Made by a program: the position numbers and the translations under genes
Source of the DNA: a virus
Lineage: Duplodnaviria; Caudoviricetes
Reading direction: 5' to 3' (one strand)
DNA: 46,729 nt
Virus record (IMG/VR): IMGVR_UViG_3300017761_003339
Location: 1 to 46,729 of that record
The notes under the pieces: model-generated
What the model was told of the DNA's origin: nothing
The model's database searches: none
Seen by the model: the letters and a program-made list of their open reading frames with translations, nothing else
Shown here: one piece after another, positions 1 to 46,729 of the stretch
Layout: each line of letters begins with the position of its first letter
How positions within the stretch are numbered: position 1 is the first letter of the stretch

Positions 1-1095
1 AGCGGTATTACTTGTACCCGTTGAATTTGCTACCAAAGATTGAAAACCAACTGCGGTATTATTCACACCCGTACTTACCTTCAACGCTTGATAACCGATT
101 GCGGTTATGCCTGTTCCCGTTGTATTGCTCTTTCCTGCTTCAAAACCTACAGCGGTGTTGTTGGAGGCGGTGTTGGATTTTAACGCAGTATGTCCTATTG
201 CGGTATTATTGCTACCTACACTATTAAGATTTAACGAATCCAATCCAAACGATGTATTTTTTGAACCCGTTGTAGTATTTTGTAATGCACCAACTCCTAA
301 AGCACTATTTTCCGTTCCCGTTGTGTTTACCAATAATGCAGAATTACCAACAGCAGTATTATAACTACCCGTACTAACCCTCAACGCTTGATACCCTATC
401 GCAGTTATACCTACCCCGCTTGTATTGGTAAACCCCGCTTGATGACCTACGGCGGTGTTGTTTGATGCGGTATTGTTTTCTAAAGCATTTTGACCGACTG
501 CAACATTGTAACTTCCTGATACGTTTCTAAGTAATGAATACCCACCAAGAGCAGTATTATAAGAACCTACATTTGTATCTCTTAATGCACTATCTCCCAA
601 AGCGGTATTGTAAAGTCCCGATATAAGAGTAGTCAAAGCCAATCCGCCAACTGCTACGTTATTTGTACCACTCGTATTAACCAACAACGCATCCACACCC
701 ACACCCACGTTGTAACTTCCGCTTGTGTTGGCTCTAAGCGACCTATAACCCAATGCGGTGTTATTAGACGCTGTATTACTTTCCAATGCCAGTGCGCCAA
801 TACCTGTGTTGGTAGTGCCGGTACTGTTGGCCGTCAAGGCGTTCAGTCCAAGTGCTACGTTATTAGATCCGCTTGTGTTGCTGTCCAGTGCAGCCACACC
901 AAATGCAGTGTTGGTAGCAACGCCACCTGCACCATAATTGGTCAAGGCTGTGGTAGATACCAGTAGAGCAAGGTCATTGCCACTACCATCAGTAATTCTT
1001 CTTAGTGTTGCGCCTGTTATTTCAAGATTATCCGTTGTTTTGAGTAATCCTTCATATGTTGCTGCCGGGGTTAATCCCGTGAGTGAAGTTCCCAT
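1..1095 (-). CDS. Tail fibre / receptor-binding protein with YadA-head-like ~14-aa repeats (3' end outside the window)
   Basis: Missing from the ORF track. Manual translation from the ATG at 1095 is open to base 1: MGTSLTGLTPAATYEGLLKTTD... followed by many NTA[VL]GxxAL.xNTxGxx repeats. Confidence 0.8.
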   Translation of the reverse strand, partial: MGTSLTGLTPAATYEGLLKTTDNLEITGATLRRITDGSGNDLALLVSTTALTNYGAGGVATNTAFGVAALDSNTSGSNNVALGLNALTANSTGTTNTGIGALALESNTASNNTALGYRSLRANTSGSYNVGVGVDALLVNTSGTNNVAVGGLALTTLISGLYNTALGDSALRDTNVGSYNTALGGYSLLRNVSGSYNVAVGQNALENNTASNNTAVGHQAGFTNTSGVGITAIGYQALRVSTGSYNTAVGNSALLVNTTGTENSALGVGALQNTTTGSKNTSFGLDSLNLNSVGSNNTAIGHTALKSNTASNNTAVGFEAGKSNTTGTGITAIGYQALKVSTGVNNTAVGFQSLVANSTGTSNTA

Positions 1096-1120
1096 GTTAT
1101 TTATTTTTTTGTTTTGTTAG

Positions 1121-1513
1121 TTAGTTCCAAGTATCGGTGATGTTATTCCAAGGTGCAAAGTTTATTAATTGCCATTGTGTTGCATTGAATGGAGGTACGT
1201 TGTCTGTAGGTGTGTTTATAATGGCTGAGGCCAAATCATATAAAATAACAGAACCAGAAATTAAACGTATAGATGAAATACATTCTCCTTTTGGCATCGA
1301 AATGTAAATTCCAGGACTTATTAAAACCCCACCTACTCCTAGTTCCGTAGTTACATCGTTTCCATATGAATTTCTTACTATTTCGACTATTGTATAGTCT
1401 TGACAAACAAAACCCTGAAATGCACCATACTTTGTAGTAGATGCAGAAAGAGCAGTTGATCCTGTCAATCCTGTTTTATAATCTAAAATCCTTGAAAATA
1501 TTTCTTTGGACAT
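1121..1513 (-). CDS. Hypothetical virion/tail-associated protein
   Basis: 130-aa ORF in the tail cluster, with a promoter element directly upstream. Confidence 0.6.
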   Translation of the reverse strand: MSKEIFSRILDYKTGLTGSTALSASTTKYGAFQGFVCQDYTIVEIVRNSYGNDVTTELGVGGVLISPGIYISMPKGECISSIRLISGSVILYDLASAIINTPTDNVPPFNATQWQLINFAPWNNITDTWN

Positions 1514-1517
1514 ATAT

Positions 1518-1525
1518 CAAAGATA
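1518..1525 (-). promoter_or_regulatory. Bacteroidota -7 promoter element (TATCTTTG)
   Basis: Matches TAnnTTTG; 4 nt before the ATG at 1513. Confidence 0.65.
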
Positions 1526-1554
1526 CAAAATAAAAACAAAAAAGGCAACCTTGT

Positions 1555-2391
1555 TTAATATACTCGATACAGATTGAAAAGGTCCGTGTGTATTGTATTT
1601 GCCGGGTTTGTGGTTATCCACTGCGCATTCACTTGCAGAGTAGTACTAATCGTAGTACTAAATGTTGTATTGTTTTGACTAAAGAAGCCAACACTCTCTG
1701 GAGCATTACTAGCGTCCTTATTGAAGAAGAACGTCCCCGCAGTAGCAATTGATGCCGTTCCCGCAGATCCAATGACCCTAATTGTAAACGTAATGTACAG
1801 CTCCCAGTTTTTATTGGTTGTCGAAGGAAGCGTTATAGTTCCACTTGATGCTAAAGTTACAGCCCCTGCTATTATCGTTATTGATATCTGCTCGTTATTG
1901 GCAGATGACATTTGGCCAGAGAAGAACGCATTGAAAGAGTCACCAACTTGAAATCCATTTGCAGGGATAGTCAGAGTTCCCACACCACCATCAATCAAAC
2001 TTCCAGAGGTGGTTACGGGTACGCTCTGCTGTGTCTGTGAGTAAAGTCCGCCTGCGTGTAGGGTATTGATTGTTACGTTTCCTGTTCCTTCTACTGGGCT
2101 TAGGCTTATATTGGTGCCTGCTATTATCTTATTGACAATTGCTTGATTTTCCCACTGTCCTGTGGCACTATTGTAGACTAATCCGTTTTTATTGGCAACG
2201 CTAGTTAAGGTAACGTCTGTTAGTCCATTTAGATCTGAGGCCCCAAGCGTAATATTTCTTAAATTCTGTACAATAACCCGTAGTCGTGTAGCCTTATCTT
2301 TTTCTGATTGGTCACGGGTTTTACTATAGATTTTGTCCGCCTCACTTGCAGATTTTAATAATTGGGATGCTATATTATCTAATTCTGCCAT
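1555..2391 (-). CDS. Fibre/spike-like structural protein
   Basis: Contains LNGLTDV...LVYNSATGQWEN and IIAGTNISLSP..GTGNVTI fibre-shaft motifs, then a Thr/Gly-rich beta domain. Confidence 0.6.
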   Translation of the reverse strand: MAELDNIASQLLKSASEADKIYSKTRDQSEKDKATRLRVIVQNLRNITLGASDLNGLTDVTLTSVANKNGLVYNSATGQWENQAIVNKIIAGTNISLSPVEGTGNVTINTLHAGGLYSQTQQSVPVTTSGSLIDGGVGTLTIPANGFQVGDSFNAFFSGQMSSANNEQISITIIAGAVTLASSGTITLPSTTNKNWELYITFTIRVIGSAGTASIATAGTFFFNKDASNAPESVGFFSQNNTTFSTTISTTLQVNAQWITTNPANTIHTDLFNLYRVY

Positions 2392-3023
2392 TAAAGACTC
2401 TTTAACATCTCAATCATTTTCGGATGAGGGTATATGTCAGTTTTATCTTTGCGGCAAGAGTTATGAGTGTAGACACCTTTTTCACCTTTCAAACATCTAG
2501 GAGTAATACCCCAAATGTCTTCATTATAGGTAAGGGGAATATTATATTTCTCTTTCCACAACAAGAGCAATTCCTTTACTGCTTGGATCTGAGCGTCTGT
2601 GTAATTGTGAAAGAACTTAAATCCTTTGTATGGTTTATCTAAAGTGCAAACTTGATCGGCTGGAACTACCTTATTTACGTAGTTATAAAACTTACCATCC
2701 TTTTGCGTAAGTTGTCCCCAATTGCAGATTTCAATTCCAATACTTGTCTTATCCAAACTTTTATATGGAACTCCATTAGCAGTAAATACAGAAGTCTTAA
2801 GTCCCAAATGATATGCCCAAAACTTTGAACTAAACCCTTGTACCACTTCGCCATCAGCACTAATAGATACACAAGTCGCAATCTTATCGGGGTTTGAGGC
2901 CCAACCTTGAAATACAATGTGAGCGTTAGGGCCACCAGCAGTGTGATGCAAGAAGATTTGATCCTTAGGATGTTCTTCTGCAAAATATTGGGTCTTAGGG
3001 AAGTCAATTTGAGTCAGTTTCAT
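2391..3023 (-). CDS. N-acetylmuramoyl-L-alanine amidase (Amidase_2-type endolysin)
   Basis: IFLHHTAG, WAYHLG, SIGIEIC, THNS..KDKTD Zn-amidase motifs. Confidence 0.9.
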   Translation of the reverse strand: MKLTQIDFPKTQYFAEEHPKDQIFLHHTAGGPNAHIVFQGWASNPDKIATCVSISADGEVVQGFSSKFWAYHLGLKTSVFTANGVPYKSLDKTSIGIEICNWGQLTQKDGKFYNYVNKVVPADQVCTLDKPYKGFKFFHNYTDAQIQAVKELLLLWKEKYNIPLTYNEDIWGITPRCLKGEKGVYTHNSCRKDKTDIYPHPKMIEMLKSL

Positions 3024-3033
3024 TAGTTATTTC

Positions 3034-4017
3034 TTACAAGCCTACAGAATTTAAGAAGAAAGTATTTGTTGCAATACAAGTGATTTTAAATACACGACCT
3101 CTTTGTGCACTAGGAGTTATTGTAGTGCTTGGTGCAATTGTCTGAGCCAAACCAGCATTATTTACATAGTAAACTGTTACTGAAGAATCGGCAGCAATAG
3201 CCACACTCTGAGCAGTATTACAGAAAACAGTTGTTGTAAAACCAGCAGCAAAGGCCGGGTTATTAGGACATACAATAGTCACTATACCAGATGCGTGAGT
3301 AACCAATAAGAAAGCATCGGCATCAGCACTTGTCAAAGGACGTAAACCAGAACTTGCGATTGCAGTCTGAACCTTTGTTTTCACCTCTACACTACCAGAC
3401 AAACGAGCGTCTGGAATAGTACCTGAGCCCAAATTACTTGCATTTAAAGCGGTCAAGTTGACACCACTTACAGCAGGCAACTGGGTAGATCCGTTCAATT
3501 GAACCAACTGAGACGCACCATTGAATGTGTTTCCTTGAACAGTAACTTGCGAACTTAAACGAGCATCTGCTAAAGTTCCACTTGCAATGTTTGTTGCATT
3601 CAAAGCAGTTAAGTTAACCCCGCTTATAGCAGGCAACTGAGTACTAGAATTCATCTGTACCAATTGAGACGCACCGTTAAAGGTATTACCTTGAACTGTA
3701 ACTTGAGAACTCAAACGAGCATCGGCTAGAGTTCCGCTAGCAATATTAGAAGCGTTCAAAGTAGTCACCAATAGACCACTAACAGCAGGCAATTGTGTGC
3801 TAGCATTTAACTGAACCAGTTGACTGACCCCGTTAAAAGTGTTACCTTGTGTAGTAATATTTCCAGCTGCAACAACAGCAGTTGTTAAATTCGTAACCGT
3901 TACTTGTTTAGTAGTACCAGCACTAGTGTCTGAAATATCTACGATGGGAAGTAAGTCACCCGAAGCCACCGAACTCAACGAGTCCAATTCACTTATTCTT
4001 TTTTCTTGAAATGCCAT
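3034..4017 (-). CDS. Tail fibre protein with three 52-aa repeats
   Basis: Start MAFQEKRISEL is coupled to the upstream stop (TAATG); repeats QGNTFNG.SQLVQ.N.STQLPA.SG...LNA.N..SGT..DARLS. Confidence 0.75.
   Translation of the reverse strand: MAFQEKRISELDSLSSVASGDLLPIVDISDTSAGTTKQVTVTNLTTAVVAAGNITTQGNTFNGVSQLVQLNASTQLPAVSGLLVTTLNASNIASGTLADARLSSQVTVQGNTFNGASQLVQMNSSTQLPAISGVNLTALNATNIASGTLADARLSSQVTVQGNTFNGASQLVQLNGSTQLPAVSGVNLTALNASNLGSGTIPDARLSGSVEVKTKVQTAIASSGLRPLTSADADAFLLVTHASGIVTIVCPNNPAFAAGFTTTVFCNTAQSVAIAADSSVTVYYVNNAGLAQTIAPSTTITPSAQRGRVFKITCIATNTFFLNSVGL
3397..3858 (-). repeat. Three 156-bp tandem coding repeats
   Basis: QGNTFNG codons recur at a 156-nt period (about 3850, 3694, 3538). 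Confidence 0.85.
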
Positions 4018-4403
4018 TATAATATTATTTGATATCCGTTTTGTTGTAATAACCAAACTCCATTCTGTGTAAGAATGTAGCCGCCTAGTTGATTTTTGTA
4101 AGCCATTTCTTTTGCAAAAGGTGTTACCTTAAAGGCATCAATTTCTGCTTGACTAACAGAACAATCTCCACAATTTCTTGCAAACCTATTTACGACAGAG
4201 ATAAATTTATCAATGTCTTCGTTATAACATTGGACATTCTCCATGCACCAAAGTAAGAATAAACCTTTTGTCTGCAAAGTTTCATAGTTGCAACAAGGCC
4301 TATCATATTTTTGTGCAGCCGATATACTTTTTTCAGTATTGACAATCGCCTTGCGAAGTGCCAAGTAAGAACTGTAAAAACTATATAAATTTACGTATGT
4401 CAT
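4017..4403 (-). CDS. Cys-containing tail hub/adaptor-like structural protein
   Basis: TAATG-coupled at both ends; RPCC and CGDC motifs; C-terminal YILTQNG..LLQQNG..IIL. Confidence 0.55.
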   Translation of the reverse strand: MTYVNLYSFYSSYLALRKAIVNTEKSISAAQKYDRPCCNYETLQTKGLFLLWCMENVQCYNEDIDKFISVVNRFARNCGDCSVSQAEIDAFKVTPFAKEMAYKNQLGGYILTQNGVWLLQQNGYQIIL

Positions 4404-4987
4404 TAACAATTACATCCCCCAATAGAATAAGCATTACAATCAGAATCACTAAGAAGAAAATTGATTTCTTCATATAATTCTTGAGCCAAAGTATATTCCT
4501 CACAATCAAAAGCCTGTACCATTCTATCGTACATCAATTTGGCCTCAGCATAGTTATTTATATCCATATTACCCAAAGCCAATTGCCCAATAGAACAAAG
4601 CAAATCATTAACTCGCAAAGAATACTTGGTAACTGTTGTAACCACACTAAGAATTGTAAAAGTAAAAACATATTTCCAAACTCCATCTGTAAGAGCAAAG
4701 GTTGGAACTACGGCAGAAGGATCTGTAAATACATTGTAAGCACGATTAGTTCCAACATTAAAGAAAGTCGTTGCGTATAAAGCAGAATTACCTATAGTTG
4801 TTGTACTTCCTGGTATAAATATATTTAAATCTACCACCGTAACATTTGAGCGAAGACTTGATGGAGTCGGAGTAACAGTATCGTTCCAACCGCCAGGGTT
4901 GCTGATTGCGTTAAAATCACCGGTATTATCTACAACAATAATATCAGCATCATTGTTTATAATTCCGATTTGAATTGAAAGTGCCAT
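4403..4987 (-). CDS. Structural protein (crAss-like tail hub type)
   Basis: DNTG...NPGGW, LTDGVW.Y and a C-terminal GCNC; position in the tail module. Confidence 0.55.
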   Translation of the reverse strand: MALSIQIGIINNDADIIVVDNTGDFNAISNPGGWNDTVTPTPSSLRSNVTVVDLNIFIPGSTTTIGNSALYATTFFNVGTNRAYNVFTDPSAVVPTFALTDGVWKYVFTFTILSVVTTVTKYSLRVNDLLCSIGQLALGNMDINNYAEAKLMYDRMVQAFDCEEYTLAQELYEEINFLLSDSDCNAYSIGGCNC

Positions 4988-4991
4988 ATAT

Positions 4992-4999
4992 CAAAGTTA
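4992..4999 (-). promoter_or_regulatory. Bacteroidota -7 element (TAACTTTG)
   Basis: TAnnTTTG 4 nt before the ATG at 4987. Confidence 0.65.
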
Positions 5000-5009
5000 C
5001 GAAATATTT

Positions 5010-8000
5010 CTAAGGAATCAAACCTTGAGAATTTGCCAAACCTACAGCAATCAATTTTTGTTGCATTTGCTCTGTAATAAGACCTCTTTTTTGCATATCT
5101 CTTAAATATTTTCTTTCGGAATCATTGCGATAATACTGAAGATGAGTTTTGATTGCTTCCAATTGATCTTGCTCGAAACGATTGAAAAGATTTACAATTT
5201 CTTCTTGGGCTTTTTCATCATTATCTTGCTCAATATAACTAGCAAGTACGGGTTTCAACCTTGCGATATCCTCACCATATTTTCTCAAACTAGTGCGCAT
5301 AACCTCACCCCTAATTTTTAACTCTTCTCTATACAAATCGTTAGGTAATTCGTATTCAAAATAATTAGGAGAATTTGGTTTATCATCAGCTCCCGTAGTG
5401 ATATCCATTTCCCAACGGAATTTATTTTTCATTGGGTTTGAGATAACTTGATACATACCGCTTGTTTTACCATTCCATTTCCACTCGTAATCTCTGCCTG
5501 TCATTTGTTGATACATCATAGCAAGATCCATAAGACCACTATTTACTTTCATAGCATCAACATAAGTCAATTTTTCTTTATCTGCATCTTTAGGAGAAAG
5601 AGAATACTTGCGAAGCGCAAATGGATCAAATACGGCTTGAAAATAAGCACCAGCAGTTCCGGGGTCAGCCAAGGTTACTTTATATTGTAAATCTTCGCCA
5701 AATGGGCCTATTGCAGCCTTATAGAACTCGTTTCTAGTATCTTCATTAAAAGATATATTTCGATTCAAACGCTGTACAGTTTTAATTACTACTGGTCCCC
5801 AAGCGGCTGGCCAACTATTATCTTCTCTAAATTTTGAAATTTCACTTGCACTCTGTACTATTTCAGCGTTTCCTTTTGACATAAAGGAGAAGAAAGAAGG
5901 GAAGAAAACTGACATAGATGTACTTAAAGTTCCAGATGCAAAATTCTCCCAAGCCTTAGCACTTGTATCGGGGTTTTTCAAATCGTTTGTCAGAGCCCCA
6001 ACACGAGCTAAACCTTGGAACATCGGAAGATTTTCAATACCATTACTCAAAGTACTCTGAATCAAAAATCCTAAACCATTCTTTTGATCGTCAAGAAGTT
6101 GACCCATACCATTTTCTCTTTTAGCACGACCTTGTTCATAAACACTACCATACAAATTCATTGCGTATCCAAGGAAACCAGCATTATTGGTGTTAAGAAT
6201 TTTATCACCATTCTTAGCAAAACCGCCTCTACGAGTAATAAAATTATCTGTGCCCATTTGCTTACCCCAATCTTGACCAAATGTTTTTCCTACGTTATTC
6301 AAAAGAGTCATTCCATTGGCTTTCATATACTCAGCGTGCAAAGTAGCATTGTACAAACCACCACGCAATTGTATGTTTTTCAATGATTTATCTTTTTCCA
6401 TATCGCCTCCGATTAGAATGGCTCCTGCTTTAACAGCAGACATTGCAAAACCATAGATTGCCCAACTTGTTATCATCTGAGCAGCATCATAGGTTGCTTG
6501 TCTTTTAGCAGCAAACAAATCAATTTTAGCCAATTCGTAATCCTTTCTTTGCTTTTCGTTATTTAATTTTTTACCTATCTTATAATTTTTGTTAAATTGT
6601 TTGAATTTATATTGGTAAATACCTTCAGAAATCAAATATTTAGGACTTGCGATTGCAGGAACTGTCTTAGCGATTGCAGTACCCAAGAAGTTAACAGGTA
6701 CTTTTGTAAATGGCATCAATGTCCAAAGTGCTACATCACCGACTTGTAAAAGGTTCTTACTCATTCCACCTACAGTAAATTGCCTTTTTATTTCTGAGCC
6801 CAATCCTGTACCCGGAGTTTGAGCACGATTGGTTGAATACAAATCTCTTACTTTCTTTCTGATTGCACCACGCCCTGCGGAAATGGCTCCAGAAATTATG
6901 TTGTCTCCCAACAAAGTACGTTTTAAACCTTCTCTTTCGAAAGCAGCATACATTTCTCCATTGTTATAAAGAATAGCGCTCATAGCACGAATTACATCCT
7001 CATCTAGTTTACCATCTGCTTTTTTGAACATACCATCGAATATACCATCTTGGAATCTTGTGCCTTGAATGTTTTGGAAGTAGTCTATCATCGACCTTTG
7101 AGCAGCCATTTGACCAAAGGAAATATCACCTCCATATGCCATAACACGTCCGGTAAATTCAGCAGCGGCAGGTCCAAAGGATGCTAATAGCATTGAAGGA
7201 TTTCCACTAGCAATAGCACTAACAGGCCCAAGACCAAAACTCCACGCCAAACTACGAGCCAAAGTATATTCTTTTCCGTCACGCAATTCTATAGTGCCAT
7301 TTTTGAGTTTGGTGAGTGTTAAATCCAATGCATCAGCTTGCTCTTCCATCGTCATATCAGACAATGATTTACCTGTGCTCTTGTTCACCCAAACATCCAT
7401 AAACTTAAATGCCCATTGAGGATCTTTGAAGAAGTTAACTTGACCTAAGTTGTCATAATAACGATCCAATCCTTTGTTGGTATTCAATACACCATACTTA
7501 AAGTTGTTACTTTCAATATAAGAATATCTTGCTTTTGACAAATTTCTAGCCATTTTCCAATTGTCAAAACTTAAAGTATTACCCTTAATTCCTTTGCCGA
7601 ATTGATCACGCAATTTTTGTATTGACCTAGCAGCAAAGTTAGTGCTCCATATATTATTTTCTATGTTGGCTACATAACTTAAAACAGCAGTACTGACATT
7701 TAACAAAGCACGGCTACCACCAGAAGTAATTCTCTCGTTCCAGAAAATTGGCTTTCTAGCCTCTAAGAACTGAGCAACACGGATAGTTGCATCTCCTACT
7801 GCTTTCTCAGACTTCCAATAGTTATCAAACGCTTGGTCTGACCAATCGGTTTCTAATGCAGAAAGAAAGTTGCTATTTAATTTTTGAGAGTTTTTATAAT
7901 CATTGACAAGTGCAGTCAATGTTTCTTTTTGTTTTGGAGTAAGTATAACTCCGTTGTTTTCTAGCGTTTTTTCAATTGCTTTCTGAGTCCCAATCTGATT

Positions 8001-11000
8001 AAAGAAACGAGCCATCTGTAATATGCGACCTGCTTGGCTGAATAACTCAGATGATACTTGGAAAGCGTAAACAATAGATTCGGGAGTATACAAGTTATCA
8101 CCAATCTTACCAGAACGAACTTGGTCTGCCCAATCTAATCCTTTATCTATCAAATCTTTATCTTGTCCAAATCTTTTAACACCTTGTGTCAAAGCAATGG
8201 CGATTTGGTCAAAGCCCTGTTCTTTCAAATACTGAAGGAACATATCCATTGTAACTGCACTATCTACAAGTCCTAATCCTGTTTCACGCAATACGTTAGC
8301 AACATCAGCAGCCTTTTGTTCAACCTTTAAGTTTTTAGCATCTTCTTCTAACTCATTCAAGAAATCGCTTGGGTATTCTTTATCTCTATCCAAAGCATTC
8401 TGAACGGTTTTACGATAGTCAGCACCAAAAATATCAATCAAATCTTCATTGCTCAAAAAGTCCATGTCTGTGACAGCCTTAAAAATCTCCAAAGGACTGA
8501 AATCTTGTGCAATTAAATTCTCATAAATAGAATCAATTGCTGATGGGTCAATACTTATCTGACGAGTAATTTCTACTTGACGATCACTAAATGCTGTATT
8601 AACCTTATTCATTGTTTCAACAGCAATATTGGCTTGTGCTTGCTTAAAAGCATTCTCATCAAAAAGAGAAGTACCCAATACCTCTTTGATTCTCTTTGGT
8701 GTATATCCTTTGTTAATCAAAGCCGTAAAACTAGAAACTTTATTGTTTCTGCTTTGTTGCATAGCTTGAGAAAAGTCTAAAGCAATGTTGCTGTAATTTA
8801 ATTGACCCTTATTTATAAAGCCTTCGAATATAGGTTTTAATGTTGTTTGAGTATAAGAATTAGGATTCTCTGCATCTAACAAAGTAATAAACGGATCGAG
8901 GAAAATTATTTGACCCTTTGGAGTAAAAAATACATTTCCATTGTGCAAATCATCAATTAAAATACCACCTTCAAAATTTTCAGCGGTAACTTCCATGTCA
9001 TTTTTTAGAATGCGTTTTTTAGATATTTTCGCTGGCCAAGTAATTCTTTCTTGCAAAGCATCACGTAATTTTTCTTGGTCTGCTAGATTAGTTTGTTCAA
9101 TACCTACTATTCCGTGAAACATACGTTGTTTTAAAATAATACGCAATGTTGGTTCGGAATTTAAAAGTCGAGCAAGACCAATCGGAGTTTCTTTTCCTTG
9201 CCTCACATCATCACTAAAACCGAGTATTTCATATGCTGTTTCAGGAAAAATGGTATTGTAAGTCATTATCCTTCTCATCAAACTCAAATAGTTTATACCA
9301 TTGAGAGGTAATGTTGCTTTGTATGTATACTTAGAAGTTTTACTCAGCCATACTCTAGATTCTTCGCCTGCTGCAATTTCATACATCGGAGGAAAAATGT
9401 TCTCTAATTTATTTAGATAAACATTATTCTCTTTGGCAAATTCTCTTAAGAGGTCTTCATCTTTTCCTTCGGTGTCGAAGTCATTTGATTCACCAAAGAA
9501 ATCCCAGGAGTTATCTTTAAAAAGTTTTGCAAGCTGATTGATGGCTGCTTCTCCCACTCTTCCAAAAGTTTCTTTGTTACCTCCGAGGGGGATGGATTCT
9601 TCTTCTGTCCATCCAAGTCTGTGGATGTCTCTTGCATTTCCGTTTTCATCTACTAATATTGGTTTTTTTAATTGTGACTTATTTATAAAATCAGAGTCTG
9701 ATATCTTACTTACTACTGCTCCACTTGGACCAAAAGAATTGTCTTTTGTAACCAAAGCCTTAGGGCCAAGTATATCTTGAAGATACTCAACTAGTTCATT
9801 GCCATCAAATCCTTTTTGATATGCACCATTGCTTATTTCATAACTCTTTGATTCTGGACCTTTCTTTCCTCCTTTTGTTGGTTCAATATCGTTCTTCCAC
9901 TTGCGTGAACTGATTACTGCCTTACCGCCATCATTCAACTTATCAAATACATCTAAAACAATAGCATCACGAATGTCCTTAGGAACTGCGTTTACTACGT
10001 TTAATAATACAACACCATCATACTTCTTATTGATTTGATCTGAGCCCGTAAATGTAGGTTTTTGTTTACCTTGCCATCTTTGTGGGTTTGGTTCATACGA
10101 ATCAATATTACGCCCCAAAGTATTTGCAATGGCATCTGTTCCGAGACCCAAGCCTGCACCATAATCTAAAACATCACCCGTCATATCTTTAAGCAAATTG
10201 GCGGCTTTCACATAAGAACCAACTGTATTTGGACGCTGAGTTGTCACACTAGCCGCTTCAGAACGAATCTTTTGAGATTTGTTTAAGAACTCATCAACTT
10301 GAGCCGGAGATGCTACGTCTTCTTGACTTTCTTGGGGAGTGACTTGAGATTCTGTTTGGGGTTTTCCTTCGACCACTTCTTCGCCAACGCTGGCTTCTGA
10401 CTGTACAGGAACTTCATTTGTGCTTTGCTCTTGAACGGCATTTGTTTTTAGTTTTAATTTTTCGGAAACTTTTCCTGTCGCTAATGTTTCTGACAAGGCA
10501 TTCATATAATCAATAAATCCTTCACGAGTTCTAATACTCTCGAACAATTGAATTTTACCATTGGTGTTTCTTGCGATAAAATCTGAAAACACCCTAGCAA
10601 TTTTTTCTATAGAGCTTAATTTTAAAGTCTTTCCTTCCTCGGCTAAAGTTGATCCAAGTTCAACAGTGAACTCTTCGCCTTTTTGACTATTTCTATAACC
10701 ACTTACCAAAGCATTGATTGAGGCTAAACCTTTTTCACCTAGTGTTTTTCGTGTTACAGCAAGTAAATCATTTTTCATTTGTTCAAACAACTTTGAATCT
10801 GAGCCCAAAGTATTCAACAAAAGCAAGTGAGAAACCTCGTGGCCTATAGTTGTATTGGTGGCAGCATCCATATTGATTTGGATTTCTGACTGAAATTTAC
10901 CAGTCTTCTCATCATATTTAAGAGAAATGTTTCCGGCTTTGTTTTCAGCCGTGCCCATTTGTTTCATCGATTGAGAAAATTCCTCTTGGTTCATCATAAT

Positions 11001-14000
11001 GATGTTTACCCCTGGCGTTACTTCATCCAATACACCTTGTAATCTTTGAGCATCACTTATAAGTTTATCAGCGTTCTGTTGACCAGCCGCTCTTGCTTTA
11101 TCTGCAATTTGATTTAACTTCTGTTCGTCTTTAATTGTAGCACCCAAAGAAGTTGCCGCTGTTTGCGCTGTTGTGACTATCTGAGGCCCTTGGGCAACTA
11201 AAGCGGTATCTTCTTGAGTTGCTCGGTCTTTAGCTTGTTTAATGGCGTTATTTATGCTTGCGTCTTGACTCTCGATTTTGATTTTATCGTCAATAACAGC
11301 ATTTACAAAATTACCATCTGTCATAGAAGTCAACAAATCATTGTTATCAACTACGATACTAAAATTATCATTGAATGTAATTTTGGTGTAATCTAAATTT
11401 TTACCTGTTGCAACATCAGTGAGTTTTTTATCGATTCCTTTTATTTGAGCATCGATTAAAATTTTTGTATTCTCATTTGTTTCTTTATTCGCAAGTTCTT
11501 GTAATCTTGCTTTTTTAACGGCCAAACTCACATAGTATTTTTGATGGTCTCTATTGCTGATTAGTTCTTTTGCGGCCGGGAATGTTTTAATTACCTCGCT
11601 GAAAGATTTTTTCATATCTTTCAGTTCGTTGATGTCTATCATTCCTTTTGCATACAAGTATTCTGGTAATACATTTACTCCTTTTTCTCCTAGTACTTGA
11701 ATTGCATCTGTAACCATTTGAGATAAACCAGCATCCTTAAGTTTTGCAAGGACACGATTTTTGCTCTGATCTATTTGCTTTTCACGAATTGATTCCATAA
11801 TCGAACTACCACCACTTAATACTGCTACTGTTGGTAAAATATTAATTGCAGTCGATAATCCATTTTCTGAGACCCAAGAACTGAAATCAGTTGGATTATC
11901 AGTGCTATATTTATAGTTAAGGTAACCTTGTGGAATTTCTTGAAAAACTTCTTGAAGCTCCTCAACTAACGTGGATACTCCAATTTTACGAGCAACTCCT
12001 CCAATACCATAACCTTTGGCAATTTTGCTAAGAAATCCTTTTGTGAAAGGCATCATTTCGAAAGCATACGTAGGAGAAATTAAAATTTGAGTTCTCAAAC
12101 TTTCAGCCGCAGCATTTTCTGCTTCAAAAATAGAACCTGTACGCCTAAAAGCATTTCTATAATTTTCACCGGTTTGATTCCAAGTATCTTGAGCAAAACC
12201 AATTGCTCCGCCAATAAACGGATTGCCCGTCAAAACAGTTGTTGCAATTGGCACAGCCATATTGACACCTTGCATTGATAAGTTTTGTACAACATTTTTT
12301 AATGCCTCTACACTTAACAAACCTTCTGTTTTTAATATCTGATCAAAAGGTCTAATGTATACTTGATTGGAATTTTCTACCAACTCTAAGTGTTTTAACA
12401 AACCTGTTAATGGATTGTCTTCATAACCAACAGCAGCACTTAATGAAGTAATAGCATTTCCAAATTGGTTTGCTGCTGTTCCAACAATTATATCTCCCAC
12501 TCTCCATCCAATGCTGTTGCTATTTTTTACTTCTTCTACGGAATAATCGCCATACGCTTTTTGATATGCATCACGATATTTTCTATACGCTGCTGTAGTC
12601 AATTGATTTTTTTCATTGACATCTTTTGCAATACCATATTTTTTTTGAATGGCTTCTAAATCTTTTTTAGATTCATTTTCAACTTGTATAAAAAATTCAG
12701 ATGCTTTTTTCTCAGCCTCTTTTTTTAATAAATCTGCCGTTTCCTCTAAAATAGTATTTTCTTGACTAACTAAATCAACATAACTCTTATATGCTTGATC
12801 ACGTTGATCTTGACTCAAATTCGGATTAGATTGTACAATGCTCAAATAAGAATCATAAGCACTTTTTGTTTTATTTTCTGATGTGCTCTTAAGCGAAGAA
12901 AATGCTTGTTCAAATTGACCTGCAAGTTCTCGGTCAAAATTATTCTTAACTTTTTCTGTATTGGCTACTAAAGACTTAATATCATTTTCCGCATTTATAT
13001 CTGCCCTTTTTACATCTTCTGCAAATACATCAACTTCGCCAAGTTTCTTTTCAACAATAGATTGAATCAAAGTTTCTTCGGCTTTTGCCTTTACCATACG
13101 GAGCAAACGAGGTTTAACCATTTGAGCAACCTCTTCTTTGCTCATATTCAATTTTTTAGCTGTCTCATCGTTTATCGGACCAAAAGTAGAATTTAAATAT
13201 TCATCTACTTTGTTCTCAACATAAACAGGATTGATTTTTGGATTGTTAGCATCGTCTAACATTAAAACACCAAAGTCATAAGACAACTTACGATTGGGAT
13301 TAAGTTCTCCGTCTATTGTAGCTGGGTTGTCAAAAAAGTTGGCTGGCATATTAGAACCAAAACTTTTTAAAAGACGATTGGCATCTGGTAAAAGCGTTTG
13401 GTCAAGTCTTTTTTCAGATTCTCCCATTCCTTGCTCTACCATCATTTCAGTTTCTGTAGAACTAGCAATGTTTAAATCATCATAATTCTGCTTGCCTCTT
13501 ACATAATTTTCAATCGCATCTTGCTGTTCTGAAATTGGTTTTGGCTTATCGGCCTCAGCTAATCTTTCAGTTATACTTTGTTGTTTGAAAGGTGCTCCTT
13601 CTTGTTTTGGCGCAAGCGCAGGAAATTCTTTCTTTTGTATTTTGGGTTTTACTACTAGGCCAGCATCATTAACATCAACATCATATTTTTTATTAAGTTG
13701 CTTGACCATAGTATTCAAATCCTCATCGACATCAGGATTCTTTTGGAGTTGCTTATATACCTCTACAAAGTTTTTAACTTTTTGCGCAACTACAGGAATA
13801 TTGATTGCAGGTTGCTCTGTTAAGGCAAATATCTCACGATAAAGATTTTGATACTGTGTTGATAATGGACCACCGAAAGGTTCTCTTCCAGTTGATTTGA
13901 TGAGTGATGATGGCTTTGGGCCTTCAGTTGAAGGAACTGCTGCACTTGGTGCATTACCCAAAGTTATTGCTACTTGACCATCGCTAGGTGGTGCTACATC

Positions 14001-14291
14001 TCCCAAGTTTTCTGACAAACTCGGCTTGGCTTCAGCCACCAATTCTTCAGTCTGTCCAACCGAAGGAAATTGAAAAGAAGAACTTTCTTCTGCGAGGTCT
14101 TGTATGATTGGCTGGTCTTTTTTTTTTAAGTATTCTGAGGCCGATTTGACACCATATAAATTCTCAAGTGTTGAATCAGCATTTGCATTATTACTAAGAT
14201 ATCCTTCGAAATCTTCTTTCGCTCCAAAATACTGAACGAAATCTGGTTTCTTGCTTAACTCATCATACAAATCTTCGAAAGTTTCTGCCAT
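5010..14291 (-). CDS. Giant polyvalent virion cargo/ejection protein (zincin-like peptidase, class I SAM methyltransferase, kinase-like domain)
   Basis: 3093 aa. HEVSH (10827-10841) with downstream EEF; VLDYGAGLG (about 10146-10166) ... YDGVVLLNVVN; GEESRVW..YK...DLHNGN (8934-8951)...FLDP. Confidence 0.8.
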   Translation of the reverse strand: MAETFEDLYDELSKKPDFVQYFGAKEDFEGYLSNNANADSTLENLYGVKSASEYLKKKDQPIIQDLAEESSSFQFPSVGQTEELVAEAKPSLSENLGDVAPPSDGQVAITLGNAPSAAVPSTEGPKPSSLIKSTGREPFGGPLSTQYQNLYREIFALTEQPAINIPVVAQKVKNFVEVYKQLQKNPDVDEDLNTMVKQLNKKYDVDVNDAGLVVKPKIQKKEFPALAPKQEGAPFKQQSITERLAEADKPKPISEQQDAIENYVRGKQNYDDLNIASSTETEMMVEQGMGESEKRLDQTLLPDANRLLKSFGSNMPANFFDNPATIDGELNPNRKLSYDFGVLMLDDANNPKINPVYVENKVDEYLNSTFGPINDETAKKLNMSKEEVAQMVKPRLLRMVKAKAEETLIQSIVEKKLGEVDVFAEDVKRADINAENDIKSLVANTEKVKNNFDRELAGQFEQAFSSLKSTSENKTKSAYDSYLSIVQSNPNLSQDQRDQAYKSYVDLVSQENTILEETADLLKKEAEKKASEFFIQVENESKKDLEAIQKKYGIAKDVNEKNQLTTAAYRKYRDAYQKAYGDYSVEEVKNSNSIGWRVGDIIVGTAANQFGNAITSLSAAVGYEDNPLTGLLKHLELVENSNQVYIRPFDQILKTEGLLSVEALKNVVQNLSMQGVNMAVPIATTVLTGNPFIGGAIGFAQDTWNQTGENYRNAFRRTGSIFEAENAAAESLRTQILISPTYAFEMMPFTKGFLSKIAKGYGIGGVARKIGVSTLVEELQEVFQEIPQGYLNYKYSTDNPTDFSSWVSENGLSTAINILPTVAVLSGGSSIMESIREKQIDQSKNRVLAKLKDAGLSQMVTDAIQVLGEKGVNVLPEYLYAKGMIDINELKDMKKSFSEVIKTFPAAKELISNRDHQKYYVSLAVKKARLQELANKETNENTKILIDAQIKGIDKKLTDVATGKNLDYTKITFNDNFSIVVDNNDLLTSMTDGNFVNAVIDDKIKIESQDASINNAIKQAKDRATQEDTALVAQGPQIVTTAQTAATSLGATIKDEQKLNQIADKARAAGQQNADKLISDAQRLQGVLDEVTPGVNIIMMNQEEFSQSMKQMGTAENKAGNISLKYDEKTGKFQSEIQINMDAATNTTIGHEVSHLLLLNTLGSDSKLFEQMKNDLLAVTRKTLGEKGLASINALVSGYRNSQKGEEFTVELGSTLAEEGKTLKLSSIEKIARVFSDFIARNTNGKIQLFESIRTREGFIDYMNALSETLATGKVSEKLKLKTNAVQEQSTNEVPVQSEASVGEEVVEGKPQTESQVTPQESQEDVASPAQVDEFLNKSQKIRSEAASVTTQRPNTVGSYVKAANLLKDMTGDVLDYGAGLGLGTDAIANTLGRNIDSYEPNPQRWQGKQKPTFTGSDQINKKYDGVVLLNVVNAVPKDIRDAIVLDVFDKLNDGGKAVISSRKWKNDIEPTKGGKKGPESKSYEISNGAYQKGFDGNELVEYLQDILGPKALVTKDNSFGPSGAVVSKISDSDFINKSQLKKPILVDENGNARDIHRLGWTEEESIPLGGNKETFGRVGEAAINQLAKLFKDNSWDFFGESNDFDTEGKDEDLLREFAKENNVYLNKLENIFPPMYEIAAGEESRVWLSKTSKYTYKATLPLNGINYLSLMRRIMTYNTIFPETAYEILGFSDDVRQGKETPIGLARLLNSEPTLRIILKQRMFHGIVGIEQTNLADQEKLRDALQERITWPAKISKKRILKNDMEVTAENFEGGILIDDLHNGNVFFTPKGQIIFLDPFITLLDAENPNSYTQTTLKPIFEGFINKGQLNYSNIALDFSQAMQQSRNNKVSSFTALINKGYTPKRIKEVLGTSLFDENAFKQAQANIAVETMNKVNTAFSDRQVEITRQISIDPSAIDSIYENLIAQDFSPLEIFKAVTDMDFLSNEDLIDIFGADYRKTVQNALDRDKEYPSDFLNELEEDAKNLKVEQKAADVANVLRETGLGLVDSAVTMDMFLQYLKEQGFDQIAIALTQGVKRFGQDKDLIDKGLDWADQVRSGKIGDNLYTPESIVYAFQVSSELFSQAGRILQMARFFNQIGTQKAIEKTLENNGVILTPKQKETLTALVNDYKNSQKLNSNFLSALETDWSDQAFDNYWKSEKAVGDATIRVAQFLEARKPIFWNERITSGGSRALLNVSTAVLSYVANIENNIWSTNFAARSIQKLRDQFGKGIKGNTLSFDNWKMARNLSKARYSYIESNNFKYGVLNTNKGLDRYYDNLGQVNFFKDPQWAFKFMDVWVNKSTGKSLSDMTMEEQADALDLTLTKLKNGTIELRDGKEYTLARSLAWSFGLGPVSAIASGNPSMLLASFGPAAAEFTGRVMAYGGDISFGQMAAQRSMIDYFQNIQGTRFQDGIFDGMFKKADGKLDEDVIRAMSAILYNNGEMYAAFEREGLKRTLLGDNIISGAISAGRGAIRKKVRDLYSTNRAQTPGTGLGSEIKRQFTVGGMSKNLLQVGDVALWTLMPFTKVPVNFLGTAIAKTVPAIASPKYLISEGIYQYKFKQFNKNYKIGKKLNNEKQRKDYELAKIDLFAAKRQATYDAAQMITSWAIYGFAMSAVKAGAILIGGDMEKDKSLKNIQLRGGLYNATLHAEYMKANGMTLLNNVGKTFGQDWGKQMGTDNFITRRGGFAKNGDKILNTNNAGFLGYAMNLYGSVYEQGRAKRENGMGQLLDDQKNGLGFLIQSTLSNGIENLPMFQGLARVGALTNDLKNPDTSAKAWENFASGTLSTSMSVFFPSFFSFMSKGNAEIVQSASEISKFREDNSWPAAWGPVVIKTVQRLNRNISFNEDTRNEFYKAAIGPFGEDLQYKVTLADPGTAGAYFQAVFDPFALRKYSLSPKDADKEKLTYVDAMKVNSGLMDLAMMYQQMTGRDYEWKWNGKTSGMYQVISNPMKNKFRWEMDITTGADDKPNSPNYFEYELPNDLYREELKIRGEVMRTSLRKYGEDIARLKPVLASYIEQDNDEKAQEEIVNLFNRFEQDQLEAIKTHLQYYRNDSERKYLRDMQKRGLITEQMQQKLIAVGLANSQGLIP
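10313..10441 (-). CDS. Nested small basic protein MPFKSKAQMKFLYSQKPALAKKWSKENPKQNLKSLPKKVKKT
   Basis: 42-aa ORF in an alternative frame inside the giant gene, with an A-rich upstream region (AAAATTAAAACTAAAAACAA-ATG). Resembles the MPFKS..Q small phage proteins (from recall, not searched). Confidence 0.65.
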   Translation of the reverse strand: MPFKSKAQMKFLYSQKPALAKKWSKENPKQNLKSLPKKVKKT

Positions 14292-14295
14292 GTTA

Positions 14296-15825
14296 TTATT
14301 TCTTTTTTAAATATGGTTTTGTAAAATTACTTAATTCTTCACTAGTTGTAAAGGTTTTTCCACCCATTGCCGAAGTTGCTTTTGATGCAGCCGATTTCAT
14401 ATCATTTAAGTATGTTCCTAATCTTGCTACATCATACTTGCTTCCTGCGATGTTCACATATGAATAGTTTTCCAAATCGGTATAATATATCTTACCGCTT
14501 TCTGAAAATTCAACAAAAGGAGTAATTCCCTTAATTTGATTTAATTCATCATCGTGAGCAATCACCTTAACTCCATCTACAATTTTATATGGATATGTTC
14601 TTACTGTACTTATTGTAACTTTTCTTCTACCAGTCAAACTATTGCCTGCGCTATCGAAAAATTTATTACTTGGATTAATTTCAACGCCCTCTACTTGAAT
14701 ATCCTCTTTTGCTAAACTTGTGGCTTTTAAATTGACTGCTTTTGCTAATTTTTTATTACCACGCATTTCTGTTGCGCCAAAATCAACTATTTCAGGTACT
14801 TCTGTAGGAGCTAAAGGATCAGAAAGTGTTCCAGTACTGACGCTGACATTAACACCTTTTTTCTCTTGAATTAACTTGCCTTTGAGTTCTGGATTAGAAT
14901 ATTGCGAAGCAGCCAGAATCAAAATATCTTTAACTTTTTTCAAGTCTTCTTCAGTATATTGACCTTCTTCGTCTGTTATAATATTCAATTTATTTCTAGT
15001 AGCAACTTGCTCAATAACATCTGGATTCAAACTCATATAATCCTCAACCTCTTCCTCTATTGATCTTGGCGGTCTACCTAAACTAGCATATGCTGCTTTG
15101 TTATTGTTATATGCATTTTGAGCATCTGCTCTGTACAAAGGTCTAATATACATTGTACGCAATTCTTTTGCACCATATGCATCTGGAATAGAAACAACAT
15201 CTTGACCCAATATTGTTTCGTTCATAGACTTAACTCGTGCTGCCAATTCTTTCTGATAAGGAATTGCACTTACAGCAGTTGTCATAGGTATACCCTCTGG
15301 AGTCAACTGAAAGAAGTTATCGAATGATCCAGGATTTTCTTGAGCATATCTTTGCAAGTCTTCAAGACTTGTTGCGTCTTTGTAAACGGGCATAAAGGCA
15401 TCTAGTTTGCCTCCATAAAATTTTGTTTTATCGTTTAAGAATTTTGCTTGCTCTTCGAATTGAAATAGATGTTTAGAGTATGTATTTAACTCATCCATCT
15501 TAGAATCTATATTCAACATCAATTTAGAGAACTCATTAGAATCGTGTGGATTATCAGAACTTTTAATTCTCTCCATTTCAGTAATGGTATTTTCTAAAAG
15601 TTTTTGTGCCTCTGGTAAAACCAATCTATTTAAATTTGCTTTTTGACGAAACAAGTTATATAATTTTTCTTCTTGTTTTGCCTCTTTATCTTTAGCAGCA
15701 ATACCTCTTTTTAAATTACGGTTTTTATCCGCTTCGCTCATTTTCAAAGCGATACTACCAAGTTGACTACTTAGATTTGTTTTACCTTGTAAGCCAATTG
15801 CGTCACCTAAAGATGCTTCTGCCAT
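14296..15825 (-). CDS. Virion cargo/ejection protein
   Basis: 509 aa, helical N-terminus, located between the pilot-like gene and the giant cargo gene. Confidence 0.6.
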   Translation of the reverse strand: MAEASLGDAIGLQGKTNLSSQLGSIALKMSEADKNRNLKRGIAAKDKEAKQEEKLYNLFRQKANLNRLVLPEAQKLLENTITEMERIKSSDNPHDSNEFSKLMLNIDSKMDELNTYSKHLFQFEEQAKFLNDKTKFYGGKLDAFMPVYKDATSLEDLQRYAQENPGSFDNFFQLTPEGIPMTTAVSAIPYQKELAARVKSMNETILGQDVVSIPDAYGAKELRTMYIRPLYRADAQNAYNNNKAAYASLGRPPRSIEEEVEDYMSLNPDVIEQVATRNKLNIITDEEGQYTEEDLKKVKDILILAASQYSNPELKGKLIQEKKGVNVSVSTGTLSDPLAPTEVPEIVDFGATEMRGNKKLAKAVNLKATSLAKEDIQVEGVEINPSNKFFDSAGNSLTGRRKVTISTVRTYPYKIVDGVKVIAHDDELNQIKGITPFVEFSESGKIYYTDLENYSYVNIAGSKYDVARLGTYLNDMKSAASKATSAMGGKTFTTSEELSNFTKPYLKKK

Positions 15826-16553
15826 TATTTTCTAATATAAGACTTTGGAGTTTGAAACCTACGAAGTCCACTCAAACCACCCATAGAATAAGGCAGACTA
15901 GGTTTCATTGTCATACTTCCCATAGAAGGTACTTGAGGTTCACCTTGATTATCATTTCCTCCCATTCCATAAATATCTCTATACATTTGTCTATCTGCTT
16001 CAGCGCTATCCATAGCCATACCTTGCTCTGCAATACCCAAAGCACCAGAAAAAACACTACCAATTCTGTCTTGTTTTGCTTGACCATATTCTCTCAATAA
16101 TGTATCACGCTTACCTATATCTCTTTGAACTTGACTTTGTTGCAATGAACTAATTGCTCTATTTTCAGAAGCCATTCCAGCCAAACCTTGTCTTCTAATT
16201 GCATCATTTTGACCAGCAAGACCTAATGCAAAATTTGCATTGTTTACGCTAGCCATTCTAGATAAAGCACTTGACATTTGACCGCCTGACATATCTGTTA
16301 TTGCTCTTTGATTTGAAAGTTGAGAAGAGGCAAAATTTTGCTCTGCTAAATTTCTAGAATCAATTCCCATTCCTGTCCTATACTGTTTTTCGTATAATCT
16401 ACGACTCTGAAGCAAAGGATCTGCAGCATCCATAAATTTTGCCTCTCGTGTTTGATTAACCTCCTTAATTTTTTGAGAAGCCTTGATAGCGCCATAAATA
16501 TTGTATCCCATCTCTCCGAGAGATAATCCAACTGATAAAGGATCTAGTATCAT
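15825..16553 (-). CDS. Virion cargo/DNA pilot-like protein
   Basis: Hydrophobic Gly-rich N-terminus (MILDPLSVGLSLG), Q/A/S/M-rich helical body. Confidence 0.6.
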   Translation of the reverse strand: MILDPLSVGLSLGEMGYNIYGAIKASQKIKEVNQTREAKFMDAADPLLQSRRLYEKQYRTGMGIDSRNLAEQNFASSQLSNQRAITDMSGGQMSSALSRMASVNNANFALGLAGQNDAIRRQGLAGMASENRAISSLQQSQVQRDIGKRDTLLREYGQAKQDRIGSVFSGALGIAEQGMAMDSAEADRQMYRDIYGMGGNDNQGEPQVPSMGSMTMKPSLPYSMGGLSGLRRFQTPKSYIRK

Positions 16554-16558
16554 AATTA

Positions 16559-16566
16559 CAAAGTTA
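16559..16566 (-). promoter_or_regulatory. Bacteroidota -7 element (TAACTTTG)
   Basis: TAnnTTTG 5 nt before the ATG at 16553. Confidence 0.6.
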
Positions 16567-16574
16567 GTTTATTA

Positions 16575-19500
16575 TTACTGATTATACAAACGAGCCATAG
16601 CACGGAACTTGACTATAAAATTAATCAACTTCTGTTTGCCACTGCTCGCCTCAAAGGTCATTTTCACTTTCAACCATTTTCCCCATAGGCGAGAAGTATC
16701 ACCACTGTTGATTCCGCTTGAAGTTGAATCATTTTTGATGGGACTGTACCAAAGGTCCTCTCTTTTTTCAAACTCAGTTTCATCTAAATATGATACATGG
16801 TTTGTGGTTGTTAAATATACATCATAAGGTTGTGTATCCGTTACAAATTGTAACGCTTCGAAATTCTTGCTAATGTTAGGCTCATAGTTCATAACAGCAG
16901 TAAGACTAGGTATTGTATATACTGTGTAGTAAGTTGAATCTGAGCCCGAATCGTGAAGATACATATCTTTTTGAGATGCTGGGTTAGTGCTGAAAAATCC
17001 ATTGTTATAAGGTAAATAAATATTGGGTGTATAACTGTGAAAACCAACAAATCCATTTTTTATCTCGTCAAAAACCAAAGTAAATTGTTTATTCGATACG
17101 CCATCATTATACTTAATTGTAAAGATTGCCTCTGAATATTTATCATTCCAAACACCCAAAACACCCTTTGCTGTCAGTGGGAAAAACTCATTTGAAATAT
17201 ATTTCCCATTGTTCAACAAATAAGTCATAACTCCTTTGTCACTAATGACTCTTGTGCCATCTTGACCAAAACGTACTATCTTCTGCAATCTGTCATTATA
17301 CCAATAAACAGTTTGTTTTCCGCTTGGATTTTTTCCTACAACTATACTTGTTTTTTTGGATGTACCAATATTACTAATTTCTTCTCCACTAGAGGATAAA
17401 ATTGAACCAGAACCGATAACAATATCCGATCCCGTTTGTCCATTTAATAAACTAGGTTCTCTAAAATATTGTCTTTGAAAACTAAATTCTTGCCACGTAT
17501 AAAAATTATTATTAATAATGTCATGATGTGATATTTCTCCTTGGGCCAAGTCCAAATCAGTAAAACTTGTCGGTTGGAAAATCATAAAATTATTTTTTGC
17601 ACTCCCAATAGTTTTCTTACTGCTCCAAACAATTCTAGATGGGAATCTATAATCTGTTAAATTGTTATCGTAAAAGTAGCCCAATTCCCCAAATAAAATA
17701 TTACTTGGCGTATAACCATCATCATAATTGTTTTGATTAGATGCCTCAAAAGGAACTTCTAACCAATAGATTGCTTTACTTCCAATTGTTCCTTGGCCAT
17801 ATGTTCCACCAGCTTTAGGATTAACATATTGCGGAAAAGCATAACCAGCGCCTTCTTCATCGTTACCATCCCATTCCACATAATTGAACATTTGAGTATT
17901 CAATACATTCTGAGAATAAAAACTCCATCCTGATGATTGACCTGTTGGAGTTGTGGTATTGTTATAACGAGTAGACTGAATTTTCAAATGGGATTTCTGA
18001 TTGAATACATCACCACCAAAAACAGATATGTTATTCTTTACTCCGTTATCACCATCTAATAATATATAATAATGACCGGTTGAGTAGTATGTTGTATTTT
18101 CAGTATTTGCTGGGTATTTTTTATTGGCTGATAAATCTCTGAATATTTGTGTGTAGTAATGACCATATTCATTTGCATTCAAAGGCGCAGTCAAAGCAGG
18201 AATTACACTTGATAACTTAAATCCATAACACGCACCAAATACTTCACCACTACCTGCATCTGTATTCAGAGCCCAATTCTCTCCAGGAACTACATTCGAA
18301 TATTCACCTGCCGCATTAAGTTCTACACCATTAACAGTATTGAATGTCGTAAAACTTAATGCAACCGAGTTTCTATCATAAAAGTATCCTGGAAAATCTT
18401 GATATTTACTCAAGACACTTGCTCTACTTGTTCCACTTGCTTGCACCATATTTGTGCGATCGAATGGATATGAAATTTTTAATTGGTCTCCTGTTTGATA
18501 CACATATTCTCTTCCAAAATAAAAATCGGGAGAGTAAAAAAAAGTTTTTTGTGTACCACTACCACCACCAACAACAATAGCATTATTAAATACGCCCAAA
18601 GGAGTAAACCAAGTACCCCCTGTTGTTTTTGCTCCTGTGGTGCTTCTAAACAACAAACCCGTACCTAACACTTCTGGAATACGTTCTGCTCTTACAATTT
18701 TATAAGAACTGATTAAATCAGAAATTCTAGTTCCGTTTGTTTTTACTGCATCGCTGTAATCTAAGTTGATATTATGAAACCTAGGATAATAAGCCTTGGC
18801 ATATGCGGCATCGCTTGTAGTCAAATTAATGTCCAAAGTTGCTATTACAACTGAACCAGTTCCACTTGTACCCAAAGAAACAACTGTCGGAGAAGTAAAA
18901 TACGTATCGCTCAATTGAAAAGTATTTGTTGTAACAGAAGTCGCATGATAAACTTTGCCAGATGTAACTCCACTCAGTCCTGTCAATACAGTTACAACAA
19001 CCTCGTCTCCTTCTTGAAACTTATGGTTGGTCAATGTAATCGTGTTTGTACCTACGTTAACCGAGGTAATTGTACCACCCAACATTGTTCTTCTGCCCCC
19101 TACTACATTTGTAGTACTTGAATCAAATCGAATATCATCTAAATAGTATGGGGCACTCCACTTGTTTGTTTTTTTCCACTTGACTTGAATACCAAAACGA
19201 TATGTATCATTAAACATATAACCTATGTAATTCATTACATTCATAGGATCTTGGTACTCTCCGTATTTATAAGCAGGTTCTCCTTTAGTTCCCAAAGAAC
19301 CTATTCCTCCTAATCCGCTTATATATTTTTGGTGTACTGAATGATTAATGGATGAGGCCCAATCTCTAAGATCAAATTCTTTTTCTTGAGAAATATTACT
19401 AAGAACCAATCTGTTATCGAATAGTCTTAAGTTTTTTGCAGAAGCATAGGATTCTTTTAATGCTAATAACTCTCCTACACTAAGAACTATATTATCATCC

Positions 19501-20798
19501 CCTACCCCAGTATGTTCAATTTTCAAATTAGTTTGTGATTCGCCTAATTTAAAACGCCTAACGATTTTTGCATTAAATGCTTTACCATTAAATTCAATTA
19601 CTGCTAATTCAAAATAACTATAAATACCAGGAGTAAAGTTTTCGACTTGTAATCGAATTCCTTTAGTTGTTATTGTACCGATATCGTCTCCTGCTATACT
19701 AGAGGTCTTTACGGTTTTTGCATTGTAAATATTAATAGGATTGGTAGGATATATAAATTCTGTAGCAGAATAATCATTCATTACAAATCTACCAGAATAT
19801 CTTTTATTTCCAGAAGTCAATCTACCTAGTCCTTCAACAACTTCAATATTATCTATATAAACATTTTCTAAGCCCTTAAATAAAGCACTTTCAAAATTAA
19901 TTGTATCTAATTCATAATCACCACCTTCTGTAAACGAAAATCCGCCTGCTGTTCTTTTCAATGCTTTTTTTAATTTCATTGAACGAACAGGATTTGAATT
20001 ATCTGTCCAATAGAAGTTTATAAATTCATTGATTTCTTCAATGTCAATATCTACAATTTTAGTTTGAAAAAAAGTAAGTTTTTTGGAACGCAATAAAGTT
20101 ACATATGCGTAACCAGCACCGCTAGGATACACAACACCAATTTCACTAACTTGTGAACTACCATCGGAATTAGTCAAACTACCGGCAGAATAAACAAATA
20201 AGTCATCTCCTAATTGTTTAGATCCGATAACGCTAAAAGAACCACCTGTGGCAATATATTCAGTTTTTACTTTAATAGAACATAATTCTGCTGTAATATT
20301 TTGTACTGTCAAAACAAAATCTGTATCCAAAGCAGTGCTTAAATCAAAATAAGCACTATAAGTTCCGGTCGGCTCAAATGGATTAACACCTGGATAAGTA
20401 AAGTTTCCTCCGTATGCACTATTGGCCAAAGTATTTAAGTATCCTTTTAGAGTACTCGCATAAGTAGCTAATGTAGTAGTTGCTATATTCAAACTAGCAT
20501 TTGTGTAATAAACATTACTATTGGTCTTTAAGATTAAAGTTCCTTCGTTTGCACTAACCGCACCATTAGCAATATCTGTTACATCAAAGTATATTCTATA
20601 AACTTTACTTGTTGCAGCATAATTGACAACACTTGCAGATAAAGAATTTCCTTTCACGGGCATTACACCACCAAAGTTCTGTCCGTCTATTTGACGATGG
20701 CGAATATCATTTGCATCAATGTAATTACCTTGACTTACATAAGATACGTCAGTATCTTTATCCATTATACCACTAGGCGTAACTCTGATATTTGGCAT
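16575..20798 (-). CDS. Tail stabilization / muzzle protein (crAss-like, P22 gp10 analogue)
   Basis: 1407 aa; GIMDKD...YIDANDIR N-terminus, YWTDN.NP.R, YRFGI, FGGDVF, KRE..WY..I, RLWGKWLKV. Confidence 0.8.
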   Translation of the reverse strand: MPNIRVTPSGIMDKDTDVSYVSQGNYIDANDIRHRQIDGQNFGGVMPVKGNSLSASVVNYAATSKVYRIYFDVTDIANGAVSANEGTLILKTNSNVYYTNASLNIATTTLATYASTLKGYLNTLANSAYGGNFTYPGVNPFEPTGTYSAYFDLSTALDTDFVLTVQNITAELCSIKVKTEYIATGGSFSVIGSKQLGDDLFVYSAGSLTNSDGSSQVSEIGVVYPSGAGYAYVTLLRSKKLTFFQTKIVDIDIEEINEFINFYWTDNSNPVRSMKLKKALKRTAGGFSFTEGGDYELDTINFESALFKGLENVYIDNIEVVEGLGRLTSGNKRYSGRFVMNDYSATEFIYPTNPINIYNAKTVKTSSIAGDDIGTITTKGIRLQVENFTPGIYSYFELAVIEFNGKAFNAKIVRRFKLGESQTNLKIEHTGVGDDNIVLSVGELLALKESYASAKNLRLFDNRLVLSNISQEKEFDLRDWASSINHSVHQKYISGLGGIGSLGTKGEPAYKYGEYQDPMNVMNYIGYMFNDTYRFGIQVKWKKTNKWSAPYYLDDIRFDSSTTNVVGGRRTMLGGTITSVNVGTNTITLTNHKFQEGDEVVVTVLTGLSGVTSGKVYHATSVTTNTFQLSDTYFTSPTVVSLGTSGTGSVVIATLDINLTTSDAAYAKAYYPRFHNINLDYSDAVKTNGTRISDLISSYKIVRAERIPEVLGTGLLFRSTTGAKTTGGTWFTPLGVFNNAIVVGGGSGTQKTFFYSPDFYFGREYVYQTGDQLKISYPFDRTNMVQASGTSRASVLSKYQDFPGYFYDRNSVALSFTTFNTVNGVELNAAGEYSNVVPGENWALNTDAGSGEVFGACYGFKLSSVIPALTAPLNANEYGHYYTQIFRDLSANKKYPANTENTTYYSTGHYYILLDGDNGVKNNISVFGGDVFNQKSHLKIQSTRYNNTTTPTGQSSGWSFYSQNVLNTQMFNYVEWDGNDEEGAGYAFPQYVNPKAGGTYGQGTIGSKAIYWLEVPFEASNQNNYDDGYTPSNILFGELGYFYDNNLTDYRFPSRIVWSSKKTIGSAKNNFMIFQPTSFTDLDLAQGEISHHDIINNNFYTWQEFSFQRQYFREPSLLNGQTGSDIVIGSGSILSSSGEEISNIGTSKKTSIVVGKNPSGKQTVYWYNDRLQKIVRFGQDGTRVISDKGVMTYLLNNGKYISNEFFPLTAKGVLGVWNDKYSEAIFTIKYNDGVSNKQFTLVFDEIKNGFVGFHSYTPNIYLPYNNGFFSTNPASQKDMYLHDSGSDSTYYTVYTIPSLTAVMNYEPNISKNFEALQFVTDTQPYDVYLTTTNHVSYLDETEFEKREDLWYSPIKNDSTSSGINSGDTSRLWGKWLKVKMTFEASSGKQKLINFIVKFRAMARLYNQ

Positions 20799-21322
20799 TA
20801 TATATTTGCTAATTTTTGAGTTTGAAATTCACGCTGATAGTTCTGCATTAGAGCAACACCATAATCTTTTAAGTATTTGCGGCTAAATTTCCAACCTATG
20901 TAAGCAACTAGCATACGTTCCCAATCTTCAGGTATAACAAATACACCATCTTCATCAGTGTATAAACCATAGTACTTAACAAGAATCTTTGTGCCATCCG
21001 GTACTACATAAACTGTTGTTCCATTCATCAATGCGGAATGCTTCATAAAAATTAAAGTATCTCCTTGAATAGTGTAATCTACATCTGGACAATATTTTTC
21101 ACTTGTAGAACATAGATATACTCCAATCATTTTAGCAACATCGGCTGGTAAAATAACTTTATGATTATCTGTAGTTAGACTAACACTTTTTTCAATAAGT
21201 TTGCTCGTTGATTTATGAGTTCGAACCGCTTGGTTAATCAAAACCTCAAACCATAAAGCATTGCCCTCATAACTACAATTGAGTTCTTCACAAGCTGCCG
21301 CTATTACATCATCCATTTTCAT
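20798..21322 (-). CDS. Tail ring / tubular protein
   Basis: 174 aa, Y.I.GD.L...Y.GL.TDEDG..VIP motif; position next to the muzzle gene. Confidence 0.65.
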   Translation of the reverse strand: MKMDDVIAAACEELNCSYEGNALWFEVLINQAVRTHKSTSKLIEKSVSLTTDNHKVILPADVAKMIGVYLCSTSEKYCPDVDYTIQGDTLIFMKHSALMNGTTVYVVPDGTKILVKYYGLYTDEDGVFVIPEDWERMLVAYIGWKFSRKYLKDYGVALMQNYQREFQTQKLANI

Positions 21323-21960
21323 TATCTAGGTATTTCGGTTTGATTGGTATTGGTTATTTCTACGGGTCTTTGAGTCTTTCTCATAAGATCACCCGTAATA
21401 AGTTCTACGATTTCTCTCTTCAAGTTAGAATCAACAGGATAGTGATCAATCGTCTTATCAAAATTAGGAATGGTTGTAGGATTATTAAACATTGCACGCA
21501 CCATAACATAAGTCAAATGAGTATTATTATAAAACTGAAGCACCATTGCGTTTTGCTCCAAGTGTTTGTAGTCCCACATGATTTCTTTCTTTTTCAAAAA
21601 TAAAGAATGTCTAGTTAAAGTAGAATATCCTTTGCGGATTCTAACGAATGGCTTTAGACCATTAGCGTGACCAACATATACAAAACCATCGTTCTGGCCA
21701 TCAACAGAGATTACATTAGGGCATTCAAAACTAACAATCGCACAATTTTTATCTCGTGTTTCAAATGAAATGTCTAAAGTCTGTACCCAAGCATCATTGA
21801 TAAACTTACCAACCTTAATCATATACTGACCAATTAGAGTGGCTCTAGCATTATGTATTTTGGTTTCTAGGTACTCATCATCAAATCGGGAATCATTATA
21901 CCCCATACCGCTATTTAAGTCGCTACGAATCTCCTCTACTATTTCTGATAAAAAAATCAT
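21322..21960 (-). CDS. Tail ring / adaptor protein
   Basis: 212 aa, LSEIVEEIR...I...RA.LI, F.NP...YP motifs typical of crAss-like ring proteins. Confidence 0.65.
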   Translation of the reverse strand: MIFLSEIVEEIRSDLNSGMGYNDSRFDDEYLETKIHNARATLIGQYMIKVGKFINDAWVQTLDISFETRDKNCAIVSFECPNVISVDGQNDGFVYVGHANGLKPFVRIRKGYSTLTRHSLFLKKKEIMWDYKHLEQNAMVLQFYNNTHLTYVMVRAMFNNPTTIPNFDKTIDHYPVDSNLKREIVELITGDLMRKTQRPVEITNTNQTEIPR

Positions 21961-22751
21961 TATGGGTTTTCAATTATATCTTGTTGAGCCATTTGTCGAG
22001 TCATTGGGTCTTTTGTCTGAGTCCCAAAATTCAACACACATTCGTCCATTAAACGATATAGAAATTTACTAACGTAAAAATCTTCCAAAGTAGTAGTTGT
22101 ATTTGCTACGTCAATCACCAAGGGTGCTGTACGAATATAATCTACGCTTATTGTAACCAAATCAGTAGAAGGAGAAATTTTAAAAGACTTAGGGGTACTA
22201 GTTCCATCAGTCTGTGGCTCAAAACGAGGCGTGATGATAGTTGCCTTGTGAAAGGGACTTCCCTTACGATCAGACTGCATCTGTTTTACGTTTCGAACCA
22301 AAACTCTTCTGTATGTACCAGTAGTCAAACCTCCGGTTCCCAAATCAAAGGTATCGCCTTTTACTTTGGTTACAAGGTATGAAGTTGAACTAAACTTAAC
22401 TGTGTCCCCCTTTCGCAAGGTATGATTGGCAGCAGTTAGAGTAGTTCCGCTTACAGCAGTAACTGTGAATGATTGCTCATAATTTGCCGTCATATACATA
22501 ATATGCATATAGTTAGGCAGAAGAGTACTAATCTTAACTACTCCAGCAACGGGGGTAACGCTCTGAGCCTTAACCAAGAATGGTATCATCTCATCGGCAT
22601 CAACTTCTAAAGATTCTTTACGCCAATACTTATTTATTAAACGCTGCGTACTCTCTGTAATTAAAGCATTGGCCTTTGCGTTATCTAAGTAAGCAGAATA
22701 CGCCTTGTCTATCTTTTGCTGAAGATATGTCCAAAATTGTGCACCTGTCAT
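21960..22751 (-). CDS. Head-tail connector ring protein
   Basis: Start MTGAQF after a promoter element; KIDK, LPNYMH, DYIR.P motifs. Confidence 0.65.
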   Translation of the reverse strand: MTGAQFWTYLQQKIDKAYSAYLDNAKANALITESTQRLINKYWRKESLEVDADEMIPFLVKAQSVTPVAGVVKISTLLPNYMHIMYMTANYEQSFTVTAVSGTTLTAANHTLRKGDTVKFSSTSYLVTKVKGDTFDLGTGGLTTGTYRRVLVRNVKQMQSDRKGSPFHKATIITPRFEPQTDGTSTPKSFKISPSTDLVTISVDYIRTAPLVIDVANTTTTLEDFYVSKFLYRLMDECVLNFGTQTKDPMTRQMAQQDIIENP

Positions 22752-22756
22752 TATAT

Positions 22757-22764
22757 CAAAGATA
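22757..22764 (-). promoter_or_regulatory. Bacteroidota -7 element (TATCTTTG)
   Basis: TAnnTTTG 5 nt before the ATG at 22751. Confidence 0.65.
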
Positions 22765-22776
22765 CAAAAAAACAAA

Positions 22777-22808
22777 GAAAGAAAAAAGGGGACATTTCTG
22801 CCCCCTCT
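22777..22808 (-). terminator. Intrinsic terminator
   Basis: AGGGGGCA-GAAA-TGTCCCCT followed by a T run on the minus strand. Confidence 0.75.
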
Positions 22809-22835
22809 TAGAATTTATTCTACACTCATCAAAAA

Positions 22836-23684
22836 TTAAATCTTACCAGCCTTTTTCTTATTGGCAGCAGATAGAACAGGGATTAAATCTTTTAACTCTT
22901 CTGGTAATTCCAATACAACTGAACCAATGGTTTCCATTTGAGATAACTCATCTTTTTCCATACGATCAACTTCTGGTTTGATGTAGTTTTCAAACATATC
23001 TGTATCAGCAAGAATTGTTGCAACAACAGCATCGATAGTTGTTCCTGCGTTTCGACCTGCAATTTTATATACAGGACCATCTTTTTCAATCAATCTATAA
23101 GCAATTGCTTTATTGGCATATACCGTGGCAATTCTTTCATTAGCACGAATAGACAAATAGTTTTTAACATAGTCCTTACGAGCTATCGCTATACCATTGA
23201 GGGTAAGACCTACCAAGTGCAAATATACTTCCATAGGTGACATATCTCGTGGGTTAGAACCTAAAGCAAAAGCCAAGTTCATTTGCTCTGCATAGTTCAT
23301 ATTAGAAACTTGTCCGATACATTCCAAACGCTCAACCAACTCATTAAATTCATTTTGAATTCTTTCTTCTTTGATTTCAAATTTAAATTGTTGCGCAATC
23401 AAGTTTGGATTGGTATAACCATCTGTAAATACCAAAGGGTGATTTTTCCAAAACTGAATTACTGATTTTTCTTGAAAGTCTTCATTATCAAGATTTAAAG
23501 TTAAAGGAAAACCTTCTTCAAAAGTGTATTGATATACACGATCTGTTTCCTCTAAAGTTGTAACAACTTTTTTACCTGACATCATCAGATACATTTCCTT
23601 GTCTGTTTTTTTGTCACGATACGAACCGACAATGCTCACATTGCCTTTCGTTCTTTGTGGAATTAATAATGCTTTGATTCTCAT
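22836..23684 (-). CDS. Conserved hypothetical protein of the head/tail module
   Basis: 282-aa ORF with its own promoter element and terminator. Confidence 0.6.
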   Translation of the reverse strand: MRIKALLIPQRTKGNVSIVGSYRDKKTDKEMYLMMSGKKVVTTLEETDRVYQYTFEEGFPLTLNLDNEDFQEKSVIQFWKNHPLVFTDGYTNPNLIAQQFKFEIKEERIQNEFNELVERLECIGQVSNMNYAEQMNLAFALGSNPRDMSPMEVYLHLVGLTLNGIAIARKDYVKNYLSIRANERIATVYANKAIAYRLIEKDGPVYKIAGRNAGTTIDAVVATILADTDMFENYIKPEVDRMEKDELSQMETIGSVVLELPEELKDLIPVLSAANKKKAGKI

Positions 23685-23695
23685 AATAGTTTTTA

Positions 23696-23703
23696 CAAAT
23701 ATA
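23696..23703 (-). promoter_or_regulatory. Bacteroidota -7 element (TATATTTG)
   Basis: TAnnTTTG 11 nt before the ATG at 23684. Confidence 0.55.
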
Positions 23704-23728
23704 AATTATTGTAATGGGATAAACAAAT

Positions 23729-23760
23729 AAAAAAAAGAGGGAGATTATTAGTCCCCCTCT
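23729..23760 (-). terminator. Intrinsic terminator after the capsid genes
   Basis: AGAGGGGGA-loop-TCTCCCTCT followed by a T run on the minus strand. Confidence 0.8.
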
Positions 23761-23787
23761 TAATATTTTAAGCGTAATAACTAATTT

Positions 23788-24540
23788 TTACTTAGCCAAT
23801 AAAGTAGTCAAAGCAGTTGTTAACCCTGCATTGTTACCAGTAGGAACTAAATAGATGTAACTCTTTTCTACACTTCCAGCACCGCTAACAACGGCTTCAC
23901 TTCCAGAATATGTTTCGAAGATAAATACACTATAGTTAGTTGCAGAAATCGGAAGACCTACAGTAGCATTGAAGTTACCAGAAGCCAACAAATCCGAACC
24001 TTTAGCTCCCAATTCTACGTTACCAGCAGTTGTAACTACTGCGGCCAACAAGGATCCTACTCCAGCACTGAAGATAGGGAAACCTGCTTTAGCAGTAATA
24101 ATCAAAGTGGCAGTACCAGATGCAGTAACACGAGTACTCCAAAAAGGATGCGCATTAATCGCAGCGATAAAAGCAGCACTAATTGTAGTTGCAGTAGCAC
24201 CAGAAGCAGCAGTAGTGTGAGTAAACACAGCCTGTACTTCGTTAGGCAAGTTATTGTTAAATGCTTGACCTTTCTCTGCACTCAAAACAACACGATAATC
24301 AGTGCTGTTTGCAGCAGTTGGAGTAATAGTAACAACACGAGCAACTTCAGCAGTGTACACTTTGTAAGATCCGTTCTTAATTCCCAATAAAGGAATTTGG
24401 AAGTTTTGCAAAGCAGCTGGAACAACAGCAAGTGTATTAGTTCCACCAATTTTCAAATACCCAGCTTTGTTTACGGCAGTACCGTCATCGGCAGTACCAG
24501 CAATGGTAGGGATACAGTAATAATTTTGTGTTTGTGACAT
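23788..24540 (-). CDS. Auxiliary capsid / decoration protein
   Basis: 250 aa, Ala/Thr-rich, directly downstream of the major capsid gene and followed by a terminator. Confidence 0.65.
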   Translation of the reverse strand: MSQTQNYYCIPTIAGTADDGTAVNKAGYLKIGGTNTLAVVPAALQNFQIPLLGIKNGSYKVYTAEVARVVTITPTAANSTDYRVVLSAEKGQAFNNNLPNEVQAVFTHTTAASGATATTISAAFIAAINAHPFWSTRVTASGTATLIITAKAGFPIFSAGVGSLLAAVVTTAGNVELGAKGSDLLASGNFNATVGLPISATNYSVFIFETYSGSEAVVSGAGSVEKSYIYLVPTGNNAGLTTALTTLLAK

Positions 24541-24551
24541 AGTTGTAAATA

Positions 24552-25898
24552 TTAGATAGCGAATTCAATCAGACCCATTTTGTCTGCAATACAATACAAA
24601 CCACAATCAGAAAGAATGTGGAAGTCAACACCATCAACATCAGAAGTACCCAAAGATACAGACTGACCGCCACTCAAGGCAGCTTTAATACTAGAAGGAT
24701 CGCTAGTCTCAAGACCAATCATACCAGGAACGTAGTTAGCAATCAACTCATCTTGGTTAAAGTGATATTTTTGAAGAGCAGCCATATTTCCAGAACCGTC
24801 AGCAGCAGGAACAGCAGTAGTATCAATAAAGTAGATAGAATTGCTCATGCGAGGCTTACCATTGATAGAAGACAATTCACCACGGAACATCTCGTCATCC
24901 AATAAGGCCCAACGTACGAATTCAATTTCCAAACCAGCGTAAGCGTACTTCATTACGTTCAAACCAGTTACAGAAGCACCACCGAAGGTGTTTGCAGTAC
25001 CAGCAAATTTAATGTAGTCACCCAAGATAGTTTGCAAACGAGCCATAGCAGAAGATCCCATCAAAGCAACCAATTTACGGCCACCTTCAGCAGAGATACG
25101 TACCATTTGCTCCAAGAAATCGTTGAATACAGACTGAGTCAACTCAGAAGTCAAAGACAAGTAAGAACCACCATTGTTGATGATAGACCAACGAAGACCA
25201 CCGGTTGTGTAATACTCACCGTAAGGACCTTGTTTGATTTGACGCTCAGAGAAAGCATATTTGTACTCCAACTGTTTAGCGAATGCTTTCAAAGTTAGAT
25301 CATCATAAGACCTCCACCAGAAATCACCATTCCACTTAACGAAAGAAGCAATACGATCTCTACGAGATTGGTGAGAACTCTCACGAGTTACAGCAGTCAA
25401 AGCGAAATCAGTATCAGGAGTGTAATTCAAAGTGCTCTTACCTGTACTAGAACGGTTAGCAGAAGCATCAAAGAAACGCTTTGCGTGTTGTCCACTCAAG
25501 AAGTGAGTACCAGCAGTTAAAGAAGTTACACTATGAGGAGCAATAGTCAAAGCATTAGCAGCAGTATCAACACTAACTACAATAGCTTGAACCAAGTTAC
25601 CATCAGCAACGATATCGCTAATACGAAATTTGCTTGCATCAGATACAGGAACCAACAACATACCGCTACCAACAGCAGTACCATTACTCACAATTTTAGA
25701 ATAAACACCCAAGTTACCCAAAGAAGAAATCTCTACTTTACTCTGAGGAGTAGAAATAGAAGAAGCCAATTTAGAAGTAAGTTGAGTCAACACGTTATAA
25801 CCATAATCTTGGCTATACACCATTGCCATTTTATTAGGCAAAGAAAGTCCCTTAAGCAATAAAGATTGACTTAATGGAAGATTTGAAATAGTTGACAT
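24552..25898 (-). CDS. Major capsid protein (HK97 fold, crAss-like)
   Basis: 448 aa, downstream of portal and scaffold; TTGGL.W.I, DF...ILSDCG motifs; codon usage of a highly expressed gene. Confidence 0.8.
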   Translation of the reverse strand: MSTISNLPLSQSLLLKGLSLPNKMAMVYSQDYGYNVLTQLTSKLASSISTPQSKVEISSLGNLGVYSKIVSNGTAVGSGMLLVPVSDASKFRISDIVADGNLVQAIVVSVDTAANALTIAPHSVTSLTAGTHFLSGQHAKRFFDASANRSSTGKSTLNYTPDTDFALTAVTRESSHQSRRDRIASFVKWNGDFWWRSYDDLTLKAFAKQLEYKYAFSERQIKQGPYGEYYTTGGLRWSIINNGGSYLSLTSELTQSVFNDFLEQMVRISAEGGRKLVALMGSSAMARLQTILGDYIKFAGTANTFGGASVTGLNVMKYAYAGLEIEFVRWALLDDEMFRGELSSINGKPRMSNSIYFIDTTAVPAADGSGNMAALQKYHFNQDELIANYVPGMIGLETSDPSSIKAALSGGQSVSLGTSDVDGVDFHILSDCGLYCIADKMGLIEFAI

Positions 25899-25926
25899 TT
25901 TTTTTCAGTTTTTTTATTTTTTCCCT

Positions 25927-26862
25927 TTAACCTGGGAACAAGGTATTAAAAGCCTCTTGTGCGGCCTCAAGTCCAGAACCAACACTACGTCCACCGCCTG
26001 TCATATTTTTACTAGGGTTACTCACTTCACGAATAACCTGTTCTTTACCCTCATTGCGTGCTTTTGTAATATTAGCTTTTACTAAATCTTTTCCATATTT
26101 TAGCCATAAGCCTATGGAATACATCTTTTCAACGTCAAATGAACCATCTGCTCTCTGAAGTGTAAATTCTTTATCTATGAAACTTTTTAAGTCCTTAGAC
26201 ATTTCGTCTGTAACTTTCATTCCATAAATTTCTTTACCTACAAGTTCTTGAGAAAAGTTAGCTAACTCTTCATTGTATTTACTCGCAATAGCCATTTCAT
26301 ATTGAGATTTCTCAGCATTGGAATTTTTCAACTGTTTCAGTTTCTCTTGATTCCTTTGTTCAAATTTCTGCTTAAATGAATCGGCCCATTGTTTCTTTGT
26401 GAAAAAAGACGCATTATCAAACTCATAAGTTGCTTGTTGTAAATCTTCTTCAGACAACTCCATAAATTCTTTTAATCCATTCTTTACAATTTGTTCGTCA
26501 TTCCACTTTGTAATATCATCAACTTTGTACTCGCTTATAAAATCTTGCAGCGTTTTACCGCTCTTTTTATATTCAAGAATTAATTTTAAATCATCGTCAA
26601 GTTCAAAAGCTGCTTCTTTTGATTCAATTACTTTTTCAGCATTTGGAATTCCTTCCTTTGCTTTACTATCTGTTTCATACCATTCTTTTTCTACAGCATT
26701 TGGCTCTACAGCCGGTTCTAGCATAGGGTTAGAATCGGTAGTCGGATCTACTATAGCAGGTTCTGCTAAAATAGGTTCTACCGCAACAGGCTCTATTGGA
26801 GCAGGAGTAATCTGATTGTTTCTCAACTCATCAGCAATTTGATTAAAGAATTCTTCTGACAT
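25927..26862 (-). CDS. Capsid scaffolding-like protein
   Basis: 311 aa, acidic N-terminus and coiled coil, between portal and major capsid. Confidence 0.65.
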   Translation of the reverse strand: MSEEFFNQIADELRNNQITPAPIEPVAVEPILAEPAIVDPTTDSNPMLEPAVEPNAVEKEWYETDSKAKEGIPNAEKVIESKEAAFELDDDLKLILEYKKSGKTLQDFISEYKVDDITKWNDEQIVKNGLKEFMELSEEDLQQATYEFDNASFFTKKQWADSFKQKFEQRNQEKLKQLKNSNAEKSQYEMAIASKYNEELANFSQELVGKEIYGMKVTDEMSKDLKSFIDKEFTLQRADGSFDVEKMYSIGLWLKYGKDLVKANITKARNEGKEQVIREVSNPSKNMTGGGRSVGSGLEAAQEAFNTLFPG

Positions 26863-26870
26863 ATATTTTA

Positions 26871-26898
26871 CAAATTTAGTATATTATATACAAATGTA
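26871..26898 (-). promoter_or_regulatory. Two tandem -7 elements (TACATTTG, TAAATTTG)
   Basis: 26891-26898 and 26871-26878, upstream of the scaffold/capsid operon. Confidence 0.6.
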
Positions 26899-26908
26899 CA
26901 ACATTTTC

Positions 26909-29110
26909 TTATTGTGGCATCATTTGTTGTTGTCCAATTGGTTGCTGTTGTTCATTTGCACCACTTTCAATACCTAATTTCATTGCATCACCAGCCACTT
27001 TTGCCTGAGCCCCTAATTCAGCACGATAATTTGATCCTTCTTCCTTCATGCCTTGCTGCTGTTGCTGCTGTTGTGCTTGTTGCTCCATTTGTGCTTGTTG
27101 CATCATCTGCATCATTGCTTGTTGTTTTTCAACATCACGTTTTTTCTTATTCATGCTGTATTGAAGTTCATTAATAAGTTCCGTATAGGTCTTTGCGGTT
27201 TCAATACGTATGTAATCAGCAATATCAATTTGTTGATTTTGCATAGCTGCTTGGGCAATAGATATGATTCGTTCACGAGCACTATCGTCCATAAAGTCTT
27301 TAACTTTGATGTATACGCCCAACTCTTCAAATTGGAATTCTTTAGTTAGTTTAAACCATTCTTTTCCACGAGTTCCTACTACCGGAATATCATTTTCACT
27401 TTCGTCCATCAAAGAAACTTTATATTGATTCAAAGCAAAAGCCAATTGTTTTTGGAAAAACTCAATAAATCCTTGATACAAATAAGTAGTACCTAAGTTA
27501 GATTGAGCAATAGTACCTGCTTGGGTTTTTGCTCCTACATAACCACTTTGTTGACCTAGAGCCACCTTTGGAATATTTACGATTTCTTCCATCAGTCTTT
27601 CTTCTTCTCTACGTAAGGAAACCAATTGTTGAATGTTTGCATCTAAAGTCATATCTACAACTTCAACCATACGAGCATCGGCACCAGAAACAAAGTCTTC
27701 TCCATTTGCAGAACCATCTGTTACGTGTATACCCATACGTTCAAAATCAGAAATTACATCTTTTGCGCTTGATGTTCCAAGTTTTTGTTTGTTAATCAGA
27801 TAAACTTTACCTTTGGCTCTGTTCATCATCTTGGTAATCTCATTGGTGATGTAATCAATACGATCTTGGTGTTGGTGCAAACGAGCAACAACAGAACGAT
27901 TCTCTCCCATAACCATATTCGGGATAAATACCTTTAATGGTAATTCAACATCTCCAGGGTTATCGTGTTTACGAACTTGATTTGTAACTTCTTCGAAATC
28001 AACTACATATTTATTTCCGATTAGAGTTCCTTTGTAAACTGTCTTGGTCCAATACTGACCTTTCCGGCCATTACGAATCTTCGAGTAGTGAGTATTACCA
28101 AACTTGTCTTTGGAATTTTCATATCCCAAATCTTTCATTCCAATCCAATAACCGGTTACACAAGCTAAGGTTGGAAGATTGTTTATATTAAAAGCCCAGT
28201 TAGTTGCGTAAGGGTGAGTAGTCAAATCCAATAACTGATACAGATTGTTCATATTAATCTGTTTAATTTCTTCTAAATCAGCAGTACTCAAAGAATCTTG
28301 ATATCTTTCTACAATATCCGTCACATTCATCCAATCTACTTTACCTACGAAACGGGCCTCAGAATTAAAATCGTCATCTTTCGCCCTATCCACAATAAGA
28401 TTATGAGGAAGGATAACATCAAAATACTGCTTACCATTTTCTATTCTATTTTCAATTCCAACACTTCCACCAAGTAGGGTATAAAGAAATGCTTGTTTTA
28501 ATTTGTTACGAGAATCATTACGCAAGAGAATGTCTTCACACAGACGCATACCAAGAACTTCTGTATATTCTTTGTAGTCGAACTCCATATAACGATACAC
28601 GTCTTCTGGTACTTCCATCTTTTCGGTTTCTTTACCCAAAGGGGCATATTCAAAACCATATTTCGCCAATGTATCAAAGATTTCTGGAGCGTCAAACATA
28701 AGTAGCGCTCTTTCTAGAATCTTCGTTCTTTTGTTTACAGCATTTTTACTATGAGACCGAACTGAAGGCTCAATGTTCTCAATCATTTTAATTGCGTTAC
28801 CAACCATGTAATCGATTAAAGAAGTCACCTTCTGTCCATTAATCCATACTGTTGGAAGGTCACATTCGTTTTGATCCTGGGTGGTGTAATAATAATCTTT
28901 GTTGTATTGTCTCCCCAAGTAGTAAGTATACATTCTTACTATCTCATCAATAGGATTTTCTAAATCGTCTTTTTTTCTAACTCTTGAAATCCTATCGTGT
29001 CTCTTATTAAAATGAGACATTATAAACTTTAAATTCTCCTTATACCAAATTTGATTTTTCTCACTTTCTGGCAAAAATTGTTTTGGTTGATTTGTTATAG
29101 TAAACGCCAT
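26909..29110 (-). CDS. Portal protein (crAss/P22-like)
   Basis: 733 aa; QP.Q.LP..EK...W N-terminus, S.VARL..HQD, Gln-rich C-terminal barrel. Confidence 0.85.
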   Translation of the reverse strand: MAFTITNQPKQFLPESEKNQIWYKENLKFIMSHFNKRHDRISRVRKKDDLENPIDEIVRMYTYYLGRQYNKDYYYTTQDQNECDLPTVWINGQKVTSLIDYMVGNAIKMIENIEPSVRSHSKNAVNKRTKILERALLMFDAPEIFDTLAKYGFEYAPLGKETEKMEVPEDVYRYMEFDYKEYTEVLGMRLCEDILLRNDSRNKLKQAFLYTLLGGSVGIENRIENGKQYFDVILPHNLIVDRAKDDDFNSEARFVGKVDWMNVTDIVERYQDSLSTADLEEIKQINMNNLYQLLDLTTHPYATNWAFNINNLPTLACVTGYWIGMKDLGYENSKDKFGNTHYSKIRNGRKGQYWTKTVYKGTLIGNKYVVDFEEVTNQVRKHDNPGDVELPLKVFIPNMVMGENRSVVARLHQHQDRIDYITNEITKMMNRAKGKVYLINKQKLGTSSAKDVISDFERMGIHVTDGSANGEDFVSGADARMVEVVDMTLDANIQQLVSLRREEERLMEEIVNIPKVALGQQSGYVGAKTQAGTIAQSNLGTTYLYQGFIEFFQKQLAFALNQYKVSLMDESENDIPVVGTRGKEWFKLTKEFQFEELGVYIKVKDFMDDSARERIISIAQAAMQNQQIDIADYIRIETAKTYTELINELQYSMNKKKRDVEKQQAMMQMMQQAQMEQQAQQQQQQQGMKEEGSNYRAELGAQAKVAGDAMKLGIESGANEQQQPIGQQQMMPQ

Positions 29111-29116
29111 CTATTA

Positions 29117-29124
29117 CAAATTTA
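29117..29124 (-). promoter_or_regulatory. Bacteroidota -7 element (TAAATTTG)
   Basis: TAnnTTTG 6 nt before the portal ATG. Confidence 0.6.
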
Positions 29125-29400
29125 GTAAAATTTAATGAAAAAACACAATTATAGCATTTAGATATTCTTACGTCTCTGGTCGTAGTATTTGGTTATCTTC
29201 GTCCAAGTAACACTATTTTCTTGGGTGAACCACTTTTTAAACCATACCCCCCTTTCCCCCCTTTCCTTTAAAAGCCTTAAAAAAGCTTTTGCGAAAATTG
29301 GTTCAGGTGTGGTAGTGGTTGTGATTCCCAAGATACTTTCTCGTTCATCCCCACACAGTCCATCAAGACATACCCCCATCAAAAAGTAAGGACTGCGGTG

Positions 29401-29408
29401 CAAACATA
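29401..29408 (-). promoter_or_regulatory. -7 element (TATGTTTG) reading into the unexplained 29125-29400 region
   Basis: TAnnTTTG followed by CA. Confidence 0.45.
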
Positions 29409-29420
29409 AAACACTTTTTT

Positions 29421-29813
29421 TTATTTATCAAGAGAAATATGTCTTGGAATACATTTTTTTATGTAGAACTCAATAAACTCAGCACCTTTGAGCACTAAAA
29501 CTTTTTCTACAATCAAACGAAAGATGTACTTATCGTTAAAATTGTACTTCTTTTGAAGGATGTCGATAAATGGTTTGACTACATTATCAATGTCTGCGGC
29601 AATATTACTTACTCCTACTATAAGAGACATCTCTAAAGGCTCTTTACATTGTTTTAAGTCATACGCCTGAAGTTTAAGCATAACTTCTTTTTCGTACAAA
29701 GTATATTCCTTTGTTTTAAATCGTTTGCCTTGCCAACATTGGTTGACAGACAAAGGTTTAATGTCTACTCTGTTTGAAAAGAGCAGGATAGAGTCCTTTA
29801 AGTATTTCGGCAT
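29421..29813 (-). CDS. rusA: RusA-family Holliday junction resolvase
   Basis: KPLSVN, DIDNVVKPFIDIL, FNDK.I catalytic motifs. Confidence 0.8.
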   Translation of the reverse strand: MPKYLKDSILLFSNRVDIKPLSVNQCWQGKRFKTKEYTLYEKEVMLKLQAYDLKQCKEPLEMSLIVGVSNIAADIDNVVKPFIDILQKKYNFNDKYIFRLIVEKVLVLKGAEFIEFYIKKCIPRHISLDK

Positions 29814-30171
29814 TTGATTTTAAGTCTTGAAAAAGTAATAGATCAACGGGTAAACCATAAAATTCAGAAGCTACTATAGCGACCTTTAATGAGATTAATT
29901 TACAATCGTTATAAATAACCTTCGATAAGTGAGAATCCAAGTCAACTCCCATAAACTCTTTGATTTTATGAATGGAAATTGATTCATCGTGTAATTTTGC
30001 TAAATATTGAATGTTCTCCCGGAATTGATTTGAAATGTGAACGAGTTTATTATCAATCAATTTGTCATAGTATTGACCTCTGATTTCTGCAATAAGTTGA
30101 TTTTCAAGCAAGATGTTCATACCTCGCTTCTTTATAGAAATTATTTTAACTTCTAATTCGTCAAAACTCAT
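29758..30171 (-). CDS. Putative HTH (XRE-like) protein
   Basis: FRENIQYL...ISLKVAIVASEFYGLPVDLLL. Confidence 0.5.
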   Translation of the reverse strand: MSFDELEVKIISIKKRGMNILLENQLIAEIRGQYYDKLIDNKLVHISNQFRENIQYLAKLHDESISIHKIKEFMGVDLDSHLSKVIYNDCKLISLKVAIVASEFYGLPVDLLLFQDLKSNAEILKGLYPALFKQSRH

Positions 30172-30413
30172 TAGATAGAAATTTTCATTTCAAACTCTTG
30201 GAGGTATCTTTCGTTTTCTTCAATGCATCGTTTAACTTCTTTCATAACGATGATTAATTTTTGATGATCAATTAAAGATTTTCCGTTCAAGATATTGTAT
30301 ACGTCATATTTTTGAATTCCTAGACGAGAAGTTCTTTCTACGATACGGGCCATATCGCCACGCTTTAACTTGCTTTTTAATTCAAGCACTCTGCTTTTTA
30401 ATTCGTTGTTCAT
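30171..30413 (-). CDS. Small HTH DNA-binding protein
   Basis: LKRGDMARI...VYNILNG. Confidence 0.6.
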   Translation of the reverse strand: MNNELKSRVLELKSKLKRGDMARIVERTSRLGIQKYDVYNILNGKSLIDHQKLIIVMKEVKRCIEENERYLQEFEMKISI

Positions 30414-30491
30414 AATATTTTACAATTTTACAAAAAAAATTTGTAATTACAAAATTATATAGTATATTCGCCTCACTAATAGATAAATATT
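30414..30491. promoter_or_regulatory. Divergent control region with palindrome TTTGTAATTACAAA
   Basis: Strand switch; perfect 14-bp palindrome at 30440-30453; TAATTTTG on the minus strand at 30450-30457. Confidence 0.55.
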
Positions 30492-31097
30492 ATGGGTTTT
30501 AAAAATGGAATGGGTAGTAAAATCTACCTTACAATTCGGGAGGGCAAAATTGCCCACAAACAAGGAGATGCTTATGTTTTGTATGATTCTTTCGAGGGTC
30601 AAATCGTAGGTATTAGCACACGTGAAGGTAAGTACGGCACAGATTTGTGTTTAGACTTATTAGACAATGACAAGGTGTATCAATTGCAAATTAAAATGAA
30701 AGGCGAAGAGCCTACTAGTAAGCAGACTTCTTACTTCATTGCTTTTGCACATTGTTGCCCTGGTATTGACCCTAGCAAAAAGGTTGAGTTTATTCCTTCT
30801 TTGAAGATTGTTGAAGACAAGAAAAGGTCGGCTTTGTTTATCAAGCAGAACGGACAAATTCTTAAGTGGTCTTTTAAAGTAGGTCAAGATGGTGTTCCTG
30901 CACCAGAGGAATTGAAGAACAAAAAGGGGGAAGTGATTTCTACTGATTGGTCAGAAGTTGAAGCGTATCGAGTTGACAGAGTAAATGAGTTTACTAAAAA
31001 GGTAATTCCTTTTGAGCCTGTACACGATATTGTTGCTGATCATGCAATGAATCCTTACGTAGAGTCTTCTCAAGACGATGATGATCTTCCTTTCTGA
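30492..31097 (+). CDS. Single-stranded DNA-binding protein-like
   Basis: Acidic C-terminus DDDDLPF; adjacent to an exonuclease gene. Confidence 0.65.
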   Translation: MGFKNGMGSKIYLTIREGKIAHKQGDAYVLYDSFEGQIVGISTREGKYGTDLCLDLLDNDKVYQLQIKMKGEEPTSKQTSYFIAFAHCCPGIDPSKKVEFIPSLKIVEDKKRSALFIKQNGQILKWSFKVGQDGVPAPEELKNKKGEVISTDWSEVEAYRVDRVNEFTKKVIPFEPVHDIVADHAMNPYVESSQDDDDLPF

Positions 31098-31336
31098 TGC
31101 CACGTGGTGTAAATAATACAAAATTGGCCGAGAAAATTGGAACTAAAGTTGAACCTGCTCATATGAAACATTATGGGCAGGAACAAAAGGCTATAATTCG
31201 GCAGTCTTCGTTAAAAAGTGCCGTTTCTTTGGTTGAGTCCATTGTTCCAAGATTGCAAGTCGATTTCACGGTTACAGATATTCGTAACCTTACTTTGGAA
31301 ACTGCTGAGTTGTTCGAAGAATGGGTCTTGAGATAA
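31097..31336 (+). CDS. Hypothetical protein (IIRQSSLK.A motif)
   Basis: TGATG-coupled to the upstream gene; the motif is recalled from SSB/recombination-linked phage proteins. Confidence 0.55.
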   Translation: MPRGVNNTKLAEKIGTKVEPAHMKHYGQEQKAIIRQSSLKSAVSLVESIVPRLQVDFTVTDIRNLTLETAELFEEWVLR

Positions 31337-32304
31337 TTCAAATCAATAAGGATAAGAGCTACGATGAATGGATTCAGTTCCGTACTCGTGGGCTTGGGGC
31401 CTCAGAGATTGGTACTCTTATGGGTGTCAACTCTTGGAAATCTCCTGCTGAATTATACTATCAGAAGATAGGATTAATTCCACAGAAGGTAGATCAGAAC
31501 ATTCCTATGTTTATGGGAACTATCTTGGAAAAGACTGTTGCTGAGATATTCGAGTATTGGGATGGTGATGATGCATCTATGTTGAAGAACTATGAAAGCG
31601 AAACTAAAGTACGTACTTTGTACGAGCCGGTTGGGTATGTGGTTAATCCACAGTATCCTCATCTTTTTTTCTCGCCTGACAGATTACAAATCAAAACAAA
31701 AAACTTAAGAATAAGAGATGGTAGAATTAACTTGGAAAATGTGGAAGCTGTTATTGAGATTAAAACGATTAGTGGATGGAGTAGCAAGCAGTGGGAGGGC
31801 GGTATTCCACCGTCTTATTACTTGCAGCTGCAAACCTACTTAATGGGTCTCGGAATAGATACTGGCTACTTGGTCGCTCTAGAAGATGGAAGAAACTTAA
31901 AGGTTCACAAATTCGATAGGGATCAAGAAATGATAGATATGATTGGTAGAGTAACAGCAGACTTCTGGTCATGTGTAGAAGCAGGTCGCCTTGCTTTAGA
32001 ACTAGGAGAGGACTACGAGCAATATGCTCCACCACCAGATGGCACGGAAGCCTACTCGGAGTTTTTAAATAAGAAGTTCGCCAATCCCGAAGAAAATACT
32101 ATTGTGTCTACACCAGAGATAGATGAGTGTATACTCCAGTACAAGGTGAAAAACTCAGAGATGTCTATTCTAGATGACGAGAAGAGGGAAGCAGCTAATT
32201 TCATTAAGAACTATATGGGTAACAATACGACTATACAATCCGAGGAAGGTAAAGTAACTTGGAGACCCAATGCTAAAGGAACTAGAATTTTCAGAGTTGG
32301 ATGA
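31321..32304 (+). CDS. YqaJ-like (lambda-exonuclease family) recombination nuclease
   Basis: W...R..GLGASE, G..LE, SPD, EIKT, YYLQLQ.Y. Confidence 0.9.
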   Translation: MGLEIIQINKDKSYDEWIQFRTRGLGASEIGTLMGVNSWKSPAELYYQKIGLIPQKVDQNIPMFMGTILEKTVAEIFEYWDGDDASMLKNYESETKVRTLYEPVGYVVNPQYPHLFFSPDRLQIKTKNLRIRDGRINLENVEAVIEIKTISGWSSKQWEGGIPPSYYLQLQTYLMGLGIDTGYLVALEDGRNLKVHKFDRDQEMIDMIGRVTADFWSCVEAGRLALELGEDYEQYAPPPDGTEAYSEFLNKKFANPEENTIVSTPEIDECILQYKVKNSEMSILDDEKREAANFIKNYMGNNTTIQSEEGKVTWRPNAKGTRIFRVG

Positions 32305-32585
32305 AAACAAAGGATATCGAATGGTATCAGGCTATGTGGGAGTCACGTCCACACAAATGCCAGGAATGTGGTTTACATCTACCACACTTCAGTCCGATGT
32401 ACATCTCGCATATCATAACAAAAGGAAGTTATCCGAGTCTGAGGAATCATCCCGAAAACTTTATGATCTATTGTTCGCAATGTCATCAATTATGGGAATT
32501 TGGGAAGAGGACGATGATGAAGACTTATGAAGAAGCGATGGAGATAATGAATCGCCTTAAAAGAGAGTATCATGAATCACGGTAG
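32301..32585 (+). CDS. HNH-like zinc-finger nuclease
   Basis: CQECG...SHI.....YP.LR....N....CSQCH. Confidence 0.7.
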   Translation: MKTKDIEWYQAMWESRPHKCQECGLHLPHFSPMYISHIITKGSYPSLRNHPENFMIYCSQCHQLWEFGKRTMMKTYEEAMEIMNRLKREYHESR

Positions 32586-33708
32586 TTTATTTAGTGGAAT
32601 AGGTGGATTTGATTTAGCAGCCGAGTGGATGGGTTGGGACAATAAGTTCCATTGCGACATCAACCCCTTTAGTAGAAAATTATGTAGTTTTTATTGGCCC
32701 AAGGCCGAATCTTATGAAGATATCAAGACAACTGACTTTAGAATTTGGAGAGGAAAAATCGATGTCCTCTCCGGTGGTTTCCCCTGCCAGCCATTTTCCC
32801 ACGCTGGAAAAAGGATGGGAAAAGAAGACGAACGCCATCTTTGGCCCTATATGCTCCAAGCAATCAAAGACATTAGACCAAGATATGTCGTGGGGGAGAA
32901 TGTTCGTGGAATCCTTAGTTGGTCGGAGGGATTGGTTCTCGAAGAGGTCTACGCTGATTTGGAAGGTGAGGGATACGAAGTCCAAACGTTTGTACTTCCA
33001 GCTGTCGGCATCAACGCTCCACACAAACGGGACAGAGTCTGGATTATTGCTAAAGACACCAGCAGCGATGGATGCATACAGCGAGAACCTATCGAAGAAG
33101 GAACAGGTATTCGGGAACTCTGGGACACTAGCACAGGAGGTAGCAACGGGATTCATTTACAAGAGGGGACTGATACCAACACCACAAGCATCGGACTACA
33201 TAGACAAGAACACGAGCAAGAGTTGGGAATCAAAAGGGGGAATCAATTTCAGTTTGGGAAATCCGAAAATAAGAGAAACGCTACCGACACCAATAGCCGG
33301 GGATTGGAAGGGTCAATTGAGATCGGACGGAACAGCGAATATGTTGAGCGGAAAAGCGACATTGGGATTACTGCCGACACCGAACGCTTGCGATTGGAAC
33401 TCGGCCAAGATGCCACAGACTTACATCGCCTCAGTTCTCAGACACAAGGAGAAAGGAGTCAATCAGCAGTTAACATTACGCCAGATGACAATGTTCATTC
33501 CGAACAAGGTGGACCATCCGAAATTTGGGACGGCTTCCCAATTAAATCCCCACTTTGTTGGGGAGATGATGGGCTTCCCACTGAATTGGACGGACTTGCC
33601 CTTCCTAAGTGGAGAAAAGAAAGTATAATGGGCTATGGTAATGCCATTGTTCCACAAATTGCTTACCGTATATTTGCAACCATAGATGAAATCGAAAATA
33701 GAAGCTAA
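32572..33708 (+). CDS. DNA (cytosine-5) methyltransferase, catalytic (alpha) chain
   Basis: SLFSGIGG, GGFPCQPFS, GENVRG, PHKRDRVW, GYGNAIVPQ. Confidence 0.9.
   Translation: MNHGSLFSGIGGFDLAAEWMGWDNKFHCDINPFSRKLCSFYWPKAESYEDIKTTDFRIWRGKIDVLSGGFPCQPFSHAGKRMGKEDERHLWPYMLQAIKDIRPRYVVGENVRGILSWSEGLVLEEVYADLEGEGYEVQTFVLPAVGINAPHKRDRVWIIAKDTSSDGCIQREPIEEGTGIRELWDTSTGGSNGIHLQEGTDTNTTSIGLHRQEHEQELGIKRGNQFQFGKSENKRNATDTNSRGLEGSIEIGRNSEYVERKSDIGITADTERLRLELGQDATDLHRLSSQTQGERSQSAVNITPDDNVHSEQGGPSEIWDGFPIKSPLCWGDDGLPTELDGLALPKWRKESIMGYGNAIVPQIAYRIFATIDEIENRS
32714..33628 (+). CDS. Overlapping-frame methyltransferase partner (beta) chain with target-recognition-like repeats and motif IX
   Basis: 304-aa ORF nested in the methyltransferase gene; four L[PK]TP.A.D repeats; LNPHFVGEMMGFP. 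True start may be at 32762. Confidence 0.75.
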   Translation: MKISRQLTLEFGEEKSMSSPVVSPASHFPTLEKGWEKKTNAIFGPICSKQSKTLDQDMSWGRMFVESLVGRRDWFSKRSTLIWKVRDTKSKRLYFQLSASTLHTNGTESGLLLKTPAAMDAYSENLSKKEQVFGNSGTLAQEVATGFIYKRGLIPTPQASDYIDKNTSKSWESKGGINFSLGNPKIRETLPTPIAGDWKGQLRSDGTANMLSGKATLGLLPTPNACDWNSAKMPQTYIASVLRHKEKGVNQQLTLRQMTMFIPNKVDHPKFGTASQLNPHFVGEMMGFPLNWTDLPFLSGEKKV

Positions 33709-33949
33709 GCAGTACTTGAGGTATATGAAGACTTTTTTATGGGCTAATAAAAAGACTATAGAAGAACTGAGCGAGGTATCTGCTAAAAGCGTTATGGTAG
33801 ACTACCCAGTAGATGCCACGAATTTAGAAGACGCTATTAATTTCATAGAAACGGGAGAGGGCCTCAGAGAAACACAAATCTCCAAGACTGATCTATACGC
33901 TATGATGGAATCAATGAAACATAAAAAAGAAGAAATAAAAAAACCATGA
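33686..33949 (+). CDS. Hypothetical protein
   Basis: 87-aa ORF overlapping both neighbours. Confidence 0.55.
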   Translation: MKSKIEAKQYLRYMKTFLWANKKTIEELSEVSAKSVMVDYPVDATNLEDAINFIETGEGLRETQISKTDLYAMMESMKHKKEEIKKP

Positions 33950-34230
33950 AATACACAGTAAAAGGGCCACGAGTTATTTTAACTCCCCCGGTAATTAAAC
34001 AGAGTGTAATCGAAGTAGACGATAAGTTGAAAAGAGAACTGATGGAAAAGGAAATGAAGAAGTGGCATAGCCTTACAGTTCTAGCCGCTGGAGATGAAGT
34101 TATAGGAATAGAAGTGGGTGACGAGGTTTATGTCAATCCTATCTTCTTGCACAATGCCGAGAGAATTGAAATAGATGGAATAGAACGTATGATTGTGCGT
34201 GCTGCTGATATTTCTATCGTTTGGAAATAG
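33946..34230 (+). CDS. groES: GroES/Cpn10-like co-chaperonin
   Basis: G.RVIL, TVLAAGDEV..IEVGDEV, IEIDG....IVR..DI. Confidence 0.7.
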   Translation: MKYTVKGPRVILTPPVIKQSVIEVDDKLKRELMEKEMKKWHSLTVLAAGDEVIGIEVGDEVYVNPIFLHNAERIEIDGIERMIVRAADISIVWK

Positions 34231-34325
34231 TACCTTTGTAATGCGAACCCCCCTAGGGATAGTCTCCCTAGACCGAAAGTTCCCACCTGCATATCGTAAG
34301 ATCTGCTCGTGGGACTTTTTCTTTT
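34231..34325 (+). terminator. -7 element followed by a hairpin and an intrinsic terminator
   Basis: TACCTTTG (34231-34238); CTAGGGA/TCCCTAG hairpin; AAAGTTCCCAC...GTGGGACTTT followed by a T run. Confidence 0.6.
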
Positions 34326-34414
34326 ATATGCGCCTACTTTTTATACGATGCGCCTATTTTTCTTACACTAGTGGCAAATGTTTGCACAAAGTAGTGAAAA
34401 GTAATACCTATTGC

Positions 34415-34712
34415 AAAAAATATACCCCCTGGTATAATACCGCTCGGTAAAAATATACCCCCCCCCTATTGATATCAAGAGTAAATATTCCCCCTCGGTA
34501 AAAAATAGCCCCCCTACCTTATATATAGCAGAGACAAAAAGTACTCCTAAAAAATATAGTTTATGCTTGGTGTGGAGGTAATATGTACAAAAAAGTCGGC
34601 TGATGGCGTAAAAAAAACACCCCCCCTATCTTGCTTCGCAAGATAGAACCTAAATCGTGGGGCATCGGGCTTAATTCCCGAAGGGAATTAAATCGCAAAA
34701 AAAATCCCCTTT
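34415..34712. repeat. A-tract/C-tract repeats and two perfect triloop hairpins
   Basis: AAAAATATACCCCC-like units (about 6); CTATCTTGC-TTC-GCAAGATAG at 34626-34646; TTAATTCCC-GAA-GGGAATTAA at 34671-34691. Confidence 0.75.
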
Positions 34713-34714
34713 GG

Positions 34715-35000
34715 CGTACACGCTCGCTCGAGTGTGTACGCTTGCACGCTTGCACGCACGCATTCGCCTACGCACACACGCTCGCCCAGGATCGCACGCA
34801 TACACGCACACGCATAGAGCTTTCGATTCACATTTCAAAATTTATTTGTTATTTAGAACCATTCTAAATTTCATCGAATATTTTTTTCTTTGCTTCGCTT
34901 CGCTTACATTACGCCCAAGCATAACGCTTGCACACACGCTCACGCATACGCTTGCGTACGCACGCAAACGGTTTTTCTTTCATATTTCCAAATTTATTTT
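34715..35000. repeat. Two imperfect copies of a (CACG/CGCA)-rich tract plus an AT-rich tail
   Basis: ACGCTTGCAC.CACGC...TCA.ATTTC.AAATTTATTT occurs twice. Confidence 0.7.
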
Positions 35001-35070
35001 CGTGAATTTAACATTGATTTTTTTGATATTTGTTTAAACGAACATTGAACCGATAAAATTATTTTCATTT

Positions 35071-35219
35071 TGTAACTTATTGAATTTCAACAACTTAAGA
35101 TTTTTTTTTAACTTTTTTTAACATTTATAATGATTCTAAATAAGATAGTTAATTCATTGATAATCAACAACTTACATTTATCAATTTTGTTGTAACTCAT
35201 TGATAATCAACAACTTACA
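35071..35219. repeat. Three copies of the imperfect palindrome TGTAACTCATTGATAATCAACAACTTACA
   Basis: Copies at 35071-35097, 35150-35176 and 35191-35219; copies 2 and 3 contain the IHF consensus WATCAANNNNTTR on both strands. Confidence 0.8.
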
Positions 35220-35611
35220 TCGATTTTTTTATTCCGATTATTACCCCAATCTTTGTAATGTCGAAACAACATAACGACAACACGAAACAGACATACACAA
35301 ACGATAAACACACACACAAAAAAACACTTTTTGCTTGCATAAGTAATTTATTACACACAGCAAAAAGTTATCTGTCTACTTTACTGGACAGTGCCATCTA
35401 ATCGGGCAGTGGAAGAACTATGCCCTTTGTGAGACCTAACCCTACATAGTGGGCTGGCGAGCCTCTCGTGACCAAGTCAATGAGGCGTATGTAAGTTCTT
35501 GGAGAGAAAACCGAGGGCGTGTAAGTCAAGGGATTAAACCCTCGCAATCATACTACTTAGGTTCAACCGCCCCTTAAGGGTGAGAAACCGAAAAAATAAG
35601 GTGCACTCAAA

Positions 35612-35678
35612 CTATCGATGCCATCCGTAGCCTTTGACCTATGGGGTGCAGTCTGTCGTGTCAGACCATCGGTAGCCA
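35612..35678 (+). ncRNA. tRNA-like leader element 1
   Basis: CTATCGATG/CATCGGTAG stem abutting the GTCTG-loop-CAGAC arm, followed by CCA; 11 nt before the ATG. Confidence 0.45.
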
Positions 35679-35689
35679 ACCTTTAATAT

Positions 35690-36082
35690 ATGAAAAACAC
35701 AACAATCAAAATCGAGAATCACGAGTCATCAATCCAATTTGACTTAACCACCAACAACACCAAAGACAACGCAAAAGTGAGGCGAGCCCTCGTTTATCGT
35801 TTCTTTGACTACTACAACACTATGCGAGTAATCGGTGCAAAGGGTTTCAAGGCAAGCGAGCCTTTCAAAATCTCCTTTGTTGTCGATGGTAAAATCTCAT
35901 TCTGTACTACTCAGTGCACTACGCAAGCACAGACAACCCTTAAATTAATCAACACACCTAAGGGGCGTGGCAAGTTCGAAATGCGTTTCGAGAATCTTGT
36001 GGCCTTAGCACAGCGTATGGGGGTTACTGATACCGATGAGGTTATCAAGCAAGCCGAAGAGATGCTTATGGCTGTTAATTAA
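35690..36082 (+). CDS. Hypothetical early protein
   Basis: 130 aa, first ORF after the non-coding region, followed by a terminator. Confidence 0.7.
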   Translation: MKNTTIKIENHESSIQFDLTTNNTKDNAKVRRALVYRFFDYYNTMRVIGAKGFKASEPFKISFVVDGKISFCTTQCTTQAQTTLKLINTPKGRGKFEMRFENLVALAQRMGVTDTDEVIKQAEEMLMAVN

Positions 36083-36104
36083 TTAAATAGTAAATCTATT
36101 ATCT

Positions 36105-36139
36105 GAGCCCCATTCACAAGATGGGGTTTTTCTTTTTTT
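36105..36139 (+). terminator. Intrinsic terminator
   Basis: GAGCCCCAT...ATGGGGTTT followed by a T run. Confidence 0.7.
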
Positions 36140-36184
36140 AGTTAGATCCAGGCTGGAGCTCACTCATCAGAGGGAGTCCCACCG

Positions 36185-36232
36185 TCCTATGCCATAGGGT
36201 TGCCGTCTGTTCAAGTCAGACCATAGGAGCAA
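36185..36232 (+). ncRNA. tRNA-like leader element 2 (acceptor stem plus T-arm)
   Basis: TCCTATG/CATAGGA 7 bp; GTCTG-TTCAAGT-CAGAC 5-bp stem with 7-nt loop; then GCAA. Confidence 0.5.
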
Positions 36233-36234
36233 TT

Positions 36235-36570
36235 ATGAAAACACAGCAATTTTATTGGGGTGCTTACAAAGACTTTGTCTTGTCAACCCTTGCCGACCAA
36301 ATCGAAAGTCACGACCTACCTTACACACTGACAGATGTCAGTTATTCAAACGACACTTGCCCATCAGTCGAAATTTCGGGTAAGTCAATCAAGCCCGCCA
36401 TTCTATTCCTACCTAATTCTTGGACAAACGATGGCGAACTGACTACCAAATTTATGATGATTCGAGACGAAGAGTACGGAGCAATTGATAAGTTCGAATT
36501 CTTTAAAGACTTGGACGAAGTAATTTGGCACTTATGTTTATGTAACCAACACAACACAAACCTTATATGA
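36235..36570 (+). CDS. Hypothetical early protein
   Basis: 111 aa, DVSY.NDTCPS motif. Confidence 0.7.
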   Translation: MKTQQFYWGAYKDFVLSTLADQIESHDLPYTLTDVSYSNDTCPSVEISGKSIKPAILFLPNSWTNDGELTTKFMMIRDEEYGAIDKFEFFKDLDEVIWHLCLCNQHNTNLI

Positions 36571-36857
36571 AAACCTATGTAACCCGTCACGCTGTATCCT
36601 CAGTGTATGCCGACTCAGTTAACCTTTGGAATGCAGATGAAGTTATTATCATCTATCCTTATGGTGACATCTACGAAATCTTTGCAGTCCGTAAAGGTGA
36701 GCAATACGAAATCGAATTCGACCGAGACATATTACTAGTAAGTTTAGATGATGCAATGACCATCTCTGAGATATGGTATGACGAGGAAAACATTGTTGCG
36801 ATCCGCAAATATTTTAACACCAAAGTAAAACCTACAAAAAATGATATACAACATTAA
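36567..36857 (+). CDS. Hypothetical early protein
   Basis: ATGA-coupled ORF. Confidence 0.65.
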   Translation: MKTYVTRHAVSSVYADSVNLWNADEVIIIYPYGDIYEIFAVRKGEQYEIEFDRDILLVSLDDAMTISEIWYDEENIVAIRKYFNTKVKPTKNDIQH

Positions 36858-37119
36858 AATCACGACCTTTCGTCCCCTTGATTTGATTGGGCAAAATGAC
36901 CACAACCTTAGTTGTATTTGGGTATTCGGTATTGACTGCAATGACCCCAAAACCCTAGATGATGTAGACAGCATACAACATCTACAAATCGGAGACCATT
37001 CATACTATAGTTACCGAGATATGGATGGTATGTACTATGTCCGTACTCGTGATGGATTCTTTACATCAAAAGATTTTCTTTCCGTCATCTCTGTTATTAA
37101 TGACTATTGCCTTAATTAA
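36841..37119 (+). CDS. Hypothetical early protein
   Basis: 92-aa ORF in a tandem array. Confidence 0.6.
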   Translation: MIYNIKITTFRPLDLIGQNDHNLSCIWVFGIDCNDPKTLDDVDSIQHLQIGDHSYYSYRDMDGMYYVRTRDGFFTSKDFLSVISVINDYCLN

Positions 37120-37135
37120 ACTAAACTAAAAACTT

Positions 37136-37444
37136 ATGAAACTAATAACTCAAAAATCTGTCACTGCATTTATGAATGCAAAACCGTTCAAACGAGACAA
37201 CACCGAAGTAGTTGTCCTACCCAATGTCACAATCCTCAAGTTGTTTGGTAATGAAATTGCCTACCTATACAATGATCCAGACCGCACACTTAGTATTACA
37301 AATTGTGGATGGTTCTCACAGACAACCAAAGAACGCCTCAATGCTATACCAAATGTATCAATCAGACAAAGCAAAGGTCTATGGTATCTCAATGGTGCGT
37401 ATTGGGATGGTAAGTTAATCGATGTTGTTGAATTAGTTTATTAA
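37136..37444 (+). CDS. Conserved phage hypothetical protein
   Basis: L.GN.IA, GW.S.TTKERLN motif; A-rich start. Confidence 0.75.
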   Translation: MKLITQKSVTAFMNAKPFKRDNTEVVVLPNVTILKLFGNEIAYLYNDPDRTLSITNCGWFSQTTKERLNAIPNVSIRQSKGLWYLNGAYWDGKLIDVVELVY

Positions 37445-37455
37445 TCTGAGACCCT

Positions 37456-37683
37456 ATGTTATACGATGTAATTATTGACGAAATCACATACCACTGCGAG
37501 ACCCCTATCGAATCACTCGAAGAACTGTATGAATGGGCCGATCGAATAGGCGTGACTTATGTCCGAGAAAACTATAGTGAGTACCCTACAGAAACACAAG
37601 ATACCATAGGCAAACACGGAGAGTGGATGGATATGCTACAACTTGAAGCCTTAGTGTACGAGTACAACACCACAAGAATATAA
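37456..37683 (+). CDS. Hypothetical early protein
   Basis: 75-aa acidic ORF. Confidence 0.6.
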   Translation: MLYDVIIDEITYHCETPIESLEELYEWADRIGVTYVRENYSEYPTETQDTIGKHGEWMDMLQLEALVYEYNTTRI

Positions 37684-37690
37684 AAAAAAT

Positions 37691-38410
37691 ATGTCTAAAA
37701 GAATTATCTACCGCCAAGGTGACACCGTCACCATCATCACTATGGGTGCAACATCCAACAAAAAGATTGCGATGCCCAAGGAGAAAATTGTACAGACCTA
37801 CCACTTCAGTAGGGAGCAGTACGAGGTTGCCCAGGGGAAGACATCTATGCGAGAATTCTTCTCACACGATGGCAAAGTATGTATGGACTGCCCATTTGCT
37901 GTCAGTAATGGGGCTCAGTTATCCGCTTGCTATACTCACAAGATGATGCAGTATAGCGGATTCCTATCCTCGCTCCGATCGATCGGCAAACTACACGAGT
38001 CCTTTGATGACATACCCGACATAGATGCCAAGATTCATATGCAAATTGTAGGGCTATGCGAAAATAAGTATGTACGATTTGGTACATATGGTGAGCCATC
38101 TCTAATGCCCGTTGACTTGGTGGGAAACATTATCAAGGGTGCGAAATCTTGGACGGGATACACACACCAATGGCGTAAGAAACCCGAATACGCCCCATAC
38201 TTTATGGCTTCAACGCACACTGAATATGAGGAAACAGTAGCTTCACTCATCGGGTATCGGTCTTTCGTTGCATCACCCATACCCATTGCACAATTCATAT
38301 CTTGCCCCGCCTCTGAGGAAATGGGCTTCAAATCTAATTGCTCCAAGTGTGGACTATGCTCTGGCACTATGGGTAAGGGTAGCAAATCAGTAATCATTCT
38401 CGAACACTAA
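37691..38410 (+). CDS. Radical-SAM-like / Fe-S phage protein (gp88-like)
   Basis: CMDCP..CY, VRFGTYGEP, TGYTHQW, MAS, CPAS.E...CSKCGLC. Confidence 0.6.
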   Translation: MSKRIIYRQGDTVTIITMGATSNKKIAMPKEKIVQTYHFSREQYEVAQGKTSMREFFSHDGKVCMDCPFAVSNGAQLSACYTHKMMQYSGFLSSLRSIGKLHESFDDIPDIDAKIHMQIVGLCENKYVRFGTYGEPSLMPVDLVGNIIKGAKSWTGYTHQWRKKPEYAPYFMASTHTEYEETVASLIGYRSFVASPIPIAQFISCPASEEMGFKSNCSKCGLCSGTMGKGSKSVIILEH

Positions 38411-38411
38411 T

Positions 38412-38693
38412 ATGGAATATGTAGAACGAACTATGGGGTACTCACAAGATTGGCATCGCTTGTATGTCTATGGTGAGTACCTAACTAATTTGGATGAAGC
38501 AATCGCCTTATCCAAAGAAATCAACCTCAAAGTACAACTCCGCAAAGGTGATAAGACTTGGAACAATTTAGACGATCCAAACGCTATCACACCGGGGTAT
38601 GTATTTAGTCAAGCAGAATTAGATGACCTTGAACGACAGAAGAAAGAAATCAAAGAACACTTAACCAAATTATATCCACCTAAAAACATATGA
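38412..38693 (+). CDS. Hypothetical protein
   Basis: 93-aa ORF in the array. Confidence 0.6.
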   Translation: MEYVERTMGYSQDWHRLYVYGEYLTNLDEAIALSKEINLKVQLRKGDKTWNNLDDPNAITPGYVFSQAELDDLERQKKEIKEHLTKLYPPKNI

Positions 38694-38950
38694 TAAACCT
38701 ATCTAAAACACAAGTCTCTTGGGACTCGCAAGTAATCGCATTCCAATGGTATCAGAACATCGGTGATGCCCTCTCTCACTTTGCTCACTTCTCTTCTTTC
38801 TTATCTGAGACCCAAAGAGAAGAAGCACTACAATTAATTGATTCCTATACAAAAAATTGGCGAACTAAACACGAAGACCTTATCATCCTCGAAAAAAATG
38901 TAATCATTGCACCAATCAAATCAGACAAACCAACAATAGCAAAAGTATGA
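38690..38950 (+). CDS. Hypothetical protein
   Basis: ATGA-coupled ORF. Confidence 0.6.
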   Translation: MINLSKTQVSWDSQVIAFQWYQNIGDALSHFAHFSSFLSETQREEALQLIDSYTKNWRTKHEDLIILEKNVIIAPIKSDKPTIAKV

Positions 38951-39138
38951 ACACAGAAGAATTTTACCAATGGGTAGTCAACATAATGGGAGCATTCCCT
39001 ACAGATGCTGACAAGAGAAACCAAATCAAAGAACTTTACTACTTAGCCCTCAGCGAAATCGAAGAGGGTGGATCCGAACGAAACGAAATTGACCACGCAG
39101 TAAATGACATCAATTCACTCATCAACGAAAACTTATGA
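38947..39138 (+). CDS. Hypothetical protein
   Basis: ATGA-coupled 63-aa ORF. Confidence 0.6.
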   Translation: MNTEEFYQWVVNIMGAFPTDADKRNQIKELYYLALSEIEEGGSERNEIDHAVNDINSLINENL

Positions 39139-39356
39139 CCTACCTAAAATTAACTAGAGTACACCTTACTATACAAGGCGAACTAAAAGAAGATTACTTG
39201 TATGTAAATCCTCAGCACATCAGAGTATTCAGCGAACACTATGAAGATAACTTTGAAATGTTTGTAACTGCAATCAGTTGGGCTCATCCACAATACATGG
39301 AAATCTATGTAAAAGAAACACCTTACCAAATAGAACAACAACTAACCCTATCATGA
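39135..39356 (+). CDS. FlbD-like small beta protein (paralog 1)
   Basis: LKLT...YVNPQHI...VKETPYQI. Confidence 0.55.
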   Translation: MTYLKLTRVHLTIQGELKEDYLYVNPQHIRVFSEHYEDNFEMFVTAISWAHPQYMEIYVKETPYQIEQQLTLS

Positions 39357-39568
39357 AACTAATCAAACTAACCTTCGCAGACAGAAAAGAATTTGTCTAT
39401 ATTAACCCTAATCACATTGGTCATTGCTATCGAGTACCCTACACAGACACAAAATATAGTAAACCAATCGAAGAGCATACAAGAGTTGGAGTAACCACAC
39501 ACAATAACGGGGGCTTTGAAGTAATGGAAACGCCCGAACAAATCATCAAACTAATAGATAAACTATGA
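39353..39568 (+). CDS. FlbD-like small beta protein (paralog 2)
   Basis: Start corrected to MKLIKLTF; YINPNHI...VMETPEQI. Confidence 0.55.
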   Translation: MKLIKLTFADRKEFVYINPNHIGHCYRVPYTDTKYSKPIEEHTRVGVTTHNNGGFEVMETPEQIIKLIDKL

Positions 39569-40224
39569 GACAACTTAATGTATTAATCGCTTGCGAGTTC
39601 AGTGGTACTGTTCGCAATGCCTTCCGTAAACTTGGTCACAATGCTTTCTCTTGTGACCTTGAGCCATCAGATGACGATTCGCCTTACCATTACAGAGGTG
39701 ATGTGCGTAATTTACTAACAGCATACCAATGGGACTTGCTCATCGCTCACCCACCATGTACCTACCTTACCTTGGCTGGAAATAGATGGTTCAAGCCCGA
39801 ATACGCTGAGAGATTCCCTACTCGTATTCAAGACAGACAAGATGGTGTTGACTTCTTTATGGAACTTATGAACGCTAACATACCACACATATGTGTAGAG
39901 AATCCTATTGGGGTTATGTCCTCTATCTTTCGTAAGCCCGACCAAATCATTCAACCTTGGCAGTTCGGAGACCCATTCCAAAAGTCTACTTGCCTATGGT
40001 TAAAAGATCTGCCTTCACTCATCAGTACCAATATCGTTGACAAAGGTGAATTCTTTGAATGGACTGATAAGAAAACCGGCAAGGTTAAACGCCAAGCACA
40101 ATGGTATATGGATGCCTTGAAAGGTAAGACTGCATACGAACGACAGAAAATTCGTAACAAGACCTTCCAAGGTATAGCCGATGCCATAGCCGACCAATAC
40201 TCAACATACATTTTAACAAAATAA
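39565..40224 (+). CDS. Short phage DNA cytosine methyltransferase-like protein
   Basis: VLIACEFSG, IAHPPCT, VENP, K.TCLWL, R.KTF.GIA. Confidence 0.75.
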   Translation: MRQLNVLIACEFSGTVRNAFRKLGHNAFSCDLEPSDDDSPYHYRGDVRNLLTAYQWDLLIAHPPCTYLTLAGNRWFKPEYAERFPTRIQDRQDGVDFFMELMNANIPHICVENPIGVMSSIFRKPDQIIQPWQFGDPFQKSTCLWLKDLPSLISTNIVDKGEFFEWTDKKTGKVKRQAQWYMDALKGKTAYERQKIRNKTFQGIADAIADQYSTYILTK

Positions 40225-40257
40225 TTTCTAATTATACTAAAATATAAAATTAAATAC

Positions 40258-40265
40258 TATCTTTG
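40258..40265 (+). promoter_or_regulatory. Bacteroidota -7 element (TATCTTTG)
   Basis: TAnnTTTG-CA in an AT-rich intergenic gap. Confidence 0.65.
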
Positions 40266-40288
40266 CACACACTAACAACATAATAGAT

Positions 40289-40543
40289 ATGAACAAAAAA
40301 CAAGCAATCGCAATTATCAAGAGTAACAAATTCTTCTCAGCCGAATTCACTAAGAAAGACGGCACAATCAGATTCATCACCGCCAGGGCCGGTGTAAAGA
40401 AAGGTCTCAAGCCCGATGCTAAACCCAAAAGTTACAACGCAAGTGAATTGGGTTATGCAACTGTATGGGACTTAAAAGAAAAGAACTATCGCCTTATCAA
40501 TCTTCAAACATTAATCAGAGTTAACAAACAAATCGTAAAATGA
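40289..40543 (+). CDS. SH3-fold (WYL_2/DUF2693-like) protein
   Basis: F.KKDG..R...R, VWD.....YR. Confidence 0.65.
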   Translation: MNKKQAIAIIKSNKFFSAEFTKKDGTIRFITARAGVKKGLKPDAKPKSYNASELGYATVWDLKEKNYRLINLQTLIRVNKQIVK

Positions 40544-40782
40544 TAAAGACATTCAAAATTGGTGAATCTGCCGTAGGTGGTATCATCAAAGTTCAAAAGA
40601 TCATCAGTAAGAAAGCTCTTCGTGATGACACTTACAACATCAAGATTATTGATTGGGATACTAAAGAAGTTATTCTTTGGAGATTCACATATGGTATCCA
40701 AGAAACTTACGAATACTTATCCCAATACACTACCCACTATTGGGCAGAAACTATTGTATCATACTTTAAAAACAAAAAATAA
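40540..40782 (+). CDS. Hypothetical protein
   Basis: FKIGE.AVGGII motif; ATGA coupling. Confidence 0.6.
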   Translation: MIKTFKIGESAVGGIIKVQKIISKKALRDDTYNIKIIDWDTKEVILWRFTYGIQETYEYLSQYTTHYWAETIVSYFKNKK

Positions 40783-40786
40783 GACT

Positions 40787-41482
40787 ATGCCAAACCATGT
40801 TTATTACCACTTCATCCCTGCTGAATTAACCGCAGAGCAGACAGAAAAACTACACACAATTGCCGAGACTCTTAATGGATTCTGTGGTCACTACCGCCCA
40901 ATGCCCGATGATATGCGTGACACGACATCTCCTTGTCGTGTTGTGACTCAGAAGGAGTACGACAAACAAATAAAGGAGAACGAGAAGATCGATCGGACTC
41001 AGCCTTGGTATCACGAACCTAAGCCCATCACCAAGAAGATGCAGAAAGCATTGATTGAGAAGTATGGCACAGACAATTGGTACGATTGGGCTTACAACAA
41101 TTGGGGTACTAAGTGGGGATGTTATGACCACGACATTGACGGTGGTAACCTACGCTTCTCTACCGCTTGGAATCTATTCGATATCTCTCTGCTTACAGAG
41201 ATAGCAGTTGACTTCCCTACATTCGTCTTAGCCTATGAAGAAGAGCAAGGATGGGGTGGTGAGTTTGTATTCGAAGATGGCGAATGTATTGAACGCACAG
41301 AATACGATGCACCTACATGGCACTCTACTGATATCGAAACAGAAGATGGAACTATCACGCAACTGCTGTTCCCAATATCTGAGACCCATTTCAATGAGGG
41401 GGCTGACGAAGGTTACTACTATGACTATGACACCAACCAGCCCGTACCCGAAAGTTTCTTAACACAATATAACTTAAACTAA
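40787..41482 (+). CDS. DUF1281/YubB ferredoxin-like fold protein
   Basis: Start corrected to MPNHV; WYDW...NWGTKW, F.TAW, YEEE. Confidence 0.75.
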   Translation: MPNHVYYHFIPAELTAEQTEKLHTIAETLNGFCGHYRPMPDDMRDTTSPCRVVTQKEYDKQIKENEKIDRTQPWYHEPKPITKKMQKALIEKYGTDNWYDWAYNNWGTKWGCYDHDIDGGNLRFSTAWNLFDISLLTEIAVDFPTFVLAYEEEQGWGGEFVFEDGECIERTEYDAPTWHSTDIETEDGTITQLLFPISETHFNEGADEGYYYDYDTNQPVPESFLTQYNLN

Positions 41483-41494
41483 ATAAAAATAACT

Positions 41495-42013
41495 ATGGGA
41501 CAATATTATTATGCAGTCATCTTGAATGACAACAAAACAACAATTAAACATTGGATGTATTCACACGATTATGCTAGTGGATTAAAACTAATGGAACACT
41601 CTTGGATTAAAAATCCATTCGTATTAACCTTTGAAACTCTATTAGATGAGACACCCCAAAGAGTCGTATGGGCTGGTGATTATGCTGATCAATGTAAAAG
41701 ACGCAAGACCAATGTACACGATCGATGCTTGGACTCGACTAAGGTTCGCCCATGGGTCAAAGAAAACTTCTATCGTTATGTTGTTAATCACTCAAAAGGT
41801 TTATTCATAGACAAAAAAGAAATACCAGAAGTTGATGGGTGGAAAATTCATCCTTTGCCTCTTATGACTTGTGAAGGTAATGGCAGAGGGGGTGGAGACT
41901 ATCGCACAGAACATAATGATTTAATTGGTTCTTGGGCTAGAGATGTAATATCTGTTAGTAATACCAAGCCAAAAAATATGTCTAAAATAATCTTTAATCT
42001 AACCGAACAATAA
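41495..42013 (+). CDS. Conserved phage hypothetical protein
   Basis: MGQYY, GLKLMEHSW, WAGDYAD, HPLP, GNGRGGGD, GSWA.D. Confidence 0.75.
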   Translation: MGQYYYAVILNDNKTTIKHWMYSHDYASGLKLMEHSWIKNPFVLTFETLLDETPQRVVWAGDYADQCKRRKTNVHDRCLDSTKVRPWVKENFYRYVVNHSKGLFIDKKEIPEVDGWKIHPLPLMTCEGNGRGGGDYRTEHNDLIGSWARDVISVSNTKPKNMSKIIFNLTEQ

Positions 42014-42016
42014 ACT

Positions 42017-42241
42017 ATGAACTTATATCAAATTAAAACGACCGCTTACGATGAGGAGGATATGCTCCTTGTAACTGATGCACCTGATGATGCTATCGAG
42101 AGAGTACTAGAACCTATGGTAAAAGCAGAACGAGAAGAAGACCAATGGTTTGATCACGATGATTACCTCAGAGCCTTAGAAACTGCATTACCACAATTTC
42201 AATTCTTTTATTACACCGAACCTCATGTTATAGACCTATGA
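42017..42241 (+). CDS. Hypothetical protein
   Basis: 74-aa acidic ORF. Confidence 0.6.
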   Translation: MNLYQIKTTAYDEEDMLLVTDAPDDAIERVLEPMVKAEREEDQWFDHDDYLRALETALPQFQFFYYTEPHVIDL

Positions 42242-42519
42242 AAAAAACAACACTCATCGAACAACTCCTCCAAAAATATCCTAAAATGTTAATCTTTGCC
42301 GATGGCAACGGATGGACTGAGAACTCACCGGATTGTTTCTCTGTCTCAGCAGAGGAGCCGGTGATGGACTCTCGTGGATACGATATGTTCAATTATTGGA
42401 CAGAGAACTACACCCACTACGATCTAGGTGTAAGTACAGAACTAACAGCCTTCCTTGAAAAGAGTGGCTACTTTGCTCAGTGGGTTAACCCTGGCGTTAT
42501 TGGAATTTATAAAGACTAA
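42238..42519 (+). CDS. Hypothetical protein
   Basis: ATGA-coupled ORF. Confidence 0.6.
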   Translation: MKKTTLIEQLLQKYPKMLIFADGNGWTENSPDCFSVSAEEPVMDSRGYDMFNYWTENYTHYDLGVSTELTAFLEKSGYFAQWVNPGVIGIYKD

Positions 42520-42531
42520 ATAAAAAAAAAT

Positions 42532-42915
42532 ATGATACACCAAATTATTGCACAAGTAGAAGAATCAGATCGCAACATCTATCTAACCATTAAAGATGTT
42601 TCTTTGGTATCTGTTAATTACTCACAAGGACTTGGAGACATCGACCTCCACTTCCTCACTACTCACAATCAAGGAATCACATCGTTCGTTATTCGTGAAC
42701 TTGACAAACAAGGAGATGACTTGTACTCATCAGAGTTCTTCTTTCCATCGCCATATTGGGATGAGCAAGTTAAGGTTATTGATGATGCCATTTGGAGTTG
42801 GATAAAAATATACAACAAGAAAGCCGAAGTAATAGAACGCATCGAGAAGTTGGAAAAAGAAATAGTTAATCTAAAAGCTGAAATTAAAATAATCGATGGC
42901 ACTTATGGAATTTAA
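42532..42915 (+). CDS. Hypothetical protein with C-terminal coiled coil
   Basis: 127-aa ORF. Confidence 0.6.
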   Translation: MIHQIIAQVEESDRNIYLTIKDVSLVSVNYSQGLGDIDLHFLTTHNQGITSFVIRELDKQGDDLYSSEFFFPSPYWDEQVKVIDDAIWSWIKIYNKKAEVIERIEKLEKEIVNLKAEIKIIDGTYGI

Positions 42916-43228
42916 GATAACACATACACCAATGCACTCTCCTGAATTGGGAGTACAAAAACCAAAGGAGATTACTTTTTCCTTAGGTCAAATTGACCAG
43001 ATGTATGAGGGCAGAGGTAACTGCTGTCGCTGTGGATGTGGTGGTAATTACCACACCTTGGAGCATAATTCTCGCAAGATTATCAATGCACTACAGAAAA
43101 TGGCATCAGGCAAATACCATGTGGAATCTATTGATGACTACATCTTCGAGATTGTCCTTAAAGAGTACACAAATAAATGGGGAGAGTTCAGTAGAAATAA
43201 AGTACAAACTATTTACCTAAACAAATAA
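42896..43228 (+). CDS. Hypothetical Cys-rich protein
   Basis: Y.G....CCRCGCGGNY. Confidence 0.6.
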   Translation: MALMEFKITHTPMHSPELGVQKPKEITFSLGQIDQMYEGRGNCCRCGCGGNYHTLEHNSRKIINALQKMASGKYHVESIDDYIFEIVLKEYTNKWGEFSRNKVQTIYLNK

Positions 43229-43235
43229 AACAGAC

Positions 43236-43859
43236 ATGAAAGTATTAGAATTATTCGCAGGTTCTCGCAGTATCGGTAAGGTATGCGATGAGTTAGGTCA
43301 CGAGGTATTCTCCTCAGATTGGACACCGTTTGATGGCATTGATTATGCCGTTGATATCAATCAATTCGATACCGATAAAGTATCCTTCATCCCGGATATG
43401 ATTTGGGCCTCACCTCCGTGTACTACATTCTCTGTTGCCTCTATAGGTAAGCATTGGACATTAGATCGGAGACCCAAAACACAAGATGCTATTATGGGCT
43501 TACAAATCCTCAAGAAAACAATCAGCATCATCGAACACTATATGCAATTGAACCCCAATCTAATATGGTACATTGAGAATCCAAGAGGTATGATGCGTAA
43601 GATGGATGTATGGGGTAAGATACTCCACATCCGTAATACCGTCACCTATTGTCAGTATGGCGATACCCGTATGAAACCTACAGATATTTGGACCAATAAC
43701 TACCAATGGCAACCACGCCCAGCCTGTAGTAACGGAATGTCTTGCCACATCTCTGCCCCCCGTGGTAGCAGAACCGGTACTCAAGGCCTGAAAGGTTCTT
43801 ACCTCAGATCACAAGTCCCACAACAATTATGTAAGGAGATAGTAGAATGTACTCATTAA
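43236..43859 (+). CDS. DNA cytosine methyltransferase (short phage type)
   Basis: VLELFAGS, WASPPC, IENP, CQYG...KPTD.W. Confidence 0.8.
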   Translation: MKVLELFAGSRSIGKVCDELGHEVFSSDWTPFDGIDYAVDINQFDTDKVSFIPDMIWASPPCTTFSVASIGKHWTLDRRPKTQDAIMGLQILKKTISIIEHYMQLNPNLIWYIENPRGMMRKMDVWGKILHIRNTVTYCQYGDTRMKPTDIWTNNYQWQPRPACSNGMSCHISAPRGSRTGTQGLKGSYLRSQVPQQLCKEIVECTH

Positions 43860-44230
43860 TAGCAGACAAACTAAAAAACAGAGGGACTGTTGTATACAAC
43901 CCCTTTCACTATGGCACTAATCCTCCGAGATACCTAGTTCCTTTAATCGGATGGAATGAACCAATCGGTGATACATCCGTAGAAGAATTTCTAATCTCCT
44001 TGGAGGATGAAATAGAGGATACCTTAGAATTCATCAACCAACACTCATCTACCATCTCCAAAGATTCACTATACTTTGAGGTGGATGCAGAAGAATCCTT
44101 CTATTGTTGGACAGCCGACCTCTACTTCGATGACCTTCAGGAGGCTATAAAATATGCGTGGATATTTGAAGCAGATGATATCTATGATAGAGTTGAACAA
44201 GAAATTATTTACTTAGATGAAATCGATTGA
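43847..44230 (+). CDS. Hypothetical acidic protein
   Basis: 127-aa ORF. Confidence 0.55.
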   Translation: MYSLIADKLKNRGTVVYNPFHYGTNPPRYLVPLIGWNEPIGDTSVEEFLISLEDEIEDTLEFINQHSSTISKDSLYFEVDAEESFYCWTADLYFDDLQEAIKYAWIFEADDIYDRVEQEIIYLDEID

Positions 44231-44504
44231 TGCATATATCCCTAAAGAAGTCTATGATGAATTTATCGCACAGCATAGCAATTCTAAAAAAGCTCTTGAC
44301 TATCTCTCTATTATTTTGGAAAATCGTATACGATCCGAACGATTTCTTATATCGAGAGATTTAATCAAACAAGTGGACCATCAGAAAATTAGTATTCCGG
44401 TTAAGGACCATTTGATGCCGTACCTCAATGAGTATTGTGTGATTAAAGGTATTACCAAACAAGAACTTATTGTCAAACTTATTAAAAGAAAAAGAATCAT
44501 ATGA
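44217..44504 (+). CDS. Putative ribbon-helix-helix DNA-binding protein
   Basis: ISIPV....LNEYC..KGITKQELI. Confidence 0.45.
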   Translation: MKSIDAYIPKEVYDEFIAQHSNSKKALDYLSIILENRIRSERFLISRDLIKQVDHQKISIPVKDHLMPYLNEYCVIKGITKQELIVKLIKRKRII

Positions 44505-45181
44505 AAGCAATTGGCTACATCCGGGTGAGTACGGATATGCAAGCAGAAAAAGGTACATCCTTGGACAACCAAGTAGCACGCATCAAAGAATTTGCTGAAC
44601 GCAAAGGATTTATACTGGAAAATATTTATGAGGATGCTGGCTTTAGTGGAAAAAATACTAACCGACCAGCATTCCAAGAGATGTTTAATCGACTAAAAAA
44701 GGGTGATGTAAACGCTGTCATTGTTTGGCACTCCACACGATTTGCTCGTAATCTCCGTGACTTCTTGAATCATATGGACATCCTAGAAAAAAAGAAGGTT
44801 AAGTTCTACTCTATAGAAGAACCTGAGATGAGCGGATCATCCGGTAAGGCTATGCGAAATCTGATGGCCGTGTTTGCCGAGTACCAAAGCGATGTCACCG
44901 GAGAGTACACACGATCCGTTAAAATAAATCTTAAGAAGACAATGAAAGTCTATTGTGCATATCCTCCCCTGGGATTTAAGAATGAGGATGGTAAATTGGT
45001 CCGAGACCCAAAGGCATATCAAATTGTTGATCAAATCAAAGTATATCACAATCAAGGTTTATCATTACGCACCATTGCTCAAATGATTAATATGATGGGA
45101 CATACGGGTAGTAAAAATGGAAAATTTCATGCAAGTACAATTCAAAAAATACTAAAAAATAATATATATGATATACATTGA
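44501..45181 (+). CDS. Serine recombinase (resolvase domain plus short recombinase domain)
   Basis: GYIRVST..Q, D.G.SG....RP, RFARN, FAE, PLGF. Confidence 0.9.
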   Translation: MKAIGYIRVSTDMQAEKGTSLDNQVARIKEFAERKGFILENIYEDAGFSGKNTNRPAFQEMFNRLKKGDVNAVIVWHSTRFARNLRDFLNHMDILEKKKVKFYSIEEPEMSGSSGKAMRNLMAVFAEYQSDVTGEYTRSVKINLKKTMKVYCAYPPLGFKNEDGKLVRDPKAYQIVDQIKVYHNQGLSLRTIAQMINMMGHTGSKNGKFHASTIQKILKNNIYDIH

Positions 45182-45527
45182 AACCAAACAGCAAACAAAT
45201 GCTAAGAATAAAATTGTGGAAATAATTGAGGAAGAATTTGGTGTACCCCGTGAGTTATGGGAGGTGCGTAGAACCCGTATGAATGATGAAGTTTTTATAC
45301 GACACATCTATATTTATATGCTCTACAACTATGCTAAGATTACTTTACAAAATATTTCTAGATTGGTGGGCCTCAAAGGACACGCCACAATAATTCAATC
45401 GCTATCCAGATCTAAAAAATGGTTAGAGACCCCAGAAGAATACCAAACTCAATATGAATTCATCAACAATGTAATTAAAACTTATGAGCAAAGAAATACA
45501 AATACTGTTGAATTATCTGCTAGATAA
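45168..45527 (+). CDS. DnaA C-terminal-like HTH protein
   Basis: R....RHI..Y.L.....TL..I.......HATII. Confidence 0.65.
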   Translation: MIYIETKQQTNAKNKIVEIIEEEFGVPRELWEVRRTRMNDEVFIRHIYIYMLYNYAKITLQNISRLVGLKGHATIIQSLSRSKKWLETPEEYQTQYEFINNVIKTYEQRNTNTVELSAR

Positions 45528-45795
45528 GGCCAACCCTTCGTGGCGGTTCAACGAAACCTTAATCGAGGCATTCGATAATTTGAATGCTCCTACCTCTAAA
45601 CGATTTCAACCACCTACTCTGAATGATGTATGGCTTGAACTACAAAGACTCAAGGTCCGACATCCTATGGAACAAGGCGAAAAGTTTTGGAACTTTTATG
45701 AATCTAAGAATTGGATGATTGGAAAAAACAAGATGAAGAATTGGAAAGCTGCAATAAAAACTTGGAACTTTGAGAAAGATAATCTTATTATATGA
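45484..45795 (+). CDS. Replication-initiator C-terminal-like domain protein
   Basis: FQPPTL, F.NFYESK.W.IGKNKMKNWKAA..TW. Confidence 0.6.
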   Translation: MSKEIQILLNYLLDKANPSWRFNETLIEAFDNLNAPTSKRFQPPTLNDVWLELQRLKVRHPMEQGEKFWNFYESKNWMIGKNKMKNWKAAIKTWNFEKDNLII

Positions 45796-45914
45796 AGAAG
45801 TTTTTACGCTCTATCGCATTGATAGTTTGGGTGTTATACATCATAGTAATGATGCTCGCAGCAATCTTGTCGATACTTTATATCGATCATATCATCGAAC
45901 ACCCCAATCAATAA
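45792..45914 (+). CDS. Small single-pass membrane protein (40 aa)
   Basis: Missing from the ORF track; ATGA-coupled; MKKFLRSIALIVWVLYIIVMMLAAILSILYIDHIIEHPNQ. Confidence 0.55.
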   Translation: MKKFLRSIALIVWVLYIIVMMLAAILSILYIDHIIEHPNQ

Positions 45915-45967
45915 CTTGGAATTTTAAAAATAAATATATATTATTGTAACCCTTTATAACAAATTAT

Positions 45968-46462
45968 ATGAATTACTATTTGGACTCAGACCTTAATTTA
46001 ATCCCCCGACCTAAGAAACCTTGGGGGAAAATACTAATTGTACTCTTGATGTTATCAATTGTATACTTATTGGTGAAATTACTTACAACTACACCAACTT
46101 TTAAAGTTGTGTATAAATATATTCACCCTACAGAACAGCAAGATATTGAATTGTCTGAAGAGGCAATTGTTAAATGTTTGCACGACAACGGTTGCGTTCT
46201 AGCCAATGTGGCTGTGGCCCAGGCGAGATTAGAATCAAATCTTGGAAAAAGCAATGTAGGAAAGCAAGCCAAGAATATGTTCGGCATCACTCATCACAAA
46301 TGCAAATATGTTTCTGGTAAACACGGGGTGTACGCCAAGTATAAAACATATGAGGATAATATTAAATGCTACATTCACATTCAAGATCGATATTTGCAGA
46401 ACATCAACGGTGTGTATGCAACTGATCCAACTTACATTACTAAAATAAAAGAACAGAAATGA
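45968..46462 (+). CDS. Membrane-anchored glucosaminidase (GH73-like) peptidoglycan hydrolase
   Basis: N-terminal transmembrane segment; AQARLES, NMFGI, YATDP.Y. Confidence 0.8.
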   Translation: MNYYLDSDLNLIPRPKKPWGKILIVLLMLSIVYLLVKLLTTTPTFKVVYKYIHPTEQQDIELSEEAIVKCLHDNGCVLANVAVAQARLESNLGKSNVGKQAKNMFGITHHKCKYVSGKHGVYAKYKTYEDNIKCYIHIQDRYLQNINGVYATDPTYITKIKEQK

Positions 46463-46635
46463 CAAACAATAAACAACAAACGACAGTTGAGTGGTTCCTT
46501 GAACAACTTGAAATGATTAATAAAATATATCATTTTGAAAGTGTTGAGTATTTCAAGGCAAGACAAAAGGTATTTGAAAAAGCCATAAAGATGTACAACG
46601 AAGCATACGGAAATGACAAACAATAAACAACAAAC
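46456..46635 (+). repeat. 26-bp direct repeat at two consecutive gene starts
   Basis: GAAATGACAAACAATAAACAACAAAC at 46456-46481 and 46610-46635. Confidence 0.9.
46459..46626 (+). CDS. Small hypothetical protein (QT.VEW type)
   Basis: Missing from the ORF track; 55 aa, MTNNKQQTTVEWFLEQL... Confidence 0.65.
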   Translation: MTNNKQQTTVEWFLEQLEMINKIYHFESVEYFKARQKVFEKAIKMYNEAYGNDKQ

Positions 46636-46729
46636 TTACACTATTGAACAAATAGCCAAGCAAAACAACATTGCTTTGTATTTGAACGCCAAAGGTGAAG
46701 ATAACACTGGGTTTTCATCTCGTGGAAAT
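46613..46729 (+). CDS. Hypothetical protein, partial
   Basis: MTNNKQQTYTIEQIAK... open to the end of the window. Confidence 0.55.
   Translation, partial: MTNNKQQTYTIEQIAKQNNIALYLNAKGEDNTGFSSRGN

Follow-up and report, generated by a model that had tools for sequence, protein, structure and literature searches.

A selected, polar DNA word in a family of crAss-like freshwater phages and its possible role as a Chi-like brake on DNA-end resection

The window, by which we mean the whole stretch of 46,729 nt that was analysed, is part of the genome of a crAss-like freshwater phage, the relatives of which measure 63–72 kb. Relatives were collected by their portal gene (Table 1); no cultured close relative was found, the MCP having no match and the best portal match standing at 21 % identity. 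The core genes include a putative exonuclease module (a YqaJ/RecE-like exonuclease, a likely SSB and a 79-aa protein), a serine recombinase that stops before the zinc ribbon of large integrases, a Toprim/DnaB-type, T7-gp4-like primase-helicase and a likely terminase of 606 aa. The terminase assignment draws on Walker-like motifs recognised by eye; this protein had no library match and gave a poor structure model. No annealase was recognised by PHROGs among the 58 window proteins, the 102 proteins of two complete relatives (G001 and G416) or the 31 of G002, a search that a novel annealase could escape.

Table 1. Coordinates of the word and of the genes and features discussed (nt positions in the window)
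Feature	Position	Strand	Remarks
Exact copy	2234..2243	+	Antisense within late gene
Exact copy	7982..7991	+	Inside 3093-aa gene
Exact copy	11180..11189	+	Inside 3093-aa gene
Exact copy	11866..11875	+	Inside 3093-aa gene
Exact copy	22016..22025	+	Homologous site retained in many relatives
Exact copy	28354..28363	-	Inside portal gene; mixed-orientation zone
Exact copy	31397..31406	-	Inside YqaJ gene; site shared by 17 related loci
Exact copy	33859..33868	-	Last copy left of gap
Exact copy	36102..36111	+	First copy right of gap; intergenic, within terminator-like hairpin
Exact copy	37445..37454	+	Between stop codon and start codon
Exact copy	38804..38813	+	
Exact copy	41378..41387	+	
Variant copies	6793, 10039, 10140, 10798, 14134, 16939, 27004, 39965, 43466, 45000	+	Span 6793..45009
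Variant copies	13550, 31845, 37910, 40994	-	
crAss-like portal	26909..29110	-	phrog_6547; marker for collecting the family
201-aa protein, likely OB-fold SSB with acidic tail	30492..31097	+	18/18 records; Foldseek best E 0.012, not significant
79-aa core protein	31097..31336	+	Between SSB and exonuclease genes; 18/18 records
YqaJ/RecE-like (lambda-Exo family) exonuclease	31321..32304	+	phrog_434, PF09588; 18/18 records; candidate reader
Non-coding gap	34400..35650	.	A-tract/C-tract elements kept in relatives; zero motif copies; orientation flips across
Serine recombinase, catalytic and recombinase domains only	44501..45181	+	R-V-S intact; 17/18 records; rival reader

The word TCTGAGNCCC occurs in 12 exact copies (9 plus, 3 minus), all at the positions and on the strands given by a first-pass annotation, and the TCTGAGCCC and TCCGAGACCC variants listed there were likewise recovered. 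The GC content assumed in that annotation, about 35 %, was off, the figure for the window being 37.2 %. Dinucleotide shuffles of the window contained a mean of 0.19 copies and at most 3 (100 shuffles), while synonymous-codon shuffles that kept all proteins (1000 each, shuffled by gene or by region) gave means of 0.19 and 0.13 and maxima of 2 and 3, respectively. The resulting 60–90-fold enrichment under codon nulls rules out the codon or amino-acid artefact that the annotation had named as a possible refutation. The motif also ranks first among 23,016 9-letter gapped words tested (p 3e-20), and the exact copies lie within ORFs in 10 of 12 cases, in several frames and both coding senses, the other two being intergenic. 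The word is thus a real, selected DNA signal beyond codon bias.

In our analysis, the word is enriched in each of the 18 family records covered, the most distant having 52 % portal identity; across the family, individual sites turn over and the motif drifts with phage lineage. The site is graded, carrying about 17 bits around a GAGNCC core, with position 7 free and preferences extending to position 24. As those at positions 14, 17, 18 and 24 hold after codon-phase correction, the footprint spans 18–24 bp, a length that would be unusual for a nuclease pause and better suits a double-strand DNA-binding protein. In the late block, sites are spaced more evenly than chance (CV 0.76 vs 0.92, p 0.0065, 12 related genomes) at a mean of 1.4–2.9 kb. 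Of the four 2.5-kb bins adjoining the non-coding gap, three reach a density of 8.4–10.7 per 10 kb and the fourth 4.9, compared with 2–7.5 per 10 kb in most late-gene bins.

The first-pass annotation had described a polar signal that flips across the gap independently of transcription, and the counts bear this out. For the looser motif CBGAGNCCS in nine genomes, we found 3+/32- to the left of the gap and 32+/9- to the right; with homologous sites collapsed, the counts are 1+/16- and 25+/8- (p 2e-6). The same holds in the sister clade (3+/12- vs 17+/3-, homologous sites collapsed, p 2e-4), so the random orientation in relatives that the annotation had named as a further possible refutation is not seen there. 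Transcription runs rightward on both sides of the gap, and word orientation flips all the same. Nor does coding explain the polarity, as the late genes carry 137+/27- sites against a codon null of 3.0/3.6. A simple echo of GC skew was ruled out, since blocks of equal skew (+0.139) differ in orientation (3+/32- vs 10+/6-).

On both sides of the gap, the word reads away from it and into the genome; however, the layout is lopsided. The reverse block comprises only the last 5–7 kb and the remaining ~60 kb read mostly in one direction, which leaves the annotation's symmetric protection of both ends unsupported. About 90 % of sites are opposite in the last 5 kb, compared with 16–22 % reversed in the late and first early blocks. 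At 5 kb and more to the right of the gap, orientations are mixed (18+/13- and 10+/6-), and complete relatives contain a mixed zone in replication genes that lie outside the window. The annotation's further statement that reversal is confined to 28–34 kb stands for exact copies but not for CBGAGNCCS, which is also reversed at 13550, 37910 and 40994. Contig ends within the gap are scattered over 0.6 kb, and the data only hint that the gap may be the physical genome end; a replication terminus is the alternative candidate.

These data make it very improbable that the word marks stoperator-like repressor operators, is a target for methylation or results from codon or mutation bias, readings that are largely refuted. 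Two window copies are intergenic, and the window encodes three methyltransferases and a DnaA-C helix-turn-helix protein, as operators or methylation might lead one to expect; however, the methyltransferases occur in 0/9 and the DnaA-C protein in 1/9 sister-clade records. Operators are further opposed by the independence of orientation from transcription and by site placement, with 24 of 287 sites outside single ORFs against 7 % non-coding DNA, and mutation or codon bias by the enrichment under codon nulls.

A more familiar explanation would be an ordinary host Chi, i.e. the AddAB/RecBCD signal of the host enriched by an annealase-lacking phage. Annealase-lacking phages are described as a Chi-rich class (PMC3784561), with P1 reported to carry one Chi per 1.9 kb and LLS 20 against 3 by strand (PMC12315714), and the density, polarity and missing annealase seen here fit that class. 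Beyond the G-rich reading on its 3' side, A is also preferred at 5 and 7 bases (p of about 0.002–0.004, uncorrected), a weak hint that recalls the A/G preference reported 4–7 bases 3' of E. coli Chi (PMC5041463). As described for host chromosomes, a Chi is over-represented and replichore-polar (PMC8022716), yet none of 747 distinct sampled Bacteroidota genomes displays Chi-like enrichment of the word. This result likewise offers no support for the KOPS-like translocase cue suggested in the first-pass annotation, as the word was not seen to be skewed and enriched in these genomes; the true phage host may lie outside the sample. Four outliers were rejected: G148, the strongest (54 against 5), reflects a repeat, 48 of the 54 copies being one variant and many lying at contig ends, and in G028 and G102 (54 against 14 and 48 against 19) and G049 (104 against 32) the orientations are interleaved. 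Genome-contig matches to the phage were of two kinds, contigs of phage origin within a Sphingomonadaceae MAG and a single weak match in Chitinophagaceae; members of the phage's cluster bore no host names, and the phage recombinase had no match in 401 genomes at E 1e-40. The Bacteroidota promoter word was not enriched (7 against 4.3). No Chi for Bacteroidota was found in the literature, which was searched without the motif's own letters. The motif is also longer than known Chi sites, and its drift with phage lineage, taken together with the lack of enrichment in the sampled genomes, favours a phage reader; we therefore regard a host Chi as unlikely. Were a host enzyme nevertheless the reader, the word would be a first Chi candidate for a Bacteroidota lineage.

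Among phage readers, the T7-gp4-like primase-helicase, present in 11 of the 12 near-complete records, might use the word as a priming site stocked at Okazaki spacing. The G-rich strand would then be the lagging-strand template, and forks would travel leftward through most of the genome but rightward in its last 5–7 kb. The even ~2-kb spacing is consistent with such a site, as is a sense-strand fourfold-site GC skew of about -0.43 just right of the gap vs about -0.03 to -0.25 in the late genes, a difference that fits the minus strand leading in both regions if fork direction may be read from skew. The AEP-type primase-polymerase of phage NrS-1 is a reported precedent in that it recognises a site of unusual length (8 nt) on single-stranded DNA, but that enzyme is of another type from the one here and itself prefers a shorter GTG site (PMC8718748). 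Primases usually read 3–5 nt, and neither the free position 7 nor the preferences out to position 24 would be expected of a priming site. Moreover, in three cultured phages and 10 loci that encode distant homologues of the primase or portal, we counted 0–1 exact copies and saw no dispersed word of comparable strength. Priming, too, is accordingly doubtful.

The serine recombinase could instead bind or cross over at the word, so that, for instance, terminally redundant DNA would be made circular or joined into concatemers by exchange at whichever site falls within the redundancy. The R-V-S-intact enzyme is missing from a single family record, which is partial; one recombinase domain is reported to cover about 13 bp (PMC3783163), and the A/T preference at positions 11–12 and 17–18 is weakly symmetric about positions 14/15. 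Against this, no recurrent inverted half-site lies within 50 bp of the site (201 and 204 collapsed sites), the RD of LI integrase is reported to read only 3 bp directly (PMC3783163) and allelic exchange needs no polarity. In addition, mosaic breakpoints (161 in all) are not over-represented within 300 bp of sites, although the power of this test for kilobase-scale effects is low, and 21 loci with distant serine recombinases carry zero exact copies. A metagenome scan for further short recombinases returned only distant, mostly full-length enzymes. We consider this role improbable. As a separate observation, a contig junction at 38800–38829 overlaps the 38804 site in two sequencing runs; the systematic breakpoint test was negative.

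A programmed nick, or a packaging or ejection mark on virion DNA, is similarly improbable. The nick consensus of tf, T5 and phiKMV is reported to be a degenerate, asymmetric word of 9–10 bp, and in the 46 kb of tf a 9-mer is present 14 times and nicked at every copy (PMC3517423). This is the same scale as the present word, and the likely terminase is core; however, the tf sites are described as lying on one strand, unlike the block-wise switching of the present word. Searches of the sister-clade records, which retain the word, did not recover the small HNH gene.

The reading that we favour, with a probability of roughly one-half, is a Chi-like brake on DNA-end resection, whichever enzyme, phage or host, reads it. 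The more specific version, in which the reader is a phage enzyme, perhaps the core YqaJ exonuclease, is tentative, with the exonuclease module as the likeliest candidate reader. On meeting the word, an enzyme that resects a double-stranded DNA end would be halted or slowed. If the gap is a genome end or a site of fork termination, TCTGAGNCCC would lie on the digested strand for a 5'-to-3' exonuclease coming in from either direction. The enzyme would then halt within 1–3 kb and leave SSB-coated 3' tails, on which host RecA-dependent recombination, the restart of replication and the building of concatemers could draw. Where leftward-moving forks break, the one-way orientation of sites over the late genes would come into play. 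Such a brake is supported by the flip at the gap, the polarity beyond coding, the density near the gap and the even spacing, and by the conservation of the exonuclease, SSB-like and 79-aa genes in all 18 records together with the lack of a recognised annealase. It is weakened by the footprint, the lopsided layout, the mixed zone, the scatter of contig ends within the gap and the absence of a breakpoint excess at sites; moreover, lagging-strand priming predicts the same polarity, and weaker protein constraint could account for the higher density near the gap. We know of no lambda-Exo-family enzyme with a 17-bit stop signal.

Compared with the Chi-rich phages LLS (E. coli), MD8 (P. aeruginosa), P1 and T5 as reported (PMC12315714, PMC3784561), the present phage is alike in that its top over-represented word occurs about once per 2 kb, is strongly polar and is denser near a presumed end, in the absence of a recognisable annealase. 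It differs in that the word is unrelated to known Chi, longer and graded, showed neither enrichment nor polarity in the host-phylum genomes sampled and points inward on both gap sides, and in that the phage encodes an exonuclease and a likely SSB. Lambda exonuclease, of the same family as the YqaJ enzyme, is reported to pause in a strand- and sequence-specific manner at GGCGA, with the speculation that this slows digestion from one genome end (PMC7496540). That pause is weak, concerns 5 nt at one lambda end and is not a signal selected genome-wide; pausing by the YqaJ enzyme is our proposal.

To our knowledge, each well-studied polar word of phage genomes is either a host Chi or a nick site whose purpose is unknown. 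The present phages retain a 17-bit polar word across an entire family despite its high coding cost, and the sampled genomes of the host phylum show no sign of it. It is possible, though far from assured, that this family evolved a Chi of its own, a 10–12-bp word read by a phage-encoded DNA-tracking enzyme (the YqaJ module or the primase-helicase); the word would then mark phage rather than host DNA, and word and reader would drift together across lineages. Phage DNA ends would thereby carry a code for self-recognition that does not depend on RecBCD/AddAB and perhaps also spares phage DNA during host DNA degradation. Because the core genes able to read the word form a short list (exonuclease module, primase-helicase, truncated serine recombinase and terminase), the question of the reader is directly testable.

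Finally, a viral-contig scan for two word copies within 30 bp returned 45 loci, none of this phage family; having recovered no member of its own family, the scan is powerless to reveal unrelated phages that share the word. Two candidates from it (L090 and L105) were rejected as local repeats. In sister genomes, AACCNAAGG and TTAGGTNTGC occur mainly as repeats within one early gene.

The 10-mer TCTGAGNCCC (hereafter the word) occurs exactly 12 times in the window, with 9 copies on the plus strand and 3 on the minus strand, at the positions and in the orientations listed by the first-pass annotation. Dinucleotide shuffles predict 0.19 copies (maximum 3 in 100), while protein-preserving shuffles of synonymous codons predict 0.19 when run gene by gene and 0.13 when run by region (maximum 2 and 3, respectively; 1000 shuffles each), and the reported enrichment therefore survives a codon-aware null. 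The top 9-letter gapped word in the window is that of the same site (p 3e-20; 23,016 words tested). Two of the 12 copies are intergenic; the ten inside ORFs fall in several frames and in sense as well as antisense orientation.

Judged by its gene content, the window is a 46.7-kb portion of a crAss-like phage, encoding a portal (phrog_6547), a Crassvirus muzzle (PF25731), a 3093-aa virion-region protein, a YqaJ exonuclease, three methyltransferases and a serine recombinase. Near-complete relatives measure 63–72 kb and additionally carry a primase-helicase, a DNA polymerase, a ribonucleotide reductase and a likely terminase. The metagenomes listed as carrying window DNA are mostly freshwater. 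The sole pointers to a Bacteroidota host are the crAss-like parts and the closest portal and primase homologues from cultured phages, which belong to Flavobacterium phages and phage PJN03 (21 % for the portal, 30–35 % for the primase).

Features of the window and of two relatives (G001 and G002)
Feature	Position	Strand or direction	Remarks
Late genes	up to 30.4 kb	leftward	
3093-aa protein	5010-14291	-	Pfam match PF18762 (polyvalent-protein kinase) above cut-off; weak methyltransferase domain
Short operon	30.5-34.2 kb	rightward	likely SSB, 79 aa, YqaJ, HNH, methyltransferase
Non-coding gap	34.4-35.65 kb		
Repeats in the gap	34400-35300		a G-rich box precedes repeated A-tract/C-tract elements, conserved in several relatives; next come repeats rich in ACGC and an AT-rich segment
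Early and replication genes	right of gap	rightward	
DNA methyltransferase genes (three)	32572-33708, 39565-40224, 43236-43859		common in clade 1 (the window and close relatives), not found in the 9 sister records searched
Serine recombinase	44501-45181	+	catalytic and recombinase domains only; core, 17/18 records
Stand-alone DnaA C-terminal helix-turn-helix protein	45168-45527	+	PF08299 above cut-off; mostly clade 1
Tail-spike-like gene, one complete relative	G001 L049:6280-8241	-	inserted directly left of the gap, opposite strand
606-aa core protein	G002 56771-58591 (L053:16771-18591)	-	Walker-like and nuclease-like motifs; distant from portal gene

The word serves as a tag for this phage family. 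A first scan of portal loci returned exact copies in 43/43 (143 copies vs 1.8 expected, although the loci are related and hence not independent), and whole clade-1 records (n=8) hold 6–21 copies each, with none of the reversed control. The sister clade (52–58 % portal identity) carries it in 17/20 loci and in 10/10 whole records (3–18 copies), with a consensus shifted toward TCTGAGNCCCC and TCTGANNCCCC. Exact copies number 0–1 in three cultured phages and in 10 loci identified by distant homologues of the primase or portal. There is turnover of sites, a few being inherited and most private, and 287 sites reduce to 201 once homologous ones are collapsed. Several short contigs of a Sphingomonadaceae MAG (G007; C18, C22, C34, C40, C41 and C45) are also word-rich, with the family portal on at least two, and are probably misbinned phage DNA. 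Two unrelated viral contigs have strongly repeated palindromic words of their own, GGGCCC-based in L090 and GTCGTNACGAC in L321.

Over six genomes, the exact word occurs 80 times vs 0.93 expected; substitution at position 4, 5, 6, 8 or 9 abolishes the enrichment (0–5 copies each); tolerance is graded at positions 1, 3 and 10. Correction for codon phase extends the clade-1 site to TCTGAGACCCAAnCnnAW and a weak A/T preference at position 24. Its information content, about 17 bits, is approximate because the core was fixed by the query. No recurrent partner site, inverted or direct, was found within 50 bp. Of the 287 sites, 187 are antisense to the gene and 76 sense, and the remaining 24 fall outside single ORFs; non-coding DNA makes up 7 %.

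Polarity was counted with the looser form CBGAGNCCS in nine clade-1 records. The late-gene block holds 137 plus and 27 minus sites (codon null 3.0/3.6), the operon left of the gap 3 and 32, and the gap itself none; to its right the counts are 32/9 in the first 5 kb, 18/13 in the next 5 kb and 10/6 farther on. In the two blocks beside the gap, the ratios do not differ from an amino-acid-preserving null (p 0.26 and 0.31), which the selected sites themselves tilt; the late-gene block is therefore the clean test against coding. With homologous sites collapsed, the flip from left to right of the gap is 1+/16- vs 25+/8- in clade 1 and 3+/12- vs 17+/3- in clade 2, the sister clade. Since transcription is rightward on both sides, it does not set the flip, in agreement with the first-pass annotation, in which orientation does not follow the coding strand. 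The word reads outward from the gap both ways, but a symmetric layout for both ends, which that annotation also inferred, is not supported: the layout is lopsided, plus orientation returning in and around the portal gene 5–7.5 kb left of the gap. The gap may be a genome end: among 57 contigs examined, 16 reach its A/C tract and 8 of these terminate no more than 0.6 kb away, at differing bases; contigs of the sequencing runs examined show no ends.

The word is sparse, polar, intragenic and, for late-block plus sites, evenly spaced (CV 0.76 vs 0.92, p 0.0065), as if selected for by an enzyme travelling along DNA. We give about even odds (0.5) that it functions like Chi, whichever protein reads it, and we infer every mechanistic step. 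Were the gap an end, a 5'-to-3' exonuclease entering on either side would encounter TCTGAGNCCC on the digested strand, and a RecBCD-type enzyme would reach the G-rich reading from the 3' side, as it does Chi. The Chi-rich phages described in PMC12315714 equal these genomes in density and strand bias, and lambda Exo shows a strand-specific pause (PMC7496540). Lagging-strand priming would produce the same polarity and spacing, and fourfold-site skew fits the minus strand leading in late and early genes; we regard this explanation as unlikely. Nicks of the tf type (PMC3517423) match in scale but not in the block-wise switch of orientation, and we consider them improbable.

On host chromosomes, Chi is enriched and polar (PMC8022716). 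Our search covered 401 genomes phylum-wide, 151 of one order, 251 of another and 2 of one family, and in none of these 747 distinct Bacteroidota genomes was the word found at near-phage density. The word is a real, family-wide polar signal, Chi-like in layout as first suggested but without the accompanying host enrichment in the genomes searched. That result counts against host AddAB as the reader without eliminating it, since the true host may not be among these genomes and Chi of E. coli reaches an enrichment of only about 2.3-fold on its own chromosome (PMC3784561); we consider this reading unlikely. The signal of one outlier (G148; 54 vs 5) is a repeat, and three further ratio outliers lost theirs with a longer word. 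Three genomes (G028, G102 and G049) exceed the reversed control 2.5–4-fold with interleaved strands; for G028 and G102, the two genomes searched in one small Bacteroidota family, this holds for TCTGAGNCCS, which shows no polarity. A topic-based literature search returned only general AddAB/Chi work and none on Chi-type motifs in crAss-like phages or Bacteroidota, although supplementary tables of PMC3784561 and PMC12315714 may list more Chi-rich phages.

Chi-like function with a phage-encoded reader is the favoured, though tentative, reading. YqaJ, the SSB-like protein and the 79-aa and 137-aa proteins are common to both clades (18/18 records), and near-complete records share the polymerase and the 606-aa protein (12/12) and the primase-helicase (11/12). 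Little or no detection in sister records removes the methyltransferases, HNH (0/9 for both) and the DnaA-C protein (1/9) as family-wide readers. Because motif types track the portal tree, co-variation offers no way of telling the candidate readers apart. A site for the serine recombinase would suit the long footprint, but 161 mosaic breakpoints mapped in 115 non-redundant sequences are not enriched around sites, which counts against precise site-specific exchange; we hold this role improbable. The crAss-like family that carries the truncated recombinase as a core gene is apparently lytic, and forms of 220–250 aa are widespread in viruses. No annealase was recognised among the proteins of the window and the relatives examined. 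The 201-aa SSB-like protein (fold predicted with confidence, pLDDT 80.8) best matches OB folds, not significantly (E 0.012–0.02), and is likely an SSB. In the 3093-aa protein, no DxDxD polymerase motif is conserved among relatives. The 606-aa protein, which had no match in the libraries searched, is likely the large terminase, judging from its sequence.

Follow-up and report, generated by a model that had tools for sequence, protein, structure and literature searches.

A short peptide word borders the enzyme cassettes of a very large polyvalent phage protein and is a candidate site of self-cleavage

A three-residue peptide word, consisting of a lysine or arginine, one variable residue and a glutamine ([KR]-x-Q), fences the enzymatic modules of a very large phage protein, P0001, and of its relatives. 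Comparison of these proteins indicates that the word is a border mark at the level of the peptide, which in P0001 takes the form N-K-S/G-Q. We consider it reasonably probable that the word is the recognition site of the predicted zincin-like metallopeptidase carried by the same chain, and that it also serves as the point at which modules are swapped.

Gene layout of the window and parts of the large protein

The window (the whole stretch of DNA that was analysed, 46,729 nucleotides) is a tailed-phage contig in which the large protein is encoded beside virion structural genes. On the minus strand, the gene order is portal, an ORF in the scaffold position, capsid, ring, muzzle, two ORFs without a known family, and the 3093-aa ORF of P0001. 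In profile matches of the window ORFs, the portal corresponds to phrog_6547 (E 1e-55), and the muzzle (PF25731, E 1e-35) and ring (PF25702, E 2e-9) are of the crassvirus type. Among the crass-type muzzle, ring and capsid families, PF25731, PF25729 and PF25702 were above the cut-off and PF23898 was below it; the capsid ORF gave weak crassvirus and SU10 matches only. No terminase was identified among the window ORFs scanned, and profile scans of the three ORFs after the muzzle matched no RNA polymerase family. A YqaJ exonuclease and a serine recombinase are also encoded in the window.

The phage is crassvirus-related, and we do not call it a member of the Crassvirales. A Bacteroidota host, suggested by the crassvirus-like genes together with the published range of the kinase, is only a guess; the host lead that was obtained, L180, is a fragment of 3.3 kb from a metagenome bin assigned to the Sphingomonadaceae, and it is too short to trust. 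No cultured phage carrying a zincin of the P0001 type was found among 50,697 records.

Judged by gene position, the three ORFs after the muzzle, P0001 included, are likely ejected cargo proteins, a reading supported by the crassvirus layout in the available text of PMC10172136. P0001 is likely a virion cargo protein that is ejected, and the two ORFs upstream of it are, by their position, likely further ejection proteins. The combination of an HEVSH motif, a class I methyltransferase and a Kinase-PolyVal domain makes P0001 a polyvalent protein in the sense used in the text of PMC5512222. The features are as follows.

14296..16553, minus strand: two ORFs upstream of P0001 (509 and 242 aa) that belong to no known family and contain no [KR][SGA]Q word
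5010..14291, minus strand: ORF of P0001, a 3093-aa large polyvalent protein with N-terminal backbone, zincin, cassette array and C-terminal backbone
11100..14291, minus strand: N-terminal backbone, aa 1-1064, conserved among homologues and nearly word-free (0.16 sites per 1000 aa)
10422..11099, minus strand: predicted zincin-like metallopeptidase domain, aa 1065-1290, with HEVSH at 10841-10827 and the distal Glu1207 at 10673-10671
10313..10441, minus strand: small basic gene of 42 codons, nested in the +1 frame of the linker that follows the zincin
10269..10289, minus strand: border word 1, FLNKSQK, aa 1335-1341, pLDDT <50 in the model
9690..10268, minus strand: cassette 1, class I SAM-dependent methyltransferase (module M1), present in 24/37 arrays
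9669..9689, minus strand: border word 2, FINKSQL, aa 1535-1541, six residues past the last methyltransferase strand
8820..9668, minus strand: cassette 2, Kinase-PolyVal protein kinase (module M4), present in 7/37 arrays
8799..8819, minus strand: border word 3, FINKGQL, aa 1825-1831, at the junction of array and backbone, present in 37/37 arrays
5013..8798, minus strand: C-terminal backbone, aa 1832-3093, conserved and nearly word-free (0.24 sites per 1000 aa)

The N-terminal backbone contains two mildly hydrophobic segments (aa 679-697 and 814-832) and had no PHROG match. The methyltransferase matched PF13489 at aa 1368-1462, below the curated cut-off in the whole-protein scan, and gave Foldseek matches to SAM methyltransferases (E about 2e-6), while the kinase matched PF18762 (Kinase-PolyVal) at aa 1610-1804 with E 7e-12. 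In the structure model of the array, for which the alignment is shallow in the kinase half, each of the three words falls within, or borders on, a stretch of pLDDT <50 between folded domains. The nested small basic gene starts with a word similar to the border word.

The three words were first pointed out in an earlier note made from the window alone, and its description of them is accurate: FLNKSQK begins at aa 1335, FINKSQL at aa 1535 and FINKGQL at aa 1825, bracketing the methyltransferase (200-aa spacing) and the kinase (290-aa spacing) just downstream of the HExxH motif, with HEVSH at aa 1151, 184 aa ahead of the first copy. These three are the only NKxQ words in P0001. Within P0001 alone, the triple is not significant: 4 of 60 block shuffles gave a BLOSUM62 sum-of-pairs score at least as high as its 78, and the unshuffled protein contains an unrelated triple that scores 80. 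An unbiased measure of 3-mer over-representation in every long homologue failed to single out the word; most of the highest-ranking 3-mers stayed inside the range given by shuffling. In P0001 taken alone the words barely exceed chance; their reality rests on the homologous proteins.

Border words, slots and dialects in homologous proteins

Protein searches (25 and 30 hits) and locus scans yielded 187 matching ORFs or proteins, reduced to 97 representatives, of which 33 carry the C-terminal backbone and 58 others the methyltransferase; a third homologue search, with the kinase, added nothing new. The group of 33 was expanded to 66 members, comprising 58 with the zincin end and 37 distinct variable regions. 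In these 37 arrays, the pattern [NSTG][KR][SGA]Q, a regular expression drawn from the same proteins in which it was counted, occurs at 116 sites in the variable regions, that is, 4.06 per 1000 aa versus 0.14-0.24 elsewhere. Every one of the 37 arrays is closed by a site, -2 to 16 aa from the start of the backbone (35 by the common pattern, P0015 by DKAR[IL] and P0012 by R[SG]Q), and at the position of border word 3 the K and Q are invariant in 14/14 aligned.

Cutting at the sites gives full-length recurring modules, namely the methyltransferase (24 arrays), the kinase (7) and the unnamed modules M2 (12), M3 (9), M5 (7), M6 (6), M7 (5) and M9 (3); GNAT modules occur in other arrays. M2, M3, M6, M7 and M14 had no match of useful E in Pfam or NCBIfam, the atlas gave no match for M2, and for M5 it gave a weak ADP-ribosyltransferase lead (0.78). 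The order of modules varies, the kinase being last in P0001 and first in L012, and P0044 has one site and no module. The kinase of P0038 lies inside an 812-aa stretch without a detected site, and in L081 the pattern splits a GNAT falsely. In a motif-blind test, 82 of 201 homology-block ends, which are not independent of each other, fell within 10 aa of a site, the background being 8.6%. On this comparative evidence, each array is a series of ordered internal slots with n+1 sites for n modules. The earlier note had suggested, as a check, that homologues be aligned to see whether different domains fill the slots between conserved motifs, and different modules in varied order are indeed found between conserved copies of the word. 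The motif it gave, F[IL]NK[SG]Q[LK], survives in its core, [KR]-x-Q, and its other letters turn out to be a dialect of the lineage.

The tie between word and protein was examined around the methyltransferase in other backbones as well. In 72 of the 91 representatives, the methyltransferase was present together with its flanking regions on either side. When an HExxH motif stands upstream, [KR]xQ flanks the module on both sides in 41 of 52 proteins (2.0 expected), versus 3 of 20 when it does not (0.55 expected), and two of these three ORFs are cut at the edge of the locus. Of the 11 misses among HExxH proteins, four have a longer methyltransferase variant with the site just beyond the scanned range, and seven are real (L034, L039, L046, L048, L050, L065 and L140). 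The middle residue of the word may be S, G, A, Q, T, K or E. The two flanking words match within a protein: the match count was 111, against a permuted mean of 47.5 and a maximum of 69 (20,000 permutations, 44 proteins), and the effect persists when each zincin cluster is represented by a single protein (11, 18 or 24 clusters, p<=0.002). The residue before K (N, S, T or G) is likewise the same in 124 of 144 within-protein pairs, versus 82 on permutation.

Methyltransferases that are 85-93% identical occur in backbones whose zincins are only 25-45% identical, and these near-identical modules bear GKAQ, SKSQ, NKSQ or TKSQ on both sides. The rank correlation of the word is 0.51 with the zincin and 0.28 with the methyltransferase. 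Taken from such comparisons, the word follows the host protein and not the module. In the zincin tree, a starred clade of 26 rows contains K/R-S/A/G-Q words and a starred clade of 11 rows R-Q/K/E/A-Q words, with several long branches unplaced; the methyltransferase tree was computed with FastTree only. A fresh set was found by the zincin alone (33 loci, 9 redundant, 24 new proteins). Identical words within a protein numbered 54 downstream of the zincin, against a mean of 31.9 and a maximum of 55 in 5000 permutations, and 20 in the upstream control, which at a mean of 16.1 is not above permutation; the signal is modest, at 7.5 versus 5.3 [KR]xQ per 1000 aa. As the word varies with the backbone as a whole, a connection with the zincin is inseparable from a connection with any other trait of the lineage.

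The proteins that lack HExxH often belong to a different type of phage protein. In cultured phages, the methyltransferase matched 13 records, and the five that were opened had no HExxH in the protein and no paired [KR]xQ at the module edges. Within the window, [KR][SGA]Q is absent from the capsid ORF, and its one instance in the scaffold-position ORF, an internal AEKSQY, is unlike the border word; when the capsid and scaffold-position ORFs are compared with P0001, NK[SG]Q is found in P0001 only.

At the DNA level, successive copies in the same-backbone set use the same synonymous codon in 85 of 172 comparisons, where 80.1 would be expected. Of 19 within-gene pairs, 8 show an arginine change between the AGR and CGN codon families, and both AGY and TCN are used within genes for the serine before lysine. 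This drift of synonymous codons between copies places the constraint mainly on the peptide, and it leaves the earlier proposal that the copies are micro-homology anchors mostly unsupported. The likeness of copies 2 and 3 in P0001 that had inspired the proposal is real (18 of 21 nucleotides shared, synonymous codons 6/6, chance 0.017 given the codon use of the gene), but with codons at chance between successive copies it is only local; copy 1 agrees with the other two in only 1/5 and 1/4 synonymous codons. The pairs flanking the methyltransferase show a small codon excess (88/155 versus 74.5, z 2.3, with rows not independent), and the middle serine is TCN in 36/36 sites, TCN making up 59% of the serine codons in these genes. 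We read both of these as common descent of the copies.

The exchange of cassettes, as the earlier note supposed, is visible both in the varying contents of homologous slots and in crossovers that fall inside the word. Among 26 pairs of sites whose DNA identity is one-sided, one case is that of L010 and L074: a single, cleanly bounded cassette of 129 codons sets the two apart, and the crossover lies inside the word (98% identity on the left, 91% on the right). Crossovers at the word may reflect a preference of recombination or the survival of such products by selection. The kinase of P0001 is 27-31% identical to the same-slot kinases of L003 and L004, versus 52-70% for the flanking parts. This divergence would fit replacement of the cassette, which in turn may account for the similarity between copies 2 and 3. 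In L075, P0005 and P0009, sites are doubled at distances of 5-11 aa.

The predicted zincin, proposed self-cleavage and rival explanations

The HExxH motif and the distal Glu are invariant in 33/33 aligned zincin domains. The model of the P0001 domain (pLDDT 70) consists of a helix, three strands, the HExxH helix and the Glu helix, the topology described in the text of PMC5512222 for the MPTases of polyvalent proteins. Its top structural matches are mostly zincins at a middling level (Z 6.0-6.9, 114-162 residues aligned); Foldseek with the zincin model gave no match at E<=0.001, and the zincin profile gave only two chance-level hits against the sequences of solved structures. A predicted complex of the zincin, Zn and 33 residues around word 3 had a score of 0.01 (mark 0.32) and is given no weight in either direction. 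In P0021, HExxE replaces HExxH, yet five KSQ/RSQ sites are kept. The nested 42-codon gene was considered as a decoy inhibitor of the zincin and was rejected, as its first residues do not follow the border dialect.

Self-cleavage, the other half of what the earlier note had proposed, is the best explanation of these sequence comparisons, fitting all of the comparative tests but one, that of P0021. In the mechanism we propose, P0001 would be packaged and ejected, as its gene position suggests; it would be packaged whole and travel uncut, and the backbone would carry the cassettes out through the tail. The zincin would then refold in the host and cut at the K-x-Q words, so that the cut would probably follow ejection. 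The cut would fall at or next to the invariant Gln, Q|x being a weak guess. The products would be a 200-aa methyltransferase, a 290-aa kinase, an N-terminal fragment that retains the zincin and a C-terminal fragment of 1260 aa. Since each cut site would have to suit the resident zincin, all copies in one protein would drift together; and through the shared 8-14 nt that code for the word, in-frame and still-cleavable recombinants would arise or survive there. The full picture, in which aquatic crassvirus-related phages possess a fixed ejected carrier with a zincin and an array of slots, the three-residue word is at once protease site and crossover point, and protease and sites co-evolve in each lineage, we hold to have about an even chance of being right.

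Four other explanations have to be weighed against self-cleavage. The word might be bound and not cut, as a docking, packaging or unfolding and threading mark that the backbone, the portal or the ejection channel reads once per module. Such a mark, which we regard as unlikely, fits every positional and codon result, and it accords with the need of crassvirus cargo proteins to unfold partly in order to pass the tail, as stated in the available text of PMC10172136. The sites retained by P0021 despite its altered HExxH also favor it, as does the similar word at the start of the nested small basic gene, although the first residues of that gene do not change with the border dialect. A docking mark leaves the tie of the word to an upstream HExxH (41/52 versus 3/20) unexplained, and the backbones of 1000-1200 aa, which must be threaded too, are without the word. 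It is also conceivable, though distinctly unlikely, that the word is cut by another protease, of the host or supplied by the phage in trans, and that the zincin does something else, for example, the cutting of peptidoglycan cross-links. Peptidoglycan digestion is indeed proposed for the metallopeptidases phi24B gp47 (10.64898/2026.04.10.717836) and phi14:2 gp65 (10.1101/2020.03.07.982082) in the available texts of these papers, and cultured phages have head-region proteins that lack HExxH and carry a methyltransferase of the same family. Against this, neither the capsid protein nor the scaffold-position protein shares the word, the scanned window ORFs (14 and 17 in two scans, part of all ORFs) yielded no other protease, and the word changes between close phage lineages, which suits a linked phage-encoded enzyme better than a host enzyme.

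That the word is mainly a DNA recombination anchor, as micro-homology or the core of a recombinase site, with the peptide incidental, is in our view very improbable. The crossover inside the word of L010 and L074, the TCN-only middle serine, the codon excess at the methyltransferase flanks, the six shared codons of copies 2 and 3, and the YqaJ exonuclease and serine recombinase of the window would all be in keeping with an anchor; but third positions drift at chance in the same-backbone set, arginine codon families switch within genes, the serine before lysine uses both codon families, and fixation of TCN is also expected from common descent of the copies. The doubled sites of L075, P0005 and P0009, being junctions where both partners kept their own site, also speak against an anchor. 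The least credible of the explanations is that the kinase or methyltransferase of the same protein acts on the word, or that the word is a mere linker or helix-cap preference. Lys and Ser can be modified and the word does sit in linkers, but its middle residue varies, arrays without a kinase, without a methyltransferase or without any module keep the word, and a generic linker preference would not give protein-specific dialects; the module-free arrays and the dialects largely refute this explanation.

Relation to known systems and implications

In head polyproteins processed by a capsid-maturation protease of the T4 gp21 type, enzyme modules likewise follow one another on one chain, set off by a short word particular to the lineage, and this word is reported to recur in the scaffold and the capsid. 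The word of P0001 differs in being absent from the capsid and scaffold-position counterparts, and the protease linked to it is a zincin. The likeness to head-region proteins extends to the methyltransferase, the same family of which is found in such proteins of Myrna, CRP-738 and CRP-3. What we take to be sites of the T4 gp21 type, [ILVM]-x-E, were seen by eye around the methyltransferase in L051, L053, L054 and L056, and we give them no evidential weight. In polymorphic toxin systems, a type also described briefly in PMC5512222, a conserved carrier is followed by interchangeable enzymatic modules, and recombination takes place at a junction that is conserved. The modules of P0001, in contrast, are internal, several per protein and reorderable, and there is no single C-terminal tip, the C-terminal 1260 aa being conserved; in the P0001 family the junction is conserved as peptide. 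Unlike that of integron-like cassettes, the junction is not conserved as DNA beyond the need of coding, the TCN-only serine excepted.

P0001 resembles the polyvalent proteins of Iyer et al. 2017 in being a very large protein encoded among virion genes, in its HExxH zincin with a distal Glu, and in the Kinase-PolyVal, methyltransferase and GNAT modules; the P0001 family differs in its ordered internal slots, its one dialect per protein and the crossovers inside the site. In PMC5512222 (2017), as far as its text goes, the autoproteolytic release of domains by such zincins was proposed and the analogy to RNA-virus polyproteins drawn; DdrB of P1 is given as a processed case, the N4 virion RNA polymerase is said to have such a domain and to be packaged unprocessed, and cassette recombination was suggested for a Verrucomicrobium locus. 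The same text, FTP supplements apart, mentions neither a cleavage site nor a border motif ('linker' and 'boundar' gave 0 hits each). Among the papers judged by title or the start of the abstract, a scope outside which most subscription papers lie, none deals with border words in polyvalent proteins. The present analysis adds a candidate site code; the self-processing of polyvalent proteins was already proposed in 2017 in the text of PMC5512222.

With the crassvirus zincin cargo typified by phi14:2 gp65, the window shares muzzle, ring and capsid genes upstream and three genes after the muzzle, according to the available descriptions. Fused crassvirus cargo polyproteins are considered 'likely cleaved' by or near the zincin in the accessible text of 10.1101/2020.03.07.982082. 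P0001, in contrast, carries as its cargo an array of enzymes that varies, scans of the three ORFs detected no RNA polymerase family, and no sites are described in the accessible parts of the crassvirus cargo papers (10.1101/2020.03.07.982082, PMC10172136). The N4 virion RNA polymerase is also a giant ejected protein with an HExxH subdomain, as described in the available text of PMC13434306, but it has a fixed architecture and is packaged unprocessed (PMC5512222, in its text), which makes it a counter-example to automatic self-cleavage.

Whether such zincins process their own chain or digest peptidoglycan is left open in the accessible texts of PMC5512222, 10.1101/2020.03.07.982082 and 10.64898/2026.04.10.717836. 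As the present finding names candidate sites, one recombinant fragment and one point mutant can answer this question. The KSQ, KAQ, RSQ, RQQ, RKQ, RTQ, REQ and DKAR dialects provide natural pairs of protease and site for tests of specificity, and the words give exact borders for injected enzymes of no known family (M2, M3, M5, M6, M7 and M14), which are candidate effectors of anti-defence or host takeover. If the self-cleavage reading is true, the word would be the first readable cleavage code for the zincins of polyvalent proteins and a ruler with which thousands of unannotated giant proteins could be split into single effector domains; for the phages themselves, any enzyme that bears the local dialect at both ends would be delivered and released.

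The zincin and the recurring cassettes

In P0021, a relative of the giant polyvalent protein, the predicted zincin (about aa 1150-1160) reads HExxE in place of HExxH, while five KSQ/RSQ sites, copies of the border word (the [KR]-x-Q peptide that fences the enzyme modules and is a putative zincin cut site), are still present; judged from sequence, HExxE would be either an alternative metal site or the mark of a dead enzyme. The giant ORFs of L023, L033, L036, L118 and L095 have an additional copy of the word 90-190 aa upstream of HExxH, and because the word thus lies on that side as well, the zincin itself may be excised in these lineages. Modules that recur between border words are listed below.

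Recurring cassettes of the array (locus and coordinates)
M2, L011:10636-12012: no family match
M3, L016:10309-11352: no family match
M5, L011:12127-12975: no family match; weak ADP-ribosyltransferase lead
M6, L011:10024-10623: no family match
M7, L012:10635-11606: no family match
M14, L010:12241-12615: no family match
M9, L077:11971-12480: match to part of TIGR04096

The array region of the L100 giant ORF also holds a tandem repeat (aa 2589-2929) of about 17 copies of a 20-aa unit.

The nested gene and other genes of the window

10313-10441 (-): basic gene of 42 codons, nested in the linker that follows the zincin and read in the +1 frame
32572-33708 (+): long ORF, 378 aa
32714-33628 (+): long ORF, 304 aa
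44501-45181 (+): serine recombinase/invertase-like gene (phrog_95, phrog_125)

This nested gene recurs in many relatives; mostly it lies within the giant gene, but two loci carry it elsewhere. The N-terminal residues of its product are similar to the word that marks module borders in the SKSQ lineages, but they do not vary in step with the border dialect (the lineage's version of the word). The two long ORFs, both on the plus strand, overlap out of frame with each other; judged by sequence, the start and end of the longer one appear to be like those of a cytosine methyltransferase, which suggests an overlapping two-chain enzyme. The recombinase-like gene possibly serves integration, and no connection between it and the cassette array was found.

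Other words at module borders

The methyltransferase family of the array also occurs in acidic polyproteins without HExxH (L053:4363-7785; L051, L054, L056), where its edges carry hydrophobic-x-Glu words that we take to resemble T4 gp21 sites. In the giant ORFs of L040, L119 and L122, the methyltransferase lies upstream of the zincin, and the words at its flanks contain RF and are not of the [KR]xQ type; this may be a further dialect. P0015, whose backbone family is that of the giant protein, has DKAR[IL] at four borders (aa 1281-2392), with Gln absent. This is a complete switch of dialect, and these borders make P0015 a prime case for testing specificity.

Follow-up and report, generated by a model that had tools for sequence, protein, structure and literature searches.

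The window, that is, the whole stretch of 46,729 bases analysed here, is a linear virus record. Its minus strand carries a crAss-like virion module, in which portal, capsid, ring and muzzle matches were found. At the end of this module lies a giant multi-domain host gene of the polyvalent type (14291..5010, −), coding for 3093 aa. A second, complete ORF runs from ATG to TAG within it (10441..10313, −), in the +1 frame relative to the giant, and codes for a 42-aa peptide with a weak likeness to phrog_1375. This nested MPFKS gene is present exactly as an earlier, sequence-only reading had given it, and the codons of the giant over the same bases (10311..10442, −; aa 1284–1327) contain no stop and read as the acidic linker quoted there. 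In the window's clade, the cassette is directly preceded by an HExxH zincin-like domain (10452..11174, −; approximately aa 1040–1280, with the HExxH motif at aa 1151), whose assignment as a peptidase rests on the residues H, E and H together with a more distal E, all of them invariant across 15 aligned rows; a Pfam search of the giant gave no peptidase match. Eight codons past the stop of the peptide, in agreement with the earlier description, comes the first FLNKSQK junction motif (10269..10289, −; aa 1335–1341). A repeated F-[IL]-N-K-[SG]-Q motif, found at aa 1336, 1536 and 1826 of the giant, borders the methyltransferase and kinase modules, and is possibly a recombination joint or a cleavage site.

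The two modules correspond to a methyltransferase-like domain (9906..10190, −; PF13489, E 4e-4, below the Pfam cut-off) and a Kinase-PolyVal domain (8880..9464, −; aa 1610–1804; PF18762, E 7e-12, above the cut-off). The giant combines several effector domains and an HExxH metallopeptidase in one large virion-module protein, as polyvalent proteins do, and by analogy it is likely a packaged cargo protein. With its HExxH, methyltransferase-like and Kinase-PolyVal domains and its place at the end of the virion module, it resembles the polyvalent proteins and the crAss cargo proteins, as presented in the available text of PMC5512222 and PMC10172136, respectively; with regard to the cargo of the latter source, we infer both the likeness of gene position and the packaging of the window's giant. 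The word 'overlapping' is absent from the main text of PMC5512222.

The nested peptide is small and strongly basic (42 aa, net charge +12), as a packaged DNA-binding core peptide would be, carries no His, no Cys and no hydrophobic signal, and is predicted to form two helices (residues 6–15 and 17–26). Its predicted model has a pLDDT of 76, and the best VIA-align Z, at 3.1, is too low to be meaningful. Pfam holds no family for it, and neither Pfam nor PHROG gave a match to a nuclease family. A profile search of the PDB returned repeat artefacts only and no matching solved structure, Foldseek on viral models gave nothing at E ≤ 0.001 (the top rows were uncharacterised phage proteins with 40–52% identity), and the ESM Atlas returned 30 unnamed clusters at up to 0.95, with no Pfam family common to them. 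A decayed second copy of the cassette was looked for in the window and not found, and no RNA holder is listed for the region of the nested ORF.

Sequence homology places the peptide in a family of small basic phage proteins, the phrog_1375-like MPFKS family. A protein search retrieved 24 homologs of 33–69 aa among 31 candidates (best E 6e-14), and the family profile matches the window at 2e-23, whereas the direct match to phrog_1375 is weak (E 0.0023, residues 3–27). The phrog_1375 members and other small basic phage proteins belong to the same sequence family, but are free-standing. In the alignment, 8 of the 42 columns are invariant, and the conserved features are an N-terminal motif, a central Ala/aromatic part and a Leu-Pro-Lys end. 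The peptide also occurs as a module of longer proteins: a dedicated search gave 111 matches, and the module stands at the N-terminal end of 99 of them, at the C-terminal end of 5 and inside 7. Fusion proteins were scanned in overlapping sets, 10 in Pfam and 19 in PHROGs, and two had a MuF-type minor head protein as partner and one a prohead protease, most partners being without known family. One further protein, P0026, joins the N-terminal 1033 residues of a giant in frame to the peptide; compared with its intact cluster mate P0138 it carries a deletion, and, as it comes from one contig, it is possibly an assembly artefact.

An estimated 3,800 or so IMG/VR stretches contain a pattern match for the family. 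In GTDB genomes, a single pattern yielded no more than 5 loci. Among cultured phages, 68 of the 75 matching records are Flavobacterium phages, and phages of Flavobacterium, Synechococcus and Prochlorococcus all carry the peptide. In Flavobacterium phage elemoA_7-9A (Elemovirus, MT497017), the gene lies at +1 inside a 3694-aa 'structural protein' (L162:12001-12129) and is unannotated, which bears out the expectation that gene callers miss it. Two cysteines are found in this copy, together with an insertion of two residues. The stand-alone relatives suspected in the earlier reading exist among the homologs retrieved and in the cultured phages S-CBS2, C75C1, P-RSP2 and 023Pt_psg01; only the last of these copies, located in the head module, is annotated (URG13095.1). 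Those of Synechococcus phage S-CBS2 (L342:3501) and of P-RSP2 (L345:3501) sit in unannotated gaps of cultured cyanophage genomes. A literature search, conducted mostly outside subscription papers, found no description of the MPFKS family or of its nesting.

Of 398 confirmed IMG/VR stretches, the best 80 were used to establish the addresses of the gene. A frame of over 700 aa, that is, a giant, houses the peptide in 45 of these 80 loci, and a frame of 384–419 aa does so in 10; in the other 25, the peptide lies in no long frame. All 55 nested copies in this set share one relative frame, and the 47 best of the 80 loci are nested without exception; taken with the E-value of the best homolog, this places the nested ORF far beyond chance. 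In a scan covering 67 of 119 listed neighbours, the shorter host gene lies between the portal gene and the likely capsid gene, which is the scaffold position, and its products cluster apart from the giants; both nesting hosts belong to the virion module. Within the giants, the cassette is found anywhere from host aa 392 to 1888, and in 56 hosts the 150 residues that follow it form 33 groups. With regard to the stand-alone loci, the scan of neighbours found terminase, portal, capsid or adaptor genes at 9 of 13, and no head gene among the scanned neighbours at the remaining 4, two of which adjoin replication genes. Whole records hold a single copy of the gene in 29 of 30 cases, and the remaining one contains a fragment of 15 residues in addition. 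At L016:6721-6755, the 3' end of the cassette is partly duplicated about 700 nt downstream within the same giant gene, and a weaker duplicate exists in L333.

Selection was compared between the two frames in 41 distinct, ungapped giant-nested copies out of 46, including that of the window (one duplicate and four copies with indels were dropped). The peptide frame has a pN/pS ratio of 0.17, compared with 2.7 for the host frame, and protein identity is 83% for the peptide versus 54% for the host frame; as the nested copies are related, these figures and the counts given here indicate a direction and are not independent events. By position in the peptide codon, entropy amounts to 0.42, 0.22 and 0.85 in these 41 copies, which makes the wobble base of the host the most conserved. 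The 16 scaffold-nested copies show the same direction (pN/pS of 0.37 in the peptide frame and 0.82 in the host frame). Judging from these substitution patterns, the peptide frame is guarded more strictly by evolution than the spacer itself. The host frame is under selection as well: T occupies the third position of the peptide codons in 2.8% of cases in nested copies versus 26% in 8 low-GC stand-alone copies, the codon usage of the window would leave the host frame open with a chance of 0.0025, and the host-frame segment contains 10 D+E, compared with 4.3 expected.

The nested ATG is preceded by an A-rich region (10442..10461, −) written in the codons of the host, with weak local structure, which would serve as an internal translation initiation region. 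Scored with a weight matrix built from 42 gene starts of the window, this ATG ranks first among the 227 ATGs of the giant gene. In the available text of PMC6847099, Baez et al. report that A at −3, −6, −12 and −13 acts positively on initiation in Flavobacterium; the window has A at −6, −12 and −13, i.e. three of these four determinants, and C at −3. The Bacteroidota-type initiation region described from the sequence is A-rich over its 20 nt as claimed. Across 45 loci of the family, A is found at −3, −6, −12 and −13 in 35, 27, 31 and 36 loci, respectively. At the host wobble sites of the seven codons upstream of the ATG, there are 236 A versus 149 expected and 6 G versus 68.5 expected, and this bias is back to background beyond 14 codons upstream. 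An in-frame stop lies at a median of 4 codons 5' of the nested ATG in the same loci (in the window, a TAA two codons before it), and only 6 of the 45 copies contain a −1 slippery heptamer. The rank of the ATG, the synonymous excess of A, the upstream stop and the scarcity of heptamers favour internal initiation, which on these sequence signals would be the best reading of how the nested gene is expressed. The ATG is kept in all 56 nested copies, where the host residue varies between D, N and Y, and the stop, TAG or TAA, is likewise kept in all 56. At L073:5976-6000, in a phage with 58% GC, a GGAG Shine-Dalgarno-like motif written in host codons replaces the A-rich leader. A promoter and terminator scan around the ORF returned nothing above shuffled sequences and no coding-strand site, Bacteroidota promoters being outside the model of the scan. 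Recoding of stop codons was considered and is unneeded, 20 of 21 late genes ending in TAA and the giant being open in table 11. The homologs, the selection on the peptide frame and the best-scoring start strongly support the proposal of a real nested gene, and we hold it to be very probably both real and translated.

The sample described so far was chosen by the peptide; relatives chosen by the capsid protein (63 loci) provide a sample independent of it. Among 32 longer records of this sample that were searched, three known carriers being left out, the nested gene was found in 5, in each case after the peptidase domain, and among capsid relatives at least 90% complete in 2 of 12. Since it is missing from the other 10 near-complete relatives, its product cannot count as a core head protein, provided that diverged copies did not escape the search. 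The full linker is likewise lacking in four homologous giants without the peptide, one of them retaining a short acidic stretch like the 3' end of the linker. The joint appearance and disappearance of gene and linker indicate the capture of an existing gene, and not an invention on an old linker. We conclude that the gene is an optional cassette acquired by capture, as opposed to a new invention. The original description of it as overprinted, taken to mean that it arose on a linker already present, finds no support: members of the family occur on their own and as N-terminal modules, 25 of the best 80 of 398 loci are non-nested, and the linker is missing where the gene is missing.

In a tree of 83 rows and 43 columns, a starred clade comprises 41 giant and 1 scaffold copies, and a second clade 15 scaffold copies and 1 stand-alone copy. 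This tree needs 7 changes of address; an AU test does not reject a single clade of nested copies (p 0.09), and multiple origins are unsupported by the tree alone. The existence of two non-homologous hosts implies at least two insertions or one move. With regard to the mechanism, we can propose that a ready-made gene was inserted together with its start region at a domain junction. The insertion would have been tolerated in that lysine-rich codons, read one base earlier, yield a Glu/Gln-rich, stop-free spacer, and third positions may later have been tuned so that both frames work.

The MPFKS gene is not the only small gene in such a location. The best 80 genes by likeness to a carrier (the scaffold query) include 77 distinct complete scaffold-position genes, among which 12 nest the MPFKS peptide, 45 nest a second, unrelated basic peptide in the same place and frame (L095:2714-2833 and 44 others), none nests both and 20 nest neither. 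Profile comparison found the second family unrelated to the MPFKS family. It is under purifying selection (pN/pS of 0.28 versus 1.7, 112 copies), has weak DUF7230 and phrog_6310 matches, has pattern matches in an estimated 3,200 or so IMG/VR stretches, and was searched for in the window, where it is absent. Among 35 whole records, 19 have the MPFKS gene only, 11 the second family only and 5 neither, the two never occurring together; these records were picked as carriers or scaffold matches, and lineage can explain the exclusivity. A supposed resemblance between the second family and ArfA, a ribosome-rescue factor, was discarded: ten of its peptides gave no ArfA in Pfam, and the PDB offered no match.

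Within the window, another nested +1 ORF, of 67 aa, is located at the start of the kinase module (9649..9446, −), just before the Kinase-PolyVal domain. An ATG ORF of 56–67 aa occupies the same spot in six of seven distinct kinase modules, the seventh having one of 40 aa, and a comparable ORF was found in 12 of 866 control windows. A protein homolog search with the 67-aa ORF found none. As a guess, its product might be a partner or an inhibitor of the kinase.

The reading that we prefer, with a probability of about 0.6, is that a gene of a widespread family resides in the spacer of the giant, is likely translated separately and likely encodes an optional, basic two-helix peptide binding DNA or the inner head. 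The nested gene would be translated on its own from late mRNA via its internal A-rich start, and the two-helix peptide would bind DNA or the inner head during head assembly. Considered as a separate statement, the role of accessory, head-associated nucleic-acid binder falls somewhat short of an even chance. The DNA-condensing core peptide initially suggested fits the charge and the gene context by analogy; the absence of the gene from most near-complete relatives means that such a role would be accessory.

The main rival accepts a real, translated peptide and proposes that late in infection it acts inside the cell on something universal among hosts, be it the ribosome, the RNA polymerase or host DNA, the location among head genes serving only late expression. 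The maintenance of the same peptide in phages of Flavobacterium, Synechococcus and Prochlorococcus would suit a conserved target; the gene is also dispensable, and its product small, basic and lysine-tailed. However, DNA is likewise a universal target, and the fusions to MuF-type and prohead-protease proteins, with the module N-terminal in the great majority of matches, fit a head-linked module better, and we consider this rival unlikely, though worth keeping in mind. It is improbable that the peptide is a charge partner or chaperone of the acidic protein encoding it, i.e. the giant's linker or the N-terminus of the scaffold, made from the same mRNA. The medians of +12 for the peptide and −7 for the host segment speak for such a pairing, as does the use of the same acidic scaffold slot by two unrelated basic peptides not seen together; yet opposite charge follows from codon geometry (AAG read one base earlier is GAA/CAA), there is no linker where the gene is absent, and stand-alone copies retain the same conserved residues.

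The sequence-only reading had also envisaged a regulator of the adjacent peptidase, having placed the gene right after that domain. This position stood for the window and its clade (L007, L019 and the five capsid-selected carriers), and Iyer et al., in the available text of PMC5512222, suggest that such domains carry out autoproteolysis. The adjacency does not hold across the 46 giant-nested loci: 3 of them have an HExxH no more than 200 aa upstream, 12 have one downstream, and none was seen in the other 31, part of which are cut. In addition, close giants keep the peptidase without the peptide, and scaffold-nested and stand-alone copies show no peptidase link, which weakens regulation or inhibition of the HExxH domain to a quite improbable role. 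Programmed frameshifting into or out of the frame, whose product would be either a shortened giant ending in a basic tail or a C-terminal half tagged with the peptide, would accord with the module being a natural N-terminal tag in fusions and with P0026, where it is joined to the N-half of the giant; in view of the stop shortly before the ATG, the selection on this ATG and its upstream adenines, the few heptamers and the single-contig, deletion-derived nature of P0026, it is very improbable. Lastly, an untranslated shadow or relic over a linker that alone matters is scarcely credible, even if lysine-rich +1 frames arise easily over acidic linkers and several short ones exist in peptide-less giants, given that variation is concentrated at the third base of the peptide and avoids the host's wobble base, that start and stop are kept in every nested copy and that synonymous sites are under selection upstream of the ATG.

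Embedded +1 genes and stop-free out-of-frame insertions are already known, and what is novel here is an optional, non-nuclease gene in the spacers of two unrelated virion genes. In phiX174, J is a small basic packaged DNA-binding peptide encoded by a separate gene, and gene E, a lysis gene, is nested in the scaffold gene D. The likeness to J and E lies in a small basic peptide and in a gene within a scaffold gene; the comparison with solved structures returned no match in sequence or fold. In lambda, Rz1 is embedded in the +1 frame of Rz, and spanins are embedded, overlapped or separated, according to the available text of PMC6139136. As in the Rz/Rz1 pair described there, the MPFKS gene lies wholly inside a larger gene on the same strand at +1, its family also occurs separately, and gene callers miss both; with its own start and stop in the other frame, its purifying selection and its initiation signal, it appears to have an embedded architecture of the Rz/Rz1 type. 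In contrast to Rz1, which the same text presents as always paired with its own partner Rz, the MPFKS family is optional and occurs in two non-homologous hosts. Unlike Rz1, again within the scope of that text, the peptide is without lipoprotein features and a partnership with its host is only putative; as it lacks the lipobox Cys and its host is a 3093-aa multi-domain protein and not an i-spanin, it does not qualify as part of a two-component spanin.

[quoted passage not shown] In both cases, as far as the available text of that source goes, the insertion is stop-free in the host frame and presumably forms a loop there, contains a complete out-of-frame gene and is found in only some relatives. 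The MPFKS cassette differs from the ShiLan of that text in its length of 42 codons, in having no endonuclease or homing means and in its purifying selection as a cargo gene. The stop-free frame and patchy distribution of the ShiLan type are thus present at our locus, and its HNH/homing endonuclease is not.

Extending these observations, we can tentatively propose that in aquatic Bacteroidota podoviruses the acidic spacers of scaffolds and giant cargo proteins are parking slots for small basic genes, with two unrelated families interchangeable for one head job and a third gene acting as a built-in kinase inhibitor, many 'acidic disordered linkers' being shadows of captured genes; we see this generalisation as possible, and as yet doubtful. 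Out-of-frame insertion in a harmless spacer may allow phages to gain and move small genes while the operon is neither broken nor made longer. The about 3,800 and 3,200 IMG/VR pattern matches of the two families, together with the unannotated state of the nested copy checked in a cultured phage, suggest that phage annotation, like the databases used for proteomic searches, likely lacks a layer of small virion-module genes. The results also call for caution, as another gene can leave its shadow in the form of a conserved motif in an acidic linker. The cultured Elemoviruses on Flavobacterium make the function of the peptide directly testable.
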